Positions 1 through 64,000 of a stretch of 64,000 nucleotides of DNA are shown one piece after another (positions within the stretch are counted from its first letter, which is position 1; each line of letters opens with the position of its first letter). The position numbers were made by a program, and so were the translations under genes. The DNA is from an uncultured virus (IMG/VR IMGVR_UViG_3300031088_000775) (lineage: Duplodnaviria; Heunggongvirae; Uroviricota; Caudoviricetes). Location of the stretch: IMG/VR virus record IMGVR_UViG_3300031088_000775, one strand, 5' to 3'. Under the pieces are notes generated by a model. It had not been told where the DNA came from, made no database searches, and worked only from the letters and a program-made list of their open reading frames with translations.

Positions 1-657
1 TTATTCTTCAGTTTTTGCTTTCGCGCTTTCCTGGATGTTTGAAGATAGTTTCACTGAATCAATTAGAGAGTAAGGGGAAAGTTTCCAACCTGATTCATCA
101 TAAATAAAATGAAGACTAAAACCAGAATTAGTGTCAGAATAAATTGACATTGGAACGAAAGCAGTTCCCGCTTCGCTATCAATATATACAGCAGACCAAG
201 CATCTGAAGAGACTGGCTCTACTTTTTCCGACTCACTCGACATAGTAACAACTGTGGAAAGAGTAATCAAAGATTGATATGTATTTGACTGTAGACTTTT
301 TGTATCCTCAAAAATATCTTTGAATCTCATTTTATCTTGAAGATCTTTGCTTACTGAAGAATAATCGCCCTTATCGATAGCGTTCATTCTTTCGTTAAAT
401 TCTAGATCCGAGTCAAGAGCTTCATTAAGAATTTGAGTCGAGACACTTAAAACATCTTTTCTGTTTTGATCATCATTCTTTCCTGTCAAGCTTCGTTCTA
501 CTGTCTCGGCACTAGCCTTCGATTCTTGAACAGTACCATTATCTTTCGTTGCAATTAAAGCAGTAATCCATATAGCAGCTATTACCAAACTTGTACAAAT
601 CAAAATAGACGTTGTAATGATTCTTTTATTACTTCTCGAAATTTTCTTCATCTTCAT
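1..657 (-). CDS. Hypothetical membrane-anchored exported protein
   Basis: 218-aa ORF with basic N-terminus plus one hydrophobic helix; overlaps the upstream ORF as in an operon. Confidence 0.75.
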   Translation of the reverse strand: MKMKKISRSNKRIITTSILICTSLVIAAIWITALIATKDNGTVQESKASAETVERSLTGKNDDQNRKDVLSVSTQILNEALDSDLEFNERMNAIDKGDYSSVSKDLQDKMRFKDIFEDTKSLQSNTYQSLITLSTVVTMSSESEKVEPVSSDAWSAVYIDSEAGTAFVPMSIYSDTNSGFSLHFIYDESGWKLSPYSLIDSVKLSSNIQESAKAKTEE

Positions 658-1111
658 TAGTTTCTTCCTCCTCGCGGTTCTTGTTTATATCGTATATGAC
701 AAGAGCCACTACAATCAAAATGCATACAGTAAACGCCGCGGCGATTATTATCCCTCTATTTTGATAAACCTCAACAAATTGCGGGAACCATTCAAACCCA
801 GCTTGAGAAAGAAGTTCTTGAATATTACTGTCCACGCCATTATCAACAAACCATTGGAGGCTTTCTTTGCCTCCAACAAGTTTTTCAACTCTTCCTAAGA
901 CAAAAAGAAGTGCTCCTGTAAAAATAAAAGGTAGAACGAATACAGCGGCGGCCCATGATGAAGGCTTTTTCCAAGCAGGAGTCTTTCTACTCTTCTTTTT
1001 CTTAGTTTTTTTGATGATTAAGCCTTTATCGTCTTCAGACGTGACTATATCGTCTTTATTCTGTAATATACCTTCAATAAAGTCTTTCTCGCTATTGTTA
1101 AGATTATCCAT
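629..1111 (-). CDS. Hypothetical membrane protein (2 TM)
   Basis: 160-aa ORF with two hydrophobic segments, tightly packed with neighbours. Confidence 0.75.
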   Translation of the reverse strand: MDNLNNSEKDFIEGILQNKDDIVTSEDDKGLIIKKTKKKKSRKTPAWKKPSSWAAAVFVLPFIFTGALLFVLGRVEKLVGGKESLQWFVDNGVDSNIQELLSQAGFEWFPQFVEVYQNRGIIIAAAFTVCILIVVALVIYDINKNREEEETNEDEENFEK

Positions 1112-1116
1112 TGTTT

Positions 1117-2388
1117 TTACCTCTCAAGACCCATAATGCTTCCGAGCGTTTTAATGAAATCATCGGAAACGCTTTTAACCATCTGAGTATCAATTTCTGA
1201 AGAATCAATCTGGGCTATAAGTCTTAGAGCGTCATTATATAACCCAGTTTGAATAGCTGTCTGTATAACTGAAATAGACAACTTGTTAGCAAGATCTATA
1301 TCAGAATCACTACCTGAATTAGAGTAGTCACCCGAAATATTTGATTCAACAAGCTTCTCGTCTGCGCTCTCGCTCCAATTAAGGGTAGTAGCAGATCGAG
1401 CCTTCGTCCAAACTCTATGCTTTTCTTCTAAATCGTTGAAAGACCTTTGATCCAACTCCATAGCATTAGCTAATTCAATATTAGTAAAATTCTTTTCTTC
1501 GCCATGTCTCTGTTTTAACGATTCGATAGCTCGAGAGCGTTGCCTCTGGAAGGCGCTCAAGTCTTTTCCTAAATGCTGAGTAGGTAGATCATAGGGCCAA
1601 CGTTTTAATACTGAATTAAGATAACCGCTGAATGGTACAGCAGATGATTCATCGAACTTCTCAATAGCAGTAAGAACCCAGATAGTTATCTGAGAATCTT
1701 GATCATCGGGGTCAGGGAGATAGATCTTTATAGTCTCCATCTCTCTCTTAACTAACGATTTACCAAAAACTTTATAGAATTTTACTAAACCATCAGAAAA
1801 ACTAGGAGTAAAATCAACAATCTCTCGACGCTTTGCTTCTGATCGAGAATATGTCTTGCCGTTTTCAGTTTTTCCAGGGTACTTCTTAACGATTGGTTCA
1901 ATAATACCTTTAACGTAGAAGGCATTAAGACAGTAAGCCTTATACTTACCAGGCTCTGCTTCTCTTACTCGAGCAACTCCTCTAAGAGCTTGAGCCACTT
2001 CTTCCGCAATAGCAGAATCACCATTAAAAGAGACAACTCCGATCTCTCTTAGTGGGGCCGCAAGAAAACCTTCCGTTTCAGTCTGATTATCCCAAATTCT
2101 TGGAGGAAAAAGAAAATCAACTAATTGTTCGTCACGTGGCAGACTATATTTTGTGTACCAACGATTTATAGACTCTAAAGAGAAACGGTAGGACTTCCCA
2201 GTTTCAGATTGAATAAGGCTACCATTCTTGAGGTTAGTTTCAATCCATTCATTAATTTCTTCTTCGTTTACTTTAGCAAGTTTTCTCCATTTTTGTACTG
2301 TATACCACATTCCATCCGAAATTATAGCACCTATACGAAAATCTACAGACTGCTTTTTAAAAGTATCTTTAGTAAAAAGTGCCTCCAT
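1117..2388 (-). CDS. Divergent sigma-70-family factor (FliA/WhiG-like region 2-3) with N-terminal extension
   Basis: TAIEKFDESSAVPFSGYLNSVLKRW resembles sigma region 2.3-2.4, followed by a region-3-like HTH (FTNIELANAMEL). Region 4 not recognisable. Confidence 0.6.
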   Translation of the reverse strand: MEALFTKDTFKKQSVDFRIGAIISDGMWYTVQKWRKLAKVNEEEINEWIETNLKNGSLIQSETGKSYRFSLESINRWYTKYSLPRDEQLVDFLFPPRIWDNQTETEGFLAAPLREIGVVSFNGDSAIAEEVAQALRGVARVREAEPGKYKAYCLNAFYVKGIIEPIVKKYPGKTENGKTYSRSEAKRREIVDFTPSFSDGLVKFYKVFGKSLVKREMETIKIYLPDPDDQDSQITIWVLTAIEKFDESSAVPFSGYLNSVLKRWPYDLPTQHLGKDLSAFQRQRSRAIESLKQRHGEEKNFTNIELANAMELDQRSFNDLEEKHRVWTKARSATTLNWSESADEKLVESNISGDYSNSGSDSDIDLANKLSISVIQTAIQTGLYNDALRLIAQIDSSEIDTQMVKSVSDDFIKTLGSIMGLER

Positions 2389-2709
2389 TTATCTGTTACT
2401 CCTTTTGATTTCTGAGCTTACTTGTGTGAAATGCGGGCTTAAAGCAGAATTCAGGTTAAAAATTTCTTTAAGCTTTAAAAAGAATTCCTCAACCGCTAAA
2501 TCAGAAATAATAAGAGGCTGCTGTATTTTATAAACAAACTCTCTCTTCATTCTTTCTTCACTAGAAAATTCTAGCGATTGCTCTCCCCCGAACACCTCTC
2601 TCATGCTCTTTTTTAAAGACTCTGTAGCTTTATTAGCATCTAAGTCTTCGTTAACGTGGAACGCCACATAGACGTTCATTCCATTTTTATTTAATCCATT
2701 CATAGCCAT
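2389..2709 (-). CDS. Hypothetical protein, probably leaderless transcript
   Basis: 106-aa ORF abutting the next gene; GGTAAAAT -10 element lies 6 nt before the ATG. Confidence 0.65.
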   Translation of the reverse strand: MAMNGLNKNGMNVYVAFHVNEDLDANKATESLKKSMREVFGGEQSLEFSSEERMKREFVYKIQQPLIISDLAVEEFFLKLKEIFNLNSALSPHFTQVSSEIKRSNR

Positions 2710-2745
2710 GTTCTCATTTTACCGAAAGTTTTCTCAAAAATGACA

Positions 2746-2780
2746 AAACCGCCTAACCGATTTTTCAGGTTAGGCGGTTT
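2746..2780 (-). terminator. Intrinsic terminator after sigma gene
   Basis: Perfect 13-bp inverted repeat AAACCGCCTAACC/GGTTAGGCGGTTT. Confidence 0.7.
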
Positions 2781-2796
2781 GCTGTAAAAATAAAAA

Positions 2797-3690
2797 TTAG
2801 TTAGTTAAAAAATGATTTAAAGTCAAGTCTTTCTTTGACAGTTCTTCATTAATCTCTTGAAGTGCTTCATTAAGAAGCTTCTTAAATTTCTGTGAAGTCA
2901 GATTATGAAGTTCTCGAACCTCTTTAGGGCTCCTTGGTTCCCCATCGAAATCAAGCATGAAAGAAGCACTTAAAATATCTTTCTTTACTTGAGAAACATT
3001 TTCAAGAGTCGAATTAAGAATTTCCATCAAACTATTGTTAACATAATGTTCTTCCGAAGATTTCTCCGCCTGAAGTTGCCCAACATAATCAATCAGCTCT
3101 TTTGAAGAACCGTCAGACTCATTAATAACTTTATTTAAACTTGAATGAGTAACCGCAGCATTCATAATATCCATGAACTCATTTTTAGTTAAGTTCAATT
3201 CTGCCATAACAAGATTATCAATCTCTGCTGGGGCGAATCCCTTTTCTTTTAACTCATCTTGAGTTCTCTTAATATTAATATAATCCGCAACTCTATTCTC
3301 GGGAAGTCTTACAAGTCTACCCGTAGAATTAGTACCTCTACCAATCGCCTGTCTGATCCAAGAGAAAGCAACTGTAGAGAATTTATTTCCCATTGTCGGG
3401 TCATATTTATAAACAGCTTTCATAAGACCTTCCATGCCCTCTTGAATCAAATCTTCAATATCTGGCGCTGATCGGAATCGTGATTTAAAATTTTGAGCTC
3501 TACTGATAACTAGAGGAATATTAGCTTGAACTAATTCTTCAACAGCCCGCTCACCAACAATAATAACTTCATGAAGTTCTTCTTTCTTCGTATTATCATT
3601 TAATTCCTCTAATTCATTCTTAGCTTTAATCATAGCCTGAATTTGGAATCCAAGAGCGAGCTCTTCGTCTTTACTTAAAAATTTAGTCAT
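2797..3690 (-). CDS. RNA polymerase sigma-70 factor (RpoD/SigB-like)
   Basis: LSKDEELAL (region 1.2), LVQANIPLV, DLIQEGMEGLMKAVYKYDPTMGNKFSTVAFSWIRQAI (region 2), RLVRLP. Region 4.2 is divergent. Confidence 0.9.
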   Translation of the reverse strand: MTKFLSKDEELALGFQIQAMIKAKNELEELNDNTKKEELHEVIIVGERAVEELVQANIPLVISRAQNFKSRFRSAPDIEDLIQEGMEGLMKAVYKYDPTMGNKFSTVAFSWIRQAIGRGTNSTGRLVRLPENRVADYINIKRTQDELKEKGFAPAEIDNLVMAELNLTKNEFMDIMNAAVTHSSLNKVINESDGSSKELIDYVGQLQAEKSSEEHYVNNSLMEILNSTLENVSQVKKDILSASFMLDFDGEPRSPKEVRELHNLTSQKFKKLLNEALQEINEELSKKDLTLNHFLTN

Positions 3691-3877
3691 AGTGACCCTT
3701 CACTTTACTTTATTAGCTAACTTACTTTTTCCTCGAAGTCGATTAATGTCTCCAAGGTGTTTTTACAACAAATTATTTAACAATAAAGGCTTAGGGGTTA
3801 TTCCTTTAAAGCCTTTATTGTTAAACTATAATATAGTACCAAATATTTTTCTGTTTTAACAATCTCTAAAAAATTAG

Positions 3878-4276
3878 TTAAATAAATCTTCCTTCAGAAT
3901 CTTCATCATCGAAGTAATTATCTGTAAAAGGCTTCAAGTCGTGATTGTCACCTTCCGATTCACTCTTATCAGCAAGGAAACCCTCTAGTTCTTCACTATA
4001 TTTAGTGGGATTTAATTCATTCTCATATTTTGCAACAGAGGTAGCTTCTTTAAAAATTTCAGAAACATCATTCAAAGACTGACGCGAATCAGAATATGAG
4101 GCCACGCGACTAACTACTCCCGTTTCAAGAAACTCATCCACGAGTCCTTTAATAGCTTTAGTGTCAGTATCGGTCAATGGTTTAACGCCCGACAAGTCTG
4201 GAGCTTCGAAATCCGACAAATCTTCACTTGGGATTGAACGCGAAACAGGTTCTTTCCGTTTTCGTTTGCCTAGCAT
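3878..4276 (-). CDS. Hypothetical acidic protein
   Basis: 132-aa ORF in a co-directional gene string. Confidence 0.65.
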   Translation of the reverse strand: MLGKRKRKEPVSRSIPSEDLSDFEAPDLSGVKPLTDTDTKAIKGLVDEFLETGVVSRVASYSDSRQSLNDVSEIFKEATSVAKYENELNPTKYSEELEGFLADKSESEGDNHDLKPFTDNYFDDEDSEGRFI

Positions 4277-4284
4277 ATAACCGC

Positions 4285-4713
4285 CTAACCTTCAGAAATA
4301 ACGAACTCTCCATTTCGTATTTGGAGAGAATTTACATTAATATCATTAATAATGAAATCAAGATTTATTCTATGCACAATCTCATCAATAAGTAAAATTA
4401 TATCATTTTCTAAGTTAGATTCAAAATTACCTAAATCTTGAAGAAATGATAAGCCAAAAGTAATCTTTAACTGATTATTTTCATCATAATAAAGCTTAAG
4501 TCGGCTTTTAAAAAAGTCACTATCAGCAATTTCATTAACAATTTGACCTGATTCTTCTTTTAAAAGATCAATTAAGTGTGACTTTAAAAGACTTTCCGAA
4601 AACTTAGTTTCTTTAAGAGCAAAATCCAAGAGCTCATTGGAAATCTCACTCTTCTCTAAACTAGACTCTGAAGCCTTTAGCCTTTCAAGCATATTAAGAA
4701 GTGATTTAGCCAC
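4285..4713 (-). CDS. Hypothetical protein
   Basis: 142-aa ORF with GTG start preceded by AGGAGA RBS. Confidence 0.65.
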   Translation of the reverse strand: MAKSLLNMLERLKASESSLEKSEISNELLDFALKETKFSESLLKSHLIDLLKEESGQIVNEIADSDFFKSRLKLYYDENNQLKITFGLSFLQDLGNFESNLENDIILLIDEIVHRINLDFIINDINVNSLQIRNGEFVISEG

Positions 4714-4749
4714 AACTCTCCTAATCTTTTTACAAACTCAATTATTTTA

Positions 4750-4980
4750 TCATCCAGCGTAAATTTTAAAAACATTCCAAATTATTTTACCAATAAAGTA
4801 AATTGCAGTTAGTGATCCGGCTACCCCTAGAAGAATCAAACCATATTTAGCCGTATTAACACTAACCGAACTCTTCGCCCTATGTCTTACTTTAATTTTA
4901 TCATCCGAACGGCCAATTTCTGCGGCTTGGCGGACTTCAGGGTCTTTAACCTTCTTTGTGACAAGAAATTCTTTGAACAT
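4750..4980 (-). CDS. Small membrane protein
   Basis: 76 aa with a C-terminal TM helix; start overlaps the upstream stop (TAATG). Confidence 0.65.
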   Translation of the reverse strand: MFKEFLVTKKVKDPEVRQAAEIGRSDDKIKVRHRAKSSVSVNTAKYGLILLGVAGSLTAIYFIGKIIWNVFKIYAG

Positions 4981-5546
4981 TACTGAACAACCTCTTCAAC
5001 TGAACTATCAATAACAACACCATAAATATTATTTTTAGGTACAATTATACCTTCACCCGGTTTACATGCACCTGAAACACAAACACCAACATACTCACTC
5101 TCTAGAAAATCCTTTTCAGGATCTTCAAAAAAGAAAGCTTCAGTCATTTTGCCTTTAACTGTTATAACCCCAGATTCCATCCACTTGACTTCACCATTAG
5201 GACCTGCTTTAACATTAATTACGGCAGCATTCTCAGTAGGAATGAATGCCTGCCCCAATTTATCAAAATGCCCCGTCTTAACTTCATTTTTGACATTCAC
5301 AAGTATTTCAGTATTTTCAGGAATTATCCCACCTGGAAAAGTATTTCCCTTAACGGGAACTAAGCCAGCCCCAGAAGTTGTCGGAACTACTCTCATTAAA
5401 GTCGACGCAAAACATAGATAAATAACAAATAAAGCTAAAAGACTAAAACCAAAAATTCCCCAGACACGCTTTACAAGTAAACCAGCAAAGGCGCTTTTCG
5501 CAACACGCACTTCCTGACCATTATTATCTTTCTTAGAAAATCCCAT
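4980..5546 (-). CDS. Membrane protein, possibly a degenerate S26/TraF-like peptidase fold
   Basis: N-terminal TM; C-terminal GIIVPKNNIYGVV resembles the S26 box-E tail, but the catalytic Ser/Lys are not evident. Confidence 0.45.
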   Translation of the reverse strand: MGFSKKDNNGQEVRVAKSAFAGLLVKRVWGIFGFSLLALFVIYLCFASTLMRVVPTTSGAGLVPVKGNTFPGGIIPENTEILVNVKNEVKTGHFDKLGQAFIPTENAAVINVKAGPNGEVKWMESGVITVKGKMTEAFFFEDPEKDFLESEYVGVCVSGACKPGEGIIVPKNNIYGVVIDSSVEEVVQ

Positions 5547-5583
5547 TCGTCTTCCTCTGAACTAGTTTTTATATAGACTAATA

Positions 5584-6111
5584 TCAGATGATTGCTAAAA
5601 CTACAAGAGCAACAAGAATAAGACCTAATACAGACGATTTAATCTTATTATCAAGAACCCACTCTTTATAGTCATTTATCTTTTCTTTAGTATTCTTCTT
5701 AGAGGATTCAGGCTGAACTCCATAAAAAGCTTTATTCGCATCATTTAATGCTGTGTTTAAAGTTTTAGTAAATTCTTTAGTCATCATAAAGTCTACCGAC
5801 TCACCATTGTTAGTAGAAACACGTAAAAGCGGTGGCTGAGATTTTAATGAATACTTATTTCTAGGGGCACCATTATCTTTGTATAGATTCACAATTTCCC
5901 AAGATATGACGCCTTCCTCTTGTTTAAAGATTCCAGTATCTTTAGAAAGAAAAATCTGTTCATCATCCCCTGAAAGGAACTCTAAATCATCATCTAAATA
6001 TTCGCTATCCAGTTCTTCGCTTACTGATTCTTTACTCATAGCTGTGTCTGTCTCACTTAAGCTATCAACCTCAAGATCAATATTATCTTTATCGTTTTTC
6101 TTTTTAGTCAT
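5584..6111 (-). CDS. Hypothetical tail-anchored membrane protein
   Basis: 175 aa with acidic N-terminus and a C-terminal TM helix. Confidence 0.7.
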   Translation of the reverse strand: MTKKKNDKDNIDLEVDSLSETDTAMSKESVSEELDSEYLDDDLEFLSGDDEQIFLSKDTGIFKQEEGVISWEIVNLYKDNGAPRNKYSLKSQPPLLRVSTNNGESVDFMMTKEFTKTLNTALNDANKAFYGVQPESSKKNTKEKINDYKEWVLDNKIKSSVLGLILVALVVLAII

Positions 6112-6113
6112 TC

Positions 6114-6929
6114 TTATTCAAGCCCTTCAAGTGGTTCAGTTCTTTCTAATTTTCCTACGTTCTTAAAGCCTGATTCACGAGATTCATTATACTCAGAATT
6201 AGGGTTCTTCCAAGTTGATAAAAGGTATTCATTATCTAGATTGCGGACCGAATAAACTTTCCACTCACCTTCATCATCAATCGCTGTAGTTATTGTTGCT
6301 GTTGTATTTATGTAATCTTTCTCAAGAATTGAGTAACTGCCATCCCACGTAGCGTCATTTGCAGTCATATCACGAACAATTTCTTTGCTATCAAAGACAA
6401 CATCAACTTCAATCGCTTTAACGTCATTTTCGTTAATATTTAAGAATTTTCCATTCTCGTGAGCGTTTACTTCATTGACGTTTGCTTCAATCGTCGCTAA
6501 ACGGTCAATTTCGAATGTATTTAACCATGAAGAAACTACTCTAGTGTCATATCTTAGAGGAGAATCTTTATGAATATAATTGTCTCTTGTCTCTAGGTAA
6601 GAGTCTGCCCGACTTTTAATGTAATCGTTACTTGAAGCATAACCCTCAACAAGAAGATAGCTCACATCAAGAATGCTGTCGCCATCTATAGAATCGGTTA
6701 TTACACCAAAGTTACCCGCCGACTTTATAAATTCTTCAGCTACATTCTCAGCTGCAAGGCGTTCTGATTCAGTCACCTCAACCGTGCTATCGATTGTCTC
6801 ATCAGAATCTTTCGGTATAAAAATAAAGATTGCAGCGCAAATAAGAGCTATAACGCTAAAGACACTTGTAATTAATATAGCTAACCTTTTATTATAACCT
6901 TTAGATTCTTTAATAAGATCATTATTCAT
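6114..6929 (-). CDS. Hypothetical exported/membrane-anchored protein (transfer region)
   Basis: 271 aa with an N-terminal TM and AAGGA RBS. Confidence 0.7.
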   Translation of the reverse strand: MNNDLIKESKGYNKRLAILITSVFSVIALICAAIFIFIPKDSDETIDSTVEVTESERLAAENVAEEFIKSAGNFGVITDSIDGDSILDVSYLLVEGYASSNDYIKSRADSYLETRDNYIHKDSPLRYDTRVVSSWLNTFEIDRLATIEANVNEVNAHENGKFLNINENDVKAIEVDVVFDSKEIVRDMTANDATWDGSYSILEKDYINTTATITTAIDDEGEWKVYSVRNLDNEYLLSTWKNPNSEYNESRESGFKNVGKLERTEPLEGLE

Positions 6930-6985
6930 AGGAATTGTTCCTTCTTTTAAAAACTTTAATTTATCTTACCAAAAAGAGTCTAATT

Positions 6986-8503
6986 TTAACCAATGTAACG
7001 GTAGCCATAATAAGGGCGGCCTCCAGTATCAACTAGATTTTCATTTAAATAAGATGATGGATCGATTGCTGCAACTCTATGAAGATATGAAGCGTGCGCA
7101 ATTGAATCAACGCCCTTGTAGTCTCCAATATACATAATAATGTGACCACGAGTTTTAGTGACCCAGATGTCTCCAGGCTGAGCTTCAGACTTTGTAGTGT
7201 AACGCTGCCATTTAGGGCTACTAGCAAGATACTGCCCTTGCTGGATTGTTGATCCCCAAGGTATATCAGGGTCCATAGTAAGCTTAGTAACTGTAGCTAC
7301 GAAACGGTCGCATGAAGCATAAAGATCTTTCATTCCGTCAGCACCATGCTCGCTCATTGCCTTAGCCTTAGCGTCTTTATACTCTTGTTTAGCTTTATTC
7401 TTACCCCAAGAGTCTCCACCTGAAACACGGCTTTGAGCATTCTTTTCATACGAAAGACTAATTGCAAGAGAAACAGCATCCGAAGTGTTTACTCCGCCAC
7501 CACTAGCCATAAGGCAAGAGCCACCTGAGCTACTGCTATAACCATTACTTTCGCCATGATTCTTTAAGAAATTGTTAGCATTCTTAAGGCGATTTTCCAT
7601 ATTATGAACGCCGGCTCTCTCAAATTTCTTTAGCCATATTTCTGTTAATTCATCGACAGACTTTGATTGATCGTTAAATCCTCCAGCAAGAAGATTTGAA
7701 CCTTCATATCCATCAAGCTCTTTCTTCAAGAACTTTAATTGAATATTTGGGTCTTTCCAGTCTCCACCCTCTTTTTCAGCAAAATTAGCAAAAGCTAACC
7801 TACGTGTATTATCCCACTGGACTAAACCTGCTGCTCTACCTGATGCTGTCCCTAAACCTTTAAGTTCAGAATTACTCATCCCCGATGGTGAGACCTTCGG
7901 CTGTACCGCCCCAGGAATCATTTGAGATTCAACCCACATATTGCCAATGATGGCTGCTGTCTGATTTAAAGTAAAAGGCTTGTTTCCCAAAAATGGATAG
8001 TTTGTAGTCATAAGAGTTGAGGCTACAGCATTAGCCATTTCCATTTTATCGGCTGATGTTTCAATTGTAGTGCCTGTATCACCATTACTATCAGGAATAC
8101 ATCCTTCAGCATTCTCATTTTTACCAATAATATGAGTTCCCGCGGTAATCGAAATAAGACTTAAAATAATTACTACTACAACAGCCATAACAATGAGGCT
8201 AATTGGGTTTAAGAAAACTGATATTAAACTAGCTATTCCAGTTTTAATAGATCCAATTGTGTTTGTAGCGACAACTTTAGCGTTTTTTACTTTTTCTATA
8301 GCAGCTTTAGCTTTTTCAGCCTTTTCAAGAACCTCTCTTTGAGATTCCGAAAGATTTTCACGGGCCGCATTACCTAAAACCGACTTAGCGCCATCTTTAA
8401 AAGAAGACTTTCCCGAGCCCGACTCGGAAGTCTGAGATTTACTCTCATTCTCCTCAATAGACTCTGAATCTTCTCGCGATTCATTGTTCTTTTCATCAGA
8501 CAT
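6986..8503 (-). CDS. Conjugation cell-wall hydrolase (VirB1-like): phage-tail-lysozyme domain plus NlpC/P60-amidase domain
   Basis: TM anchor; AAIIGNMWVES...GLVQWD...QLKFLKKEL...FERAG (Phage_lysozyme2-type); C-terminal SCDRFVA...GDIW...GHIIMYIG Cys/His dyad. Confidence 0.85.
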   Translation of the reverse strand: MSDEKNNESREDSESIEENESKSQTSESGSGKSSFKDGAKSVLGNAARENLSESQREVLEKAEKAKAAIEKVKNAKVVATNTIGSIKTGIASLISVFLNPISLIVMAVVVVIILSLISITAGTHIIGKNENAEGCIPDSNGDTGTTIETSADKMEMANAVASTLMTTNYPFLGNKPFTLNQTAAIIGNMWVESQMIPGAVQPKVSPSGMSNSELKGLGTASGRAAGLVQWDNTRRLAFANFAEKEGGDWKDPNIQLKFLKKELDGYEGSNLLAGGFNDQSKSVDELTEIWLKKFERAGVHNMENRLKNANNFLKNHGESNGYSSSSGGSCLMASGGGVNTSDAVSLAISLSYEKNAQSRVSGGDSWGKNKAKQEYKDAKAKAMSEHGADGMKDLYASCDRFVATVTKLTMDPDIPWGSTIQQGQYLASSPKWQRYTTKSEAQPGDIWVTKTRGHIIMYIGDYKGVDSIAHASYLHRVAAIDPSSYLNENLVDTGGRPYYGYRYIG

Positions 8504-8567
8504 TTTTTGGGAAAGTCTCCTTTTTATTTCTATATTCTGTTATAATGATTATCAACTAGAGTCAATC

Positions 8568-11500
8568 TTAGTCATCCAAATCTGGTTTTATAGGAAGACC
8601 TCCACGCAGATTTCTACGAGTATTAGGTCTTCCAGGATTATCATTTACAGGTTTAATTCTAACTGTTTCATCAACATCAGAATTTCTCTTATAATCAGAA
8701 TCAATTCTACCTATCTTAGTTGAGGCTTCTTTTCTTACATTATTTCGATCATTCTTAGCTCTCATGGCTTTTTCGAAGTTTTCTTCAATTTCAGCATAAC
8801 GTCCCATAAGGTCATTGTGCATATCAGGCGGAAGCTGCTCTGATCGCTTCTTCAAACTATCAATCTCTGACATAATAGATTGGTATTCAGCCTTACTTAT
8901 TGTATCCTTGCTTTCTTTAGTTTGTGAAATTCTTTCTTGAACACCCTTAAAGTCTCGGCCCTGTAAACTATCCTCTCCAAGAATGTCGCTAACTCGTCTT
9001 GACTGATTTTCAATCATATCAAGACCGGCATTATATTTATCCTCATGCACAGCTAACTCATTACGCATCTCAGAAATTATATTTTTTCTTAAGTCTTCGT
9101 ATTCAGCTCTACTAACAGTATCACCTAAATTAGACTTATTAGTATTTTGCGAATTGTTCTTTGCTAAGGCTTCTGCTACAGCAGCATCAATAACCGCCCT
9201 GTCTGGTGCTGACTTAACTTCAGATTGGCGTGATCCTCCTACCTGTGATGGTTTAGAGGGTTCTTCAACGGGGAGTTTTCTCTCAACTGGCTCTACAGAA
9301 TTACTTGTTTCTCTCGCTGAATCCTGTCTTACTGCCTCAGGTCTAACCGCGTCTGACTTAACCGGTTCAACACGAGTAGGCTCTGCTTTAACAGGCTCAA
9401 CCTTTGTTGGCTGAACAGGAGTTGTCTCCGATCTTACAGGTTCAATCTTTGTTGGTTCAACACGAGTTTGCGCCGCCTTAACTGGCTCAACCTTTGTTGG
9501 CTCGGATCTTACTGATTCTACCTTTGTTGGTTCAACGTGAGTTGGCCCTGCTTTAACAGGCTCAACCCGATTAGATTCTGATCTTACAGGTTCAACTTTT
9601 GTTGGCTCAACACGAGTTGATTCAGCTTTGATAGGTTCAACTCTAGCTGGCGCCGATCTTATAGGTTCAACACTTACTGGCTCAACCCGATTAAATTCAG
9701 CTTTAGTAGAGTCAACTCTGATTGGCTCTGAAGGGAGAGAGGTAGGGTTATCAATTCTTGTATTATCTACAGGAGTGTTATTCCTTTCTCTTAATCTTTC
9801 ATTTCGGGATTCAATATGTGAAGATTTATGATCAAAGAGTTCGTTAACTTTGAAATCAATTTCTTCACGGAACTGGCTCGCGATAGGACCAAGATCTTCT
9901 GGTGAAGATGTACTAATCCTGTCTTCTAGATTATCACTAGCTCTTGAGACCTTATCAAGCTCTGACTGGACCCTACCTAAATCGCTAGTATCGCTACGTG
10001 AAATTTCTTCAAGCTTACCATAAATCATCTCGAATTCTTTAGCGTATTTAGTACCTTCAAACTCAGTTGCAGCAGAGTCACGCATAGAGTTAAGATCGTT
10101 AGCAAAGTTCTTATTGAACTTAGCGTCACTTACTCTAGGGATGATATCTTCATTATTTCGAGTTGTTTCAGCAATAGGTCGAGGGGTCTCAATTGTAGGC
10201 AGAGCTTCTGGTTGAGTGTCTCGTTTCTCAATCTTAGGTGCTTCAACAGTAGGTAGAACCTCTGGTTGAAGATCTAGTTTCTCAACCTTAGGTGTTACAA
10301 CTGGTGAAACAACTTCTGGAAGTTCTGAGTCTATTACTGGTAATGACTGTTCTGACCTAGCAGGCTCTGAATCGTTAAATTCTGGAAGAGAATCGTCATA
10401 TTTACCGCTATAATAATTTTCACGTTCTTCATCATAATCATCTTCAGGTCCTCTATCGTACTGATAAGTATCATAATCAGCACGCTCATACTCAATTAGA
10501 GGAAGCTCCTCATTTGAATTATTAGAAGGATTATTTACTCTGTTGTCTATTGGATTATTTATATTAGTATTTATTACCGGATCATTATTAACTAAACTTT
10601 CCGAAGATTGATCAATATTACTTTCAGGTGTATACTCTTCCCTCTCGTTACCATCATTATATGCAGTTGGAGCTACAGGCTCAACTTCAATTGGGGTTGT
10701 TGGTGTTGGATCGTTCGCGGGACCGTTGTCATCTAATGGACTGCCATTAGGAGGATTAGTTCCGCTATCAGGAATATACCCTAATTGATAAAGATCTTTG
10801 TTAGAGTAAATCGTTCTACCAGCTGAATCAGCGTCTGCAATACTTTCGTCTCTAAGAGCTTGAGCTTTCTTATCGATCTTATCGACAAACTTAGTGTTGA
10901 AGTCATCACCAGGCTGTCTATTCAAGTCAGTTTCGTTATATAGATCAGCTACAACGTTAGCTCCGTTATATTCACCGATTAAACGTTGGCGCTCAACAGC
11001 AGCTTTATTAGCCCTATCAACTAAATCATCTCTATAAGACTGATCTTTATAGGTAGAACCAACTAGCTCTTCATATGCGACTCGATCTCTTGGGTTATAG
11101 TCTTCAATACCAGCAAGAGCGTAACCTCTTCTAGTTCTCTGTTGATACTGTCTATTAAGATTTCTTGCTTCTTTTTCAGGAATCTGGTCCATAAGCTGAG
11201 CGCGCTGTGAAGTAACCTCGCTGATTTCTCCGTTAATACGGCGAATCTCATCTTCGTCACCATTAATCTTAGCTATACGAAGATCTAGCTTAAGACTTTT
11301 CAGTTGTTCAAGCATTAGCATAGCTTGACCAAAGAAAGGATTTTCACCCATCATATCTCTAGCGACTTCATTGTTGATTTCTGAAACTGAACCTTCAATA
11401 CCCTCAGATCTTTCAAGCTCAACTTTCTTGATTGATGCATCACTATCTACTCTGTCAATTTCAGCCGCAATATTTGATTCCTCAAGAGTCGCTGTATCAA

Positions 11501-13685
11501 GCTGACTCTTGAGTGCGTCACGTCGAGTAGCCTCTTCACGCGCCTTAGTCTTAATGTCTTGAGCATTATCGACTGTATTACGATTGTATTGACGAGCAGC
11601 GTTAGTGACAATTCCACCAAGGCCTTTACCAACAATTTCGTTAGCGTCGCCGCGCTGAATACTACGCTTAATTCCGTCTTTCATACCGGAGCTTAAGCTG
11701 CCGCCAGCAATTCGAGCACCTAAAGCGCTACCAGCACCTGCCGCACCAATTTTAGCAGTACCTTTAACCATTCCACCAAGTCTTTCGGAAAGCTTTGAAG
11801 AAACCTGTTCGCCGCCCATATTCGTCTTACCAATAAGATCAATAATTTCCTTTCGGTATAAGAATAAGGCTCCTGAGATAATCAGAATGAATAATAAGGT
11901 AGTTCCCATATTGTTAGAATTACCAAGAATCGCTCCATATAAAGCAATTGCTACAATTAGGAATACTGCTGAAATAAGGTACTTAACTACATTTGAGATG
12001 ACTTTCTCAAGCCACCCAAAGAGAAGTTTCTTACCGCGACCTGGATGTACTCCGAGTAATAGGAAAATTGGTGCGAAAGCCATTAGAAGAACGCTAGAGA
12101 AATAGTAAATCAAAGCAAATATAGAGACTACAATAAGGATGAAGCCACCAAGCCCTGATGTAAATAGAGCTAAGAGAGCGATTCCAGTCTTATGCAGCCC
12201 ACCCGAGCCACTAGAGCCCCACTGATTCCACATTCCAGAATCATTGGCTGCAACAACAGCAATATTGTACCAGCGTGGATCTTGTGCATTATTGTTTGAA
12301 GGAGTACCTACTTTATCCTTAGGGGAACTTGCATTTGTCTGTAAGAAACCTTGGTAAATAAGTAGGTTGCAAACCTCATTATTTGTACCATCAAGTTTTA
12401 ATCTTTTTCCTTCCATAGACGATGCTGAGCCAGATGTGCTTAAATTAATGCAGAAGTCTTTAGGGTCCAAGCCAGCTTTCTTAATTACGGCACTAGTTGG
12501 TGATCCACCTGTAGTATCAAGGTTGGCAACAGAAGTACCAAAGTTTCCTTGAGCAAGAGGTTCAAGAATAAAAGCCTTCCAAATTGAGCATGAAAGGGAG
12601 TTAACTGCAAGACTCATACCTTCATCTACGCTTAATCCTGAAGCAGTCGAGCGACAAATGTTTTTAGAGCCAGCTCCAGCATCAGTATTATTAATGTCGA
12701 TACTTGAACCGGTGCTAGTATTATTAAAACAGTTATCTCCATTAAAGGCGCCAATTACACAAGAAGCAACTGTATTACTAGCTGCCATAGGAGCCTTAGC
12801 CAATAATGCAGGGTTTAGGAGCATTGCGAGACCTAAAATAACAGACAGAACAATCCAAATGAATCCGAAGAGAGCTTCGCGATACTTTCGGTCTTTAAAT
12901 GCTGTCTTAGCTACCCAGAATCCGGTAATAGCAACCATCATAACTAACAGAGGCATGTATATTCCGGAAGTAAGCACTCCAATGATACCGCCTGAAGAAG
13001 AGCCAGTTCCGCCAATGATTTTAAGGAGATTGATGCAAGCCCCTTTATCAGTAGGCTTTTCACAAATAACATTAGAGTCAAAAGCGAAAACGACAATCAT
13101 TTTAGTAATGCCTGTAGCACCAGAAGCGAAACCCATAACAACATTAGCTAATGTTGTTCCGATAGTCTGATTGACACAGTTTGTAGCTGTTCTGAGACCT
13201 TTGAATTTATCTAAATTATCAGTATAGCCTTTTTGCGCAGCCTTACTTAACTTTTTAATATTTGGTTCTTTCTTATCAGCAACAAAGTAGTTTGACCCTT
13301 CACCTTCGCCATGATAATTAATAAAGCCAATCTGATTACCGATCGCTTCTTCTGCAGTCCAAGACCTATTTTTAGCGTCATACTGTGGAGGGGTACTTAA
13401 GAAAGATTTCCAACCCCCACGCGTATTCATATTATGTCCCATATTTTCAGAACAGATAAATGAAATTCCTGCTGCTTGAGTTTGGGCTACAACTGGAAGA
13501 TTGGTAGGGCCTTCAGATTTTTCATGAAGACCGCTCAAAAGTGGCTGAGCTGACATTAGCATTAAAACGAGAGCAAAAAATCCAGAAACAATTACCGCTA
13601 ACGGCGATTTCTTAATATTTGCTAAGCGTTTAGGTGTCGAGCTGCCTCTTTGAATATAGTTGGCGCCTGAGGAGATTTTGCTCAT
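8568..13685 (-). CDS. Giant VirB6/TrbL-like polytopic conjugation membrane protein with long low-complexity C-terminal tail
   Basis: 1705 aa; about 8 TM segments in the first ~620 aa including the VirB6-like LLMAFAPIFLLLGVHPG...WL motif, then coiled-coil and Pro/Glu-rich repeats. Confidence 0.75.
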   Translation of the reverse strand: MSKISSGANYIQRGSSTPKRLANIKKSPLAVIVSGFFALVLMLMSAQPLLSGLHEKSEGPTNLPVVAQTQAAGISFICSENMGHNMNTRGGWKSFLSTPPQYDAKNRSWTAEEAIGNQIGFINYHGEGEGSNYFVADKKEPNIKKLSKAAQKGYTDNLDKFKGLRTATNCVNQTIGTTLANVVMGFASGATGITKMIVVFAFDSNVICEKPTDKGACINLLKIIGGTGSSSGGIIGVLTSGIYMPLLVMMVAITGFWVAKTAFKDRKYREALFGFIWIVLSVILGLAMLLNPALLAKAPMAASNTVASCVIGAFNGDNCFNNTSTGSSIDINNTDAGAGSKNICRSTASGLSVDEGMSLAVNSLSCSIWKAFILEPLAQGNFGTSVANLDTTGGSPTSAVIKKAGLDPKDFCINLSTSGSASSMEGKRLKLDGTNNEVCNLLIYQGFLQTNASSPKDKVGTPSNNNAQDPRWYNIAVVAANDSGMWNQWGSSGSGGLHKTGIALLALFTSGLGGFILIVVSIFALIYYFSSVLLMAFAPIFLLLGVHPGRGKKLLFGWLEKVISNVVKYLISAVFLIVAIALYGAILGNSNNMGTTLLFILIISGALFLYRKEIIDLIGKTNMGGEQVSSKLSERLGGMVKGTAKIGAAGAGSALGARIAGGSLSSGMKDGIKRSIQRGDANEIVGKGLGGIVTNAARQYNRNTVDNAQDIKTKAREEATRRDALKSQLDTATLEESNIAAEIDRVDSDASIKKVELERSEGIEGSVSEINNEVARDMMGENPFFGQAMLMLEQLKSLKLDLRIAKINGDEDEIRRINGEISEVTSQRAQLMDQIPEKEARNLNRQYQQRTRRGYALAGIEDYNPRDRVAYEELVGSTYKDQSYRDDLVDRANKAAVERQRLIGEYNGANVVADLYNETDLNRQPGDDFNTKFVDKIDKKAQALRDESIADADSAGRTIYSNKDLYQLGYIPDSGTNPPNGSPLDDNGPANDPTPTTPIEVEPVAPTAYNDGNEREEYTPESNIDQSSESLVNNDPVINTNINNPIDNRVNNPSNNSNEELPLIEYERADYDTYQYDRGPEDDYDEERENYYSGKYDDSLPEFNDSEPARSEQSLPVIDSELPEVVSPVVTPKVEKLDLQPEVLPTVEAPKIEKRDTQPEALPTIETPRPIAETTRNNEDIIPRVSDAKFNKNFANDLNSMRDSAATEFEGTKYAKEFEMIYGKLEEISRSDTSDLGRVQSELDKVSRASDNLEDRISTSSPEDLGPIASQFREEIDFKVNELFDHKSSHIESRNERLRERNNTPVDNTRIDNPTSLPSEPIRVDSTKAEFNRVEPVSVEPIRSAPARVEPIKAESTRVEPTKVEPVRSESNRVEPVKAGPTHVEPTKVESVRSEPTKVEPVKAAQTRVEPTKIEPVRSETTPVQPTKVEPVKAEPTRVEPVKSDAVRPEAVRQDSARETSNSVEPVERKLPVEEPSKPSQVGGSRQSEVKSAPDRAVIDAAVAEALAKNNSQNTNKSNLGDTVSRAEYEDLRKNIISEMRNELAVHEDKYNAGLDMIENQSRRVSDILGEDSLQGRDFKGVQERISQTKESKDTISKAEYQSIMSEIDSLKKRSEQLPPDMHNDLMGRYAEIEENFEKAMRAKNDRNNVRKEASTKIGRIDSDYKRNSDVDETVRIKPVNDNPGRPNTRRNLRGGLPIKPDLDD
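9335..9730 (-). repeat. Degenerate intragenic tandem repeat (15-nt period; VEPTK/VEPVK/SEPTR-type pentapeptides)
   Basis: Recurring ggctcaac/ggttcaac units encoding RVEPTKVEPVRSE... Confidence 0.8.
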
Positions 13686-13890
13686 CTATCCTAACCCTCT
13701 TTGACAATAGAAAATTACAGTACTGCTTTAGTTCATTCTTAAAACTTTTACAGTATACATACGGTTTAAATATCGAATGAGCATTAAAACTAAACCCATC
13801 AAACATATTTTCTAAAGTAATTTAAAAATAAGTCGCGAATAAACAGAATAAACAACTAATCAATAAAATAGAACATTACAAAAAGTGTTA

Positions 13891-14932
13891 CTAACCTTTT
13901 GAAAGTTCTGACAACAAGAGAATCTCATTATCACTAAAATCGCCGCTTAAAACTCTACAAACTTCTGAAATAACAGCGGCGTGATTATCCCTCCAATCTG
14001 ATTCCCAAATAAAATAAAGGTCAACACCAGCTCTTTTAGCCTTTTCAAACTTCATCCTATGGTATTCTAGTGCTGTCATTTTAGTTCTTCGCAAAAGAAC
14101 TTCATTGCTATGCCAATAGTCCCCATTAAACTCAAATCCTACTTTTAACTCTTCAATATAGATATCTAACTCATACGGCCAAATAACTGAACTGTTAGAA
14201 TTCTCTACAACGAAGCTTGTTAATCCCTGAACGTACTCAAATACTTCTTTCTCTACTTTTGAAACTTTAGATTTTCTATAACAGTCTTTACAACTAGTAC
14301 CCTCAATAGATCTTCTGCTAAGTCTAGTTCTCCACTCAAAAGAACAATCGGAACAACACCAATAAACATATGAATTAGAGTTAAATTTTATCTCTTTAGG
14401 GTTAACTGTATTTCTCTCATGATCCCAATCTTTTAAAAGACTTTTACATCTAGTTTCAAGATCGTTAAACCCCCGTAGTAGTCTAATATTCTCGCAATAT
14501 GGGCATTTCTGACTCTTACTTACAAAAATATCTAATTGCAGATTCCCATGTGTGTGAGCAATTCTTACTCAACCACCAAACTTTAACACCCGACCCAATT
14601 GTATAGTCTTCAGGTTTATTTTTATTCTTTTTAAAATTCCAAAAGTCTTCAATATTAGGAAGCTTACTCTTAAGATCATTCACTCCAATAATAGGTATTT
14701 TACCAGCGCAATAAGGGCAGCCTTTATTTTTAGAAGTTCTCTCAGAAACTTTCATCTTGTATCTATGCTTTTTAATGCAAATCCAACGAGCAATTATAGA
14801 ACTCTTTGAATAGACATCTTTGGGTGACATTTTATTTAATTCAATGTCCCACTCTTTTGAAATCTCTATGTAAAGAAATGCAAGGCTCTTCTCGTAAGGT
14901 ACAAATCTATTTTTATCTTCAATCTTACTCAC
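13891..14932 (-). pseudogene. Zinc-ribbon (DUF4379-like) repeat plus PD-(D/E)XK/DUF559-like endonuclease, frameshifted
   Basis: ORF 14516-14932 (CPYC, KVWW) continues after one extra T in the run at 14524-14528 into an open frame reading VSKSQKCPYCENIRLLRGFNDL...ELDIYIEELKVGFEFNGDYWHS, which ends at 13891. Confidence 0.85.
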
Positions 14933-14957
14933 AAAAATACATGATCCTTAATCTAAA

Positions 14958-15004
14958 AACTAGAGCGCGGTGACTAATAAAAACATAGTCACCGCGCTCT
15001 AGTT
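14958..15004 (-). terminator. Intrinsic terminator after phoH
   Basis: 19-bp perfect inverted repeat AACTAGAGCGCGGTGACTA. Confidence 0.75.
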
Positions 15005-15019
15005 AATTACGAAAATTAC

Positions 15020-16474
15020 TTACTGCCCAGCAAGAATACGTGAAGCAAGTTCAGCAACCTTAGAACGCTCAGTCTTCTTGAGTGAGATATGAGCAAAAAG
15101 ATCTTCAGTCTTTAGTGTTTCCACTACAGACCAAATGTCAGCTTTCTTACCAGGGTGAATGTACTTGTTATCTACCTGATCGGCATCCCATGTGAGTACG
15201 ATTTTAGATCCCTCACCAGCTCTTGAAAGAATATTAAGAATTTCTGAACGAGAGAAGTTCTGAGCTTCTTCAAGAATTAAGTAAGTGTTAGCTAATGATC
15301 GACCACGAAGATAGGTAATGGGTGAAACCTCTACCATTCCTCTAAGATTCTCAATCTCGGTTTTCACTGCCTGACCATTCGGATCGTCAGTTTTCTTCTT
15401 GACTTTAGCAGCTCGAGCCATAGCATCAATAGCATCGAATACAGCCCCAGCCCATGCCTCCATCTTCTCATCAACACCGCCAGGCAAGAATCCCATTTCC
15501 TGGCCTTGGCCCATTTCATGAAGACTTCTGAAAGCAATAATCTTCTCGTAACGGCCTTTCTTAAGACCTTCAATTCCAGCGGAAAGCGCTACAAGTGTTT
15601 TACCAGTTCCAGCAGGTCCGCCAAGTGAAACAATTGGCAATTCCTCGGCTGGACGTAATAGGTATTCATATGAGACATCCTGCTCAATAGTTCTGCCTAC
15701 AAGATTCTGTACTTTCTGCTTACGCTTAATATAGTCAAGCTCTCCATTATGCAAAACAAAATCAGCTGTAGTTTTTGAACCTTTTAGAACAAGAGTAACA
15801 ATAGCATGATTCGATACGTTTTCTGGAAGTTGCTCTAAAATCCATTCACCATGAGTATTGAGAAACTTATCTCTTTCTTCGCCTGAGAAAGCTCTACCAT
15901 TGAGATCGTCAACTGTAATCTCAACTTCATAACGACCATCAAATGGTTTAGCACCAACGATTGTAGCGACATTGAATTCTACTGCCTTGATTTTAAGATC
16001 AGTAGTAGCCTTAATACGCATTGGAGTGTCATTAGACATGAGAACTAAACTAGAAACATCAATAGTATTATTAGTGTCTTTAATAAGGTTCATAGCAACT
16101 GCTAGAACAGTACTATCATTAGTGCCATTTTGTAGATGTTCGGGAAGAGATTTCTGGCTAGAGTGATTAGGCTCGACGCTAATCTTTACTTTAGGGAAAT
16201 CATCATGATAGACGCCTTCTGAAAGCTTTTCTTCATATTTTACTCGAAGCTCTTCAAGTAGGTTAATCCATTCTCGAGCTAAGAACCCGACGTTAGATTT
16301 AGTACGATTGTATTCAACTTCATCGAGAACTACTGCCGGGATTACTAGGTGGCACTCAGGAAGTGTAGTTAGTAATCCGACACCTGACATAAGTAGCGAT
16401 GATGTATCAACTACGATTGTCTTGTGCTCTAGAGCTGATGCGAAGGATCCGAGTGGGGAGTTAAGTTCAGTCAT
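15020..16474 (-). CDS. phoH: PhoH2-type protein (PIN domain plus PhoH ATPase)
   Basis: N-terminal PIN (VVDTSSL, NDSTVL, SNDTPMRIKA); GPAGTGKT; MGFLPG; YLRGRSL; EEAQN. Confidence 0.92.
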   Translation of the reverse strand: MTELNSPLGSFASALEHKTIVVDTSSLLMSGVGLLTTLPECHLVIPAVVLDEVEYNRTKSNVGFLAREWINLLEELRVKYEEKLSEGVYHDDFPKVKISVEPNHSSQKSLPEHLQNGTNDSTVLAVAMNLIKDTNNTIDVSSLVLMSNDTPMRIKATTDLKIKAVEFNVATIVGAKPFDGRYEVEITVDDLNGRAFSGEERDKFLNTHGEWILEQLPENVSNHAIVTLVLKGSKTTADFVLHNGELDYIKRKQKVQNLVGRTIEQDVSYEYLLRPAEELPIVSLGGPAGTGKTLVALSAGIEGLKKGRYEKIIAFRSLHEMGQGQEMGFLPGGVDEKMEAWAGAVFDAIDAMARAAKVKKKTDDPNGQAVKTEIENLRGMVEVSPITYLRGRSLANTYLILEEAQNFSRSEILNILSRAGEGSKIVLTWDADQVDNKYIHPGKKADIWSVVETLKTEDLFAHISLKKTERSKVAELASRILAGQ

Positions 16475-16631
16475 TTCCCTATTCCTGTCTTTAGTTGGCT
16501 GCAGGAGATTCGCTGATTGCGTAGTTTTTATACAATTATGAACCTCCTTAGTTGAGGATTATTTCCTTATATTTTCTAAACAATTTAACTTGCAAATACT
16601 GTTTTAGATTAAGTCGTAAGAACTTAAAACT

Positions 16632-16680
16632 AAAGCGGTATTGCTGTAATGTTACCAAAGTAATACAGCAATACCGCTTT
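16632..16680 (-). terminator. Terminator hairpin downstream of tad-like genes
   Basis: AAAGCGGTATTGCTGTA/TACAGCAATACCGCTTT inverted repeat; its loop contains a GGTAACAT promoter-like motif. Confidence 0.7.
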
Positions 16681-16702
16681 TTATATTAAATTTTTTAATT
16701 TT

Positions 16703-17377
16703 TTACAAATCCTGGTTAGAGCCGAACGCTATAGCGCTAACTGATGACTTATAGACCTGGCAATTAAGATCGTCACTTCCAAATAAGCTTCCTGCCATAC
16801 CTAGAACCATGTTCTGAGAAGCTGTATAAACGTCTGCAGAAATGACTTTATACTTATTAGCGTCTGCTCCCTTTAGCCCAAATGTCTTATCTGTAATGTT
16901 TCCATTAATAATTTCAATAGTCTTAGACTTAGTGCCAGACTTACCTCTCTCAGTACTTAAAGTAAGTCTATAATATGGCATTTTTACATTTTTCTTAACA
17001 GTTCCGTCATCTAAAGTTATGTCAACTCTTTCGCAAGCGCCACCTTCATAAGTTTCATTTTCAGATGTGGCGATATTTTTCCCAGTTTTAGAATTAGCTG
17101 CTGACCCGCTCTGCAACTCAAATTCTTTTTGAAATTTAGCAATAGCAGAATTACCTAAACTACCTCTTGCGTCAATCGACTTAACAGCGGCTTCAGCTGC
17201 TGTTTGAGCTTGCTGATCATAGAGACCTTTAAGGTAAATATTCTTACTAACGTCAATTGTCATACCGCACAATAATGCTATAAGTGGCACAGCTAGAATA
17301 AAGGTAGTTAGAACTGAGTCAGCTCTATCTCTAACTCTCGAATCTCTATTACTTCTAGATTTAATAAAATTTCTCAA
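16703..17377 (-). CDS. TadG/TadE-like pseudopilin
   Basis: Basic leader, DRADS, hydrophobic helix ending in D, then a QTAAEAA motif typical of Tad pseudopilins. Confidence 0.65.
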   Translation of the reverse strand: MRNFIKSRSNRDSRVRDRADSVLTTFILAVPLIALLCGMTIDVSKNIYLKGLYDQQAQTAAEAAVKSIDARGSLGNSAIAKFQKEFELQSGSAANSKTGKNIATSENETYEGGACERVDITLDDGTVKKNVKMPYYRLTLSTERGKSGTKSKTIEIINGNITDKTFGLKGADANKYKVISADVYTASQNMVLGMAGSLFGSDDLNCQVYKSSVSAIAFGSNQDL

Positions 17378-17383
17378 AGTAGA

Positions 17384-17965
17384 CTACCTCCTATCAGTCA
17401 GACCTGGTTTTTGAACTTCAGATTCAACCGAGGCAGAGGTTGTATTCTCTTTAAATAAATTAATCATAGAGAGAACTGAACCTGGGGTACCATTATAAGT
17501 CCACTTAATTTCGCAGTATGCTCTATCACCGATAGCTTCGGCTTGTGATTTCTTATTTTCATTAGCAAAGCACTCAATACTATTGATAGAAACATTAATG
17601 AAGCTTGATGAATTTTGGAATCCCTTCATAATATTACATTCAACAGCCCTATTCCGTTTAATGACCTTAGCTACAGCTAGATCCTGATCTGAAGCAACCA
17701 GCTTACCGCAAGTTTCTGCTGTAGTCATTCCATATTTATTTTCGATCTTAGTACTTTGCAATGCTGTACCGTTACCACCCATGATAGCAACTGTGCGGGC
17801 ACCACTATGAGCGGCACTGTAAATTTGTGAACGGTTAGTGAAATACGCACTAGCATCAATGATTCCAAAGAAGACCGCCATAATTAGAGGTATCACAATG
17901 ACTATAGACACTAAGTTAGAGTCAGCCCTATCTCCTTTTAGTCTATTTTTTATAAATTTTAACAT
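17384..17965 (-). CDS. TadE-like pseudopilin
   Basis: RLKGDRADS..IVIPLIMAVFFGIID...AAHSGAR matches the TadE pattern (P, G..D/E, AAxxGAR). Confidence 0.75.
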   Translation of the reverse strand: MLKFIKNRLKGDRADSNLVSIVIVIPLIMAVFFGIIDASAYFTNRSQIYSAAHSGARTVAIMGGNGTALQSTKIENKYGMTTAETCGKLVASDQDLAVAKVIKRNRAVECNIMKGFQNSSSFINVSINSIECFANENKKSQAEAIGDRAYCEIKWTYNGTPGSVLSMINLFKENTTSASVESEVQKPGLTDRR

Positions 17966-18040
17966 TAAGTATCTTCTCCGAGACGAGTTTGTAATCCACT
18001 TTGTGAAATATCAATTACTATCTTTTCTAAAAGGTTTCCC

Positions 18041-18904
18041 TTAAGCAAAATTCTGTAATTGACGAACCTCTTCACGAAGTTCTAGAATAGTGTCCATATA
18101 ATTCTCACATTGCGAGCATTGGTAAATCGTTGGTGGCTCTCCCCAACCGTTATCAGCAACATCCATAATAGAAATATAGAATCTACGCTTCGCGTCAAGA
18201 CTCATATGAGCATCGGCTGAAGAATCAGGTTCAAGACCGAAAATCATCATTCTCAAATAATCGCTTGAAGATACGCAAAGCCTTTGAGCGCGCCACTTGA
18301 TAGTCTCTGATTCAGTCATAGACATTCTACCTGAAAGACGGTTATTTCTCTTCTCATTCTGAGCCACAATCTTTGAAAGTGATTGATTGATCTTGTTAAT
18401 CTCACGCTCAATCAAAAGAGCGTCCTCATTGTCATCAGTTGATTCAACTCTCTTAATGAGATTATTCTTTTTCTTTCGGAGTTCACCTTGATTTTTAGCA
18501 ATGTCTTCAAGTTCTTTAATCGCTCTTACAGCAATGTCTCTCCAGCCGTTAATGTCTACAGAACCTAATGCTCTATTGCGAATAAATTGAGACATAGTGA
18601 TTCGCCCACCAGTGTCTTTAACTATTTGCAATTCAGCATCTAAAGAGAGTCTTTCAGCTGTGGTTACTGTAATAGAGACTCTCTGATCTAGCGGGGCGGT
18701 CTTCTTTTTCTTATTTGAAGTTCTTGGAGACCATCCTTTGAAAATGTCAATAAGATCTTTACGACCCATGTCTTCAAGAATTTTTAGTTTTTCATCAACT
18801 GACAATGATTCACTAGCTACTTTATAGCTATCATTATCTTTCTTTTGGCGCTGAGCTCGAATAGCTTCAGCGGCTTTTTTCTCGCGAGTTGAAATTGTAC
18901 TCAT
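18041..18904 (-). CDS. MobC/MobA-like tandem ribbon-helix-helix protein
   Basis: Two RHH-like units (RVSITVTTAERLSL..MSQFIRNRAL and LSGRMSMTESETIKWRAQRLCVSSSDYLR) separated by a coiled coil; located in the transfer region. Confidence 0.55.
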   Translation of the reverse strand: MSTISTREKKAAEAIRAQRQKKDNDSYKVASESLSVDEKLKILEDMGRKDLIDIFKGWSPRTSNKKKKTAPLDQRVSITVTTAERLSLDAELQIVKDTGGRITMSQFIRNRALGSVDINGWRDIAVRAIKELEDIAKNQGELRKKKNNLIKRVESTDDNEDALLIEREINKINQSLSKIVAQNEKRNNRLSGRMSMTESETIKWRAQRLCVSSSDYLRMMIFGLEPDSSADAHMSLDAKRRFYISIMDVADNGWGEPPTIYQCSQCENYMDTILELREEVRQLQNFA

Positions 18905-18936
18905 GTTAATCTTCCTAGATATATCTAACTACGCCG

Positions 18937-18985
18937 AGACTGCAGTCTAACAGTACTTCAGGCTTATGGTGTGTGATTGTACGAG
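18937..18985 (+). repeat. Partial diverged copy of the intergenic repeat (palindrome module)
   Basis: AGACTGCAGTCTAA-CAGTACTTCAGGCTTATGGTGT aligns with 31961-32000. Confidence 0.55.
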
Positions 18986-19083
18986 CCGAATATGTGGCTC
19001 TCAAACTGTCTGGTGCCGCTGTTTAGCGCATACTCACTAGACCATTATTAGTCATGTATTTTCTTAAAGCTTTAATTTAGAGT

Positions 19084-19902
19084 CTAGCATTTCTGAAGAC
19101 CTACTTTCAAAGCGCGCTTATCTTTATCCGAAATTGCAAGATCATACTTCTTTACAGTGTCAACCCACTTCTTCGAGTAATCACAGTGGAAGTTCTTATT
19201 CGGTGGCATGTAATCGCCAGGACCCTTATCTGACTTCTTGCGATTTTCAGAAGCTGAAACTGCTAGTAATTGTGACTGATCATTAGCGAATTGTTCTTTC
19301 TTCTTTGCGTCCCAATTATTGCCACCTGCTTTAGCCGCATAGCTTAGCGGAACAATATGATCTATATCGAGTTTTGATGCGTCAGTAAAAGTTTCATTTG
19401 CATATGGCTCGACCCAGGTCCCTGAAAGTGCTTTACAGGTTTTAGAATCTGTTTTCACATTTTTACCTTGATTCTTCAATACTGTCTCGCGAGTATCGCA
19501 AGGATTACCTATCCAGTGCTTCCATTCAGACCTTTTATAATCAACTTTCTCTTGCGATCCTTCTTTAAGGGTTTCTAAAGTTGCAATATACTTATCTCTG
19601 TCTTTTTTAGCTTCTTCTGGATTATTAGGTTTGGATGTGTTAGACCCAGATCCGGATTTATCACTATTATTATTTGAGCCAGATCCGCCTCCATTACTAC
19701 CGCTACCTTCACAAGTCCATTCAGCCTTATCAGCGCCGCAATCAAAAGCTTTGTCCGACCAAGACTTGAAGTAATCATAGCCGTCTTTTACTGAGTTAAT
19801 GTCATTAGTTTTTCCCCAGCCAAAAATAACAGCAATAATTGCGAATAATGTTAAAGCTGAGAGCATTCCACCCTTGAAGCTTCCGCCACCTTTTTTAGCC
19901 AT
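19084..19902 (-). CDS. Exported HNH nuclease (DUF1524/GmrSD C-terminal-like)
   Basis: Signal/TM, Gly/Ser linker, CDTRETVL, DIDHIVPL, FAND..LLAV...NRKKSDKGP. Confidence 0.85.
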   Translation of the reverse strand: MAKKGGGSFKGGMLSALTLFAIIAVIFGWGKTNDINSVKDGYDYFKSWSDKAFDCGADKAEWTCEGSGSNGGGSGSNNNSDKSGSGSNTSKPNNPEEAKKDRDKYIATLETLKEGSQEKVDYKRSEWKHWIGNPCDTRETVLKNQGKNVKTDSKTCKALSGTWVEPYANETFTDASKLDIDHIVPLSYAAKAGGNNWDAKKKEQFANDQSQLLAVSASENRKKSDKGPGDYMPPNKNFHCDYSKKWVDTVKKYDLAISDKDKRALKVGLQKC

Positions 19903-21299
19903 TAAATATTCCCCTCACTACCGAAAATAGGATCACCAATGTCAGACGAGAAATTAAAACCCGATGTAGCCAATGATGTTAAGTTTGTTGTCTGTTTAAA
20001 AGCGTCAAAGCGCACATAGTCTCCAGGCATTTGCTCTAAGAAGAGACCTGCTTGATTTCCTGAGGACCAAGATAGATGAATATCCATATCAGCATAGCGC
20101 TGTTTTAGGAAACTGAAATAATCTTTAACTTGAGCCTCAGATGTACCATCAATAACAATGCGATAATGGCCTTCGACCCAAGGGCTCTTGTCTTGAGTTA
20201 TCACCTGTGAAATAGTTTGAATATCTTCAAGAGAATCCATTACATCAGATGGGAAAGGTTCAATAATATTATCAGTTGAAGTTCTACCGACACTTAAGTT
20301 CTCAATTTCGTCTTTATGCTCTTGCTTCTTCTTTTCGAGCTCAGTCTTTATTTTATCGCTGGGAACAAGATCAAATCTTGCATAGCATGTGAAAGGTAAT
20401 CCTACGCGCTGCGGAAGGTATAAGAACGGAATGGCTGCACTTGGGAATCCTTGGAATTTAGCAAAACTAGCGAATGTGATGCAAGCTCTGTACCCTTCTT
20501 GCTCTGTACCATCTTCTTGAAGTTGATTGATTTTAAGCATACGCCAAGTTTTAGTAATTGCTTTATGCACTTCTAGAGCAATATCCCCTGGGCCAATACG
20601 GTTGTCATGATCAATCTCTAAATATGGTGTTCTCATTGCTGGGTAGAATTGACGCTTAATCAAGAGTAGAATCTCTTCAGCGGTACATCTAGTAGCATCG
20701 AGATTACCTGTAGACAATGAACGGTATACACTTTCTTCTTGCTGTCTAGTCTTCATTTCTTCTGTACTAGATATCTCATCTGTAGGTTGCTTCAATGATG
20801 TAGCAATACCTTCTTTAATAGTATCCCAAGCTCCTTTAACGCCAGCTTCAAAAATATTTGTATCGCTTGACTCGATAGCACCTCTTTTACCCAGGCTTAC
20901 TCCCAAGTATGTAACTTTCCTATGGAATTGCTCATATTGAAGATAGCGCACCTGCTCATCAATATATCTATCAAACCCTTCAGGGGTCCCCCAACCTTTT
21001 GAAATTTCTTTTACTTGCGCAGACCATGAATCAACATCAACTGGTACTGAGGTAATGATCATATGGCAGGAAAGTTTTTCTTTTCTTGAAGACATTAGAT
21101 CATTCAGAGCGTTTGTTACTCTAAGCCCTAAGCTAACCTGCTGAGAACTAGACAGGAAATCAAATACTTCATTGCTAACCTTATAATAGGCCATTTTTTC
21201 AGTCTTGCTAAAAACTATATTGTCGATAATAGCCCTTGCTGAAATGTCAAGATTTTTTAGAGACTTCGACTTGTCTGAGCTACTAGCTTTTTTTGCCAT
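19902..21299 (-). CDS. Conjugation protein resembling the N-terminal half of VirB4/TcpF/ConE (no Walker motifs)
   Basis: IIDNIVFSKTEKMAYY, YLGVSLG and QAGLFLEQMPG resemble the N-terminal region of Gram-positive VirB4. No GxxGxGK[ST]. Confidence 0.55.
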   Translation of the reverse strand: MAKKASSSDKSKSLKNLDISARAIIDNIVFSKTEKMAYYKVSNEVFDFLSSSQQVSLGLRVTNALNDLMSSRKEKLSCHMIITSVPVDVDSWSAQVKEISKGWGTPEGFDRYIDEQVRYLQYEQFHRKVTYLGVSLGKRGAIESSDTNIFEAGVKGAWDTIKEGIATSLKQPTDEISSTEEMKTRQQEESVYRSLSTGNLDATRCTAEEILLLIKRQFYPAMRTPYLEIDHDNRIGPGDIALEVHKAITKTWRMLKINQLQEDGTEQEGYRACITFASFAKFQGFPSAAIPFLYLPQRVGLPFTCYARFDLVPSDKIKTELEKKKQEHKDEIENLSVGRTSTDNIIEPFPSDVMDSLEDIQTISQVITQDKSPWVEGHYRIVIDGTSEAQVKDYFSFLKQRYADMDIHLSWSSGNQAGLFLEQMPGDYVRFDAFKQTTNLTSLATSGFNFSSDIGDPIFGSEGNI

Positions 21300-21462
21300 T
21301 CGCTTTTCCGCCCCTTAAATTAAGTGTTTTTAAACTTATTTTTAATATCGCTTTGAACCGCATATCTACTTTTTCTTTTTTCTAAACTAAAAAAGTACGC
21401 TGAATATATCTTATTTCAGCGTACTTTCTATTCTTTTTTAAAATTATAGAATAATTTTACAA

Positions 21463-21798
21463 TTACTCGCTATAAACATCTGTAAATTCAGCAGTACCTG
21501 AAAGATCAGGGGCTACAGTGTTAATTTGCTTAGCGGCATTCTTAGCTACCTTAGTAAGACCTGCGTCCTTACTACCGAATAGCTCTCCACCAGCAAAGAC
21601 AAGAACACCAACAACCGCGGCAATACCGACGAAGCCAATAAGCTTCATCCAAGCGCGATCCTTAATGAACATGATAGCGAATACAGCTACAGCAGCAATA
21701 AAGAGCGGGGTAATCCAGCTCTTTAGAACTGTATTCCAAAGATTTGTCAAACCTGAACCTGCTGCTTCAATTTCTACTAAATTATTTAAAAGTTCCAT
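21463..21798 (-). CDS. VirB2/TcpD-like small 2-TM conjugation protein
   Basis: 111 aa hairpin of two hydrophobic helices, lying between tcpC-like and virB4-like genes. Confidence 0.6.
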   Translation of the reverse strand: MELLNNLVEIEAAGSGLTNLWNTVLKSWITPLFIAAVAVFAIMFIKDRAWMKLIGFVGIAAVVGVLVFAGGELFGSKDAGLTKVAKNAAKQINTVAPDLSGTAEFTDVYSE

Positions 21799-21912
21799 TT
21801 TATTTACTCCATGGATTTGTCTGTACAGGACCTAAATCTCACCTAAACTAGTATTTAAAGATAAGATCCTTTTTAATATCAAAACTTTTGTTTTAATCTT
21901 TTCTAAAACATT

Positions 21913-23715
21913 TTACTCGCTTTCTAGCGCATCCGATGCAACAAAGTATTCAGGCGCAAATTTGCTTACTAAATACTTATCATTATCTTGCTTTTCTAAA
22001 GTCATAATATAGTTAGAGTTATACTCAGATCTTATTTCTTTATTTCCTGGAATATTATTAGCCCAACGAACACCAACTTTAACCTTAACCTCGCCAGGGA
22101 TTTCAGTTGGATAAGCCTCAAAGGTTAAGCCAGACTCAATACCACCAGCAAAATCATATTGACCATCAAGTCCCCTCTTGAGTTCGCTGCCAGCATCACT
22201 AACAATATACTGATCAAGAGCTGAATGATCTGTAGGTGAAGAAGTTGCGTAGCCTTTCATAAATCCTTGAACCACTGAAGTGAGGGATTTAGTAAGTTCT
22301 TCATCAACAGAACCTGTTCCGATAGGATTCGCGTCAGGGACATCCGAAGCAGCCATAACTTCAGCTGCTGGGACAACAGTTGGAGAGTCAGGGGTAATTG
22401 ATAGTGCCCCTGTATCTGGATTAGCATATACATTGACGTTAAAAAATTCCCAATGTGAGGCTGAATCATCTGAAGGTGCTTTTGCCTCAGAGTTTGAAGA
22501 CTCAACTAGTGCTCCTACCACATAACTTGTTGAATGGTCTGTTAAAGGAGTTACAGAGTAAATCGTTGGCCCATAGAGAATTTTCTGACGTAAGCTTTGA
22601 TTCATATATCTTGCTTCATTGTTAGAAGGAGCAAAATTACCCGAATAGAAATAACCTAATACTGAATTTCCAACTTTATCTTTATCATCAGTCAAATAAG
22701 CCTGCATAAAGTCAATTGCATATCCTCTACCGCTTTCAATTGGGAAACCAGTGACATTATTAGCAGCTAAAGCTTCTGCCTGAATTTCATCAGCAGTCCA
22801 TTGATCCGCAGGCATAAAAGAACTCTTAAGGCCTAATAAAAATATACCTCCTAATAACCCAATAACTGAATACTTAACTATAGCTGCATTCCGAGATTTA
22901 TTCTTACGTTCATCAAAGTCATTGACTTTAATAGACTTTCGATTAGGATTACCGTAAGGCTTTAATTTAAGATTTTCTTCATCAATAAAAATATCCTGCC
23001 CAGTCTTATCTTTCTTATTTTTCTTAGACTTATTACTCTTTTTCTGTGATTGCTTTGCCGCGAGCGCTTCAGCCTGTTGTTTTGACTCTTCTTCTTCCTC
23101 CGCGAGTTTATCTAACTCTTCTTTCTCTCGCTGAGCTTTTCTCATTCGAGCTTCTTCAAGAAGCTTCTTTCGCTCTGCATCTTCAGCCCGAACTCTAGCA
23201 TCCTCTTCGTCATAAGGATCATACTCAGTTTCTTCAATTTGCTCATCTACTGGTATCGAGCTAAAAGTATCGTCTTCGGGATCATCAAAACTATTTACTA
23301 CTCTATCATTCTGAATAGGCCGGGGTCTAGCGGGCTTGCGATTCTGACTCATAGACCCTGAATGAAGAGGATTTTCATTCGAAAGTTCTGGAAGTCCATC
23401 GTCTCGATAATTCAATCTACTAGGTAAGCCTTGGCTTTTTGACCCTTCATCGAATTGTTGCTGGCCTTGATTAGGACTTTGCGGACGATTCAAATTTCCG
23501 CCTTGATTACCTTGCTGTCTCTGATTGGCGGATTCGGGTCGAACCCTTCTTTGAGCTTGGTTTGGTAAATCTTGCGGTAACCCTTGCTGTCGATTACCCG
23601 GACTTGATGGCAAACCCCCCTGAGGCTTTCTTGGAGGCTGATTAGGGTTCTGTGGTAAGCCGCCCTGACCTGGTCTGTTTGTAGGAATCACTATATAAAC
23701 CCCGTTTACTTTCAC
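21913..23715 (-). CDS. TcpC/VirB8-like conjugal transfer protein
   Basis: Disordered Q/P-rich N-terminus, one TM, then two NTF2-like repeats (FMQAYLT; VQGFMKGYA...YIMTLEK). True start may be the GTG at 23691. Confidence 0.75.
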   Translation of the reverse strand: MKVNGVYIVIPTNRPGQGGLPQNPNQPPRKPQGGLPSSPGNRQQGLPQDLPNQAQRRVRPESANQRQQGNQGGNLNRPQSPNQGQQQFDEGSKSQGLPSRLNYRDDGLPELSNENPLHSGSMSQNRKPARPRPIQNDRVVNSFDDPEDDTFSSIPVDEQIEETEYDPYDEEDARVRAEDAERKKLLEEARMRKAQREKEELDKLAEEEEESKQQAEALAAKQSQKKSNKSKKNKKDKTGQDIFIDEENLKLKPYGNPNRKSIKVNDFDERKNKSRNAAIVKYSVIGLLGGIFLLGLKSSFMPADQWTADEIQAEALAANNVTGFPIESGRGYAIDFMQAYLTDDKDKVGNSVLGYFYSGNFAPSNNEARYMNQSLRQKILYGPTIYSVTPLTDHSTSYVVGALVESSNSEAKAPSDDSASHWEFFNVNVYANPDTGALSITPDSPTVVPAAEVMAASDVPDANPIGTGSVDEELTKSLTSVVQGFMKGYATSSPTDHSALDQYIVSDAGSELKRGLDGQYDFAGGIESGLTFEAYPTEIPGEVKVKVGVRWANNIPGNKEIRSEYNSNYIMTLEKQDNDKYLVSKFAPEYFVASDALESE

Positions 23716-23748
23716 GTTTTATCTTCAGTAACTAATATCGAATTGTCG

Positions 23749-26295
23749 CTAAAAATCTAAGTCAGGCAACTCATCGTCATCATTAAAAGAATCTAAAGAA
23801 TTTTCTTTCTTAACTGAATTCTTTCCTAATTTTTTATTTTCTCTCTTCTCAGGTATGAAGTTAGGATTGAAGAATTCCTCAAAAGAATTATTCTTTACTA
23901 CATTCTTAGCCTTTGAGTCGAGAGCAGGAGGATTAAATGAGGGAAGTTCTTCTAAATCTTCATCAAAAATTATAGAATCAGTCTTTGACTCTGCTTTTCT
24001 TAACTTCGAATTGACCTCATTAAGTTCATTCTCAGTCTCTTCATCTAGAACCTCCCACTCAAAGTCCCCATCAATTTGCTCTTCAGTAGGTGCTGGAGGC
24101 ACAGGCTCAAATGCTTCGTCATAATACTCTGGAACATACTCGCTCGAAGAGTGACTACTCTGCGAATAATCATTAAATGAATCTAATGAAGAATCTTCAG
24201 TAGCCGATTGCTTAGAAGTCTTTTGAATTGAATAATCTGGATCTTCACCGTTTAAGTGGCTATTATAGATTCGAGAACTATATGATAAGAAGTCTTCCTC
24301 AGTATCCTCAAGATTCTCGATAGTTAAGTCAGACTCCTCATTTAAAGCGATAGTTTTAGTCGGAACACTGGGTTTTAAAGCAGCTTTATGCTCAACTAGC
24401 ACTTCTTGGGAAGGTATCATCCAAACTTGTCTTGCAGCAGCACCATCACGAAGAGGCTTAAGTCTACTGTCTGCAGAAACTTTATTAATAATTACAGCAG
24501 TTGATTTGAAACCATTATTTTCGTCTGGTGAAGATAGTCTCAAGAATCTACTTGGTTCAAAAATCCATCTTTGAGCATTACGAGTTTGGACAATATTATT
24601 TCTCTTATTAGACCAATTCCAAGAAAAGAAGAAACTAGAACTCTGATTAGTTCTCACATAGTCTGTAAACTCTTCTTTACCTAAGATTTTTGATAATCTT
24701 TCAGCAGAATCTTCAGTCATACCAGCATGGATAATGAAATTAGAGCAAGTATCAAGAATTGACAACAAATACGCCTCACCGTTTGATGGAGCAGAAGAAA
24801 TAATCTGCTCAAACGACTGCTGCGCTAAGGTCATTGCAATCTTAGATTCTCTAGATTTTTCTAAAAGTGAAGTAACAGATGTTGGAGGAACTGCCTGAAA
24901 TTCGTCAACATATACATTCAACTGAGGGAATTTTCTTGAAGTCATTTCATTACGGCGCATAGCTGAAACTGCAGTAATATTTGAAAGAATCATTGATCCA
25001 ACGAAAGTAGCGAACTCTTTCTCATCGTCAGAATTAAGAGAAAATAAAATGACATTATTGCCCGTAGAGGTTAGCTCATGAAGCTTAATATTTCTATCTT
25101 CTTCATCTTTCGAGAACTTCATCCAACGTCCATAGTCCGAAGCTGTAATAGTTCTTAATTGACCTTGAAGGGCTCCGACTGCGTGCGCAATCTGAGTCTT
25201 ACCTTTAGCCTGTTCAGCTAATCCTTCAGCTTCTTCCTGAATACTAGTCCCTTCGCAGGCAATAGCTAATTCCATAAGATTATCATCTTTAATTGCTGAA
25301 GCAAGTAGCTTAATTCCTCCAGACTGCCAATCAATAGACGGAGCCTTACTTTTATCAGCTTCTTCAAGCATAGCAAAAAGAACCTGAAGCAATTGAGTCA
25401 TATTATCTTTATATACAGCAGACGCGGTATCGTATTCACGCATATTCAAGACCATGTCAGCCTTGTAAGTTCTTGAACCACTTGCTAACGGATCCCAGAA
25501 TGCTTGACCAGGAGAATTAGAAATATTATAACTCTTTGGGTCGCCACTAACGAAGTGATAGAATCCGGCACCAGCATCTTTAGCCCAAGTAGCGGCTTTA
25601 GATGCTAACTGAGGGGAGCGCTTGAAGTCAATAATAATTAAAGGTTTACCCTCTTGGATGTCTGCGTAGATTAGAGAAAGCATCGTAATGGTTTTACCCG
25701 AACCAACACCACCACTAATAAGAGTCTGCTTTACAGCTTCTTCGTTAAAACGATAAGCAACTAAGTCTCCGTTTTCTTCATCAAGACCTAACGGTGCTCT
25801 ACCTTCCTCTAGAAACTCTCCTTTTTTAAGACCTTCAATTGTTCTTTTTCTTCTTAATACTTCGATTGGGCTGCGGCGATACTTGAATTTATATGTCCAA
25901 CTACCTTCAAGATGTACCCTATCAGGGTTATTCTTTAGAGTGTGAACTTGCCATAAAATACCACCGAAGCCACCAATGAAGCCTAACATTGCGTTAATAA
26001 TTAAGACTGCAGGTAGTAATTCTGTCCATTCAGTTGCAAATGATGACAAATCAGAGAAGACATACATTGCTCTAGAGAACGCTTCAGTAGATATCCATAA
26101 AACTACTAACAGCAATTCAAGAATTAGCATTGTTACTGCTGACACTGAACGCTTTTGGCGTAGTTTTCGGAACATGATAAACCAAAAGGTAAATCCTATG
26201 ATTACAGCGGGGAGAAAGAGAACAGCAAGTAAAATCGTTAGACCATACTTGCTGTCACCTTTGCTCTCCGAGACATTTGATTGACTGTCAAACAT
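23749..26295 (-). CDS. Type IV coupling protein (VirD4/TraD/TraG-like)
   Basis: N-terminal TMs, Walker A GGVGSGKT, IIIDFK, Walker B VYVDEFQ, KSRE..AQQS, SAERLSKILG; acidic tail. Confidence 0.9.
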   Translation of the reverse strand: MFDSQSNVSESKGDSKYGLTILLAVLFLPAVIIGFTFWFIMFRKLRQKRSVSAVTMLILELLLVVLWISTEAFSRAMYVFSDLSSFATEWTELLPAVLIINAMLGFIGGFGGILWQVHTLKNNPDRVHLEGSWTYKFKYRRSPIEVLRRKRTIEGLKKGEFLEEGRAPLGLDEENGDLVAYRFNEEAVKQTLISGGVGSGKTITMLSLIYADIQEGKPLIIIDFKRSPQLASKAATWAKDAGAGFYHFVSGDPKSYNISNSPGQAFWDPLASGSRTYKADMVLNMREYDTASAVYKDNMTQLLQVLFAMLEEADKSKAPSIDWQSGGIKLLASAIKDDNLMELAIACEGTSIQEEAEGLAEQAKGKTQIAHAVGALQGQLRTITASDYGRWMKFSKDEEDRNIKLHELTSTGNNVILFSLNSDDEKEFATFVGSMILSNITAVSAMRRNEMTSRKFPQLNVYVDEFQAVPPTSVTSLLEKSRESKIAMTLAQQSFEQIISSAPSNGEAYLLSILDTCSNFIIHAGMTEDSAERLSKILGKEEFTDYVRTNQSSSFFFSWNWSNKRNNIVQTRNAQRWIFEPSRFLRLSSPDENNGFKSTAVIINKVSADSRLKPLRDGAAARQVWMIPSQEVLVEHKAALKPSVPTKTIALNEESDLTIENLEDTEEDFLSYSSRIYNSHLNGEDPDYSIQKTSKQSATEDSSLDSFNDYSQSSHSSSEYVPEYYDEAFEPVPPAPTEEQIDGDFEWEVLDEETENELNEVNSKLRKAESKTDSIIFDEDLEELPSFNPPALDSKAKNVVKNNSFEEFFNPNFIPEKRENKKLGKNSVKKENSLDSFNDDDELPDLDF

Positions 26296-26355
26296 TTACT
26301 TCCTCAAGACTTTAGAGTAAAAATTATATTAAGTTATATCAAAGAAGTGTGCTTT

Positions 26356-28215
26356 TCAAACAAGAGGATTAAAACCATATTTCTCAACAATAGCAAAGTA
26401 CGCTGGAGTTAATTTTTTCGTAGGTCTGACGCTTTTTCGCGCAATCTCCTCCTGGATAGCCTCAAGGTTGCTTGTTGTATTAGCAAAACTCGATTCGACT
26501 ACAGGTAGGATTGAATCACCAATAGACTTTTTATCTTCAGTTTCGACAATTACATTAGGAATCACGAAACTATCATTTTCTGTCATAACTTCTGGTACTT
26601 CAAGAAAGTCAGGGTCAACTGACTCTAGCTGAGCGTCCATAGGGCTATGGAAAGCAATATTCTCTACGCTATTAATTCCCTTTATTTTCAAATCTATTCT
26701 ATGCAAAATCGACTGAACTTCTTCGTCTGATAATTCTGCAACAATAACTGCTATTCTTTCAAGTAGAGACAAACGCTCACTGTTGACAAGGTAACGATCA
26801 GACTCGACACTCTCAACTTCTAAGAAATTGACGCTAGTTGAGTCCTTTGTTTTTTCAATCTTCGTTAAAGTTTCAGTGTCTGCTGTTACTGCTTCATCAT
26901 GACCTACATGATCAATTTCAGCATTAAACTTCAAATTCTCAAAATCCCCAAGACTTTGCTCATACTTTTGTCGCTTCATCTCTAAAAGAGATTCAATATC
27001 CTCTAATTCTTGCTCGAGAACGAAATTTTGACGAACCTTGCGGTGTAGTTCACTCTTCTTAGATTCATCAATCAGATCATTATTAGAGATTCTTAGTATA
27101 TCTGGTTCAATATTATCTGATGCATAAAGAGTGTTCTTTGAAGTTTCGACTTCAGCCATTTCTTCATAAAAGAATTTACCGTCATCGTCAATTGAAGAAA
27201 ATGACTCTGCTTCTTGATTTTCTTCGTAAGAATAACCATCTACAGGCTCTAATATGTCTCCAGTAAGAACCTCGGAATCTAAGATCTCTTTTGAATGACT
27301 ATCGTCTCTTAATTCTTTAATCCCAAAGTCGGAAAAATTAGAGTCTGAATCTTCTTTTTTACCTATAGAGATAAAGTCATCATCATCCAAACTTGGAAGA
27401 GAATCACCGCCAGTGCTCCAATTCTCGTTAAGCCTACCTGGATAATCAACTTCTACTATATCACTTACCGAAAGCATTAAGATAGTCTCTAAAAGATCTT
27501 CAAAAATAAAACCATCTGAAGTGTCTTTAATAGTTTGTAAATTAGTACCTTCACCTGAAGCAATATCTAAAATATAATTCTCTGTAGCTATCCTGCTAAC
27601 ATAGTTCTTATTAAGAACTTTAATCTTTACTGAAGAAAAATCACTAGACGATATACCTAGATCTGATTCGAACTCTTTCCGAAGCTTCTCTAAACGGTCA
27701 AGCTCTTCTTTCAATTCATCAATTGAATAATTTAAGAAATCTGCAGACTTAGTACCTACAACTGCTGATTGCTGTGAAAGAATTTCAGAACGAACTTTAA
27801 TTAGTTTTGGGAACTTTTCGAGCAATTCTTGGGCACGACGAATAGAATAAGCTTTAAATATACCTTTAAGAACCTCAGGCTCTGAGGTTCTCATTATTTC
27901 TGAATAACCATCCATAATGTCGAATGCGTTAACAGAGCCGGGAACATCTTTAAACTTTTCCGATTCGGGCTCGTAGGCTAGTCTACTTTCTAGATTAAGC
28001 TCAGGGATATTGAATACAATCTTGACTTTACCTTCTGAGCATCTGACTAGATAGTTAACATCATCAAAGTAGAAAACTGCTTCTTTAGTATCGAGAGAGC
28101 CAATTCCAAACTCACCCTTTAAAGCTTCATAGACATTTTTATAGTCTTTTTCAAACTTTCCAGTGTCTTCTTTAGTTATGTCTTTAGGTGCTGATTTTCT
28201 TTTAAAGATTCCCAT
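26356..28215 (-). CDS. Hypothetical acidic coiled-coil protein
   Basis: 619-aa ORF with no recognisable motif. Confidence 0.75.
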   Translation of the reverse strand: MGIFKRKSAPKDITKEDTGKFEKDYKNVYEALKGEFGIGSLDTKEAVFYFDDVNYLVRCSEGKVKIVFNIPELNLESRLAYEPESEKFKDVPGSVNAFDIMDGYSEIMRTSEPEVLKGIFKAYSIRRAQELLEKFPKLIKVRSEILSQQSAVVGTKSADFLNYSIDELKEELDRLEKLRKEFESDLGISSSDFSSVKIKVLNKNYVSRIATENYILDIASGEGTNLQTIKDTSDGFIFEDLLETILMLSVSDIVEVDYPGRLNENWSTGGDSLPSLDDDDFISIGKKEDSDSNFSDFGIKELRDDSHSKEILDSEVLTGDILEPVDGYSYEENQEAESFSSIDDDGKFFYEEMAEVETSKNTLYASDNIEPDILRISNNDLIDESKKSELHRKVRQNFVLEQELEDIESLLEMKRQKYEQSLGDFENLKFNAEIDHVGHDEAVTADTETLTKIEKTKDSTSVNFLEVESVESDRYLVNSERLSLLERIAVIVAELSDEEVQSILHRIDLKIKGINSVENIAFHSPMDAQLESVDPDFLEVPEVMTENDSFVIPNVIVETEDKKSIGDSILPVVESSFANTTSNLEAIQEEIARKSVRPTKKLTPAYFAIVEKYGFNPLV

Positions 28216-28306
28216 TGCAAGTCCATTCTGTATTGAAATCGGCTCTGCAGAGCTTATTATTTAGTGTTAATTTTAATATCGAAAACTCGTATATTTTAAA
28301 GTAATA

Positions 28307-28798
28307 TTACTTTCTAAAAACTTCATTATAGAAGGCCTCCTCGAGAGTCAGATTGATTCTTTCAGAAACTTTCACTGATGTTAGAGACCTAAGAATTCTT
28401 TGAGACTCTTCCTCAATATTCTCATTATCGGACTCAATTTGAAGAGCTGCAAATTTATTACTTTGAAGCCACTCAATAGAAACTAAAGAGTCGCCAGTTT
28501 TAAATGTAAGTCGAATTTTGCTTTCAATCGTATTAGCTTTACCGCTAACTAATTCAGAGTAATATTTTTCAGAAGTTATTTCTTTTCTTGGCCCTTTTAT
28601 AGTTAGCCTATATTCTCTATCGACACTAAATTCACCTTCAAGAAATATTTGCTCAGGCTTTTCTGAAGTAAAGTTAGAGACACTAATTAATTGATAGACT
28701 TTATTCTCAAAAGAATCTTCAATGAAGGTCTCAACAATAGAGTACCATCTTTTCTTTTTAGCGGAAAGTCTGTTAAAATCACTGTCCATCTTCTCCAT
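28307..28798 (-). CDS. Degenerate CYTH/triphosphate-tunnel-like protein
   Basis: YRLTIKGP..EI and IESKIR motifs resemble the CYTH family; the N-terminal ExExK is not conserved. Confidence 0.45.
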   Translation of the reverse strand: MEKMDSDFNRLSAKKKRWYSIVETFIEDSFENKVYQLISVSNFTSEKPEQIFLEGEFSVDREYRLTIKGPRKEITSEKYYSELVSGKANTIESKIRLTFKTGDSLVSIEWLQSNKFAALQIESDNENIEEESQRILRSLTSVKVSERINLTLEEAFYNEVFRK

Positions 28799-28898
28799 GT
28801 CTAATAATACTGAGTAAACTCTTCTTTCGTTCAGAATTCGGCCCTCCTTATAAATAAAGCCGTAAATTGAATATCAGACAATTAAACAATAGTTTTAA

Positions 28899-30797
28899 TT
28901 AATCACTTTTATTCAAACCAAATCTCTCATGGAGTTTAGCTATTTCTAACTGTTCTCTTTCTAAAGCTTTTTCTAAAAATTCAGTTGTATTTACCCCTGA
29001 GTTTTGTATGATCATAGCAATTTTAGCACGTATAGTATTTTCAGCCGTGAAAACAACAAGTTCCCGCAATTCAGAAGACAAATATTTCCAAAGATCAACT
29101 AGATCAGATTCGCTTGGAGTCACATTAAGATTATTCATGAAATCCTGCTCAATTAAGAATGAGGCTAATCGAACATGCGTAAACGCTTCGGGAATGATCT
29201 TAGCATCCTGCTTCAATTCAATAACCTCTTTAGCCATAATACGTAGCTCTTTCGGGAACATCATCGCAACTTTAGAAAGATACTTGATAAAGCGGCGATC
29301 ATAAAGAGAAATAGAGACTAATTTCGCTGAAAGATTATAAATATCTTCATTAGCAATTTTAGTAAGAACTTCATCAGTATCAAAACTATTGTCAGTTTCT
29401 AAAGATTCAACAATAGATTCTTTAGCCTCAGACGACGCTTCTGTTTCATCTGAAGACATCTCTTCGCTATTGTCTACAGTCCGAGCTTCTTTAATCAGAG
29501 ATTCTGCTTCATCAACCATCTTCTTAATAGTTTCTACAGAAGTGAATGTATCTAATGCGACTTTCTTAATATAAGCCTCACGAAGTGCTATACTTGTTAC
29601 AGTTTTAAGAATTCGCGCAGCCTTTGAAAGATATTTAGTTGTATCAACTGGAGAGGTTAAATCTAAAGACTCTTTCTCTAGATCGAGAATAAATTCAACA
29701 GCAGGTTTCTTATTCTTCTCTGTAAATTCTAATAAAGCTTCATTACCATTCTTTTGCCTGTAATCATCAGGGTCTGCCCCTTTAGGAAATGTAACGAAGA
29801 ATGACTGCTGATGAATTAGAGGGCTAATCTTGAAAACACTCTTAGCAGCTTTAATTCCGGCTACATCGCCATCAAAAGCAAATACAATCTCGCCCTCTTC
29901 AGAAACTAATCGTCGGCAGATCATAACTTGCTTCTCGCCAAAAGCCGTTCCCGAGCTTGCAACAGTATTAATAGCCCCAGCTTCAACATACGAAGCAACA
30001 TCAAACTGCCCCTCAACTACAATAACACTCTTCTTCTCTCCAGCAAGTTTCTTAGCCTTGCTTAAGTTAAAAAGAACTGAAGACTTATTAAATAGAGGAG
30101 TTTCGGTAGAATTAACGTACTTACCTCTTTTATCAGTGTCGAAAAGCTTTCGAGCAGAGAATCCAATAGGCTTACCTGTAATGTCTGTAATTACAAACAT
30201 TAACCGACCATGCCAGAAGTCACTAATTTTAGAATTCTCATTATATTTTACGCAGACGCCAGTCTGAAGAATAACTTCGTCGGAGTACCCCAGATTCGAT
30301 AGATGCTTATAAAGTTTATCGCGACCATCTGGCGAGTAACCGTAAACCATTTTATCTAGGGAAAGTTTTCTGTTTGTCACTTCAATTTTTGCTGGATGCG
30401 TGTCTTCAAGTTTCCGGAACTCTTTAACAAAGAATAATGCAGCTTCTTTAATACAAGCTCTTAAAGATTTATAGTCGATAGAAGTTGCATCATCAGACAA
30501 CTCTAATTCAATACCTTTATCTTCAGCAAGCTTCTTTACAGCATCAATGAATTCTAGGTTTTCTGTAGCCTGCACGAACTTAATCAAGTCACCTGAGGCG
30601 TTGCAACCAAAGCAGCGATAATTCTGGAAATGCTCGTCTACAACGAATGATGCTGATTTCTCATTGTGGAAGCAGCATAATCCCTTATACTTGTTAACAC
30701 CGGCTGACTTCAGTGCAGTACCTGATTGCTGAATGTAATCCACAATATTATAGGCGTTTTTGATTTCTACGATTACATCTTTAAAGTTCTTGCTCAT
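28899..30797 (-). CDS. dnaG: DNA primase DnaG
   Basis: CHC2 zinc finger (GLCCFHNEKSASF..CFGC), GFSAR, KYVNSTET, Toprim VEGQFDV and FDGDVAG, DPDD. Confidence 0.95.
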   Translation of the reverse strand: MSKNFKDVIVEIKNAYNIVDYIQQSGTALKSAGVNKYKGLCCFHNEKSASFVVDEHFQNYRCFGCNASGDLIKFVQATENLEFIDAVKKLAEDKGIELELSDDATSIDYKSLRACIKEAALFFVKEFRKLEDTHPAKIEVTNRKLSLDKMVYGYSPDGRDKLYKHLSNLGYSDEVILQTGVCVKYNENSKISDFWHGRLMFVITDITGKPIGFSARKLFDTDKRGKYVNSTETPLFNKSSVLFNLSKAKKLAGEKKSVIVVEGQFDVASYVEAGAINTVASSGTAFGEKQVMICRRLVSEEGEIVFAFDGDVAGIKAAKSVFKISPLIHQQSFFVTFPKGADPDDYRQKNGNEALLEFTEKNKKPAVEFILDLEKESLDLTSPVDTTKYLSKAARILKTVTSIALREAYIKKVALDTFTSVETIKKMVDEAESLIKEARTVDNSEEMSSDETEASSEAKESIVESLETDNSFDTDEVLTKIANEDIYNLSAKLVSISLYDRRFIKYLSKVAMMFPKELRIMAKEVIELKQDAKIIPEAFTHVRLASFLIEQDFMNNLNVTPSESDLVDLWKYLSSELRELVVFTAENTIRAKIAMIIQNSGVNTTEFLEKALEREQLEIAKLHERFGLNKSD

Positions 30798-30954
30798 TCT
30801 CTAAGTTCGCTCCACTTCTTACAAAAAATTGAATACTAATTATTGTACCGAATATTTTTTAAAATTATCAATCTACACATTTCTTGCGCTTTTAAGGGGC
30901 TAGATGCAATAAAACATCTAACCCCTTAATCAAAATTTGAAAATTATTAAGAAA

Positions 30955-31218
30955 TTAATCCCAAATATCGTCATCATCTTCAACTGATTCGACACCAGCT
31001 AAAGCGTTAATCTTTTTAGGGTCAAAGCCCTCCCAAGAATCATTTTCTGTCTTTACTACAGGCATCATTCTGCGACCTTCGCTCTTAAGCATTTCTCGAG
31101 CTTCAGGTGTTTCAACAATGTCTACAGTCTCAAATTCTAAATTAAGCTCTTTGAAAAGATTCTTAGTGTCTTCGCACTGTGAGCAGTCAGGCTTAGTGTA
31201 AATTACTGTTTTTGACAT
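30955..31218 (-). CDS. nrdH: Glutaredoxin-like NrdH redoxin
   Basis: IYTKPDCSQC..TK and MPVV..WEGF motifs. Start placed at MSKTVI, behind a GGAG RBS. Confidence 0.85.
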   Translation of the reverse strand: MSKTVIYTKPDCSQCEDTKNLFKELNLEFETVDIVETPEAREMLKSEGRRMMPVVKTENDSWEGFDPKKINALAGVESVEDDDDIWD

Positions 31219-31243
31219 TTTATTTATATTCTCCATATATCTT

Positions 31244-31816
31244 TTATTTTTCATCTATAAGTACTGGACTCAAACTGAACATCGTAATCCATCGAGTGTA
31301 ATGTTGGTATTCTAATATTGACTCTTTAACATCATCAAGAGCCCTATGCTTAGGGTTTTTGAAGTACTTCGGAAAACCGCTATTTGCAGACAAAACTATT
31401 GAAAGCGTGGTAGCGTCTATAGATCTGAAAGAGATCATACTATAAAATTTGGGAAGATTACTAGCAATAAAATTTCGATCTGTAGTTACTGAATTACCAC
31501 CAAAGTAAAGAATCGTCTTTTCTTCGCAATTCGTTTCTAACCATCTTACCATTTCTTTGTCTATTATTTCAGTTGTTTTAGACTTTTTATTCCAGAGGTC
31601 ACTCCATAAACCAGATTTCTCATGCATGATTTTAACTTTATCAACTGATTTTGAAATAATTGAAGAAATATTCTTAACACTTACTAAAGAGTGGTAGGGC
31701 TCGCTGATAATATTTCCTTTTAGATCAGTGATTAACGCTGCCACCTCTAAAAGCTCGTCCGACTCTGGAGAGGTCCCTGAAAATTCAGTATCAATCCATA
31801 CGATTGACTCTTTCAT
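31244..31816 (-). CDS. orn: Oligoribonuclease (DEDDh exonuclease)
   Basis: VWIDTEFSG, EVAALITD, MHEKSGL, GNSV..DR.F, HRALDDVKESI. Confidence 0.88.
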   Translation of the reverse strand: MKESIVWIDTEFSGTSPESDELLEVAALITDLKGNIISEPYHSLVSVKNISSIISKSVDKVKIMHEKSGLWSDLWNKKSKTTEIIDKEMVRWLETNCEEKTILYFGGNSVTTDRNFIASNLPKFYSMISFRSIDATTLSIVLSANSGFPKYFKNPKHRALDDVKESILEYQHYTRWITMFSLSPVLIDEK

Positions 31817-31935
31817 TTAGCCTTCTCGCTCTCATTTTTCTTTAAGAAACTTAAAGACTTAATTCTCTTGAATTTCTTTTTGTAAGAATAGACTTTCTCA
31901 TCTATATCTTCACTAGACGAATTCTTTTCGTTCAT
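31813..31935 (-). CDS. Small 40-aa protein not in ORF track
   Basis: MNEKNSSSEDIDEKVYSYKKKFKRIKSLSFLKKNESEKAK; AGAAAGG RBS; its TGA overlaps the orn ATG (ATGA). Confidence 0.55.
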   Translation of the reverse strand: MNEKNSSSEDIDEKVYSYKKKFKRIKSLSFLKKNESEKAK

Positions 31936-31960
31936 ATAAAACCTTTCTTAAGGGTTTAGT

Positions 31961-32110
31961 AGACTGCAGCCTAAGACAGTATTTTAGCTCTTAGGGTATA
32001 GTCATACAGTAAGCAGCATTTTGCAGTAAAACTGCCTTTTTTAATGAAAACACCACCTAGTTAGCAACGCTATAGCGTGCGTACTAGAGGGGTCTTAGTA
32101 GCGCAGTTTT
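31961..32110 (+). repeat. Intergenic structured repeat, copy 1
   Basis: TAGCTCTTAGGGTATAGTCATACAGTAA...AAAACTGC...ACCACCTAGT...GGTCTTAGTAGCGCAGTTTT, shared with the copies at 45431 and 56215. Confidence 0.85.
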
Positions 32111-32168
32111 TAGACTGATTCTATTTTTTTATTTTTTCATTCTTTTAACTCGTTTTATAAAGTTTTAG

Positions 32169-32447
32169 TTAATCATTGTCATTATCAGATTCTTCATGCT
32201 TCAAGTCCATTACAAAATTTCTAATAGACTCAGTTGAATAACCTGAAGAAGCACCATCAACAATTAAGTGCAGGATAGCTAAATCCTTAAACTCATTAAC
32301 TGGAGCGCCATATTTTATCTCGACTAAAGCTTTATGTATCGCTTCTACTAGCAAGAGGGTCAAGCTTGGCTTATCGTCAGCCTCTTTAGCGTGAATTCTT
32401 TTATTCTCTTGAGTTAAAATACCTATGAGGTCATCGAGTTTAGACAT
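32169..32447 (-). CDS. Hypothetical protein
   Basis: 92-aa ORF with RBS. Confidence 0.6.
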   Translation of the reverse strand: MSKLDDLIGILTQENKRIHAKEADDKPSLTLLLVEAIHKALVEIKYGAPVNEFKDLAILHLIVDGASSGYSTESIRNFVMDLKHEESDNDND

Positions 32448-32475
32448 TTTTGTAAAATCTTTCTATAGTACAGAC

Positions 32476-32603
32476 TAAAAACCGGTATCAACTGGCAATG
32501 AAGATGAAGAGCTTATATAAGTTTTGAAAGCTTCTGCTTCGATCCAGTTGATACCGGTTGTGTTACAGCTCGTATGGATCGTAATAGCGTTTTACCACCG
32601 GCT
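32476..32603 (-). ncRNA. Candidate small RNA ending in a long hairpin/terminator
   Basis: TGATATT promoter motif at 32611-32617, then ~130 nt containing a 16-bp perfect stem (32480-32495/32544-32559) followed by a U-run. Confidence 0.35.
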
Positions 32604-32619
32604 GAAAACTAATATCAAT

Positions 32620-33816
32620 TTATGTGTTGATAAGAGGACGTTTACTTTTCAAATCCTCAAACCAAGGTGTTATTCTATTTTCTAAATACTGCTTCATAGA
32701 AATACCATGCCCTGGAGAAATTTCTTCACCTTTTTCTATTCGATAAGTAAAACGCTGATTGTCATTGATTCTAGCTTCAACAATAGCATAATCTAAGTCT
32801 GTAGTTTCTAAAGCGTAAAGAACTTGGGCTCTATAGCCTACAGGAACACCTTTCTCCCAAGCCTCAGGATAAGACCCTGTTTTAATTTCTAGTAAGCAAT
32901 TTGGCTTACCATCAGGGCGATCTGACATGACTCCATCAAGATTGATTACTTGCCATTCATTCTTTGGATGTTGATACTGAGCTTTAGCGTTATAGACTGT
33001 ATATTGTGGATTTTCCTTGATAAAGTCATCGCGAATTCTATCTTCCCACACTCTACCTATATACAAAGGGCCGGATTTCATTGAATTAACTTTATGGATA
33101 TTCTTAGGTTCCTCAACTATAGTCTTGCTTTTTTCGACTTTAGAAAGAGCTAACTTAGCATAACTTGGGAGTTCATTCGGAGGTGTGAAGTCTATAGTTG
33201 CTATTGAAGAAACATCTGACGCACCGATACGATTATGGCGCGCTTGAACCCATTCGACTGTGTTTGGTTCTAAACTATCAATCTTTTTAGCTATACCAAT
33301 ATATCTATCATCGTCAAGTTTCTTAGATAGAGGTTTATAAAAATCACTAGATATGTAAGCCTCAACAATTTCAGCTGATCGATCACGATACTCTCTAAGA
33401 TGATTTGAAAGCATTCTATATGTTTCAGAGTCTGAACTTACTCCAGAGCTAGACTCTGAAGGCTTAAAATTCTGAAGTCTATTATAGAAATCAAAAGTAT
33501 TTTTAGCTCTAACGTCAATAATTTCATTAACTTCTTTATGAATCTTTGGAGAACTATTAATGTAGTTTAACAGTTCGTCTGAAGGAAGAATATCCATGCT
33601 GACTGAAATATTATCTTTAATCGACTTAGACATTTCAACTTTTTGCTTTTTAAAAGATTCAAGAGGATTGTTACTCCTCATAGACTCTTCATAAGCCTTT
33701 AATCCATCTGCTTCTGAATCATAATGTGGAGAATCACTCCCATAAAAACAGTTACCGGGTTTAGCTCTACAAACACCTACTACCCCAGTTTCAGGATTAA
33801 CATGATACTTAGCCAT
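32620..33816 (-). CDS. YqaJ/lambda-exonuclease family protein with N-terminal His/Cys module
   Basis: EWVQAR..IGASDV, G..WEDRI, NLDG, LEIKT, YRAQV. Confidence 0.85.
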   Translation of the reverse strand: MAKYHVNPETGVVGVCRAKPGNCFYGSDSPHYDSEADGLKAYEESMRSNNPLESFKKQKVEMSKSIKDNISVSMDILPSDELLNYINSSPKIHKEVNEIIDVRAKNTFDFYNRLQNFKPSESSSGVSSDSETYRMLSNHLREYRDRSAEIVEAYISSDFYKPLSKKLDDDRYIGIAKKIDSLEPNTVEWVQARHNRIGASDVSSIATIDFTPPNELPSYAKLALSKVEKSKTIVEEPKNIHKVNSMKSGPLYIGRVWEDRIRDDFIKENPQYTVYNAKAQYQHPKNEWQVINLDGVMSDRPDGKPNCLLEIKTGSYPEAWEKGVPVGYRAQVLYALETTDLDYAIVEARINDNQRFTYRIEKGEEISPGHGISMKQYLENRITPWFEDLKSKRPLINT

Positions 33817-34005
33817 TTCATTTCCACCTTTAAGTTTGTTTTAAATCATATATTTTTCTAAAAACAAAAATAAAAACTACAGTTTCTTGTTAATCACATA
33901 ACCCTAAATTAAAACTAACTCTAGAAAAGGGTAGTATAAAAAGCCTAAAATAAAAAGACTCTTTATACTACCCTTATATATTCTTAAAATATGGTATTTT
34001 AAAAA

Positions 34006-35292
34006 TTATAAAGCTGAAACTTCGCCAGCCTCTGGAGTTCGACCCCAATCAAAACCATAATGACTACCCTTCTTCACAAAGTCTGAATCGTTAGGGATAA
34101 AATCACCCTCAACCTTAGAGGTAGTCTGTTCAGGATGGTATGCTCGAACTCTTTGCACATTTTCAAGACTTTCGAGAATTGGTCGCAATTGGACCCATTC
34201 GCTACCGAAGTTACTTGAAAGAGGATTATTCTTGAATTCTTCACCATCAAAGTAGCCGCCGATGTTTCTAGCAATAGCGAAGTGCTCGAATGGGCTCATA
34301 TGACGCAGTTTTAGGAGACGCTTACCTAATGCAACGCTTGCTGTATTCTTAGTTTCAGTAGCTTTATCGTGGTATGAGACCTGGGCTGCAGAAGCTGAAG
34401 ACTTCATACCGATTTCAATAAGCTCCTCGAGTGTTGCATTATTAAGATTAGCCTGCTCTTCAATTGAAATGAATGGAGCGTGAACATTGCTAATATGAGG
34501 AGTATGAACATTAATTGCTTCATTCATTAAAAATGCGATAGCAGCAATTTCAGGCTGAGCAGTGTTCGGCCCATCTTCAAGATCATACGCTAAACCTTCA
34601 CGAAGCTCCATGAAGTTTACTAGAGTATTTGAAGACATGACAACCTCTTGCCACATGAAAGGTTCTAGAAGTCTATTGAAGTTCTGCTTATGAACAGATA
34701 ACATCCTATCGTTACCTTCAGCAGTATACTCTTCATAATACAGGTCAATGTACTTTTCGTAGTTTTCTGCAACTTCGCGGTCACTAATTTCCGCATCAAT
34801 GTAACCCTCACCAAGAAGAAGCTTAAGAGCGCCGCGGACTGCATGATCCCGTGACTCTAGCCATAGATCTTTAGCTTCTTCGTATTCAGAACCGGACATG
34901 ATTACACCGCTCATGCCCTTTTGGTTCTTAGTGAAGATTGGAATAACTGGATCAACCATTACGTCTCGAATTGTAGTCTTTACTGATCGAGCTCTCGATG
35001 ATGCTGAGTTACGTGAAAAGACTCTGTGAGTATTAAATTCAGCAAGAACATAACGCGGGAATCGAACTACCCAAGTGTTGATTCGAGCCTTATTGTCTGG
35101 AGCATATCCTCTATTTGCTAAGTAGGCCTCATCATCTAAGCCCGGTCCAGCAATAGTGTCTTTAATGAGGATTGCTTTATAGCCTGCGAAGGCTGGAAGA
35201 TTCTTGTTATAAGTAACTTCAAGAAACTTCTCATTATCTCCACCAAAGGAAAGAGGGATGTAGTTAAAGTCGACATCTCCGTGTTTAAGCAT
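34006..35292 (-). CDS. thyX: FAD-dependent thymidylate synthase (phage/actinobacterial type)
   Basis: AEFNTHRVFSRNSASSRA, HKQNFNRLLEPF, AQPEI, HMSPFEH. Confidence 0.9.
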   Translation of the reverse strand: MLKHGDVDFNYIPLSFGGDNEKFLEVTYNKNLPAFAGYKAILIKDTIAGPGLDDEAYLANRGYAPDNKARINTWVVRFPRYVLAEFNTHRVFSRNSASSRARSVKTTIRDVMVDPVIPIFTKNQKGMSGVIMSGSEYEEAKDLWLESRDHAVRGALKLLLGEGYIDAEISDREVAENYEKYIDLYYEEYTAEGNDRMLSVHKQNFNRLLEPFMWQEVVMSSNTLVNFMELREGLAYDLEDGPNTAQPEIAAIAFLMNEAINVHTPHISNVHAPFISIEEQANLNNATLEELIEIGMKSSASAAQVSYHDKATETKNTASVALGKRLLKLRHMSPFEHFAIARNIGGYFDGEEFKNNPLSSNFGSEWVQLRPILESLENVQRVRAYHPEQTTSKVEGDFIPNDSDFVKKGSHYGFDWGRTPEAGEVSAL

Positions 35293-35438
35293 TCTATAGC
35301 CTTTCAGTTTTATTTTATGATTCGTTAAAGATTGTACCGAAAGTTTTCTAAAAACTCATTGCATAGAATCACTTATTAAAATTGATTATCCCTTGTGCTA
35401 TGTTTCACTTTTAAAAAGAAAGGATTATGACCATACTT

Positions 35439-35475
35439 CGCTAGCGGGCTAGATATATTTTCTAGCCCGCTAGCG
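35439..35475 (-). terminator. Intrinsic terminator
   Basis: 15-bp inverted repeat CGCTAGCGGGCTAGA/TCTAGCCCGCTAGCG. Confidence 0.65.
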
Positions 35476-35503
35476 CTTTAAATGCTAAACGTTAAGAAGA
35501 CTA

Positions 35504-38083
35504 TTAATTCTTATCGAATTCTTTAGCAATTTCGTCTAGTTCTGATCCCACATAGTCTAGAACCATCTTTTCAAGTTCAGTTGTGAAGTTTTCTCTAGTA
35601 CCGCACATAACAGTAGAAATTATTTTCTTTTCAACTGAAGACGAGAATAATTGACTATTCATGAAATTACAAAAAGCGTTAATCTTAAGATAAGATTTTT
35701 CGTCAATAGCTTCTTTAAATAACTCTAAACGTTTATCATGGTTAACAGATGATAAATCATTACAGATTACTCTCTCATCTTCAGTATAGTCTGTTACAGC
35801 AATATTAACCATTTCTTTAAGATCAGGTTCAGAAATACTTAACTTAAGATGTTCTAAACCATCTCTACAATGAATGTAAAACCGATTATTACGAAGGAAG
35901 AATTTTAGAGCAATATCTCTATTCACACTAGAAATTGATGATTCAAGATATTGTCCTGAGTAAGTCTTTTTCTCAATAATCTCTTTTGCAGGTTTTGTTT
36001 TTCCATTGAACTTTGACGAAACATAAGCTTTATCATAGTCTTTTAGGAGGTTAAGAACTTTTATAGTTAGAGGATTTCCTCCATCTCTATTTCCCAATCT
36101 TGAAACTACAAAAACTTTTTCGCCTTTAGGTATTTCAAGACCAGCATTAATTAACCCGATAATGATAGACTTTACGTCAGAAATGTCATAGTAACGCTCG
36201 GTAATTAAGAATGAAATATTCTTCTCTTTGATAGCTTCAGTTAGATTAATTTGTTCAGTAGAGTAACGCTTATATGAAAGATAATTAAACCCATTCATAA
36301 AATCATCTTCATCCAGATTAGAGCGACCCTTATTAACAACAATCTCAGAACCGATTAAATAAACTTCTTCTTTATCAGAGGATTCTTTCTTAATTTTACT
36401 CTGATTCTTAGTCAATTCTTTAATCTTTTTAACAGTCTTCGTGAGATCACACACTGAAATTTTAATGTCATAAAGCTTCTCAATGTTAGCAATATCTTCT
36501 TTATCAGGCTCCTCAACCATATAAGCGATATAGCTTGAGTTGCTGAAGTTAGAAGAGAATACTTTACGATTACGAGATAGAGTTTTAATTCCAGCTTCAG
36601 TAACATTAGTAAAAAGAGTCATTCCTGAATTTTTCAAATGGAAATTACTTAGAAATAGCAACTGCTCAAGAGTTTTTGACTCACCTTTAATGAAGTTACT
36701 AAGAATATGTGAATTATTCTCTGTAATCTTATGGCTATGTGCTCTTAATTCTACAATGCTATCATAATTTGAAATAGGGTTATAGAAAGAGTAAGTAACA
36801 TTAGATTCTGTAGAAACTACACTGTAAGACTTTAAAGAGCTTTCGCTAATACTAGCGTATTCAAGCGGGTCGAAGCCTGATGAATTTGCGAAAATATCCT
36901 TAGGTATTTCACGCTGAGTATCGTAGTTATATCTTCTGTATACTGATCCTTGTCGTGTATCAATTAAGAATTTATCATTCTCAAAAGAAATACGATTATA
37001 CTTAATATATGAAGCAGCTAATTCTACTAGCTCTCTCTCGCTCATACGGTCAAGAACTTTAATGATTTTAGACTTCACATCATCAACTGATTCGAATAGC
37101 TGCTGCTTAACATAAGAATCGAGAGCGCGAGAATTATCATTAGAAATAATATTTGTTCTCGATGGGTCAAAATCGACAATTTTCGGCTTAATTTCAACAA
37201 TTAACTTAGTGTCGCGGAATTGGCTTCGATACTCAGAGCTATTTGGATTTTCATACAACCAGCCACCAAGAATATAGTGCGAGGGAGAAATTGAGTTACC
37301 ATTGATAATTGAAGAAATAATGCTATTAGACTGACTGCGAAGAATATATGCTTTACCATACTTTGGATTCTTCTCATCACGATTAAGCCGAACTTCTGAC
37401 AGTTCGATATAGTCTTCAAGAGGAGTAGTAGCAACTCCATCAATAAGAATTTTAGCTCCGACAGCGAATTTAGAATAAGAAGAAATAGCAGTCTTGAACT
37501 CACTAAAATCGTTCTCTTTTACTGGAATCTCTACTCTAGTTCCATTCGAAAGATCAGTTGGCTTGCTATAAAGGATACGAGTCTTGCTCTTATCAGAAAG
37601 TCGCGAAATAATAGCCTTAGTAGTTATTCCATCCTTAGTTGTAATAACAGTAAACTCATTGCAATAAGCTAGAGGGGCCTTTGAACCCAATCCATACTCG
37701 CCAATAGTGTCGACTAGCGGTTCTTCATCGTTAGAGTCTTCACTAGGCTTGCCTTTAGTTGATCCGCCATACTTAACAAGGTTATCAACAAGAGTTTGCA
37801 GACTCATTCCGCAACCAAAATCTTCAACAGTAAAAAATGGGTTAAAAACGCTAGGACTTGAAACCTCAATAGCCTTACGCATAGACTCAGGGAGCGCTTG
37901 AGTTGCATCAATAGCGTTAGAAATAACTTCGCGGACTGTACCCTCAACAGGCTTAGGATACATATCAGTTAAAAGTTTAATAAAAAGCGGGATAGCCGCT
38001 TTATCAATTGTCATCTCAATCTCTTCAAATGAGTCCTCACTAAGAGAGATTTCTTTAAACGTTGCTTTACTATCTGATAACAT
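35504..38083 (-). CDS. RIIA-like protein (N-terminal GHKL/HSP90-type ATPase)
   Basis: LTDMYPKP..VREVISNAIDA, VEDFGCGMS, YGGSTK, IGEYGLGSKAPLAY, NGTRVEIPV, FDPSR: the architecture of phage rIIA proteins. Confidence 0.75.
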   Translation of the reverse strand: MLSDSKATFKEISLSEDSFEEIEMTIDKAAIPLFIKLLTDMYPKPVEGTVREVISNAIDATQALPESMRKAIEVSSPSVFNPFFTVEDFGCGMSLQTLVDNLVKYGGSTKGKPSEDSNDEEPLVDTIGEYGLGSKAPLAYCNEFTVITTKDGITTKAIISRLSDKSKTRILYSKPTDLSNGTRVEIPVKENDFSEFKTAISSYSKFAVGAKILIDGVATTPLEDYIELSEVRLNRDEKNPKYGKAYILRSQSNSIISSIINGNSISPSHYILGGWLYENPNSSEYRSQFRDTKLIVEIKPKIVDFDPSRTNIISNDNSRALDSYVKQQLFESVDDVKSKIIKVLDRMSERELVELAASYIKYNRISFENDKFLIDTRQGSVYRRYNYDTQREIPKDIFANSSGFDPLEYASISESSLKSYSVVSTESNVTYSFYNPISNYDSIVELRAHSHKITENNSHILSNFIKGESKTLEQLLFLSNFHLKNSGMTLFTNVTEAGIKTLSRNRKVFSSNFSNSSYIAYMVEEPDKEDIANIEKLYDIKISVCDLTKTVKKIKELTKNQSKIKKESSDKEEVYLIGSEIVVNKGRSNLDEDDFMNGFNYLSYKRYSTEQINLTEAIKEKNISFLITERYYDISDVKSIIIGLINAGLEIPKGEKVFVVSRLGNRDGGNPLTIKVLNLLKDYDKAYVSSKFNGKTKPAKEIIEKKTYSGQYLESSISSVNRDIALKFFLRNNRFYIHCRDGLEHLKLSISEPDLKEMVNIAVTDYTEDERVICNDLSSVNHDKRLELFKEAIDEKSYLKINAFCNFMNSQLFSSSVEKKIISTVMCGTRENFTTELEKMVLDYVGSELDEIAKEFDKN

Positions 38084-38176
38084 CTATTCCTCAACTTTCC
38101 GGCTTACATAATTATTAATTTATATTCTATCAAAATTAAGTCAAATAGTCAAAACGTCTTAAAAATAACTCTAAAA

Positions 38177-38611
38177 TTACTCATAGGAGTTAACTTCATA
38201 CTTAGGAGTAGAATTCTCTAAGTCAAAAACACTTTCTTCAACAATAGCACTCTGCTTCACTTCAACAACTTTTAACTCACTTGTGACTGGATACGATTCG
38301 TTAACTTTCTTTAAAGACAATCTCTTTGACTTCTCTTTAAGAACCTTTTTACGAACTTTAAGAAAATAGAATAAAAACCCTATAGGCCAAAAACCATAAA
38401 TCGAGATGAAAAGCCACCACTGCTTTGGCTCATTCGCCGCTAACCAGTCACTATCAACTGTAGAATTAAACTCTTTATTGACTCTAATTGATGCAATCAT
38501 CCAAAAAATAATGAAAGCGAAGAAAAGAATCATATCAAAAATAGGGTGAATAATAGCGAAACCTATCTTCCATGAGAAAAACAACCTAACGCTAAGCAAT
38601 ATCAATAACAA
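38177..38611 (-). CDS. Hypothetical membrane protein
   Basis: Hydrophobic 144-aa ORF; start uncertain (TTG). Confidence 0.55.
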   Translation of the reverse strand: MLLILLSVRLFFSWKIGFAIIHPIFDMILFFAFIIFWMIASIRVNKEFNSTVDSDWLAANEPKQWWLFISIYGFWPIGFLFYFLKVRKKVLKEKSKRLSLKKVNESYPVTSELKVVEVKQSAIVEESVFDLENSTPKYEVNSYE

Positions 38612-38648
38612 AAGTTATAGAAATCACTAAAGCGCTAAGTTGTTAACC

Positions 38649-41030
38649 TCAAGTTCTAAATAAAGGGGGCGGCCTACGCTTAGGATCCATCGCTTCATAT
38701 TCAGACTGAAGAATAAAATCGAAACCAATACTTCTCTCGAACTCTAATTGCGAATGTTCCCTATAATAGACTTCGTCTGAAATTACTTGAATAGGAGATA
38801 ATTTACTACAATAATCTGATTCCGAAGACTCAATTGATGGAGTATTAAGATTAACTCTATCTTCATCCTTATCTTTAGATATCTTCAGCCCTATATTTTC
38901 ATCTATTTTCGAATTTAAAGAAATAACCTTACTCTCATAGGATGTTTTAAGCTTAGTAGCCTCACTATTCTTCAAATCTTCAAACACCTGCGAGTAATTC
39001 TTTGAAATTTCTTTACTCATCGAATCTAAATGCTTAGAAATCGAGGAGTGGTCTTCTTCAGAAGCTTCAATAATAATTTGAGGGGATTCTGACTCCACTT
39101 CAGCAATGATTACTGAACTTTCAGGATTGCTGTCTTCATCAATGTCTTCACTATCATCGCTAGAGTCCTTATTATCAGCTTCAATAACCGATTTAGGTAG
39201 AGGTGCTGACTCAATAATTTCGCCAGTCTCAGAATCAACCATAGAGTAACCTGAGTCAGTCTTAATTACTTCGACCCCGCGCTCTATAGCCTCTGACTTC
39301 AAGTAAGAAAGAGATGTGCTATGATTGAACTCTATTGAAGAACCTTCAATGACTTTACTGTTCATCTGCTGGACCTTAGTCGCAATGAAATTAGAATTAG
39401 TTTTTACCGGCTTATTAGTAAAGACTTCTCTAAAAGTCAAAGAGTGACGATCTAGATAAAGATTAGCATGGAACTTCTCATCAGTATTAGTCTTAGCCTT
39501 ACCGTTGAAGCCCCAAGCCATTCGAAGGCTTCTAGTTAGAGCTGAATGCGTGAAGATTTCAGGAATAGTGTAGGTTGTGGCTAAACCTACCTGTGGCATA
39601 GAATGAATCACTAAAATTCCAGAATCACGCAGAAGACGCAATGCAGCACCAGCTCTAGAACTAGAAACACCTAACCTCTCAATTACAGCATCACGAGCAA
39701 TAACAATAATTTTTACACCAACATTAGAAAGAGGTTGACCAAAATTCTCAATTACTGCCATAGCGTCTAAATACTGCTGAGAAATACGACGTTTACGACC
39801 TTTTCCACTAGTCAAAAGAGTCTCGCTAATTGAAGCTATATCAAGAACTCTAGGGTAGACTCTTTGATAGTCTGGGTTTCTAGCAATATTTCTTTCAGCA
39901 ACACGCTTTTGATTATGCTCAAGAAGAGCTTGAACAGCTTCTTCAGTATAAACAATAGAGCTTCTCGAATACGATGATCTCGTAGCATTTCTACCAAGTT
40001 CACAGTAACTACCATGACGTATCCCACTAGAGTCAAAGTTAACCACATCATAGTGTAATTCAGCCTGTGAGATTCGGTCTTTTCGGTAAGTGTCTCTATC
40101 TATTTCAAGCTCTATACAAAGTTCTTCAAGTACTTCAACAGAGTAGCAGCAGGAGAAAGCAGCAAACAACTTAGCTCTCTTAGAGTGAAATGACTTCTCG
40201 CTATGAGTTTTATTAAGTGACTTCTCAAAAGCATCAATGTATTTCTTATGTGGTAAAGAATTGATCTTTTTAGATTCAACGAGACTATTCTTCTCACCAT
40301 CTTTAGAGTTCTTTCTATAGTCTCTAATATAGTCTGAAGTTTTCTTTATGTTCTCAAGTCCCTTATCACCAACATGTAAAATTGGAGTTGCAAAATCAAC
40401 TACAGAGTACTCGACTCCATCAATAGAACTAGTTGGGGCTAAGAAGTAATTAGCGCTTTCAGAAGTTCTAATATCACAGTCAATCACAATCTCTGAAGGA
40501 AGAACAAACTTTAAAGCCTTATTCGGAGTATCAAGACTTAGATTACTTTTAGGGAAGTTACTAAACTCACTAAAATTCAATCCATTAGGGAGAGAAATAT
40601 AGCAGTGAAGCCCTCCTGAAGGTGTCGAAACAGTTAAAGTTTCTCGAAGATTCACATCAAAAAAATCACTAAAATAATCAAGCTGTTTCTCTAGAGAAGA
40701 ATTCTTTCTTTTAACATCTAGATCAAGAACTATAAGACTACTAGTAGAGTTAATCCTTACCCCAATATTTGAAAGTGTGTTGAAGTCTTGAGTAATACAC
40801 TCTTTCTTAGTGTTTGGGTCTAAGGATACAAAACTAACATTCAAATCAGTGTAGATAGAACGTAGTGTCTTGAACTTGCGATTGAGAAGAGGGATGTGCT
40901 CAGTTTCGCTTAATTCAATCTTAGGGAATACTGTTGAAGTAGCCTTTCGAGCAAGATGAGCTCTTCTGCGGCGGGCAGTCTTCCATAGTTCATTTGACTT
41001 TTTTCTTGTCTCACTATTCGTCTTTGTCAT
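38649..41030 (-). CDS. Prim-Pol (bifunctional primase/polymerase) domain protein with winged HTH; candidate replication initiator
   Basis: NIGV..LIVLDLDVK, TVSTPSGGLHCY, DIRT..YFLAPTS; HTH RDAVIERLGVSSSRAGAALRLLRDSGIL; acidic tail. Confidence 0.75.
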   Translation of the reverse strand: MTKTNSETRKKSNELWKTARRRRAHLARKATSTVFPKIELSETEHIPLLNRKFKTLRSIYTDLNVSFVSLDPNTKKECITQDFNTLSNIGVRINSTSSLIVLDLDVKRKNSSLEKQLDYFSDFFDVNLRETLTVSTPSGGLHCYISLPNGLNFSEFSNFPKSNLSLDTPNKALKFVLPSEIVIDCDIRTSESANYFLAPTSSIDGVEYSVVDFATPILHVGDKGLENIKKTSDYIRDYRKNSKDGEKNSLVESKKINSLPHKKYIDAFEKSLNKTHSEKSFHSKRAKLFAAFSCCYSVEVLEELCIELEIDRDTYRKDRISQAELHYDVVNFDSSGIRHGSYCELGRNATRSSYSRSSIVYTEEAVQALLEHNQKRVAERNIARNPDYQRVYPRVLDIASISETLLTSGKGRKRRISQQYLDAMAVIENFGQPLSNVGVKIIVIARDAVIERLGVSSSRAGAALRLLRDSGILVIHSMPQVGLATTYTIPEIFTHSALTRSLRMAWGFNGKAKTNTDEKFHANLYLDRHSLTFREVFTNKPVKTNSNFIATKVQQMNSKVIEGSSIEFNHSTSLSYLKSEAIERGVEVIKTDSGYSMVDSETGEIIESAPLPKSVIEADNKDSSDDSEDIDEDSNPESSVIIAEVESESPQIIIEASEEDHSSISKHLDSMSKEISKNYSQVFEDLKNSEATKLKTSYESKVISLNSKIDENIGLKISKDKDEDRVNLNTPSIESSESDYCSKLSPIQVISDEVYYREHSQLEFERSIGFDFILQSEYEAMDPKRRPPPLFRT

Positions 41031-41219
41031 AAGCGGTGCACCTCCATCCTTTCTTTTCGCAATATCGGAAGTGTGAATATCTTTATATTACCAACAGTTT
41101 AGAAGTTTGACACAGGGTAGTGGAGGTAATTTTTAGATCACATACTAGGGGTAACTTATTAAGTAGTTATCTAAATAGGTTTGGTGGAGTAGTTGTGGTG
41201 GCTATATACGCACACGTAA

Positions 41220-41588
41220 ACACCTCAAGTTAAAGTCTATGGTAAGTAAGGTAGTTAGATACAGAAAACTGTACTTTTAGAGTCGCTATTTTTTCGTTTA
41301 ATATAACTTAGTGAATAGATCTATACTTGAAAAATTAAAGATCGCATACGACTATATATTCATAAGTGAGTTTAACCTTTTAAGGAATTCATATTTCAAC
41401 CTAGTGTAGACTTAAGAAGCACTAATGAACCCTAGTATCTTACAGTTGTTGAAAAGGGAAATTGCTAGTTAGTAACTTACTTTTTAGAGTTGGGTTGTAG
41501 AGTAGGTGGGAGGGGAAAGCGTTGTTGGTGGGCGTCTATACGTGCGCGTATACACCTCAAGTTAAAGTCTATGGTAGGTAAGGTAGTT
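41220..41588 (+). repeat. Two 37-bp direct repeats (41220-41256, 41552-41588); candidate replication origin
   Basis: ACACCTCAAGTTAAAGTCTATGGTA(A/G)GTAAGGTAGTT with 1 mismatch, in a 620-bp non-coding gap upstream of the Prim-Pol gene. Confidence 0.8.
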
Positions 41589-41653
41589 CGAGGCTGTTCT
41601 AGACAGCATTAAGATTCTTTAATTCTGTCTTCTAATTCTCGATAAACCAATAC

Positions 41654-42469
41654 TTAGATCCTTGAATTTTCTAGATAAAGAACTTTATGCTGATCAAGCT
41701 CTTTGAGTATCGGCCCTTCAAGACCTAGATCTATTGAAGTGAACTTACGGCCTTTGATAGTCACGACTGAGCCGTAATTGTTGAAGCTTACTCTATCAGC
41801 ATAACTGATTAAAGAGTTAGGGTCAGTTGTCAAAAACCTATTTTCTTTTAAATAGAGGTTGGAAGATCCATGAATCTGAGAAAATGGTGGTTCGATAGGT
41901 GCAGTTATCCATGAACCGTATGTCTCTTTTAAAGGGTCAGCCCATATAGGGTTAGCAGCAAAGTTAGGTTTACCAGTGAGTTTGAATGAATCACCTTGGT
42001 AAAGTGTTCGTAGATAACGGTCATTAAGGCGCTCGGCAGCTTCGTCTGGGTCTGTGGGTGAACCTATGTTGAGCCACTCTCCGTATGTTAGGCCGCCGTG
42101 TGTTACGAGTCTTCCTTTGTCAACTAAAGCAACTTTCATTGAGAATGTAGAATCAAACCACATATCGCGTAGAAGCTTTCGGCTTTCAAGACATAACCAC
42201 TCATCTGGGAAGTTCAAAGCTGCTATCTCATTAGAACCTATAACTTGAACCCACTCTATAGGCTTCATGGTTGCTAGCTTGTTGAATTTCAAGATAGCGT
42301 TATTTGGACCTCTTTCACCTTTGTCTTTAGCGTAATCGCTACATCCAATGATGTTTCCTAGTTGAATTGACTTATCAGAGTTGTTTATTTCAGGCTCGAT
42401 GTTCCTCTTCCACATTCTGAATTGACCATGGACTCCTGTAATAAATAAAGTCCTATATTCTTCAGCCAT
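41654..42469 (-). CDS. Calcineurin-like metallophosphoesterase homologue with degenerate metal ligands
   Basis: ITGVHG, QLGNIIG, IGSNE, LVTHGG, QIHG align to DxH/GDxxD/GNHE/THG/GH with several substitutions. Confidence 0.6.
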   Translation of the reverse strand: MAEEYRTLFITGVHGQFRMWKRNIEPEINNSDKSIQLGNIIGCSDYAKDKGERGPNNAILKFNKLATMKPIEWVQVIGSNEIAALNFPDEWLCLESRKLLRDMWFDSTFSMKVALVDKGRLVTHGGLTYGEWLNIGSPTDPDEAAERLNDRYLRTLYQGDSFKLTGKPNFAANPIWADPLKETYGSWITAPIEPPFSQIHGSSNLYLKENRFLTTDPNSLISYADRVSFNNYGSVVTIKGRKFTSIDLGLEGPILKELDQHKVLYLENSRI

Positions 42470-42588
42470 TCGAGAAATACTCCGTTCTTAAATAGAAAAA
42501 TACTCGCGTTATTTTATTTCAAATATCGCGAGTATCTTAAAATGATAGTTTTCAGTATTTAATTAATGTTTTAAAGTTTTGTAAAAGC

Positions 42589-43809
42589 CTATTTGAATGA
42601 ATCGAATATTTTATTTAAAATACTATTCTTAGGTTCATTATTTTTAGCTGCTGAAAGGATTCTGGCTCGTCTTTCTTCATTAATGATTCTTTCTTTATTC
42701 CAAGTGTCAGAAGCTCTTTCTTTGTTTTCTTCTAACGCTTCTTCTATTTTATCCATTAGATCGCGAGCGTATTCGGCTTTACGATGACTTTGCCGTTTGT
42801 CATCTGGGTTAATGTGATCGAGAGCAGCATAGTAAACATGAGCGTGAATATCCTTAGAGGTTGGACAGAGCGATTCAGTTTTGTTCCCGTCTTTATCTAT
42901 GATCTCTATTGACCATTGATTATTCTTTCGCTGTATCGACCATTGACTCCCTGTTTTCTTGTCTCGATCGGTAATTCTTATTTCAGCTTCAGGTGTTCTA
43001 GATTCATACATGTAGTTGCTTTTTAAGAAATTCGAAAAGTTTCTTCCAGTGAATGCTGAGTTGCTAAAACTTTCATCTACTCTGATAGTAAACGGATCGC
43101 TTTTCGTGAAGTATCCCATTCCTTTTTTCCACAGATTGTCTTCACCTTGAGACTCAGTTTCTATTGCATTAACCATTGCAGTGAAAGACTCTACCATCTC
43201 ATCTGCTTTCTTTTCAAGGACTTCTTCATCTTCACGGAGACCGCTCATAATAAGCGCATTTCGGAAGGTTTCGTGCGCTTGGATTAGACTTCTTTTAGAG
43301 CTGCGTTCATCATCGAATTTAAAGGTAATATCCTGCGAAACAACGTCTTCAGTCCGACTGTAATTAGTCATTTTAGTTGTTACAGTCCATAAACCAACAT
43401 AAGCTTCAGCCTCTTTATCAACTAGTGCACCTCTTTTGACGCTTACATGGATTGGCATTGTAGCACCATTGCGAAGGCGCCAGCTTCCTGCTGCATGATG
43501 GAGCTCAGGTGCTTTACCTTGCGCTTTTACTCGTGATTCAAGTTCTTCAGCGAAATGCCGAGGGGTTCGAGTATCTTGATCAAGGCTGAAAGAGCTACGC
43601 ATGAAGAATGATTCATCATTGAATCGTGTCAAACCCTGCTCTAGATTTCTTATCTTTTCTTTCTTGCTATCTTTTTGCTTTTGTATTGAGATCGCTGTAA
43701 GGGCAGATTCTTCACTTGAAAAATGCTGGCTTGAATAACGGCATGTACCAGTTTTTACTTTACACCTTTTAGGTCCATCAGGCGTTATATGAAATCTTTT
43801 GGTTGACAT
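42589..43809 (-). CDS. Hypothetical protein with N-terminal His/Cys module
   Basis: 406 aa; begins MSTKRFHITPDGPKRCKVKTGTCRYSSQHF; AGAGG RBS. Confidence 0.8.
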   Translation of the reverse strand: MSTKRFHITPDGPKRCKVKTGTCRYSSQHFSSEESALTAISIQKQKDSKKEKIRNLEQGLTRFNDESFFMRSSFSLDQDTRTPRHFAEELESRVKAQGKAPELHHAAGSWRLRNGATMPIHVSVKRGALVDKEAEAYVGLWTVTTKMTNYSRTEDVVSQDITFKFDDERSSKRSLIQAHETFRNALIMSGLREDEEVLEKKADEMVESFTAMVNAIETESQGEDNLWKKGMGYFTKSDPFTIRVDESFSNSAFTGRNFSNFLKSNYMYESRTPEAEIRITDRDKKTGSQWSIQRKNNQWSIEIIDKDGNKTESLCPTSKDIHAHVYYAALDHINPDDKRQSHRKAEYARDLMDKIEEALEENKERASDTWNKERIINEERRARILSAAKNNEPKNSILNKIFDSFK

Positions 43810-44142
43810 TATTAAATACCTCTTTTACAAGACTTTGAAAATCCTTTACAATAGCACAATATGTACTATTAACTATCGCATACTTATCTAAATTAAACAA
43901 ATCACTAAAAGGATAAAGTATCTTATTTTAGTTTAATAGTTAATTAGTATTATCGTCTCTTTAAAAACAGATTTTCCGCATACATTTAAAAAGAATTATT
44001 TAAATCATTGTCTCATTTGTATTTTTAAAATTTAATTAAAACTAAAGCCCGCATAAGAATACCGGTTCAAAATAAAAATGAACCGGTATTCTAGTTTATA
44101 TGAAATTATAATTAGTTCTGTTTGAACTATAATAACCATTGG

Positions 44143-45021
44143 TTACGCGTCTTGCAAAGTACGTTCCTGAGCCTTAGCGCTAGTTCCAGTACGCACATTT
44201 TCCTTTCGGTGAAGACGCAGTTTCCCAGTTAGGTTAACTGTGATTTTCTGGCCACAGTCATTACATATAGCGGTGTTGCCACCAGCATTTCCTAGGTCGG
44301 CAGTTTCTCTGTCGAAATGTTCAGTGTTCGATCCCTTGCAATGGATCTTGCTTCGCCGGCGATTCTTCGAAGTTTTCTTTGCCGAATCATCAGCATTAGT
44401 GAAGCATTCTGAACAGAGATTAGGACCTGCCTTCTCGATAACTTCTTCAATTGTCTTTCCTGAAAGATCGACGAGCCACGTTCTGTCGCTATCTCCTCTC
44501 CAGTTTGAAGTGTTTGATTGATGAGTGCGATTAGAGTGGATAGTTCCATCTTCAGATTCGAAGTATCGAGCCCATCCTGAGTAATCCGAATCAGCTTTGC
44601 GAGCTAGTCGTGATTCACGATTAATACCTCTAAGTGTCACCCTTGCCTCATTGATTGAATCCTGAAGATCTTCCGCCTTTTCAGAAGCTTCGATCTTTTT
44701 CAGAACCTCTCGAGGCGTCATCGAGTTAGTAACTTCAATTCCAGCCTTTGTGACTAGATCTTGAAGTGTTTCAGCGAAATCAACTCTTTCCTCTTGTACC
44801 TGAGAGTAGAGTTCATTTATGTGTTTATCATGAGCGCGATAGTACTGAAGTGAGGCTTCATGCAGCTGTTGTGCTGCAGTCTTTTCATCTCGTGCTGCGA
44901 GCGCTTCAGTTGCTGTCGCATAGTGTTCATCTTGCGAAATGTTGAATCGGCAATCCCCAGGCTTATAGCATTTGTTAGCGCGATTCGTATTCGGATTGAT
45001 GTGGTACGGATAGTTATTCAT
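44143..45021 (-). CDS. Hypothetical zinc-binding protein with N-terminal His/Cys module
   Basis: Start at MNNYPYHINP behind a GGGGAG RBS; contains WLVDLSG..AGPNLCSECF and a C-terminal CKG..CNDCG..LRLH finger. Confidence 0.75.
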   Translation of the reverse strand: MNNYPYHINPNTNRANKCYKPGDCRFNISQDEHYATATEALAARDEKTAAQQLHEASLQYYRAHDKHINELYSQVQEERVDFAETLQDLVTKAGIEVTNSMTPREVLKKIEASEKAEDLQDSINEARVTLRGINRESRLARKADSDYSGWARYFESEDGTIHSNRTHQSNTSNWRGDSDRTWLVDLSGKTIEEVIEKAGPNLCSECFTNADDSAKKTSKNRRRSKIHCKGSNTEHFDRETADLGNAGGNTAICNDCGQKITVNLTGKLRLHRKENVRTGTSAKAQERTLQDA

Positions 45022-45211
45022 TTCAATCACTCCCCAAAGTGTTGTTTCCAAAATGATTGGTGAGTCCAATATGAATCCTTAATTAGCGCTTGTCAATGGT
45101 TTTTGAAAACTTTTTATAAGAAAACCCGCGGCATTACGGGTAAAAACAGACGTTCTCTCAAGAAATGCCAACTCAATCGCGTTTTAAAGTTTTCAAAAAA
45201 GTTATAAGACA

Positions 45212-45401
45212 CGCCTGAAAAACATTTGACTTTTGCTGTGAATTGAGGTCTTATTTCGGTTTTAATAAGGTACAGTGAATGTAGACACTGTTAAGCAAAC
45301 GAAGAAAATCACTAAAATGATTCGCGCTGAATGCGGACTATAGAGTCAATAGGGGGTTATTGTTTGAAGCAACTTAATAGTTATGCTGACCATTTCAGGC
45401 G
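45212..45401 (+). ncRNA. Candidate multi-stem structured RNA
   Basis: Closing stem CGCCTGAAA/TTTCAGGCG; internal TTGACTTT/AGAGTCAA, CTTATT/AATAAG, ACAGTG/CACTGT and AATCA/TGATT stems; no ORF. Confidence 0.35.
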
Positions 45402-45430
45402 CAGATGAGAGCAGCAAGGCTACTGTAAAA

Positions 45431-45557
45431 TAGCTCTTAGGGTATAGTCATACAGTAAACAGCATTTTCCGTTAAAACTGTATAGAAACACGAAAAGACC
45501 ACCTAGTTTGCCGTGATAGCCTCGGGTCTAACTAGGTGGTCTTAGTAGAGCAGTTTT
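45431..45557 (+). repeat. Intergenic structured repeat, copy 2
   Basis: Contains a perfect 14-bp IR AAGACCACCTAGTT/AACTAGGTGGTCTT (45495-45543); near-identical core to the copy at 56215. Confidence 0.9.
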
Positions 45558-45639
45558 CGCTCGAACTTCAAGACAGCAAAAATTGCTTCTAAAACAGCTT
45601 TTTGGTAAAATTGACAAAAGTAACTTCAAAGGGGTATAA

Positions 45640-46593
45640 ATGTCATCAGTTTCAGTAAAGATATACGAAAGTAAAATCATGGGGAATGCTGCCTATGATT
45701 ACTCTGTAGACAATGGTAACTCATTTATCTCAGGACACTACAGAATTTTAGCAGACCATGAGCGTCACCCAAGATTTAATAACATGACTATTGCTGAATA
45801 TAATGAGAAAAAGGAAATCGACAAAGACTTCGCTAACGAAGAAGCCTTTAAACTCATTCCGTCTAAAAAGATAGAGACAGTTGAAGAAGCATATTATGCC
45901 GTCGCTTCAACTATTCGCACAAGCTTCAGTGATCATTGCATGAAAACAAAATCGTCTCCATCATACGAAATCAAAGACAGTCGAAAGAAATATGATGATA
46001 GCATTACAGATTCATTAAGATTTTTCAGTGGATCAAAGTATAGACATAACATTGAATACAGTAAAGCTGATGTTAATGAGGGAAACATCTCAAAACTTAA
46101 AGAAAATGACTATGTAGCGCTAACTAATACTAAAAACTTCCTTCTAGAGTTCCCGACCCGAAGAGTTACTCTAAAGTCAGACGAAATTTACGTAGACACA
46201 TCTCATATCCCTCTATTTAAAAAGAGTAAGATGACTTTAAAAGAATTAAAAGAACTAGATTATGAGATTTCTGAAATTCATAAACACTCAAAGATTGCAA
46301 GGCCTGAGCATGACACGCGTAAATACAAAGTGACTGAGTTAAGCCTAAAACCGCGTCCGCGCATCGGATCAATCGCCTCGCTTCTAGAATCTCGAAAAGC
46401 TGTAAAATCTCTTCACGATTACTATCAAGCTAGAATTGATTCAGGAGACCCTCTATTTTATCAGCATATGGTGGATCTTTATGAGGAGTCAGGTAAGGCT
46501 GTAGAGCATATTGAGAAGATTCTTGAAATATTTGATAGTCTTGAAGAAGAGAATGAAAAAATAAACGAATTTGAGGATAAAAATGAGCAGTGA
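45640..46593 (+). CDS. Hypothetical protein
   Basis: 317-aa ORF with AAGGGG RBS and a GGTAAAAT promoter at 45604. Confidence 0.75.
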   Translation: MSSVSVKIYESKIMGNAAYDYSVDNGNSFISGHYRILADHERHPRFNNMTIAEYNEKKEIDKDFANEEAFKLIPSKKIETVEEAYYAVASTIRTSFSDHCMKTKSSPSYEIKDSRKKYDDSITDSLRFFSGSKYRHNIEYSKADVNEGNISKLKENDYVALTNTKNFLLEFPTRRVTLKSDEIYVDTSHIPLFKKSKMTLKELKELDYEISEIHKHSKIARPEHDTRKYKVTELSLKPRPRIGSIASLLESRKAVKSLHDYYQARIDSGDPLFYQHMVDLYEESGKAVEHIEKILEIFDSLEEENEKINEFEDKNEQ

Positions 46594-47344
46594 TTTTGAG
46601 AAATCTAAAGAAGAAGCCTTTCTAGAGTACATGAAGATTTCTGAAGAGATTGATAGTCTTTTAGAAGAGACCAGATTTGATTTGCATTCTCAAGATATTA
46701 AGAAGTGGGAGTGGATGCAGGAGTTCATCCCCGAAATTATAGTAAGCTCAGCAGGAGGATTGTCACCTTTTCAAGCAGAAGGCTTTATTGAAGATTTCTT
46801 CTTCTACTACCGTGAGCGTGGAGGTGTAGCTAGCTTAAGGCTTTCAGACTCTATCGATAAGTCATATGGTTATAACTCCTCTTTATACAGCGCAAGTCTA
46901 GAGGTCGAGGAGTTCCGAAGTGGCTCGGGCTGGATTGAAACATTCTTTAATCTTTATGAAAGACTAGAAAAGACTAAAAATCTCTATGACTTCGAATCCA
47001 ACGAGGTAAAATTCAACGGTGACGGTAAACCGTATTTGACTGGTGAGAAGTCTACTACAGCGGAGTGGGGTTATACTTCAGACGAAGCCTACAATGAAAT
47101 TATAAAGCATCAAGATAGTGAGAAAACAATTAAGATTTGGACTGATTATAGAAAGTTCTCGCGTGAAAATTATCTTGAATACATTAGATTAAGAGACGTC
47201 CAAAATAAAGTCTTAAATATTGAATACAATGACAAGAATTACCCTGAGGTTGAACCAGTATTTAAGGTAATCACACCTGAGAGCTGGAGACAAGCTGATG
47301 GTTCGATAAGAATTCCTGAAGATTTCTTCGAAGATCAAGGATAA
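46583..47344 (+). CDS. Hypothetical protein
   Basis: ORF with likely ATG at 46583 after a GAGG RBS; contains a phage-like GGLSPFQAEG..FYYRERGG motif. Confidence 0.75.
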   Translation: MSSDFEKSKEEAFLEYMKISEEIDSLLEETRFDLHSQDIKKWEWMQEFIPEIIVSSAGGLSPFQAEGFIEDFFFYYRERGGVASLRLSDSIDKSYGYNSSLYSASLEVEEFRSGSGWIETFFNLYERLEKTKNLYDFESNEVKFNGDGKPYLTGEKSTTAEWGYTSDEAYNEIIKHQDSEKTIKIWTDYRKFSRENYLEYIRLRDVQNKVLNIEYNDKNYPEVEPVFKVITPESWRQADGSIRIPEDFFEDQG

Positions 47345-47350
47345 TAAAAT

Positions 47351-47385
47351 TAAGGGCTAGTAATCAAAGGTGTTACTAGCCCTTA
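47351..47385. terminator. Bidirectional terminator between the ORF and rnpB
   Basis: 13-bp IR TAAGGGCTAGTAA/TTACTAGCCCTTA between convergent genes. Confidence 0.75.
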
Positions 47386-47387
47386 AG

Positions 47388-47632
47388 AGGATAGCTATAA
47401 GCCGGGTTCTGTATCCTTCTCTAAAGAAAGACGATTGTCATCTAACTATGCTCTCTACCCGAAGTCTATAGAGTCACTCCGCTCAGACCTCTGCTTGAGA
47501 TTGCTTCTTGCCCCCACACTGCTTTTTAAGTTGTGCTTCGTGGTCCAAGCGAATTCTAAAATTCTCCCAAAAGGCTAGGTGAAGAAGCCCGGACTTTCCT
47601 CAGCCACAAAGGCCGCGACAATCCGCTATCCT
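47388..47632 (-). ncRNA. rnpB: RNase P RNA, minimal (~245 nt)
   Basis: Minus strand has CR-I GAGGAAAGUCCGGGC and CR-V ACAGAACCCGGCUUA. Stems: P1 AGGAUAGC/GCUAUCCU, P2 GAUUGUC/GACAAUC, P3, P5 GCUUCUU/AAGAAGC, P15 UCUC/GAGA with L15 GGU, P16 GAGGUCU/AGACUUC, P19. Confidence 0.93.
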
Positions 47633-47639
47633 AGAGTAA

Positions 47640-47648
47640 ACTATATCA
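47640..47648 (-). promoter_or_regulatory. Extended -10 promoter of rnpB
   Basis: TGA-TATAGT ends 7 nt upstream of the P1 5' end. Confidence 0.6.
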
Positions 47649-47722
47649 TGAAAGAAAATATAAACAATATTGGATCCTCCAATTAAAAACTAAAATAAGA
47701 AATACTTGATAAAATACATACA

Positions 47723-48736
47723 ATGGCTATTAAAGAAAACGGAGAAACAATGACACAGTTTGAAACAGACCGCCAAATCATCAAAGATAAATTGGCTGAC
47801 TGGACTAAAAACCTTGAAGAAAAATTCGAGGTGACTCTAACTGAAGACTCAGTAAAGATTAAGAATATTCTCATCGACTTCAGTGCTTCAGGGGAATCCT
47901 CACAAGCAATGAAAGATCGAAAGTATAAGCTTCTAGAAGAAGGTATCGAACTATACTACGTTTACCCTTGGGATGTTAAGAACATTGATAGCATGATCAG
48001 CCACTTCAACTCTAAACTAGGTCTTGACGAGATTAAGCTATCCGCAAGAAGACTTAAAGTAGAGAAAATTGACAATACCTTAGCAAATGCCTTCGCAAAA
48101 GAAAACCACATTCAGAAGTCTGCTAACGGTCCAGGTAAAATCAGTTACGCTCTCCGTGACAAGAAAACAGGCGAGATCATGGCAGTACAGCAATACTGCA
48201 AGTCTCGATGGAGTCTTAAAGCAGGTGATCCTGGAGTTTGGGAGGGTCTACGTCTAGTTATTAAGAATGGTGTTCAAATCCACGGTGCTGCCACAAGACT
48301 TCAAAAAGCTTTTATTAAAGATGAGAATCCTAATAAGCTCATGAGCTATGTAGACTTCAGCCACTCGCTAGGTAATTATAAGGCGACTCAAGGGTTCACC
48401 CTAGATGAACTCAAAGGCGATAGCTACATGTGGGTTCTCATGACAGATGATCCGTATGACTTAATGATTATTGACAAAGATGGCGAAGAGCGCCACCCAG
48501 ATCTTGAGAAAGTTCTAAAAACACCATATTTGAATCCTAATACTGTCGCCGGCCCCTTCGGAAAAGGCTGCGGAGTATTACTATATGGTGGTCGAAAATT
48601 AGGTTCTCGCAAGATCTTGAAAGAGAAAGGCAACGTCGAGTATCATAACGACATGTTCCTTGAAAAAATCGGCTACCAGCGAGTATACACCGCGGGTCAA
48701 CTCCGCTGGTCTATCACTTTACACGATGGTGAATAA
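47723..48736 (+). CDS. Hef-like/Mom-like GNAT-fold phage protein
   Basis: ARRL..FAKENHIQ..WEGLRL..IHGAATRL..LMSYVDF..G..Y..GF pattern seen in phage Hef-like endonuclease C-terminal/Mom-type acetyltransferase domains. Confidence 0.5.
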   Translation: MAIKENGETMTQFETDRQIIKDKLADWTKNLEEKFEVTLTEDSVKIKNILIDFSASGESSQAMKDRKYKLLEEGIELYYVYPWDVKNIDSMISHFNSKLGLDEIKLSARRLKVEKIDNTLANAFAKENHIQKSANGPGKISYALRDKKTGEIMAVQQYCKSRWSLKAGDPGVWEGLRLVIKNGVQIHGAATRLQKAFIKDENPNKLMSYVDFSHSLGNYKATQGFTLDELKGDSYMWVLMTDDPYDLMIIDKDGEERHPDLEKVLKTPYLNPNTVAGPFGKGCGVLLYGGRKLGSRKILKEKGNVEYHNDMFLEKIGYQRVYTAGQLRWSITLHDGE

Positions 48737-48826
48737 AGTCTGAATATTTCAATAAAATACTCTAAAAAGTTCGGTAAAATACTAGGAATAGTAACCACCG
48801 AACTTTTTTAGAGTGAGAGGAAATAA

Positions 48827-50440
48827 ATGAAGCAAATTGTCTCACCGTATTTAAAACAAGAGTCAGAGAGTTTATTAGACTACCCTGAAATAGCTAAATT
48901 TTGGTCAAAATTAAATAATATCTCTATGGAAAATATCTCTTCTAAGTCTTATCTTGATTTTATATGGAATTGCACTAATGGGCTAGACCATATTTTTAGT
49001 AGATCACCGGGGAAAATGCTCTTAAATCAAAATTGTCCAATCTGTACTTTCAGAGAATTATTAGTAGGTTTTAATGATTTAGAAACAACACATCCAGAAG
49101 TTGCTAAAAGTTGGTCTCCTGAAAATGAACTAAAAGCCTCAGAAGTTATGCAAAGTAATACTAAGAAATTCTATTGGGTAGATGATTATGGACATTCGTA
49201 TAAGCATTCAGTTTATGATGTAGTTACCTTAAATAAAGGATGTAAGTATTGCTCTGGACAGGCTGTTCTTGCTGGATTTAATGACCTCGCTACGACTGCC
49301 CCTGAAGAAGTGGAGTTTTGGGATTATGAGAAAAATGAGTTTTATACTCCAGAAACTATCAGCAAAGGCTCTAATAAATTAGTCTGGTGGAAATGTTCTA
49401 AAGGTCATAGTGTTGAAAGATCGCCGAAATCTTGGATAAAGAATCATTGTGATTATTGTTCTGGCCGCAAAGTCTTAGTAGGCTTTAATGATGTTTTCAC
49501 TGTAGCACCTCACTTAAAAGATGAGTGGGACTATGAGAAGAATACTCTTGATCCTCTAACCTTACGCTTCAATTATCGAGAGAAAGTTTGGTAGAAGTGC
49601 AAGAAATGCTCTCATTCTTGGGAAAGTATTTTAAGAAGTAGATCACAAAAAGATGCGGGTTGCCCAGATTGCGCTATTAATACTTCTTTTCTAGAAGAAA
49701 TTGTAAATAATTTTCTTAAAGAGAATTATAGTGGAATTATTTGGCGGCAACGTAGACCAATTCAGGGTCCAAATCAAAAGCTAGAGCTAGACTTTTGGCT
49801 TCCAGAAATAAACCTAGGTATAGAAGTTCAAGACTTCACTACTCACTCTAGAGACTCTGATAGGGAATACACTGATTATCGAGCCTATTCGAACAAGCAG
49901 AATTACAAGAAAGGTCCGACATATCATGATAATAAAAGAAGACTTGCTAAAGAGCAGTTAGATGTTACAGTTTTAGAGTTATGGGAAGACGAGATTCGTG
50001 CAGGCGAAAAATCTATCTTTGAAATTCTACAAGACTATCTAAATATTTCTACTCCAGTGATCACCAATAAGAACATTCAAAAAATGATAGAGTCAAGGAA
50101 AATCGCTTTTAAAAGTCTCGATCAGTCTGTTAATCCCATGACATTTAATGATTTTAATAGTAAGAAAAAGCGGGATGAATTATATTGGATTTGTAATCTA
50201 GGGCATAGCTATAAAGCAACTGTCGTAAAGAAAATAAGTTCATCTAGAGCTTGTACTATATGTAATTCAGAAAAACTTTTTGAGCTGTTAAAATGCGAAA
50301 CTCATGGGCTTTCTAAACATAAAGACGGAAGGTGCTATAAATGTCTTATGTCTAAAGTTACTGTCATGAAAGAGTGCTTAATTCACGGGGAAACTAAGCA
50401 TCGTGGAGAAAGTTGTTATAGATGCCGCAATAGAAAATAA
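48827..50440 (+). pseudogene. Zinc-ribbon repeat plus PD-(D/E)XK endonuclease plus CHHC-type repeats, interrupted by an in-frame TAG
   Basis: KVW-TAG-KC at 49592-49594 where the paralogous repeat has LVWWKC. The frame stays open (ELDFWLPEINLGIEVQDF..H..LWEDEI) and runs into ORF 50057-50440. Confidence 0.85.
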
Positions 50441-50574
50441 ATCTAGGTAAAGACTTGCTTTTAAAAAGCTTCTGATTTTCTATTTCTGACTCTCTGCCGA
50501 AGGATCTTCCGCTTTTTCTATTTCCCGCTTGAGTCTTATTTAATATAATTTTGGAAGTTTCTGAAAAGATTATC

Positions 50575-50919
50575 CTACTTCTTACCGCTTGTAAAAATGC
50601 AGTCCGGATAGTTCATTCCTGGTTCGCAAAGTTCATAACCTTTTTCTGAAAGATCAACCCAACCGCTTGATTCTCCAGAACTAATGTTGATCTTCCATTT
50701 CTCAGGCGTGTCAAGCGGCATCATCATAGATGAGGAGCACCCTCCGTTAGCGCCGTAGGATACACATTGATTGTAGTATGTAGTAGATGCGGGGGTGTGC
50801 TTTTTAGACACAATAACACCTGAAGTAGGCGCGGGCTCTGAACAACTAGTAAGTGACGTAACGCTAATTAGAAGTAAACCAGCTGCGGCTACAATCTTAC
50901 TTTTAGAAATGGTTTTCAT
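50575..50919 (-). CDS. Lipoprotein
   Basis: Signal peptide with lipobox LTSC; phage-like small Cys-containing domain. Confidence 0.75.
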   Translation of the reverse strand: MKTISKSKIVAAAGLLLISVTSLTSCSEPAPTSGVIVSKKHTPASTTYYNQCVSYGANGGCSSSMMMPLDTPEKWKINISSGESSGWVDLSEKGYELCEPGMNYPDCIFTSGKK

Positions 50920-51150
50920 TTTTTATAATCCTTAAATATTTCTTTTAATAGAACATTATTTTAAGTAATCTTACCATAAAAGTGACGAGTAAGCGACGAG
51001 AATAGGAAAATGTTAAAAATTAAAAAGAGCTTTAAAGCGCGTCAGATGAATAGCAGTCTGAGTAACGATTGATAAAATATATAGTAAAGTTAAGTAATAT
51101 AAAAACTGTTATTTCGAATAGCGTAACTAGGGATAGAAAGAAAATTATTC

Positions 51151-52071
51151 ATGAAACAGAATGAAACTTCTAGAGTCTGCGATAATTGCAACGAAAACTT
51201 CTCCCCTAGATCTCACAATTCTAAAAATTGCAGAAAAATTATTATCAACAAATGTTTACAATGCGAAAAGAATATAGAAACAATCTGCTCTACCTCTGAA
51301 AGTAAGAAATACTGCAATCCCTCTTGTAGAAACAAATATATGAGAAGCAAGAAATACAGGATTTCTACAACAAAAATATGCAATATCTGTAATAACGAGT
51401 ATATTCCAACAAGCAGTAAGCAAAGAGTCTGCAATTTAGATCACTCGAAAAAATGCAAATTCTGTAATGAAGAGTATACTCCTATAACTCAGAAGTATTT
51501 TACTGAAAGCAATAAATACTGCGATAATATTTGCTCAACTCTCGCTCAAGGGAACTCTAAAATAGACAAAACTCTCCTCAAAGAGTATAAGAATCCTGAC
51601 CAATGGGCTTTAGAATTCAAAAAGACTTCTGGAAGAAAGCCTAAAAAAGTTGAGTTTCTCATGTACTTCGGCTTAAAAGTTCCACCATTCGCTGACATGA
51701 AACTATTCGAGGAAACTAGAGACTCTAAACTAGAATTAACAGTAGTTCATTATTTAAAGTCTATAGGACTAGAAGAAGGAAAAGATTTCTTACGCCGCTC
51801 ACGATTTAAGATTAATAATCGCTGGTTTGAAGTAGACATATACCTCCCTGAACTCAATATAGGGATTGAGGTACAAGATTTTGATACTCATACTCGAGAA
51901 GAGTCAAGCGTATCGGATAAGTACGGTAATCCTATAAAAGATAAACGATACCATGAGAGAAAAAGATTAGCCTTACGCGAGTTAGGCATTACAGTCTTTG
52001 AATTATGGGAGGACGAAATTATCAGTGGAGATTTTGCGAAGACTATTCATAAAATGCTAGTTTTAAATTAA
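51151..52071 (+). CDS. Cys-rich zinc-finger plus PD-(D/E)XK/DUF559-like endonuclease (putative homing endonuclease)
   Basis: Several CxxC..YC..C fingers; EVDIYLPELNIGIEVQDFDTH..LWEDEI, paralogous to the nuclease domain at ~49780-50000. Confidence 0.75.
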   Translation: MKQNETSRVCDNCNENFSPRSHNSKNCRKIIINKCLQCEKNIETICSTSESKKYCNPSCRNKYMRSKKYRISTTKICNICNNEYIPTSSKQRVCNLDHSKKCKFCNEEYTPITQKYFTESNKYCDNICSTLAQGNSKIDKTLLKEYKNPDQWALEFKKTSGRKPKKVEFLMYFGLKVPPFADMKLFEETRDSKLELTVVHYLKSIGLEEGKDFLRRSRFKINNRWFEVDIYLPELNIGIEVQDFDTHTREESSVSDKYGNPIKDKRYHERKRLALRELGITVFELWEDEIISGDFAKTIHKMLVLN

Positions 52072-52150
52072 ACGCGGGATTAGAGTTAAAGCTTATTCTT
52101 AAATTGGTAAAATGTGGATAAACATTGTGAAAGAGAAAGTTTTTTAAAAA

Positions 52151-52984
52151 ATGGGAATTATTGGATATGTATACAGAACTGACTGTTCATGCGGGAAAGT
52201 TTATGTGGGACTTAGTAGAAAAATAGACTTAAACTCCTGTATGACTTATTTAGGTAGCGGTCACGCTTTTTTAAAACATCTAAAAATAAATGATGATCAT
52301 ACTCAAGAGAAAACAATTCTTAAATTTTTCACTGATAATAGTCTTCTTGAGGAATATGAATCTACTTTAATAAAAATAACTAAAAAGAGATTTCAGGAAA
52401 ACTGCTTAAATCTAACTACAAGAAAACAGAGTTATTCATGTGAAGAGTGCGGATCGTACTCAAGTCATATTAAAACTTGCTCGAAGTATAGATTAAACAT
52501 CTGTTCTGAATGTGGGTCAAAAAATAAAGGAAGTCATTTTAAGGTCTGCTCTAAAAGCAATGTTACTGTATGCATAGAATGTAAAGGTAAATCAGGGCAA
52601 CATTTTAAATTTTGCACTCTGTATAACGCGAAAAAAGTTTGCCCCGAATGTAATAAAACGAGCGGGCCTCATAAAAACAATTGTAGTAGCTATAAAATAC
52701 CGAAATCTTGTGAGGAGTGTAATTCAAAATTACGACATAAGAAGACATGCTCACAGTACCATTACAAAAAGTGTGAAGAATGCGATGGGACTTTAAATAG
52801 CCACAAGTCTATATGTTCTAAATTTAAAATTAAAGGATTTTGTTTAGACTGTGAAGCTTCTTTTGGTCAGCATTATAAGAAATGTAAAAAATATATAGAA
52901 AAGAAAAGTTGTGAAGCATGTGGGGCAAAAAGCGGTAATCACAAAAAGCTCTGCCCTAAAGTCCCTAAAAGCGCTAAAACTTGA
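52151..52984 (+). CDS. GIY-YIG (Seg-like) endonuclease with 8 tandem C-x2-C-x5-7-H-x3-C repeats
   Basis: GYVY..VYVG..YLGSG..E..N catalytic pattern, then CEECGSYSSHIKTC-type repeats. Confidence 0.8.
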   Translation: MGIIGYVYRTDCSCGKVYVGLSRKIDLNSCMTYLGSGHAFLKHLKINDDHTQEKTILKFFTDNSLLEEYESTLIKITKKRFQENCLNLTTRKQSYSCEECGSYSSHIKTCSKYRLNICSECGSKNKGSHFKVCSKSNVTVCIECKGKSGQHFKFCTLYNAKKVCPECNKTSGPHKNNCSSYKIPKSCEECNSKLRHKKTCSQYHYKKCEECDGTLNSHKSICSKFKIKGFCLDCEASFGQHYKKCKKYIEKKSCEACGAKSGNHKKLCPKVPKSAKT

Positions 52985-53079
52985 TATAATAGTAGTGGTT
53001 GAAAAGACTATAAGTAATAATAAGACTAACAATCAGTAAATAGATGTGTAGTCTAATTTTAAAAATTAAGGTAGGATTA

Positions 53080-55212
53080 ATGGCTAATAAAGTAGATACT
53101 AGCTACACAGCAGATGACATTACCCAGCTCGAGTATCCAATGTCGATCTGGAAGCGCCCGAGTATGTATCTCGGTGAACGCGGGACTCAGCAGTCCGTCG
53201 GCGTTCGCGAGATCATAGATAACGCCGTCCATGAATCGGTTCGCGGTTTCGCCTCTAGAGTTAAAGTAACTTTCGGTAAAGACGCTTCAGTCACTGTGCA
53301 GGACAATGGTAGGGGTTTGCCAACTGATACTAACGCGAAGAACGGCAAGAACGGCATCATCTTAACTATGGCTACACTCCATGCAGGTGCGAACTTCGGC
53401 TCTAACGTCGCTACTGGTAAGGCCGGAGCCGGATTGAATGGTGTAGGCGCCAGCGCGACAAACGCTCTTTCTAAAAGATTTGATGCTATTGTTTACAAAT
53501 CAGGAAAATGCCATAAACTAAGCTTCAAAGACGGGTTTGCTGGACAGTTCGATGGCGAGACGCCTGAAGACGAGTTCACTCGCACTAATGAGATTACTGT
53601 AGAGAAAGATTCTAGAAAGCCTGCTGAAAAGAAAGACTTTAAGAATGGTACTATTATTCGCTTCTGGTTCAATCAAGAACGTTTTCCTAAAGATGAAGCT
53701 ATTGACATTGATGATCTAGTTGATCGCTTAAAGTACACTGCTTACATTGTTCCTGGTTTACATATTGAGATTGTTGATGAAAACCGCGAGTATGAAGACG
53801 GTTCAGCCTATTCATGGGAATTCGTTTCTGAGCATGGTCTTGATGAAATGATTGAAGTCATGGCTCCTGATGAAGTTCTTCCTAACACTACAGCAAAGGG
53901 GAATCCTTTCGCTGAGAAGGGTATTCATAGAATCACTACTGAAGGTCACTATAATGAGGTAACAGCTGATGAAGAGGGTAAGATCATCACTGCTAAGCGT
54001 ACTGTTACTGCTGAGGTTTCGTTCCGTTATGGTATTGGTTATGAGAAGAATTTAGCAAGCTTTGTAAATACTATTCACACTCACTTAGGTGGTGTGCATG
54101 AGCAGGCTTTCGAGAAGTCTCTTGTTGATGCCTTTGGTGAGAGAATGTCATCTATGCGTGGAGTATTAACCGCTAAAGATGATTCACCTATTATTGATGA
54201 TTTCTTTGAGGGTATGACTGTAGCTCTTTCTGTTAACGTTCCTGAGCCTCAGTTCGTTGGTCAGCAGAAAGATAAGCTGTCTGGTCCTGAGGTTAAGAAA
54301 GCGTTGACTAAAGCTTTAACTGCAGCGTTTAAAGAGTTCGCTAATGATAATGCTAATCAGAAGTTCCTCCGTCCGATGTTCGAGAAGGTTGTTACAGCTT
54401 CTAAAAACCGTAAAGCTGCTTTAGAGGCGAAGGTCGCTAAGCGTAAGTCAAGTGCGGTTACCTCTGCTTCTCTTCCTGCGAAGTTGTCTGATTGTGACAT
54501 TACGGGTACGGATGAATCAGAATTGCTTATTTGTGAGGGTGACTCTGCAAAAGGTACTATTGTTAAGGCTCGTGATGCGACTTACCAGGCGGTTCTACCT
54601 ATTAGAGGTAAGATCTTGAATGCTTTCAAGGCTTCTAACTCTAAGATCATGGACAATAAAGAAATTACTGAGATCGCTAAAGCGCTTGGTGCTGGTTTTG
54701 GTAAAGATTTTGACATTGAGAAGATTCGCTATGGTAAAGTAATTTTCGCGACTGACGCTGACGTTGACGGTCTACAGATTTGCAATCTTCTTTACACTGT
54801 TTTCAATCAGATGTTCCGACCAATGCTTGATGAGGGCCGAATCTACCAGGCGATGCCACCTCTTTATGAAGTTACAGTAGGTTCAGGTAAGAAGCAAGAA
54901 TTGATTTATGTTTTGAATGATGCTGAATTGCCTGGTGTACTTGCTAAACTTGAGAAAGATGGGAAAACTTATCAGATTGATCGCAATAAGGGTCTAGGCC
55001 AAATGTCTCCTCAGTCATTCTATGATACGGTTCTCGATCCTGAGAATAGAACTCTTCGTCGTATTACTGCTGAAGAGCCGGCGAAGGAATTGTCAGCTTT
55101 AGAGTTGACTATGGGTGATAACTCTCAGGAGCGTAAAGACTTCATGGGGGATAACTTCCAGGTTGCTATTGATTCGGGTCTTGTTGAGGGCTTCGAGAGC
55201 GGTAGCGATTAA
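53080..55212 (+). CDS. gyrB: Type IIA DNA topoisomerase subunit B (GyrB/ParE)
   Basis: KRPSMYLG, EIIDN, DNGRGLP, NALS, EGDSA, PIRGKILN, TDADVDG, KGLGQM. Start at MANKVD after an AGGA RBS. Confidence 0.93.
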   Translation: MANKVDTSYTADDITQLEYPMSIWKRPSMYLGERGTQQSVGVREIIDNAVHESVRGFASRVKVTFGKDASVTVQDNGRGLPTDTNAKNGKNGIILTMATLHAGANFGSNVATGKAGAGLNGVGASATNALSKRFDAIVYKSGKCHKLSFKDGFAGQFDGETPEDEFTRTNEITVEKDSRKPAEKKDFKNGTIIRFWFNQERFPKDEAIDIDDLVDRLKYTAYIVPGLHIEIVDENREYEDGSAYSWEFVSEHGLDEMIEVMAPDEVLPNTTAKGNPFAEKGIHRITTEGHYNEVTADEEGKIITAKRTVTAEVSFRYGIGYEKNLASFVNTIHTHLGGVHEQAFEKSLVDAFGERMSSMRGVLTAKDDSPIIDDFFEGMTVALSVNVPEPQFVGQQKDKLSGPEVKKALTKALTAAFKEFANDNANQKFLRPMFEKVVTASKNRKAALEAKVAKRKSSAVTSASLPAKLSDCDITGTDESELLICEGDSAKGTIVKARDATYQAVLPIRGKILNAFKASNSKIMDNKEITEIAKALGAGFGKDFDIEKIRYGKVIFATDADVDGLQICNLLYTVFNQMFRPMLDEGRIYQAMPPLYEVTVGSGKKQELIYVLNDAELPGVLAKLEKDGKTYQIDRNKGLGQMSPQSFYDTVLDPENRTLRRITAEEPAKELSALELTMGDNSQERKDFMGDNFQVAIDSGLVEGFESGSD

Positions 55213-55294
55213 ATACTAAAAATCTTCAGGAAATCTGTTTTTAGATAAAGATCTAAAAATCTTCTAAAAATTTTTTGGAGACTATATTGTTCTT

Positions 55295-55341
55295 AAGTGC
55301 GAGGCGGGGTTGATTTGAAAGTCGATCTTCGCCTCGCACTT
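55295..55341 (+). terminator. Intrinsic terminator after gyrB
   Basis: AAGTGCGAGGCG...CGCCTCGCACTT stem followed by a T-run. Confidence 0.7.
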
Positions 55342-55400
55342 TTGTTTTGCAATGAGTTAAGAGGGAGTAAAGATTTCTTAGATGTTGATTAATGATACCT

Positions 55401-55434
55401 AACTGCAGAATTCTGACGCTTAGACTGCAGTCTA
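55401..55434 (-). repeat. Partial copy of the repeat (palindrome module)
   Basis: AACTGCAGAATTCTGACGCTTAGACTGCAGTCT is nearly identical to 56332-56364. Confidence 0.8.
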
Positions 55435-55565
55435 TCTTGATTTTAAATAATTTTTGGTTCTCGTGAGTGATTATTTATTTAGAGTCTTTGGTAAGATAAT
55501 TACTATTATTATAAAATTTTAACACCACTTAGAACATTTAAATCGCTTAAAAGAAAGGCCTCAAA

Positions 55566-56072
55566 ATGAGTCTTGATCCGATATACAGCATCACATACAC
55601 AAACGCAACTCCATATCTTATAGCGTTGGTAGCGTTTATAGTTTTAGTCAATTTTCCTTTAATTTTTAAAGTAAATGCTGCTAAGAAAAGTGAAATGTCT
55701 GTCGCAACGTTTAAGAAATTTTATGCTGCCACCATTCTTTCTTTTATAGTCACACTAGCAATTTCAGCTTTCATAATAGTTAATGGGTTGAATCTTTATT
55801 CTAATGTGACTGAGCAGCAAAGAGACTCAACTCAAAAAATTAACGAATATCTGCAGTCTGAGTATGATGTATCTCTTGTATCTGATAATGTCTTCGAATC
55901 AGATATTAATTTTATTAAAGAGAATCATGAGTACGAAAAACTTAAAGAAGTTATTTCAGTTAAAGATCATGAAAATAATCTTCTTAATGTGCGACTTGAG
56001 CCTAATGAAAATAAAACCTCAATCAAGATTATTGAAATTACAGAATCAGAGCTTACGCGAAAAGATAAATAA
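55566..56072 (+). CDS. 2-TM membrane protein
   Basis: 168 aa; GAAAGG RBS; paralog-like to 56420-56893. Confidence 0.7.
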   Translation: MSLDPIYSITYTNATPYLIALVAFIVLVNFPLIFKVNAAKKSEMSVATFKKFYAATILSFIVTLAISAFIIVNGLNLYSNVTEQQRDSTQKINEYLQSEYDVSLVSDNVFESDINFIKENHEYEKLKEVISVKDHENNLLNVRLEPNENKTSIKIIEITESELTRKDK

Positions 56073-56214
56073 ACTTAGAATTAAGTGTAAAATGAATATT
56101 TCTTTTATTTTGTTATAAGTTATTTTCAACAATTTCCACTTCGGATTTATATTTATTATAAGGCTCTTATTAAATTATTATTAGACTGTATTTACTTTTT
56201 CTAAGATCGAGTAG

Positions 56215-56365
56215 AAACTGCGCTACTAAGACCACCTAGTTAGACCCGAGGCTATCACGGCAAACTAGGTGGTCTTTTCGCGTTTAGATGCAGTTTTAAT
56301 GGAAAATGATGTCTACTGTATGACTATACCCAACTGCAGTATTTTGACGCTTAGACTGCAGTCTC
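56215..56365 (-). repeat. Intergenic structured repeat, copy 3 (inverted)
   Basis: Reverse complement matches 45440-45557 and includes the AGACTGCAGTCT palindrome (56353-56364). Confidence 0.9.
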
Positions 56366-56419
56366 GCAGTTTCTATTTTTAGAGAAATATTCAAATTTCT
56401 GAGTATTGAAAAAGAAGTG

Positions 56420-56893
56420 TCACTTCTTTAACTCTAGTTCTTTACCATTAGAGAAGATTAGAATATCTTTGTTGTCTTCAGTGACCTCTATAAATACCTG
56501 AATTCTATCTCCATCAGGATCGTTAGCCTTTATAGGAGTTTCGATTATATTTTGAACATTACCTGGATTATCGTTACTGACTGTTGAATCTAGGATTTCT
56601 ACTCCATATTTTTCATTTGCGAGTTCTACTATTTTATTGTTCGCATAGTTTAACTTTTCTAAGTTAGGCTTTTCATAGAAGTTTATAATAGTAAAACAGG
56701 AGGCGGCGACTAACAGCACTGAAGTTGTGGAGCCTAAAATTGCTGGAACTTTTTTAATCCTTCCATCAATTCCATTGAGTACAAAATAGATAAATAAAAA
56801 AATCATTCCCAAAAAAGTAAGCATACTAAGAACTGCAATAAGCTGATTAGCCGGCTCTTGAAGTATGGCTGACTGGTCAATTTCTTTTAACAT
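56420..56893 (-). CDS. 2-TM membrane protein
   Basis: Likely start MLKEID after an AGGTG RBS; two TM helices then a soluble domain. Confidence 0.7.
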   Translation of the reverse strand: MLKEIDQSAILQEPANQLIAVLSMLTFLGMIFLFIYFVLNGIDGRIKKVPAILGSTTSVLLVAASCFTIINFYEKPNLEKLNYANNKIVELANEKYGVEILDSTVSNDNPGNVQNIIETPIKANDPDGDRIQVFIEVTEDNKDILIFSNGKELELKK

Positions 56894-57175
56894 GAAACAC
56901 CTGTTTTCTTTCTTTTTATGTGAGTATTTAATCTCAAGCATAGTACCACAAAAAATTCAAAAACTTACTATTCTATTGCCAAAACTGTTACCAAAACCTA
57001 GTTTTATGCGGACTTTTGCGTATTAAAAATTCTTTTTAAAAGCTTTTTTAACCACTTGCCACTTAAATATTTCCAATTAGTAGTTTATAGCTTTTAATTG
57101 TAGGGTTTAAAAATATAAAAATACTGTGTTAAATAGTTAAGATAGATTAATTCGATTAAAAGAGGTAAAGCGCAT

Positions 57176-58333
57176 ATGTCTGAAAGCAATAGAGGTTTAG
57201 ATTCTGAGTCTTTTTACACTTACAAGATAACTGCTCCTGAATCTGGGTCACTAAAATACTATCTAGGTGTTCGAAAGATTTCTATACCATACAATCAAGT
57301 GACTGAAGCGGACTGCTTAAAGGATAATTACTATGGTTCAGGCGGGGTTAAGTACTCAGCTTGGCGAAAGAAGTATAAAGAGTTCTTTAAGAAAGAAATC
57401 ATAGAGATTTTCTCTTCTAGAGAGGATGCTTATCTTGCTGAACGTCTACTTGTTGGTGATTTATGGAAGACTGATGGAAATTGTATGAATAGCGCGCCAG
57501 GCGGGATACTTACGAAAGGCTTTGATAATTCAGAAGATGTCTTTGCTGAAAAAGACTGTGTGATACATGATCGAACAATGCACCAAGGTGATTACTGCTG
57601 TAAATGCTTAGCGTTATCTAAGATCACGATAGAAGATTGTGAGGTACATGGATATGTTAAGCATAGAGACGGAAAATGCTATACTTGTAGAAACAATGAG
57701 AATACTAGTTTAAAAGAATGCTCTGTGCATGGATTAACAAAGCATAAAGGCTGGTCTTGTTATAAGTGTTCGATAAACTCTAAAGAATTTTATGAAGTCT
57801 GCGAGAAGCATGGGAGAACTAAGCACACTTCGACTGGTGAGTGCTACTCTTGTAGGAACTCATTTCGAGTTAGTTTAAAGAATTGTTCTAAACATGGCGA
57901 AGTTAAGCATAATGGAGATAGTTGCTATAAATGCATTAGCGAGGGCAGTAAAAATATAGGTCACTGTGAAGTTCATGGTGAAGTGGCTTTTCAAGGTAAT
58001 TCTTGCGCTTCTTGCGTTAATGAGAAAAAGATTGCGAGCAAGGAATGCTCTGTTCATGGTCTGACTACTCATTTCGGAGACTCATGTGCGAAATGCTCTT
58101 CTAGAAATTCTATTTCAATTAAGATGTGCTCGATTCACGGTGAAGTAAAGCATTTTGGGGATACTTGCTCTACATGTCGCTCGCAGAAAGCTGTTAATGA
58201 AAATTTTTGTGAAATTCATGGGTGGTCGAAGTTTAGGGGATCTAATTGTTATAAGTGCTTGGCAAGTAAGACTGCTCATACTCGATTTCATAAGGAGAGT
58301 TTTAAGGAGGGTTGCGTATATTGCGAAAAGTAA
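57176..58333 (+). CDS. GIY-YIG (Seg-like) endonuclease with 9 tandem C-x2-H-G-x3-H-x4-C-x2-C repeats
   Basis: FYTYKI..YYLGVR..YYGSG..AE..N..GG catalytic domain followed by ~27-aa repeats. Confidence 0.82.
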   Translation: MSESNRGLDSESFYTYKITAPESGSLKYYLGVRKISIPYNQVTEADCLKDNYYGSGGVKYSAWRKKYKEFFKKEIIEIFSSREDAYLAERLLVGDLWKTDGNCMNSAPGGILTKGFDNSEDVFAEKDCVIHDRTMHQGDYCCKCLALSKITIEDCEVHGYVKHRDGKCYTCRNNENTSLKECSVHGLTKHKGWSCYKCSINSKEFYEVCEKHGRTKHTSTGECYSCRNSFRVSLKNCSKHGEVKHNGDSCYKCISEGSKNIGHCEVHGEVAFQGNSCASCVNEKKIASKECSVHGLTTHFGDSCAKCSSRNSISIKMCSIHGEVKHFGDTCSTCRSQKAVNENFCEIHGWSKFRGSNCYKCLASKTAHTRFHKESFKEGCVYCEK

Positions 58334-58457
58334 AAAAGAGCGATATTGCGTAAGGCTATACGTCAAAACTATTATTTTTTGGTACAATAGTTTAAAGTTG
58401 AAACTTAAGAGTTACGACTACAGTAATAATAAATCTGTAAGGATGGATAAAAAGTAA

Positions 58458-60896
58458 ATGGCAAGAAAAAAGAAAAATGCAGTTACAGGTGCTGATCTTA
58501 AGCTAAAGCAGAAGAAGTTTGAGCAGGTTGCTGGAAATATTGAGATTACTCCAGTAAGTAAATTCCTTAAAGAGAACTTTCTTCCTTACGCTTGGTCATA
58601 TAACCTTGACCGAGCTCTGAATGACGTGACTGGTCTTAAGCCAGTTCAGCGTAGAATTCTTTACACAATGTATAAAGAGGGATTGACTCCCGGTTCAAAG
58701 CGTTCTAAGGTAGCCTCACTTGTTGGTTCAGTGCTACACTACCACCCGCACGGTGACTCTTCAGTAGAAGACGCGCTAAAGAATCTAGCTCGAGAGCACA
58801 TCTTCCGCGTACCACTTATTGACGGTAAAGGCGACTTCGGTATTCCAGGTACTCCAGGTGCTGCCGGACGTTATATCGAGGCTCGACTAAATAAAGCAGC
58901 TTGGTTAAATGTTCAAGAAATTGGTGAACATGCTACTGCTATGATGCCAAGTTACGATGGTTCTAAAGAGGAGCCCGTAAAGACTCCAGTGCGTTGGCCT
59001 ATCTCTGTCATTAACGGTGGCGCAGGTATTGCTATCGCTTACGCCTCTTCGATGCCTTCACACAATCCTTCGGAAATCATGAAAGCATGCAAGCTGCTAG
59101 TGCGTAAGCCTGACTCAACTCACGCTGCATTGCAGAAAATTATTCTCGGCCCAGATTTCAACATGGGTGGAAGCATTACATCTAATGAGGGAATTAAGCA
59201 GTATTTAGAGACTGGTCAAGGTGCATTCAAGATTCGCGGTCAGTACACTGTTACTCCAGGTGCTCGATCTAGTTTCCGTATTGAGTTTGATGAGATTCCA
59301 TTCGGAACTTACCCTGAAAAAATTATTCAGGAAATTCAGAAGAAGATGGAGGCTGGTCATCTTAAAGAGGTTTCTAGCTATAAAGACCTTGGGGACTTGA
59401 CTCACCCTATTCGTATTGTTATTGATACTAAGCCTTCCTCTAATTATAAGAAGGTTCTAGCAGATCTTTTCAAGCACACTAGTCTTGAATCATCATTCTC
59501 TGCTAACATCACTACAATTGTGAATAATAAGCCTCAATTGTCTTCAATGAAAGATCTACTTATCGACTTCATTGAATTCCGCAAGCAGTGCATTTTCAAT
59601 AAGACTAAATTCAGCCTAAAGAAGAAAGACGAGCGACTTCACATGGTCGATGGTCTGATGAAGGCTCTTATGGATATTGATTCCGCAATCTCTATCATTC
59701 GTAAGTCTGATGATATTGAATCAGCTCGAGAGAAACTACAGGCGAAGTTCAAAATTGATTCAATTCAGGCTGACTACGTTCTTTCACTTCAGTTACGCCG
59801 ACTAACTAAAATGGATAAGCTAGAGTTAGAGAATGAGCGTAAGGAACTTATTGATTCAATCACCTATCTTCAAAGTCTAATGACTGATGAAGAAGTTCTT
59901 AAAGAATACCTTCTTAAAGAGTTCGATGAAACCCTTAAGGTTATCGGTGATGAGCGTAAGACTGAAGTCAACCAGATGACTGAAGAGGAGCTTGCTGCTG
60001 CTGAGAAGGAAATGGCTAACGAACTAAAGGCTGATGAAAAAGATCTTCCATGCCACCTGACTCGCTTTGCAGACGGTAAACTTCTAAAGTCTAAAGAGCG
60101 CTTCGAGTATACTGGTAGAACTAATAAGCTAAGTAATACACCAGTTAAAGAAAGATTGTCAGTAGGAACGAAAGATTCAATTATCGTTATAGATAGCAAG
60201 GGCACTGGACATAAGGTTTCTATGTCCTATCTTATTGAAGATAAAGCATCGGACTCTAAGGCCCTAGGACTAGATCTACCTAAGGACGCAACTGTTATCG
60301 GCGTTTCAAAGCTTGAGGCTGGTAAAAATGAGTATGGTGTTCTGATTGGTACTCGAAAGGGATTAGCAAAGCTTGTTAAAGTCGAGTGGCCAAATAGTGA
60401 AGAATTCCCAGTTATCAATCTTGATGAAGATGATGAAGTTATCTATGTAGAGTGGCTCACTAAACCAGTTGACTCTCTTGACATGGTATTCGTTTCTTCA
60501 GATGGATATATTGCACGATTCCCAGTTAGCACTCTTCGCGCTTCTGGCTTCAGGTCAGCCGGAGTTAGAGGAATGAAGCTCCGCGAAAACGCTCAAGCTG
60601 TAACTGCAACTACAGTGCCTACAGGAAAAGCTGACGGCATCTTTGTTATCACTCAAGGCGATAAGACTATAAAGATGTCTACGCTTGAAGAGGTGCCTAC
60701 TAAAGGCAAGGGCGTTTCAGGCGTAATTATCCACGTCTTTAAGAAGGATGAAAGTAAGCTGACTAACGCTTATGTTGGTGTTGAACCAGTTGCAACTCTT
60801 GATAAGTTCAAGAGCGTTGTTCCTCTACCGACAATTCAGAAACGTTCTTCAAAAGGTATCGACTTTGATTTCAAGGTGCTCTTCGGTACCATGTAA
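58458..60896 (+). CDS. gyrA: Type IIA DNA topoisomerase subunit A (GyrA/ParC)
   Basis: GLKPVQRRILY, YHPHGDSS, catalytic AAGRYIEARL, GPDF, LQLRRLT, and a beta-pinwheel-like CTD; no canonical GyrA box seen. Confidence 0.92.
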   Translation: MARKKKNAVTGADLKLKQKKFEQVAGNIEITPVSKFLKENFLPYAWSYNLDRALNDVTGLKPVQRRILYTMYKEGLTPGSKRSKVASLVGSVLHYHPHGDSSVEDALKNLAREHIFRVPLIDGKGDFGIPGTPGAAGRYIEARLNKAAWLNVQEIGEHATAMMPSYDGSKEEPVKTPVRWPISVINGGAGIAIAYASSMPSHNPSEIMKACKLLVRKPDSTHAALQKIILGPDFNMGGSITSNEGIKQYLETGQGAFKIRGQYTVTPGARSSFRIEFDEIPFGTYPEKIIQEIQKKMEAGHLKEVSSYKDLGDLTHPIRIVIDTKPSSNYKKVLADLFKHTSLESSFSANITTIVNNKPQLSSMKDLLIDFIEFRKQCIFNKTKFSLKKKDERLHMVDGLMKALMDIDSAISIIRKSDDIESAREKLQAKFKIDSIQADYVLSLQLRRLTKMDKLELENERKELIDSITYLQSLMTDEEVLKEYLLKEFDETLKVIGDERKTEVNQMTEEELAAAEKEMANELKADEKDLPCHLTRFADGKLLKSKERFEYTGRTNKLSNTPVKERLSVGTKDSIIVIDSKGTGHKVSMSYLIEDKASDSKALGLDLPKDATVIGVSKLEAGKNEYGVLIGTRKGLAKLVKVEWPNSEEFPVINLDEDDEVIYVEWLTKPVDSLDMVFVSSDGYIARFPVSTLRASGFRSAGVRGMKLRENAQAVTATTVPTGKADGIFVITQGDKTIKMSTLEEVPTKGKGVSGVIIHVFKKDESKLTNAYVGVEPVATLDKFKSVVPLPTIQKRSSKGIDFDFKVLFGTM

Positions 60897-60931
60897 TTTG
60901 ATTCTTTGAGAATCTTTGAATAGTCTACTTG

Positions 60932-60957
60932 AGGCGGGGTCTTAGACCCCGCCTTTT
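60932..60957 (+). terminator. Intrinsic terminator after gyrA
   Basis: AGGCGGGGTCT/AGACCCCGCCT plus TTT. Confidence 0.75.
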
Positions 60958-60995
60958 GTGATATTTGTATAAAATCTTTTGAAAGGCCTTTCTTA

Positions 60996-61874
60996 ATGTC
61001 ATCTTGCTATGTTAACTCTAAACTTGAAGAGCGCTCGTTTAAAGACCGCGCTTTCATGGGCGCTACACACGCTATGAGTGGTGTTGCTCTATTCTTAGCT
61101 ATTGCAGCATTCGCACCCGACTTTACTGAAAAGGCCCTAGGTACTTCAGTAATCTGGGTTATTATTTTAGGGGCTTTAGTTACTGCTGGAGCCGCACTTC
61201 TGCCAGACCTTGATAACACTACATCTACTGCTAAAAACTCTTTAGGCCCGCTTGGTCTCGTTCTTAGCTACTTCTTTAGAACATCTTCCGCAATCATTCA
61301 AACAGTTGTCAGAACTCCAAGAGATGATCCTGAACCTAACCCTCACCGTGGAGCTTGGCACACTATTCCAGCAGCAGCCTTACTTGGGTATTTAACTTAT
61401 TTAGGGACTAAAATTGGTGGTTCAGTTGACATACCTCTTATAGGTACTATTACTGGTGGCGGAGTTTTTGCGCTTGTTATTGCTTTCTTAATGACTCATT
61501 TAGCTCTTTCAGGGCTTGCTAGTAGCTTTATGAAGAAAATTAAGAAGTCAAGTGCTGTTGGCGAGCTTGTTGCACTAGCAATTTCATTTACATTGACTGC
61601 TTTAATTTTTGTAAATATTCCTACAGATATTAGTTTCTGGTGGTTGGGGGTTTCAGTTGGGTTTGGAATGTTCGTTCATATCCTTGGGGATAGTATGACC
61701 ACGGCCGGCGTGCCCATCCTCTTCCCGCTTTCAGCAATTATTAAAGGTAAGTTCTGGTGGACTACAAGATTCTTGACAATTAAGGCTGGCGGGATCGTGG
61801 AAAATACTATCTTCCTCCCGGGCTTCACAGTCCTATCAATAGTCTCAATCGTAAAAATTCTAATAGATATGTAA
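60996..61874 (+). CDS. YdjM-like membrane-bound metal-dependent hydrolase
   Basis: MGATHAMSG, ALLPDLD, HRGAWHT, HILGDSMT..GVP. Start may be at 61056. Confidence 0.85.
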   Translation: MSSCYVNSKLEERSFKDRAFMGATHAMSGVALFLAIAAFAPDFTEKALGTSVIWVIILGALVTAGAALLPDLDNTTSTAKNSLGPLGLVLSYFFRTSSAIIQTVVRTPRDDPEPNPHRGAWHTIPAAALLGYLTYLGTKIGGSVDIPLIGTITGGGVFALVIAFLMTHLALSGLASSFMKKIKKSSAVGELVALAISFTLTALIFVNIPTDISFWWLGVSVGFGMFVHILGDSMTTAGVPILFPLSAIIKGKFWWTTRFLTIKAGGIVENTIFLPGFTVLSIVSIVKILIDM

Positions 61875-61930
61875 GAAAGTTTTAAAATGTCTAATCTACC
61901 TAAAGTCTCTATTTCAGAGAGATCCCTGAA

Positions 61931-63160
61931 ATGATGAGAATGTTTAATTTTAAGTTAAATAAAGATCGAGACCCTAAAATAACCAGCTGCAATACAATGA
62001 TAGAGCTATATTGGGATTGCAATAAAGGCCATACTTTTAAATCTCGAGGCTGCGATTTGAAGTCAAGAGGCTATAAATGTAAAGAGTGCTATCCGAGTAG
62101 AAACGTATCCCCGAAGGTAAATTCTCTCCAGGCGATTTATCCAGATATTTCTGCTCATTATGATAGAGAAAGAAATGGTAACACGCCAGATCAAGTGCAT
62201 AAGGGCTCTAAAAGGCTGGTTTGGTGGCTCTGCGATTTCGGACATAATTATGATAGAGAAGTTTATGTAGAGGTAAGATATGAGGGACGCTGCCCTATTT
62301 GTACTGGCTATAGATTAGTTCCTGGAATAAATGATTTAGAAACTCTTTACCCGCATCTTGCTCCTATGTGGAGCCCTAATAACCCTAAGCCTATGAATAT
62401 GTATTCTCCTAAGAGTGATTTTAAGGCTGAATTGATTTGCTCCTCAGGGCATGTATTTTTAAGAAGAATTTTCCATCAGACTAACGGTAATCTTTTACCT
62501 TGTCCTGAGTGCCCTAAGCCTATACCTTTTGAAACTTCTGTAGCTTCAAGTGATTTGTTAATGAGCATGTGGAGCGAAGTTAACGAAGAAGACCCGAGAT
62601 ATATTAAGAAGAAATCTCATAAGATCTTTACTTGGAATGGTAGAAATTGTGGGCACGCATTTATGAAGTCTGTTAAAGATGTTACTGAAACTTATGGTAA
62701 GTGTTCTGACTGCAAAAACACTCAAGAAGATATTTTCGCTGACTTTATTAAAGATAGATATGAATTGTCTAATATTTTAAGAAATAAAAGACTTCTTAAG
62801 AGTGATGAAATGAATCTTGAGTTAGATATTGTTGTTCCTGATAAGAATATTGCTATAGAATTTAATGGAGAATTGTGGCATTCTAATATTAAGATTTCTT
62901 CTAATAGCGTTTTTGGTAGTGCTGTGAAGTATCACTCTTGGAAGATCTCTAAATCTAAAGACATTAACCTTGATTTGAAGTTTGTTTGGGCTCATGATTG
63001 GAGGGCTCATAAAGAAGAATTGTTTGATGCACTTGATGAATTGTTTATGAATGGAGAATCTGACTCCCCTTTTCTGAATCGTTTAGAGTCTCGTTTTGAT
63101 AGAGATTTGGATTGCGGTTGTGAGAAGTTTGAGAAGTCTCCAGAGTGGCTTACTACATAA
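61931..63160 (+). CDS. Zinc-ribbon (DUF4379-like) repeat plus PD-(D/E)XK/DUF559-like endonuclease; N-terminus possibly frameshifted
   Basis: WxCxxGH and CPxC repeats, ELDIVVPDKNIAIEFNGELWHS. An RBS-preceded ATG at 61887 is out of frame by one base. Confidence 0.8.
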   Translation: MMRMFNFKLNKDRDPKITSCNTMIELYWDCNKGHTFKSRGCDLKSRGYKCKECYPSRNVSPKVNSLQAIYPDISAHYDRERNGNTPDQVHKGSKRLVWWLCDFGHNYDREVYVEVRYEGRCPICTGYRLVPGINDLETLYPHLAPMWSPNNPKPMNMYSPKSDFKAELICSSGHVFLRRIFHQTNGNLLPCPECPKPIPFETSVASSDLLMSMWSEVNEEDPRYIKKKSHKIFTWNGRNCGHAFMKSVKDVTETYGKCSDCKNTQEDIFADFIKDRYELSNILRNKRLLKSDEMNLELDIVVPDKNIAIEFNGELWHSNIKISSNSVFGSAVKYHSWKISKSKDINLDLKFVWAHDWRAHKEELFDALDELFMNGESDSPFLNRLESRFDRDLDCGCEKFEKSPEWLTT

Positions 63161-63359
63161 AATCTTAAGGTTTTTAGTAGTTTTTTATAAAGTACTTTTG
63201 TCCTTCGTCTCAAAATACGCTCAACAGACAGTAACTGTAGTCTCACGGCACTTTAGTTACTGACTGTACACAAACCAACCTATAATATGACCCTCTTAGT
63301 CTCGCTGGTAGAGCTGCTAAGAGGGTATTTATTTGTAAATTTTTTGGTAAAATATTTTC

Positions 63360-64000
63360 ATGGCTAAAAAGATTGTTATGTATAAATGTGCTGACTGTGG
63401 GCGTGTACACAGAAAAGAACCGATCTCTTGCAATGGTTGTCAAGGTTTTGGTCCATTTAATGAATTTATTGAAGGTGGTGCTACAGAAGCGTCCAGTGCT
63501 GGTTTGAAATCAGGTGGAGCTGCTGCTCCGTCAAGTCGGGCTATGTCAATTTCAGAATTGAATAATAAGCCCTTTGCTAGAACTGAAACTGGGATTACCG
63601 AGTTAGATAGAGTTCTTGGTGGGGGTTTCGTTAATTCCTCTGTAGTTCTTCTTGGTGGAATGCCTGGAGCTGGTAAGTCTACTATGTGTTTAGCAATTGC
63701 TGAGAAGTTTGCTCAAATGGGTAAGAAAGTGCTTTACGCTTCAGGTGAAGAGTCTGAGCAGCAGATTGGACTTAGAGCTAAGAGGATGAATATTGCTAAT
63801 GAGAATATTCGTATAACAAATGAGGTTAGTCTTGAGGTGATTCAAGGCCATATTGAAACTGAAGCTCCAGAGTTCATGATCATTGATTCACTTCAGACGT
63901 TAGCTAGTTCTGAGATTTCTGGAAGTGTTGGAAGTATTTCTCAATCGAAAGAAGCGGCTCATGTTCTTACCAGAATCGCTAAAACTCGAGGGATTACGGC
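63360..64000 (+). CDS. radA: DNA repair protein RadA/Sms (partial, runs off the window)
   Basis: Not in the ORF track. MAKKIVMYKCADCG..CNGC zinc finger, TGITELDRVLGGG, GGMPGAGKST, LYASGEES, IIDSLQT. Confidence 0.93.
   Translation, partial: MAKKIVMYKCADCGRVHRKEPISCNGCQGFGPFNEFIEGGATEASSAGLKSGGAAAPSSRAMSISELNNKPFARTETGITELDRVLGGGFVNSSVVLLGGMPGAGKSTMCLAIAEKFAQMGKKVLYASGEESEQQIGLRAKRMNIANENIRITNEVSLEVIQGHIETEAPEFMIIDSLQTLASSEISGSVGSISQSKEAAHVLTRIAKTRGIT

Follow-up and report, generated by a model that had tools for sequence, protein, structure and literature searches.

The locus analysed here raises the question of what kind of replicon combines Gram-positive conjugation machinery with replication and transcription genes resembling those of jumbo phages. 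The stretch of 64,000 nucleotides (the window) represents 64 of the 698 kb of a 697,643 bp contig from a phyllosphere run. The original prediction, made from the sequence alone, described it as a hybrid of the two gene sets. IMG/VR classes the records of this family as viruses, and Atlas clusters of its marker protein are labelled viral. We profiled 53 window ORFs against Pfam, NCBIfam and PHROGs (Table 1) and compared them with related records, labelled G001 to G006 where they need to be distinguished. Judging from sequence, the best explanation is, with good confidence, a giant plasmid-like conjugative element of an uncultured family.

Table 1. Features located in the window, with strand and evidence
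Feature	Coordinates	Strand	Evidence
Two conserved membrane proteins, family core (first runs off window)	1..1111	-	homologs in G001, G002, G003, G006
Family-marker extended sigma-70-like protein	1117..2388	-	N-terminal winged helix, beta-rich middle domain, C-terminal sigma2/3-like region
Sigma-70 factor	2797..3690	-	PF04542, TIGR02997, phrog_351
Six small conserved genes, several membrane-anchored, downstream of cell-wall hydrolase	3878..6929	-	collinear homologs: G002 6/6, G001 4/6
VirB1/TcpG-like cell-wall hydrolase ('VirB1' is a functional label, role from context)	6986..8503	-	Phage_lysozyme2 PF18013 E 2e-28
VirB6/TrbL (TcpH-like) membrane protein, repetitive C-terminal tail	8568..13685	-	PF04610, NF046089, E 2e-7; repeat family D1
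Broken treble-clef zinc-finger endonuclease gene, frameshift near 14516	13900..14932	-	PF14311; three-frame reading
PhoH2 (PIN-PhoH)	15020..16474	-	NF053827 E 4e-86; best PLSDB rows actinobacterial, 34-35%
Two Tad-pilus accessory genes	16703..17965	-	one TadE (PF07811), other inferred from N-terminal membrane segment and context; conserved in most loci
NikA/MobA-like ribbon-helix-helix protein, candidate relaxosome accessory	18041..18904	-	PF21983 E 8e-9; 48-66% identity in relatives
Membrane-anchored GmrSD_C/HNH nuclease	19084..19902	-	PF07510
N-terminal half of split VirB4/TcpF	19902..21299	-	NF052333 profile positions 6-428 of 813
TcpD-like small membrane protein	21463..21798	-	NF040686 weak, E 0.008; 31-68% in relatives
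TcpC (VirB8-like)	21913..23715	-	PF12642, E 2e-6
VirD4/TraD-type coupling protein	23749..26295	-	PF10412, PF12696, TIGR03743
Two weakly conserved unannotated genes between VirD4 and DnaG	26356..28798	-	
DnaG primase	28899..30797	-	TIGR01391 above cut-off
NrdH glutaredoxin (30955-31254) and oligoribonuclease Orn	30955..31816	-	TIGR02194; NF003765 above cut-off
Dispersed hairpin repeat, copy 1	31976..32110	.	
YqaJ nuclease, N-terminal H-C-C-H leader	32620..33816	-	PF09588; leader motif
ThyX	34006..35292	-	PF02511, phrog_85
RIIA-like GHKL ATPase	35504..38083	-	phrog_612 E 3e-38
Prim-Pol domain protein, candidate replication-initiation factor (role inferred)	38649..41030	-	PF09250 E 3e-7
71-nt repeat, two copies, multi-copy in source run	41189..41591	.	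raised depth
Conserved gene (41654-42469; ~50% identity in G001/G002) and two H-C-C-H leader proteins	41654..45069	-	
Dispersed hairpin repeat at gene-strand switch	45440..45580	.	folding z -3.96; depth peak
Shortened class A RNase P RNA, 253 nt	47382..47634	-	RF00010 E 3e-23, 81.9 bits against cut-off 100; missed at Rfam gathering score
Free-standing nuclease-like gene cluster; gene at 48827 has in-frame stop 49592-49594	47723..52984	+	PHROG 559/3339, PF14311
GyrB/ParE, G005 type	53044..55212	+	58% over 426 aa to G005, 37-41% to G001/G003/G004/G006
Dispersed hairpin repeat, inverted copy	56191..56331	.	
Homing-endonuclease-like gene	57176..58333	+	phrog_314
GyrA/ParC (58458-60896) and YdjM membrane hydrolase	58458..61874	+	adjacent in G001, G003, G005
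Treble-clef zinc-finger endonuclease	61931..63160	+	PF14311, phrog_559
RadA, runs off window	63360..64000	+	TIGR00416

Transfer genes and the candidate relaxase

The predicted cluster of VirD4, TcpC, VirB6 and VirB1 was recovered in full by profile search of the window ORFs. Genes that the first reading had not listed are the N-terminal half of TcpF/VirB4, the TcpD-like, TadE and NikA/MobA-like ribbon-helix-helix (RHH) proteins, the GmrSD_C/HNH nuclease and the oligoribonuclease. The coupling and mating-pair set is present: VirD4, VirB4 (as two genes), VirB6, a VirB8-like protein and the hydrolase. In G001, the C-terminal half of VirB4/TcpF is a separate gene adjoining TcpE (NF052333 positions 467-809), and the cluster of Tad genes, TcpE and this half comes after RadA. 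The Tcp conjugation system of pCW3 comprises TcpC, TcpD, TcpE, TcpF, a VirB6-like protein and a hydrolase, with TcpM as relaxase. All but the relaxase also occur in the window's family, which differs in having TcpF in two distant genes, a TraD-type coupling protein, a MobC-like protein instead of TcpM, and added Tad pili.

That MobC-like protein is the relaxase candidate of the relatives (NF041423 E 6e-6, under the curated cut-off); it is absent from the window, and no copy turned up on the contig to which the window belongs. Among its homologs, 28 of 57 have a Replic_Relax domain, with scores below cut-off, and their contigs match the VirD4 carriers in size. The relaxase-like domain is C-terminal, behind a long acidic tract, and a fold search with its model retrieved winged-helix domains only. 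TrwC and MOBP relaxases were each found in 0/5 relatives. An FtsK-like ATPase also belongs to the family core.

One collinear core

A single-sequence VirD4 search of viral contigs gave no match; an alignment-based search found the family. VirD4 has 164 homologs, and the related contigs carrying it span 437-828 kb. Of 36 related loci, some of them duplicates or near-identical entries, 29 have DnaG immediately upstream of VirD4 and 31 have TcpC downstream of it. G001 matches 40 of the 53 window proteins and is collinear with the left 44 kb. G001 and G003, near-complete relatives of 345 and 420 kb, have 137 of the 332 G001 ORFs in common, mostly collinear over about 300 kb, and genes from both arms of the window co-occur in each. 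GC3 is alike for the transfer and replication sets of the left arm (0.27-0.34 each), and sequencing depth is even over both arms in the source run, with matching depth in two further runs. Shares of sequence words were small in 12 of 13 runs, and four runs were used for contig comparison. The notion of a hybrid of two halves is not supported, given that genes for transfer and for replication are intermingled within a single collinear family core and have similar GC3. AT-richness, also proposed, is not a general property either, since GC is 33-61% across related VirD4 loci, although the window has 37.3%.

The genes considered phage-like (RIIA-like, ThyX, YqaJ, PhoH, NrdH, DnaG, Prim-Pol, topoisomerase II and RadA) were all recovered by profile search. 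Their description as phage-typical does not hold for DnaG, GyrAB, RadA, Orn and PhoH2, which are bacterial-type; the relationships of DnaG, GyrB and ThyX are based on pairwise identities. Rather than a fused phage half, the phage-like genes represent equipment that any large autonomous replicon would carry. As for the many free-standing endonucleases, about eight nuclease-like ORFs are indeed present in the window, two of them broken. No named family in the Atlas corresponds to the H-C-C-H leader.

That the assembly is chimeric, or that a phage and a conjugative element fused recently, is largely refuted and scarcely credible. The strand switch at 45.4-45.6 kb sits on a high-copy repeat that no contig examined bridges in any of four runs, and the affinity of the gyrase pair differs from that of its neighbours, as a chimera would predict. 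However, the conserved VirD4-DnaG junction lies at least 17 kb from this repeat, genes of both arms occur together in two relatives, and the depths of the arms match; the window is not a misassembly. Two further proposals were rejected. An inversion of the segment at 45.4-56.3 kb, flanked by inverted repeats of 141 nt, is disfavoured by the high copy number of the repeat and by GyrB, which is of the G005 type and upstream of GyrA as in G005. An origin where GC skew is lowest, near 42-46 kb, cannot be told apart from coding-strand bias. G005 is a distant family member.

Cellular and virion markers in relatives

A DNA Pol III replisome is encoded in the relatives, comprising a split DnaE, the clamp and its loader, DnaB, DnaG, SSB, ligase and type II topoisomerase; DnaE was present in 5/5 related records and split in four. 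The relatives also carry genes for dNTP supply, recombination and repair, Tad pili and the split VirB4. Five related records have 49, 66, 44, 50 and 45 tRNAs, tmRNA was present in both tRNA arrays examined, and SRP RNA was seen in relatives; the window has no tRNA. Neither Rep nor DnaA was found. The absence tests used records of 97-438 kb, members of at least 670 kb being represented by 20-kb loci and one 310-kb part (G002).

The chromosome or chromid of a small-genome bacterium might be expected to have a size of about 0.7 Mb, DnaG, GyrAB, RadA and Orn, near-complete tRNA sets, tmRNA and SRP RNA, and also a shortened RNase P RNA, as excerpts of PMC8172020 describe for some CPR bacteria. Such an identity is nevertheless extremely improbable: 16S, rpL2 and RNA polymerase were found in 0/5 related records and not in the window; Pfam scans of relatives detected no aminoacyl-tRNA synthetase, ribosomal or central-metabolism family, and a search of 185,579 species genomes gave no close VirD4. 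The proposal of a largely autonomous giant extrachromosomal element is upheld by the 698-kb contig and by relatives that have a replisome and tRNA arrays and lack 16S, rpL2, RNA polymerase and terminase families.

We consider it unlikely that these are huge phages or phage-plasmids with unrecognisably divergent virion genes and, in addition, a conjugation system. Likeness to jumbo and huge phages, as described in parts of PMC7162821 and PMC7824862, extends to size, tRNAs, tmRNA, a Pol III-type replicase or split DnaE in some groups, sigma factors without RNA polymerase, rIIA (here RIIA/RIIB), PhoH, RNA repair, NAD systems and ADP-ribosyltransferases (ARTs). Homing endonucleases, the viral database labels and two partial minor-'head' PHROG matches in the G001/G003 scans (E 3.5e-9 and E 7e-8) point the same way. 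Against this, terminase families were absent (PF03237 0/5, PF17289 0/8 and PF04466 0/8 related records, although divergent forms can be missed), as was the tail sheath (0/8). Apart from the two 'head' matches, capsid, portal, terminase and tail families were found in none of 240 (Pfam) and 141 (PHROGs) G001 ORFs, nor in 142 and 111 G003 ORFs, while the family core includes a transfer system with Tad pili. Many family core genes have no annotation; of those inspected in relatives, most are membrane proteins, secreted proteins or acidic proteins of low complexity, which also argues against a hidden virion module. INPHARED, probed with GyrB only, gave a best match of 36%. The huge-phage survey, in the portion of PMC7162821 available, set aside plasmid-like sequences, and its supplementary lists may contain family members.

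The ends of the contigs bear on another alternative, a giant linear plasmid of the invertron type, bounded by long terminal inverted repeats and transferred without a relaxase, like the tRNA-array plasmids of Mycobacterium avium described in extracts of PMC12803027. Contigs resembling G001 turn up repeatedly, with lengths of 337-347 kb. The ends of G004 are perfect inverted copies over at least 90 kb and those of G001 overlap by 55 nt in inverted orientation, which together with the core FtsK-like ATPase would suit such a plasmid. However, G003 (with a 55-nt overlap) and G005 have direct ends, the perfect 90-kb repeat of G004 may be an assembly artefact, the MobC-like protein and RHH accessory are core, and no terminal-protein family appeared in Pfam scans. 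This topology is very unlikely for the family.

RNase P RNA and sigma factors

The predicted RNase P RNA is real though shortened. Its alignment retains the P1-P4 catalytic core and lacks P18, and about 140 model positions of the specificity domain are replaced by about 74 nt; a similar form of 258 nt occurs in G004. In the literature consulted (main texts, mostly open-access), no RNase P RNA was reported on such an element. Reports of RNase P RNAs carried by phages may exist.

Of the two sigma factors proposed, the one at 2797-3690 is confirmed, whereas the protein at 1117-2388 is sigma-like yet divergent and extended. The latter has no Pfam match itself, and its distant homologs give weak matches to Sigma70_r3 (11/77) and Sigma70_r2 (6/77). 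Its model (pLDDT 92.5) aligns to sigma-S (Z 8.5, rmsd 3.4, 143 residues) and to MarR-type winged helix-turn-helix proteins (Z ~9). In Foldseek the top row was a model of SigD, which on its own falls short of significance (E 3.6e-3); no match reached E<=0.001. Given the few homologs matching Sigma70_r2/r3 and the alignment to sigma-S, we regard it as a divergent sigma-like protein; this family marker has 67 representatives at E<=1e-30.

Host

The host is probably a Gram-positive bacterium, likely an actinobacterium, as the marker genes suggest. Relatives match Wag31-like, Ssd/CpaE-Actino and actinobacterial TadA models, all under cut-off; further hints come from Orn and PhoH2, and from a Streptomyces plasmid that carries the nearest VirD4 of cultured origin. 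The actinobacterial host originally proposed is thus plausible, but RadA does not discriminate between phyla, with best identities of 42% in Actinomycetota and 41% in Pseudomonadota (two comparisons, of 121 and 61 genomes), and was discarded as a host indicator; the 121 genomes include six unpublished ones, on which no conclusion depends. WhiB is absent in 5/5 relatives. Orn (6 genomes), tRNA blastn, NrdD, sortase and G001 NrdE gave mixed indications, the last being equally close to rhizobial and Curtobacterium plasmid copies. No close relatives were found in PLSDB or GTDB genomes. A dairy metagenome run and a second, coded run contain related contigs, many of them 90-99% alike, and because of these close relatives the host may be culturable.

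Comparison with known elements

Inocles, according to excerpts of PMC12340149, are uncultivated giant plasmid-like elements of oral Streptococcus (245-395 kb, 24-32% GC) whose InoC protein, of about 454 aa, has an N-terminal PF13814 domain. The traits shared in that account are the lack of bacterial markers, VirB4 and VirD4, a marker with a Replic_Relax (PF13814) domain, absence from isolate collections, DnaE, a sigma factor, NrdH, signal peptidase and tRNAs. The likeness is one of description and of the same Pfam domain. The window's family differs in reaching 828 kb, in its GC range, in the length of its relaxase-like protein and the C-terminal place of the domain, and in having Tad pili, split DnaE and VirB4, and RNase P RNA. 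With 698 kb, 37% GC, a phyllosphere run, Orn and actinobacterial-type matches, the window's element lies outside the habitat, GC and size of Inocles and probably outside their host range.

The Bifidobacterium breve conjugative megaplasmid pMP7017 (190 kb, Rep replicon type, 20 tRNAs), as far as the available text of PMC10832533 describes it, resembles the family in its tRNA array, tmRNA, and sortase pilus, CAP and DUF1524 genes as in G003, and probably in its actinobacterial host. It is in PLSDB and was matched by neither VirD4, the marker sigma and TcpC of the window nor the relaxase-like domain. The M. avium giant linear plasmids (>300 kb, tRNA array, hybrid type VII/IV secretion, no relaxase, 415-bp terminal repeats in the extracts of PMC12803027) share the tRNA array, the size and, probably, the actinobacterial host; the window's family differs in its Tcp-type channel, Tad pili and MobC-like protein. 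Plasmids of 400-608 kb from cultured Arthrobacter, Curtobacterium and Streptomyces anulatus (PLSDB) have between them nrdHIEF, pilus ATPases, sigma factors, tRNAs or VirD4-like genes, but the marker sigma was found in 0/3 and TcpC had no match; only the S. anulatus plasmid has a distant VirD4 (E 3e-35). No account of the window's family was found in the literature consulted, and we consider it likely that these are Inocle-like, plasmid-like conjugative giant elements of 0.3-0.8 Mb, probably in Actinobacteria, that form an apparently undescribed family.

Proposed biology and significance

The window would be the transfer-and-replication core of a plasmid-like element of about 0.7 Mb inside a Gram-positive, probably actinobacterial, cell, in a family whose contigs span 0.3-0.83 Mb. 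Its own replisome, as encoded in relatives, would copy the element, and two sigma factors could redirect the host RNA polymerase. Host ribosomes would be used, supplemented by the element's own tRNAs, which its RNase P RNA may mature together with the host protein subunit. The element would spread by conjugation, Tad pili making cell contact, with a channel formed by the hydrolase, TcpC/D/E, VirB6 paralogs and the two-gene VirB4, and VirD4 coupling the MobC-type relaxase and the RHH accessory protein.

More tentatively, and with less than even likelihood, the family could be a deep, virion-less replicon lineage of up to 0.83 Mb with a jumbo-phage-like lifestyle, in which conjugation has replaced the capsid and the shared 45-residue H-C-C-H leader is a transfer tag by which the recipient cell receives ADP-ribosyltransferases, nucleases and enzymes of RNA repair. 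The traits cited for such a lineage are its own replisome, two sigma factors, a near-complete tRNA set, tmRNA, SRP RNA and a minimal RNase P ribozyme.

These data suggest that very large mobile replicons form an old and widespread family, for which plasmid and species-genome collections gave no match; its marker genes (the extended sigma, VirD4 and the MobC-like protein) permit a census. The minimal RNase P RNA on a mobile element, the two-gene VirB4, the new sigma architecture and the candidate cargo leader are testable parts. The Inocle concept would thereby come to include elements twice as large and, probably, a further host phylum.

Conservation of the transfer and replication genes

The original prediction described a hybrid of two parts, conjugation genes joined to jumbo-phage-like replication and transcription genes. 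All the genes it listed were present in the window by ORF and profile searches, with the second sigma factor and the RNase P RNA qualified separately below. For the loci around VirD4, we compared the best 30 of 80 metagenome matches and the best 6 of 16 viral ones, the remainder being distant partial matches. Of these 36 loci, 29 have DnaG upstream of VirD4 and 31 have TcpC downstream of it, over a GC range of 33–61%; some loci are duplicates, and 3 of the 7 without a DnaG match have no upstream DNA. Since this order is kept, the point where 'conjugation' genes meet 'phage-like' ones is both ancient and conserved, and the two-part hybrid is not supported. A subgroup (loci L061, L063 and L065) keeps the transfer block with no DnaG, ThyX or PhoH match adjoining.

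A misassembly of two halves had also been considered. Both arms were found at matching depth in two further runs (dairy, and one coded organism), in pieces about 90–98% alike, which argues against it; the probable source run, from phyllosphere, covers 39–59 kb at a depth of about 32–40, repeats excepted. The co-occurrence of both arms is not in doubt. The repeat at 45.4–45.6 kb is bridged by no listed contig, and the local order given there is provisional. The dispersed hairpin repeats of the window were not found in the relatives examined. The ends of the relatives disagree: G003 (420 kb) has a 55-nt direct overlap and G001 (345 kb) a 55-nt inverted one, while related record G004 ends in a perfect inverted duplication, either a real terminal repeat or an artefact.

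The VirD4 protein's record places the window on a 697,643-bp contig; relatives of this protein, 43–55% identical to it, were found on contigs of 437, 475, 671, 674, 682, 728 and 828 kb. The IMG/VR 'provirus' G002 (L049, L118) equals the 682-kb contig in gene positions and identities, and so looks like a cut-out of that member. The best VirD4 match in PLSDB reached 25% (9 records), and neither the divergent sigma-70-like marker protein nor the relaxase-like domain had a match there. GyrB, the sole query used against INPHARED, gave a best match of 36%, and 185,579 species genomes contained no close VirD4, only distant, partial matches. There are 67 representatives of the marker sigma (50% identity level, E<=1e-30), and the family is therefore diverse.

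Gene content of the near-complete relatives

G001 encodes homologues of 40 of 53 window proteins, the left 44 kb of the window being collinear with it, and shares 137 of 332 ORFs with G003 (~56% GC), mostly in the same order, over ~300 kb. A Pfam scan of 240 G001 ORFs, chosen after setting aside those with homologues in the window and most of the short ones, was supplemented by PHROG and NCBIfam scans; together they detected a split DnaE, DnaX, delta, clamp, DnaB, SSB and NAD ligase; RecA, RecG, SbcC and NrdE/F/I; NAD salvage, RNA repair and a Ter cluster; and Tad pilus genes, three VirB6-like genes, TcpE and the C-terminal half of TcpF. Four of the five related records have the split DnaE. 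All five carry tRNAs, 44–66 per record (the G004 count includes mirrored copies), and tmRNA was present in both tRNA arrays examined. In G003, scans of 142 of 276 non-shared ORFs (Pfam) and of 111 ORFs (PHROGs) detected sortase pili, TnpB elements and NrdD, together with a probable CCA-adding enzyme; no virion module was seen.

A host chromosome, the alternative named in the original prediction, would carry rRNA or ribosomal protein operons; 16S, rpL2 and RNA polymerase were each absent from all five related records. WhiB was not found in any of the five. Three terminase families and the tail sheath were likewise absent from the related records searched (5–8 per family), and the only structural signals in scans of relatives were two partial minor-head matches. 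The absence of the markers searched for is shown for the relatives, as are the gene content and its conservation.

Features of the window and of related records
Feature	Location	Observation
Sigma-like protein	window 1117-2388 (-)	
Broken treble-clef endonuclease genes	window 13900-14932; 48827-50056	frameshift; in-frame stop
H-C-C-H leader proteins	window 32620-33816, 42589-43809, 44143-45069; many ORFs of G001-G004	motif
Dispersed hairpin repeats	window 31976-32110, 45440-45580, 56191-56331; 41189-41591; 55395-55433	strain-specific, high-copy in source run
Gyrase pair	window 53044-60896	GC3 higher, 0.36-0.38
DnaE as two genes	G001 79006-79338 + 76803-77312; G003 363088 + 187943	G003 halves 175 kb apart, C-half also carries intein
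Inverted duplication	G004 1-90000 vs 347577-437576	>=90 kb, includes transfer region
tRNA arrays	G003 L175-L176; G001 L144-L145	nearly all amino acids, tRNA-Ile with TAT anticodon included; CCA encoded in about a quarter
Small SRP RNA	G004 L134:492-578	in tRNA region, at Rfam cut-off
Tandem unannotated genes	G001 L156:356-17069	~13 genes of 350-420 aa; two inspected look paralogous
ADP-ribosyltransferase-like genes	G001 L152:6466-10064	three in tandem, beside ADP-ribosylglycohydrolase
Ter/TelA cluster	G001 L153-L154	

RNase P RNA, sigma factors and gyrase

The RNase P RNA is genuine, though shortened to 253 nt (E 3e-23): the P1–P4 core is intact, the specificity domain is reduced to ~74 nt and P18 is absent. 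It scores below the Rfam cut-off because it is short. Two of the five related records encode this RNA, in short form in G004 and in full form in the distant member G005. Of the two sigma factors predicted, one is a clear sigma-70; the other is sigma-like, though not proven. Its protein, of 423 aa, had no Pfam match, but Sigma70_r3 was matched by 11 of its 77 homologues. Its structural model (pLDDT 92.5) begins with a winged helix, followed by a beta-rich domain, and the C-terminal part aligns to sigma-S (Z 8.5, rmsd 3.4, 143 residues). The gyrase pair is 58% and 49% identical to that of G005 but only 35–42% to those of more closely related members, which suggests that these genes were exchanged within the family.

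Host

Tcp-type genes and sortase pili indicate a Gram-positive envelope, and the host probably belongs to Actinomycetota. Orn, which is not known from Bacillus, points this way. So do PhoH2, matches to Wag31-like, Ssd-like and actinobacterial TadA models, the class A type of RNase P, the high matches of DnaG and GyrB to Actinobacteria, and the nearest cultured VirD4, which lies on a Streptomyces plasmid. The actinobacterial host originally proposed is thus favoured, although searches with RadA, NrdE, NrdD and tRNAs did not discriminate between host phyla.

Relaxase candidate and comparison with known systems

Profile searches of related records found no TrwC or MOBP relaxase. In G001, the gene adjoining the PilT ATPase has a weak MobC match (E 6e-6), with a distant homologue at the corresponding place in G003. 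Replic_Relax was matched by 28 of 57 homologues, and the alignment retains a PD...E-x-E...K motif; a fold search with the model recovered a winged helix and nothing else. The homologues lie on contigs equal in size to those of VirD4 carriers, the window's own contig not being among the matches. The protein that defines the Inocles also carries a Replic_Relax domain (PMC12340149).

Judged by its genes, the element would work like Inocle and pMP7017-type giant conjugative elements (PMC12340149, PMC10832533), and its accessory genes are similar to those of jumbo phages (PMC7162821, PMC7824862). It falls outside the pMP7017-like plasmids and, on the relatives searched, outside terminase-bearing phages; from Inocles it differs in size, habitat and probable host. 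Plasmids of 400–608 kb from cultured Curtobacterium, Arthrobacter and Streptomyces (L193, L195, L196) are similar in life-style but differ in their core genes; secY and secG lie on the Arthrobacter plasmid. We found no description of the family in the literature searched, and supplementary data of published work may hold members.

A leader without a Pfam or Atlas name, ~45 N-terminal residues long (aromatic-H...C...C...H-aromatic), precedes unrelated domains (nuclease, ligase, phosphoesterase, ART). Its pattern occurs in 23 of 3,861 ORFs forward and in 2 reversed, and an HMM from these seeds added 11 records (tile duplicates included in both counts). More speculatively, such placement would fit a delivery tag, with the polyvalent-protein idea as a lead (PMC5512222).

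We propose that the element would replicate by its own replisome, with Prim-Pol as candidate initiator, and would use the host polymerase under the direction of its own sigma factors. It may also supply and mature its tRNAs. Conjugation would be Tad-assisted and dependent on MobC and VirD4, and the channel would include a VirB4 encoded by two genes.

Follow-up and report, generated by a model that had tools for sequence, protein, structure and literature searches.

RNase P RNA is the ribozyme that trims new tRNAs; its gene is normally a cellular one, and the RNA is regarded as strictly cellular or organellar, single-copy and essential. Two pseudoknots, P4 and P6, define type A, the GGU of the P15 loop pairs with the 3' CCA of the tRNA, and the specificity domain is the half of the molecule that reads the tRNA elbow. 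Most of this domain has been lost from the archaeal type T RNA of the Thermoproteaceae, an RNA whose core is archaeal and whose protein partners are archaeal as well. The accessible text of one survey reports that the Thermoproteaceae RNase P RNA has lost P12, that RNase P RNA serves as a genome completeness marker, and that reduced bacterial forms are known from CPR bacteria and from Mycoplasma fermentans (PMC8172020). The CPR RNAs are encoded by a single chromosomal rnpB, about two-thirds of them are without the CCA-binding motif, and the diverged ones, which lack P13, P14, P18 and sometimes also P12, were found only below the Rfam thresholds (PMC8172020). In the laboratory, an engineered type-A catalytic domain on its own cleaves substrates, at reduced efficiency (PMC5839562). 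Our search of the full-text literature, with supplements and subscription journals outside its scope, brought up no account of a bacterial RNase P RNA encoded by a phage or plasmid.

The locus described here is a mini RNase P RNA gene at positions 47388..47632, minus strand, of a 64,000-nucleotide stretch of DNA (hereafter the window). The RNA measures 245 nt from P1 to P1, and positions 47388 and 47632 are the outer pairs of P1 and exactly the ends given in an initial annotation, which had claimed an RNase P RNA of about 245 nt here and left its strand unstated. A cmscan of 47200-47800 matched 47382-47634 (minus strand) to RF00010 (RNaseP_bact_a) with 81.9 bits and an E-value of 2.9e-25, covering positions 1-367 of a 367-position model. 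RF00010 is the best member of the RNase P clan, and two lower-scoring overlapping clan matches are also present. The covariance-model comparison that the annotation had proposed thus returned a match where the RNA had been placed. The match is seen only with E-value reporting on 47200-47800; since 81.9 bits lie below the curated gathering score of 100, a standard Rfam scan overlooks the mini RNA, and a gathering-threshold cmscan of the 64-kb window returned no match to it. The single-sequence fold is unremarkable (z -1.46), and support for the structure therefore comes from the covariance model and from comparative data. The annotation had proposed a search of related plasmids and phages; blastn with the mini RNA matched nothing among the plasmids of PLSDB or the phages of INPHARED, nor did megablast of window positions 40000-64000 match either collection.

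The catalytic half of the mini RNA is complete by alignment and sequence reading and comprises P1-P6, P15-P17 with the GGU, P19 and CR-I, CR-IV and CR-V; the earlier claim of a complete catalytic domain, with the P15 GGU and CR-I/IV/V, is borne out by the RF00010 alignment and by covariation. In the family alignment introduced below, P1, P2, P3, P5, P6, P15, P16 and P17 are 74-100% paired, with compensatory pairs in each. The 5' strand of P1, AGGAUAGC (47625..47632, minus strand, as for all parts of the RNA), pairs with 47388-47395, and seven of the eight pairs are compensatory, with 91.7% of cells paired. P2, whose 5' strand GAUUGUC (47617..47623) pairs with 47433-47439, has compensatory changes in all seven of its pairs (91.1% paired), and P3 is a very short hairpin, GGCC UUUGU GGCU (47602..47614), supported by family covariation (three of four pairs compensatory, 88% paired). 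CR-I, GAGGAAAGUCCGGGC (47587..47601), matches the RF00010 consensus and includes the 5' strand of P4 with its bulged U. P4 itself is formed by 47589-47596 with 47399-47405, keeps the bulged U and is 100% paired in the 13 sequences, two of its seven pairs being compensatory. The P5 5' strand CUUC (47584..47587) pairs with GAAG at 47504-47507 (three of four pairs compensatory, 98.1% paired). The P6 pseudoknot links UCAC (47579..47582) to GUGA in the P17 loop (47474-47477); all four pairs are compensatory, 82.7% of cells are paired, and all 13 sequences have complementary strand pairs of their own. P6 is an addition to the parse given in the initial annotation.

The P15-P16-P17 arm occupies 47452..47500 and its helices (numbers 11-13 of the alignment) show 98%, 74.4% and 100% pairing; their compensatory pairs number 3, 5 and 2, respectively. 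The L15-loop GGU lies at 47457-47459 within CGGGUAG (47455-47461), a P15 heptamer that agrees with the RF00010 model. GGU is kept in 12 of the 13 family sequences, the remaining one having GGC, and the full heptamer is found in 10. CR-IV, AUAGUUAGAUG (47439..47449), stands directly after the 3' strand of P15 and P18 is therefore absent, as had been claimed; the P18 segment of RF00010 has 24 model positions aligned to 0 nt of the mini RNA. Between the 3' strand of P2 and CR-V, sequence reading places a P19 hairpin, UCUUUCU UUAG AGAAGGA (47414..47431); within the family alignment this insert is found only in the window RNA and in one relative, L190, and both fold as hairpins. CR-V, ACAGAACCCGGCUUA (47398..47412), is an exact match to the RF00010 consensus and includes the 3' strand of P4.

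The other half of the molecule is strongly altered. Between the two P5 strands lie 76 nt, and the specificity-domain segments of the model, of 15, 15 and 110 positions, are replaced by 21, 20 and 33 unaligned nucleotides, which confirms the reported reduction of this domain. P7-P14, together with CR-II/III, give way to a stub of about 70 nt (47508..47578) to which RF00010 does not align. The annotation had placed only about 70 nt where the specificity domain should be, with no evident CR-II/III; the reduction stands, but what remains is a conserved stub and not simply a missing part. Its helix UUGG/CCAC (47567-47570 with 47540-47543), capped by a hairpin at 47551-47564, reads GUGG/CCAC in the relatives; in the family alignment it is 96.2% paired with three of four pairs compensatory, and it is the only helix of the stub with covariation support. 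A closing helix, GCC/GGC, is weak (3 bp, 76.5% paired). The A-rich strand GAAGCACAACUUAAAAAGCAG (47519-47539) is kept in the family, and the motif CYUAARAAGYAR occurs in 14 of 250 candidates. Two further pairings considered for the stub, GCUU/AAGC and a CUU/AAG mini-hairpin, were dropped, having no compensatory changes. The conserved helix and the A-rich strand, like P6, were not part of the earlier parse.

Compared with type A rnpB as represented by E. coli M1 RNA and RF00010, the mini RNA shares P1-P6, the bulged U of P4, CR-I/IV/V, the P15 GGU and P16/P17, but it has a stub in place of P7-P14 and CR-II/III, it lacks P18, and its gene resides on a mobile element without rnpA. Like archaeal type T it is a natural RNA from which most of the specificity domain has gone; its core, in contrast, belongs to bacterial type A and includes P15-P17 and the GGU, and RF00010 scores best within the clan. 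The suggestion that comparable reduction is known mainly from archaeal type T was too narrow, as CPR bacteria and Mycoplasma fermentans provide further cases in the accessible text of PMC8172020. Unlike the CPR RNAs (Lui et al. 2021), the mini RNA keeps GGU and lies on a mobile element, and the CPR loci score poorly with the profile of its family. The engineered C-domain-only type A RNAs are laboratory truncations, whereas the mini RNA is natural, conserved and keeps a small stub. A virus-borne RNA has been proposed as RNase P RNA-like on account of some structural similarity and showed no in vitro pre-tRNA processing; the mini RNA, in contrast, matches the covariance model with an E-value of 2.9e-25 and has all conserved core regions.

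The window RNA is one of 14 distinct sequences that make up a tight family from viral and metagenome contigs, to which none of 120 genome loci belongs. An nhmmer profile of the family, which considers sequence only and ignores structure, scores 16 of 250 sources (the 14 distinct sequences) at 134-187 bits, with the next best at 62.7 bits; the window RNA obtains 178.4 bits and the 120 genome loci at most 53 bits. In 13 family sequences, 88.9% of 751 cells are paired and 45 of 67 pairs are compensatory. None of 500 shuffles reaches any of five measures of the fold, and slid controls pair at 35-44%. On this comparative evidence the fold is under selection across the 13 sequences. Twelve further loci all yield reduced RF00010 matches of 209-278 nt, 11 of them below the cut-off, and standard Rfam thresholds consequently miss the family, the window RNA included. 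In a contig from a second study, the 603 nt of 47381-47983 recur with 24 differences and 3 gaps, and in another sample a 1737-nt insertion adjoins the mini RNA gene.

The relatives are closely associated with tRNA genes. Same-strand tRNA genes stand beside the RNA in 12 of the 13 other family members; at 18 of 19 other loci tRNA genes are present, always on the strand of the RNA, and 12 of the 19 abut a tRNA within 9 nt. At least three tRNAs are found at all ten viral loci, compared with one of 120 genome loci. CCA is encoded by only 9 of the 91 tRNA genes that adjoin family members, and encoded CCA ends thus cannot explain the conserved GGU. A tblastx comparison of the window with the flanks of the 19 other loci detected no protein-coding similarity, so no common protein cofactor was seen. 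The window copy resembles these array-borne mini RNAs in its profile score and in possessing the stub, GUGG/CCAC helix and CYUAARAAGYAR strand included. It differs from them in standing alone, outside an array, with promoter-like and terminator-like signals of its own, in the P19 insert that it shares only with L190, and in a carrier that has a conjugation module and lacks recognisable virion genes. The window thereby adds to the phage cases a mini RNA whose gene stands by itself, apart from tRNA arrays, on a carrier resembling a conjugative mega-element. The tRNA genes that the annotation had proposed to look for on the element are not found in the window (none in 64 kb).

Upstream of the gene, sequence reading locates an extended -10-like element, TGATATAGT (47640..47648, minus strand), which ends 7-8 nt before P1. 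Downstream, a terminator-like hairpin at 47350-47386 is followed by AAUUUUAUUAU (together 47339..47386, minus strand); folding of the 37-nt hairpin gives -20.5 kcal/mol (z -6.31), a value equalled by none of 200 shuffles. A scan for consensus promoters and terminators at the gene returned neither; a -35 match is lacking, and the loop of the hairpin is longer than the scan allows. The claim that the gene has its own extended -10 promoter and terminator is hence supported by the element and by the hairpin, and is weakened by the missing -35 and the empty scan. We predict a stand-alone transcript of about 245-250 nt. The annotation had also offered structured repeats nearby as possible substrates. 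The repeats found in the window are promoter-like and terminator-like sequences, which leaves that proposal without support; a promoter motif in common with the element's repeat CTTAGGGTATAGT was rejected, its 26 matches against 17.7 expected being a number equalled in 4 of 100 shuffles and not significant.

The surroundings of the gene are those of a mobile element. A homing/HNH endonuclease-like gene (47723..48736, plus strand; phrog_3339 6.1e-23, phrog_559 6.8e-23) diverges from it, and a 257-aa ORF (46571..47344, plus strand), which converges with it, matches nothing in Pfam, PHROGs or NCBIfam and has no homologue in a 309-kb relative (G001); two ORFs upstream of the RNA gene likewise belong to no known family and have no homologue in that relative. 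The mini RNA gene has homing endonuclease genes as neighbours and falls in a variable region of 8.6 kb. At 6986..26295 (minus strand) Pfam and NCBIfam identify a conjugation-type module of the Gram-positive kind, which encodes a cell-wall hydrolase, a VirB6/CD3337-like protein of 1705 aa, TadE-like and NikA/MbpA-like proteins, a TcpF/VirB4-like ATPase, TcpC and a TraD-like coupling protein. The window also carries RIIA, a T4-type topoisomerase II, PhoH2, ThyX and at least five homing endonucleases, and Rfam, tRNA and profile scans of it found no tRNA, rRNA, ribosomal-protein or housekeeping genes. The presence of conjugation genes and phage-like replication genes and the absence of housekeeping genes from the window uphold the claim that the RNA is element-encoded.

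The 309-kb relative is syntenic with the window (topoisomerase II 73% identical, coupling protein 52%) and has 66 tRNAs. No RNase P RNA was found in it by RF00010, pattern, BLAST or family HMM, and the mini RNA is therefore dispensable for that lineage. Searches of this relative with Terminase_6N, Terminase_6C and Phage_capsid were all negative, and a PHROGs scan covering 185 of the 250 ORFs with 100 aa or more gave no capsid or portal families; recognisable virion genes were found neither in the window nor among these 185 ORFs. A 380-aa ORF of the relative was considered as a virion module and rejected, as minor-tail, tail and virion-structural PHROGs match its C-terminal part only, and 'terminase' PHROG matches were not counted, as intein-bearing DnaB or VirB4-like ATPases match too. 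By its gene content the carrier has the look of a conjugative mega-element and not that of a recognisable phage, and its relative suggests a size of about 300 kb. The search for rnpA on the element that had been proposed alongside that for tRNAs was also negative, with PF00825 matching none of the 137 open frames of the window, nor any of four related viral records. This fits the claim that the RNA borrows host RnpA; the borrowing itself we infer.

Taken together, the data make it likely that a giant mobile element carries, intact and under selection, the gene for a bacterial RNase P RNA of type A in shortened form. The mini RNA would bind host RnpA protein, since neither the window nor its relatives encode RnpA, and would remove the 5' leaders from pre-tRNAs. 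Its likely substrates would be tRNAs encoded in a large array outside the window, an array that we propose because the relative has 66 tRNAs, and the tRNA supply of the element would thereby be less dependent on the host RNase P RNA. The earlier claim that the RNA processes element tRNAs thus finds no tRNA in the window and rests on a relative that has the 66 tRNAs and is itself without the mini RNA. Among the array-borne relatives the RNA often lies 0-9 nt from tRNAs and may be released by the same tRNA-end processing. Mobile elements may, in this manner, carry their own tRNA-processing enzyme. If so, the ribozyme joins the translation-related genes brought by large elements, it accounts for the maturation of dozens of element tRNAs in arrays, and it provides a natural minimal bacterial RNase P for probing the need for the specificity domain. 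More tentatively, and with rather less confidence, we suggest that a self-contained tRNA 5'-processing ribozyme moves between phages and a giant conjugative plasmid-like element, either punctuated by tRNAs or independent of them, that the stub is a new minimal way to read or forgo the tRNA elbow, and that the RNA operates with host RnpA or with no protein.

Other roles can be imagined for such an RNA. It could be a decoy or regulator with no enzymatic role, sequestering host RnpA or competing for pre-tRNAs and so modulating host tRNA maturation; a poxvirus RNase P-like RNA has been discussed as a possible decoy (PMC3001073, accessible text), and the reduced specificity domain, a window without tRNA genes and the dispensability of the RNA in the 309-kb relative would all suit this role. 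We nevertheless consider it unlikely, given that 13 diverged sequences retain all nucleotides of the catalytic core, together with the bulge in P4 and, in 12 of them, the GGU, none of which a mere protein sponge would need, and that family members lie within tRNA arrays, where an enzyme makes sense. An active ribozyme might instead act mainly on non-tRNA substrates such as element mRNAs, tRNA-like structures or other structured RNAs. Bacterial RNase P does cut non-tRNA substrates (PMC11143913, accessible text), a smaller elbow-reading domain would relax substrate choice, and there are no tRNAs in 64 kb; the family context, however, is one of tRNA arrays, and no candidate substrate came to light, the window repeats being promoter-like or terminator-like and the motif search at chance level, which makes this possibility quite improbable.

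Equally improbable in our estimation is a hitch-hiking relic, that is, a family member that moved from a phage tRNA array, perhaps through homing-endonuclease traffic, and is now unused. The absence of neighbouring tRNAs, which 12 of the 13 other members possess, the position next to homing endonuclease genes in the variable region of 8.6 kb, the 1737-nt insertion adjoining the gene in another sample and the lack of the mini RNA in the 309-kb relative could be read in this way. Yet not one core position is degraded and all helices are paired in the window sequence, the promoter-like and terminator-like signals have been gained and are absent from the array copies, and the gene is kept in a second sample with 24 differences in 603 nt. 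There is, finally, hardly any chance that the window is cellular DNA and the gene simply the chromosomal rnpB of a bacterium with a small genome, for instance a member of the CPR. The annotation had recognised that a cellular chromosome would undo its claim, CPR bacteria do have reduced chromosomal RNase P RNAs without P12-P14 and P18 (PMC8172020, accessible text), and our pattern scan also matched CPR and archaeal genomes. The gene content, however, is that of a mobile element, full of conjugation, RIIA, topoisomerase and homing-endonuclease genes and without genes for rRNA, tRNA or ribosomal proteins; the syntenic 309-kb relative has neither the mini RNA nor any other RNase P RNA, nor rnpA, which would be intolerable for a cell; and the 120 genome loci stay at or below 53 bits with the family profile, far from the 178.4 bits of the window RNA.

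No match in the 64-kb window reaches the curated Rfam thresholds. When cmscan was run with E-value reporting on 47200-47800, RNaseP_bact_a (RF00010) matched 47382-47634 on the minus strand over model positions 1-367 (81.9 bits, E 2.9e-25), below its gathering score of 100 bits. The initial annotation, which had proposed an RNase P RNA here and a covariance-model search as a check, was right about the site and silent on the strand, and its ends (47388..47632) coincide with the outer base pairs of P1, 47388 and 47632. The fold of the single sequence is ordinary (z -1.46 on the minus and -0.41 on the plus strand), so it is the covariance model and the comparison with related sequences that carry the case; the RNase P RNA gene is genuine and represents a structural variant in an unusual place.

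The RNA has an intact type-A catalytic domain. Numbered from position 1 at 47634 (window coordinate = 47635 minus position, all parts on the minus strand), it comprises P1 (3-10/240-247), P2 (12-18/196-202), a very short P3 (21-24/30-33), CR-I (34-48), P4 (39-41 and 43-46/230-236, with U42 bulged), P5 (48-51/128-131), P15 (135-138/180-183), P16 (144-150/168-174), P17 (151-153/162-164), the GGU (176-178), P19 (204-210/215-221) and CR-V (223-237), together with a P6 pseudoknot (53-56/158-161) whose 3' strand is part of the P17 loop. CR-IV (186-196) follows directly 3' of P15 and P18 is therefore absent, its 24 model positions corresponding to 0 nt of the RNA in the RF00010 alignment. Of the 76 nt between the P5 strands, 21, 20 and 33 unaligned nucleotides take the place of 15, 15 and 110 model positions. 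The alignment agrees with the parts that had been read from the sequence (P1-P5, P15 with its GGU, P16/17, P19, CR-I, CR-IV and CR-V, no P18 and some 70 nt for the specificity domain, or S-domain); beyond that list are the P6 pseudoknot and the structure of the stub, the short segment standing in for the S-domain.

The spacing from CR-I to CR-V is 174 nt, shorter than in ordinary bacterial RNAs, and collections of contigs were accordingly scanned for the two motifs 131-191 nt apart. With progressively relaxed motifs the viral contigs yielded 1, 2 and then 10 loci, the genome contigs at least 120 and the metagenome contigs at least 119. The viral loci L001 and L002 gave reduced RF00010 matches (84.9 and 71.7 bits), as did 12 of 12 further loci tested with Rfam (209-278 nt, 49.7-136.2 bits), among which only the viral locus L006 exceeded the RF00010 cut-off. 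A family profile built from 13 sequences with the window's stub scored 134-187 bits in 16 of 250 sources, the next best source reaching 62.7; these are 14 distinct members (the window, L001, L002, L003=L009, L007=L203, L161, L170, L182, L185, L190, L210, L211, L226 and L227). None of the 120 genome loci listed belongs to the family by this profile, and the genome loci among the matches listed are mostly archaeal and CPR by title. These genome loci (L011-L130) include many MAGs of archaea (Archaeoglobaceae, ANME-1, Iainarchaeum) as well as CPR bacteria (Dojkabacteria, Microgenomates, Saccharibacteria), and some come from gammaproteobacterial MAGs; 109 of the 120 listed have no tRNA gene nearby, and one, L065, whose 5.4-kb contig has an archaeal bin assignment and carries 19 tRNAs, may be viral.

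The family fold is under selection. In a MAFFT alignment of 13 family sequences, standard pairs occupy 88.9% of 751 cells and 45 of 67 pairs show compensatory changes, counts that are large despite a structure derived from the window; none of 500 shuffles reached any of five measures. Slid controls were 34.6-44.0% paired, a comparison biased in favour of the counted structure, which came from the window sequence. The P4 pseudoknot is 100% paired (2/7 pairs compensatory), and in the P6 pseudoknot all four pairs are compensatory, the complementary strands differing sequence by sequence. Within the stub, a helix GUGG/CCAC (UUGG/CCAC in the window) with a variable hairpin cap, a plain hairpin in L002, is 96.2% paired with 3/4 pairs compensatory; the closing GCC/GGC is weak (76.5% paired, 1/3 compensatory), and the candidate pairings GCUU/AAGC (74.4%) and CUU/AAG (87.2%) show no compensatory changes. 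The conserved, A-rich strand 3' of the stub helix reads GAAGCACAACUUAAAAAGCAG in the window, with the motif CYUAARAAGYAR. L006 (269 nt, 136 bits) is less reduced and aligns to model P7-P11 and the CR-II region, whereas the window's stub aligns to neither.

Members of the family are linked to tRNA arrays. ARAGORN finds tRNA genes at 18 of the 19 other loci and none at the remaining one, which is 556 nt long; all are co-oriented with the RNase P RNA, and in 12 of the 19 a tRNA lies within 9 nt of it. At least three tRNAs occur at 10/10 viral loci, at 1 of the 120 genome loci listed and at 20 of the 119 metagenome loci listed. Since same-strand tRNAs abut the RNA, the array copies look like units freed by tRNA-end processing and may be released in this way. 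The tRNA genes that neighbour family members encode CCA in only 9 of 91 cases, those beside the more distant viral forms L005, L006, L008 and L010 in 70 of 72, and those beside a fifth such form, L004, in 0 of 12. In L005 and L010 a single base separates most neighbouring tRNAs, so that with CCA encoded one cleavage by RNase P at each junction would all but complete both ends. Other RNAs also occur at these loci. In the 115-kb viral contig L007 the mini RNase P RNA is preceded, at a distance of ~1.7 kb, by a tmRNA gene (881-1249, 93 bits) for which ARAGORN gives a tag peptide. In L190, a 79-kb metagenome contig, a manA RNA (3182-3362, 72 bits) and a small SRP RNA of the bacterial type (4502-4593, 47.4 bits) share the tRNA array with the mini RNase P RNA. 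In contrast to array copies among same-strand tRNAs, the window RNA is free-standing, with no tRNA or tmRNA gene found by ARAGORN in the 64 kb, and thus adds a copy away from any tRNA array to the array-borne phage copies.

A promoter-like TGATATAGT at 47648-47640 (minus strand) ends 7-8 nt 5' of P1, and a hairpin at 47386-47350, directly 3' of P1 (-20.5 kcal/mol, z -6.31, 0/200 shuffles as good), is followed by AAUUUUAUUAU. The extended -10 promoter and terminator attributed to the gene in the initial annotation agree with this sequence and hairpin, but a simple consensus scan listed neither at the RNA gene; a -35 match is absent and the hairpin loop exceeds the length allowed by the scan. 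Judged from sequence, both are plausible as the gene's own signals.

The stretch is complete in one metagenome run, maybe its source, and partial in runs of 11 other studies, all non-RNA runs. Aligned to the window, a contig from run X3 shows 168 differences over 46192-47334 and, over 47381-47983, 24 differences and three single-base gaps, one in the G-run of the stub; an insert of 1737 letters at 47334-47381 falls exactly between the end of the upstream ORF and the RNA's terminator. As this contig holds 47381-47983, the gene is retained in a related element of another study. A 639-nt contig from run X6 matches the CR-V and CR-I parts only (47393-47417 and 47564-47601), with 159 other letters between them, and represents another short RNase P RNA of that sample, distinct from this one.

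The carrier of the gene is a mobile element. A minus-strand block at 1-45 kb contains a Gram-positive-type conjugation set (cell-wall hydrolase, a 1705-aa VirB6/CD3337-like protein, TadE-like, NikA/MbpA-like, TcpF/VirB4-like ATPase, TcpC and a TraD-like coupling protein), gene direction and GC skew change over at ~40-45 kb, and the window also holds phage-type genes (sigma factor, PhoH2, DnaG, glutaredoxin-like, exonuclease, RecE-like nuclease, ThyX, RIIA, PrimPol, T4-type topoisomerase II subunits, RadA and at least five homing endonucleases). The proposed search among related plasmids and phages produced no near match in PLSDB or INPHARED. A relative from the viral collection, G001 (309,534 bp, IMG/VR class 'provirus', CheckV completeness estimate 100), matches window 1-42 kb at 57.5-17.8 kb and window 51-64 kb at 214-235 kb, with topoisomerase II 73% and the coupling protein 52% identical. 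The RNA gene, flanked by an ORF of no known family on one side and homing endonuclease genes on the other, lies in an 8.6-kb segment (~42.5-51.1 kb) missing from G001, in which RF00010, pattern, BLAST and family HMM searches find no RNase P RNA.

Among 185 of its 250 ORFs scanned against PHROGs, G001 encodes Pol III alpha, clamp, clamp loader, RNR, ligase, ParA and many homing endonucleases and no capsid or portal family, and three Pfam virion families have no match in it. One 380-aa ORF matches minor-tail, tail and virion-structural PHROGs in its C-terminal part only and is not counted as a virion module, and the matches of the G001 DnaB to 'terminase' PHROGs form a pattern suggestive of an intein. 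The carrier could still be a phage with unrecognisable virion genes, but the conjugation set, the phage-type replication genes and the lack of a recognised capsid or portal among the scanned ORFs of G001 lead us to call it a giant conjugative plasmid-like element, and by its gene content it looks like one with a phage-like replisome. As such a conjugative, plasmid-like element, the carrier looks conjugative rather than viral and in this, too, adds to the phage copies.

The RNA would be made from its own promoter, bind host RnpA and cleave pre-tRNA leaders, probably from a tRNA array that the element would carry beyond the window. The suggested look for rnpA found none in 137 window frames or in any of four viral records, and G001 has none; the companion search for tRNAs was empty in the window and successful in the relative G001, where 66 tRNA genes lie at 145-176 kb, on one strand throughout and with CCA encoded in only 2. 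Both the absence of tRNAs from the window and the fact that G001 does without the RNA count against this simple story.

In the available text of the sources, a type-A catalytic domain can cleave without an S-domain (PMC5839562), and the reduced RNase P RNAs known from CPR bacteria are missing P13, P14 and P18, in some cases P12 as well, Mycoplasma fermentans and Thermoproteaceae being named alongside them (PMC8172020). Both the CPR forms and the window RNA are reduced, but the former are chromosomal (PMC8172020), whereas the latter has a mobile carrier. In the available text of a recent review of RNase P, tRNAs encoded by phages are mentioned but not a phage RNase P RNA (PMC11143913), and the terms phage, plasmid and virus are absent from the main text of the P finder paper (PMC7191817). 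Full-text searches of largely open-access literature, main texts only, turned up no account of a bacterial RNase P RNA carried by a phage or plasmid.

The window has further repeats. An 80-nt repeat occurs nine times at 9333-9727, in overlapping copies with alternate 45- and 30-nt spacing, inside the 1705-aa VirB6/CD3337-like gene and so gives its protein a repetitive segment. The intergenic 45335-45601 at the strand switch, with 50-800-fold word depth in three runs, has a 59-nt repeat that recurs at 31976-32034, and its 49-nt palindromic hairpin recurs, with the loop inverted, at 56228-56276; these resemble promoter and terminator repeats spread across the element. A DUF4379 treble-clef zinc finger occurs in several window proteins (13894-14932, 48827-49594 and 61931-63160), most of which also match homing/HNH endonuclease PHROGs, and such endonucleases are dispersed across the window and G001.
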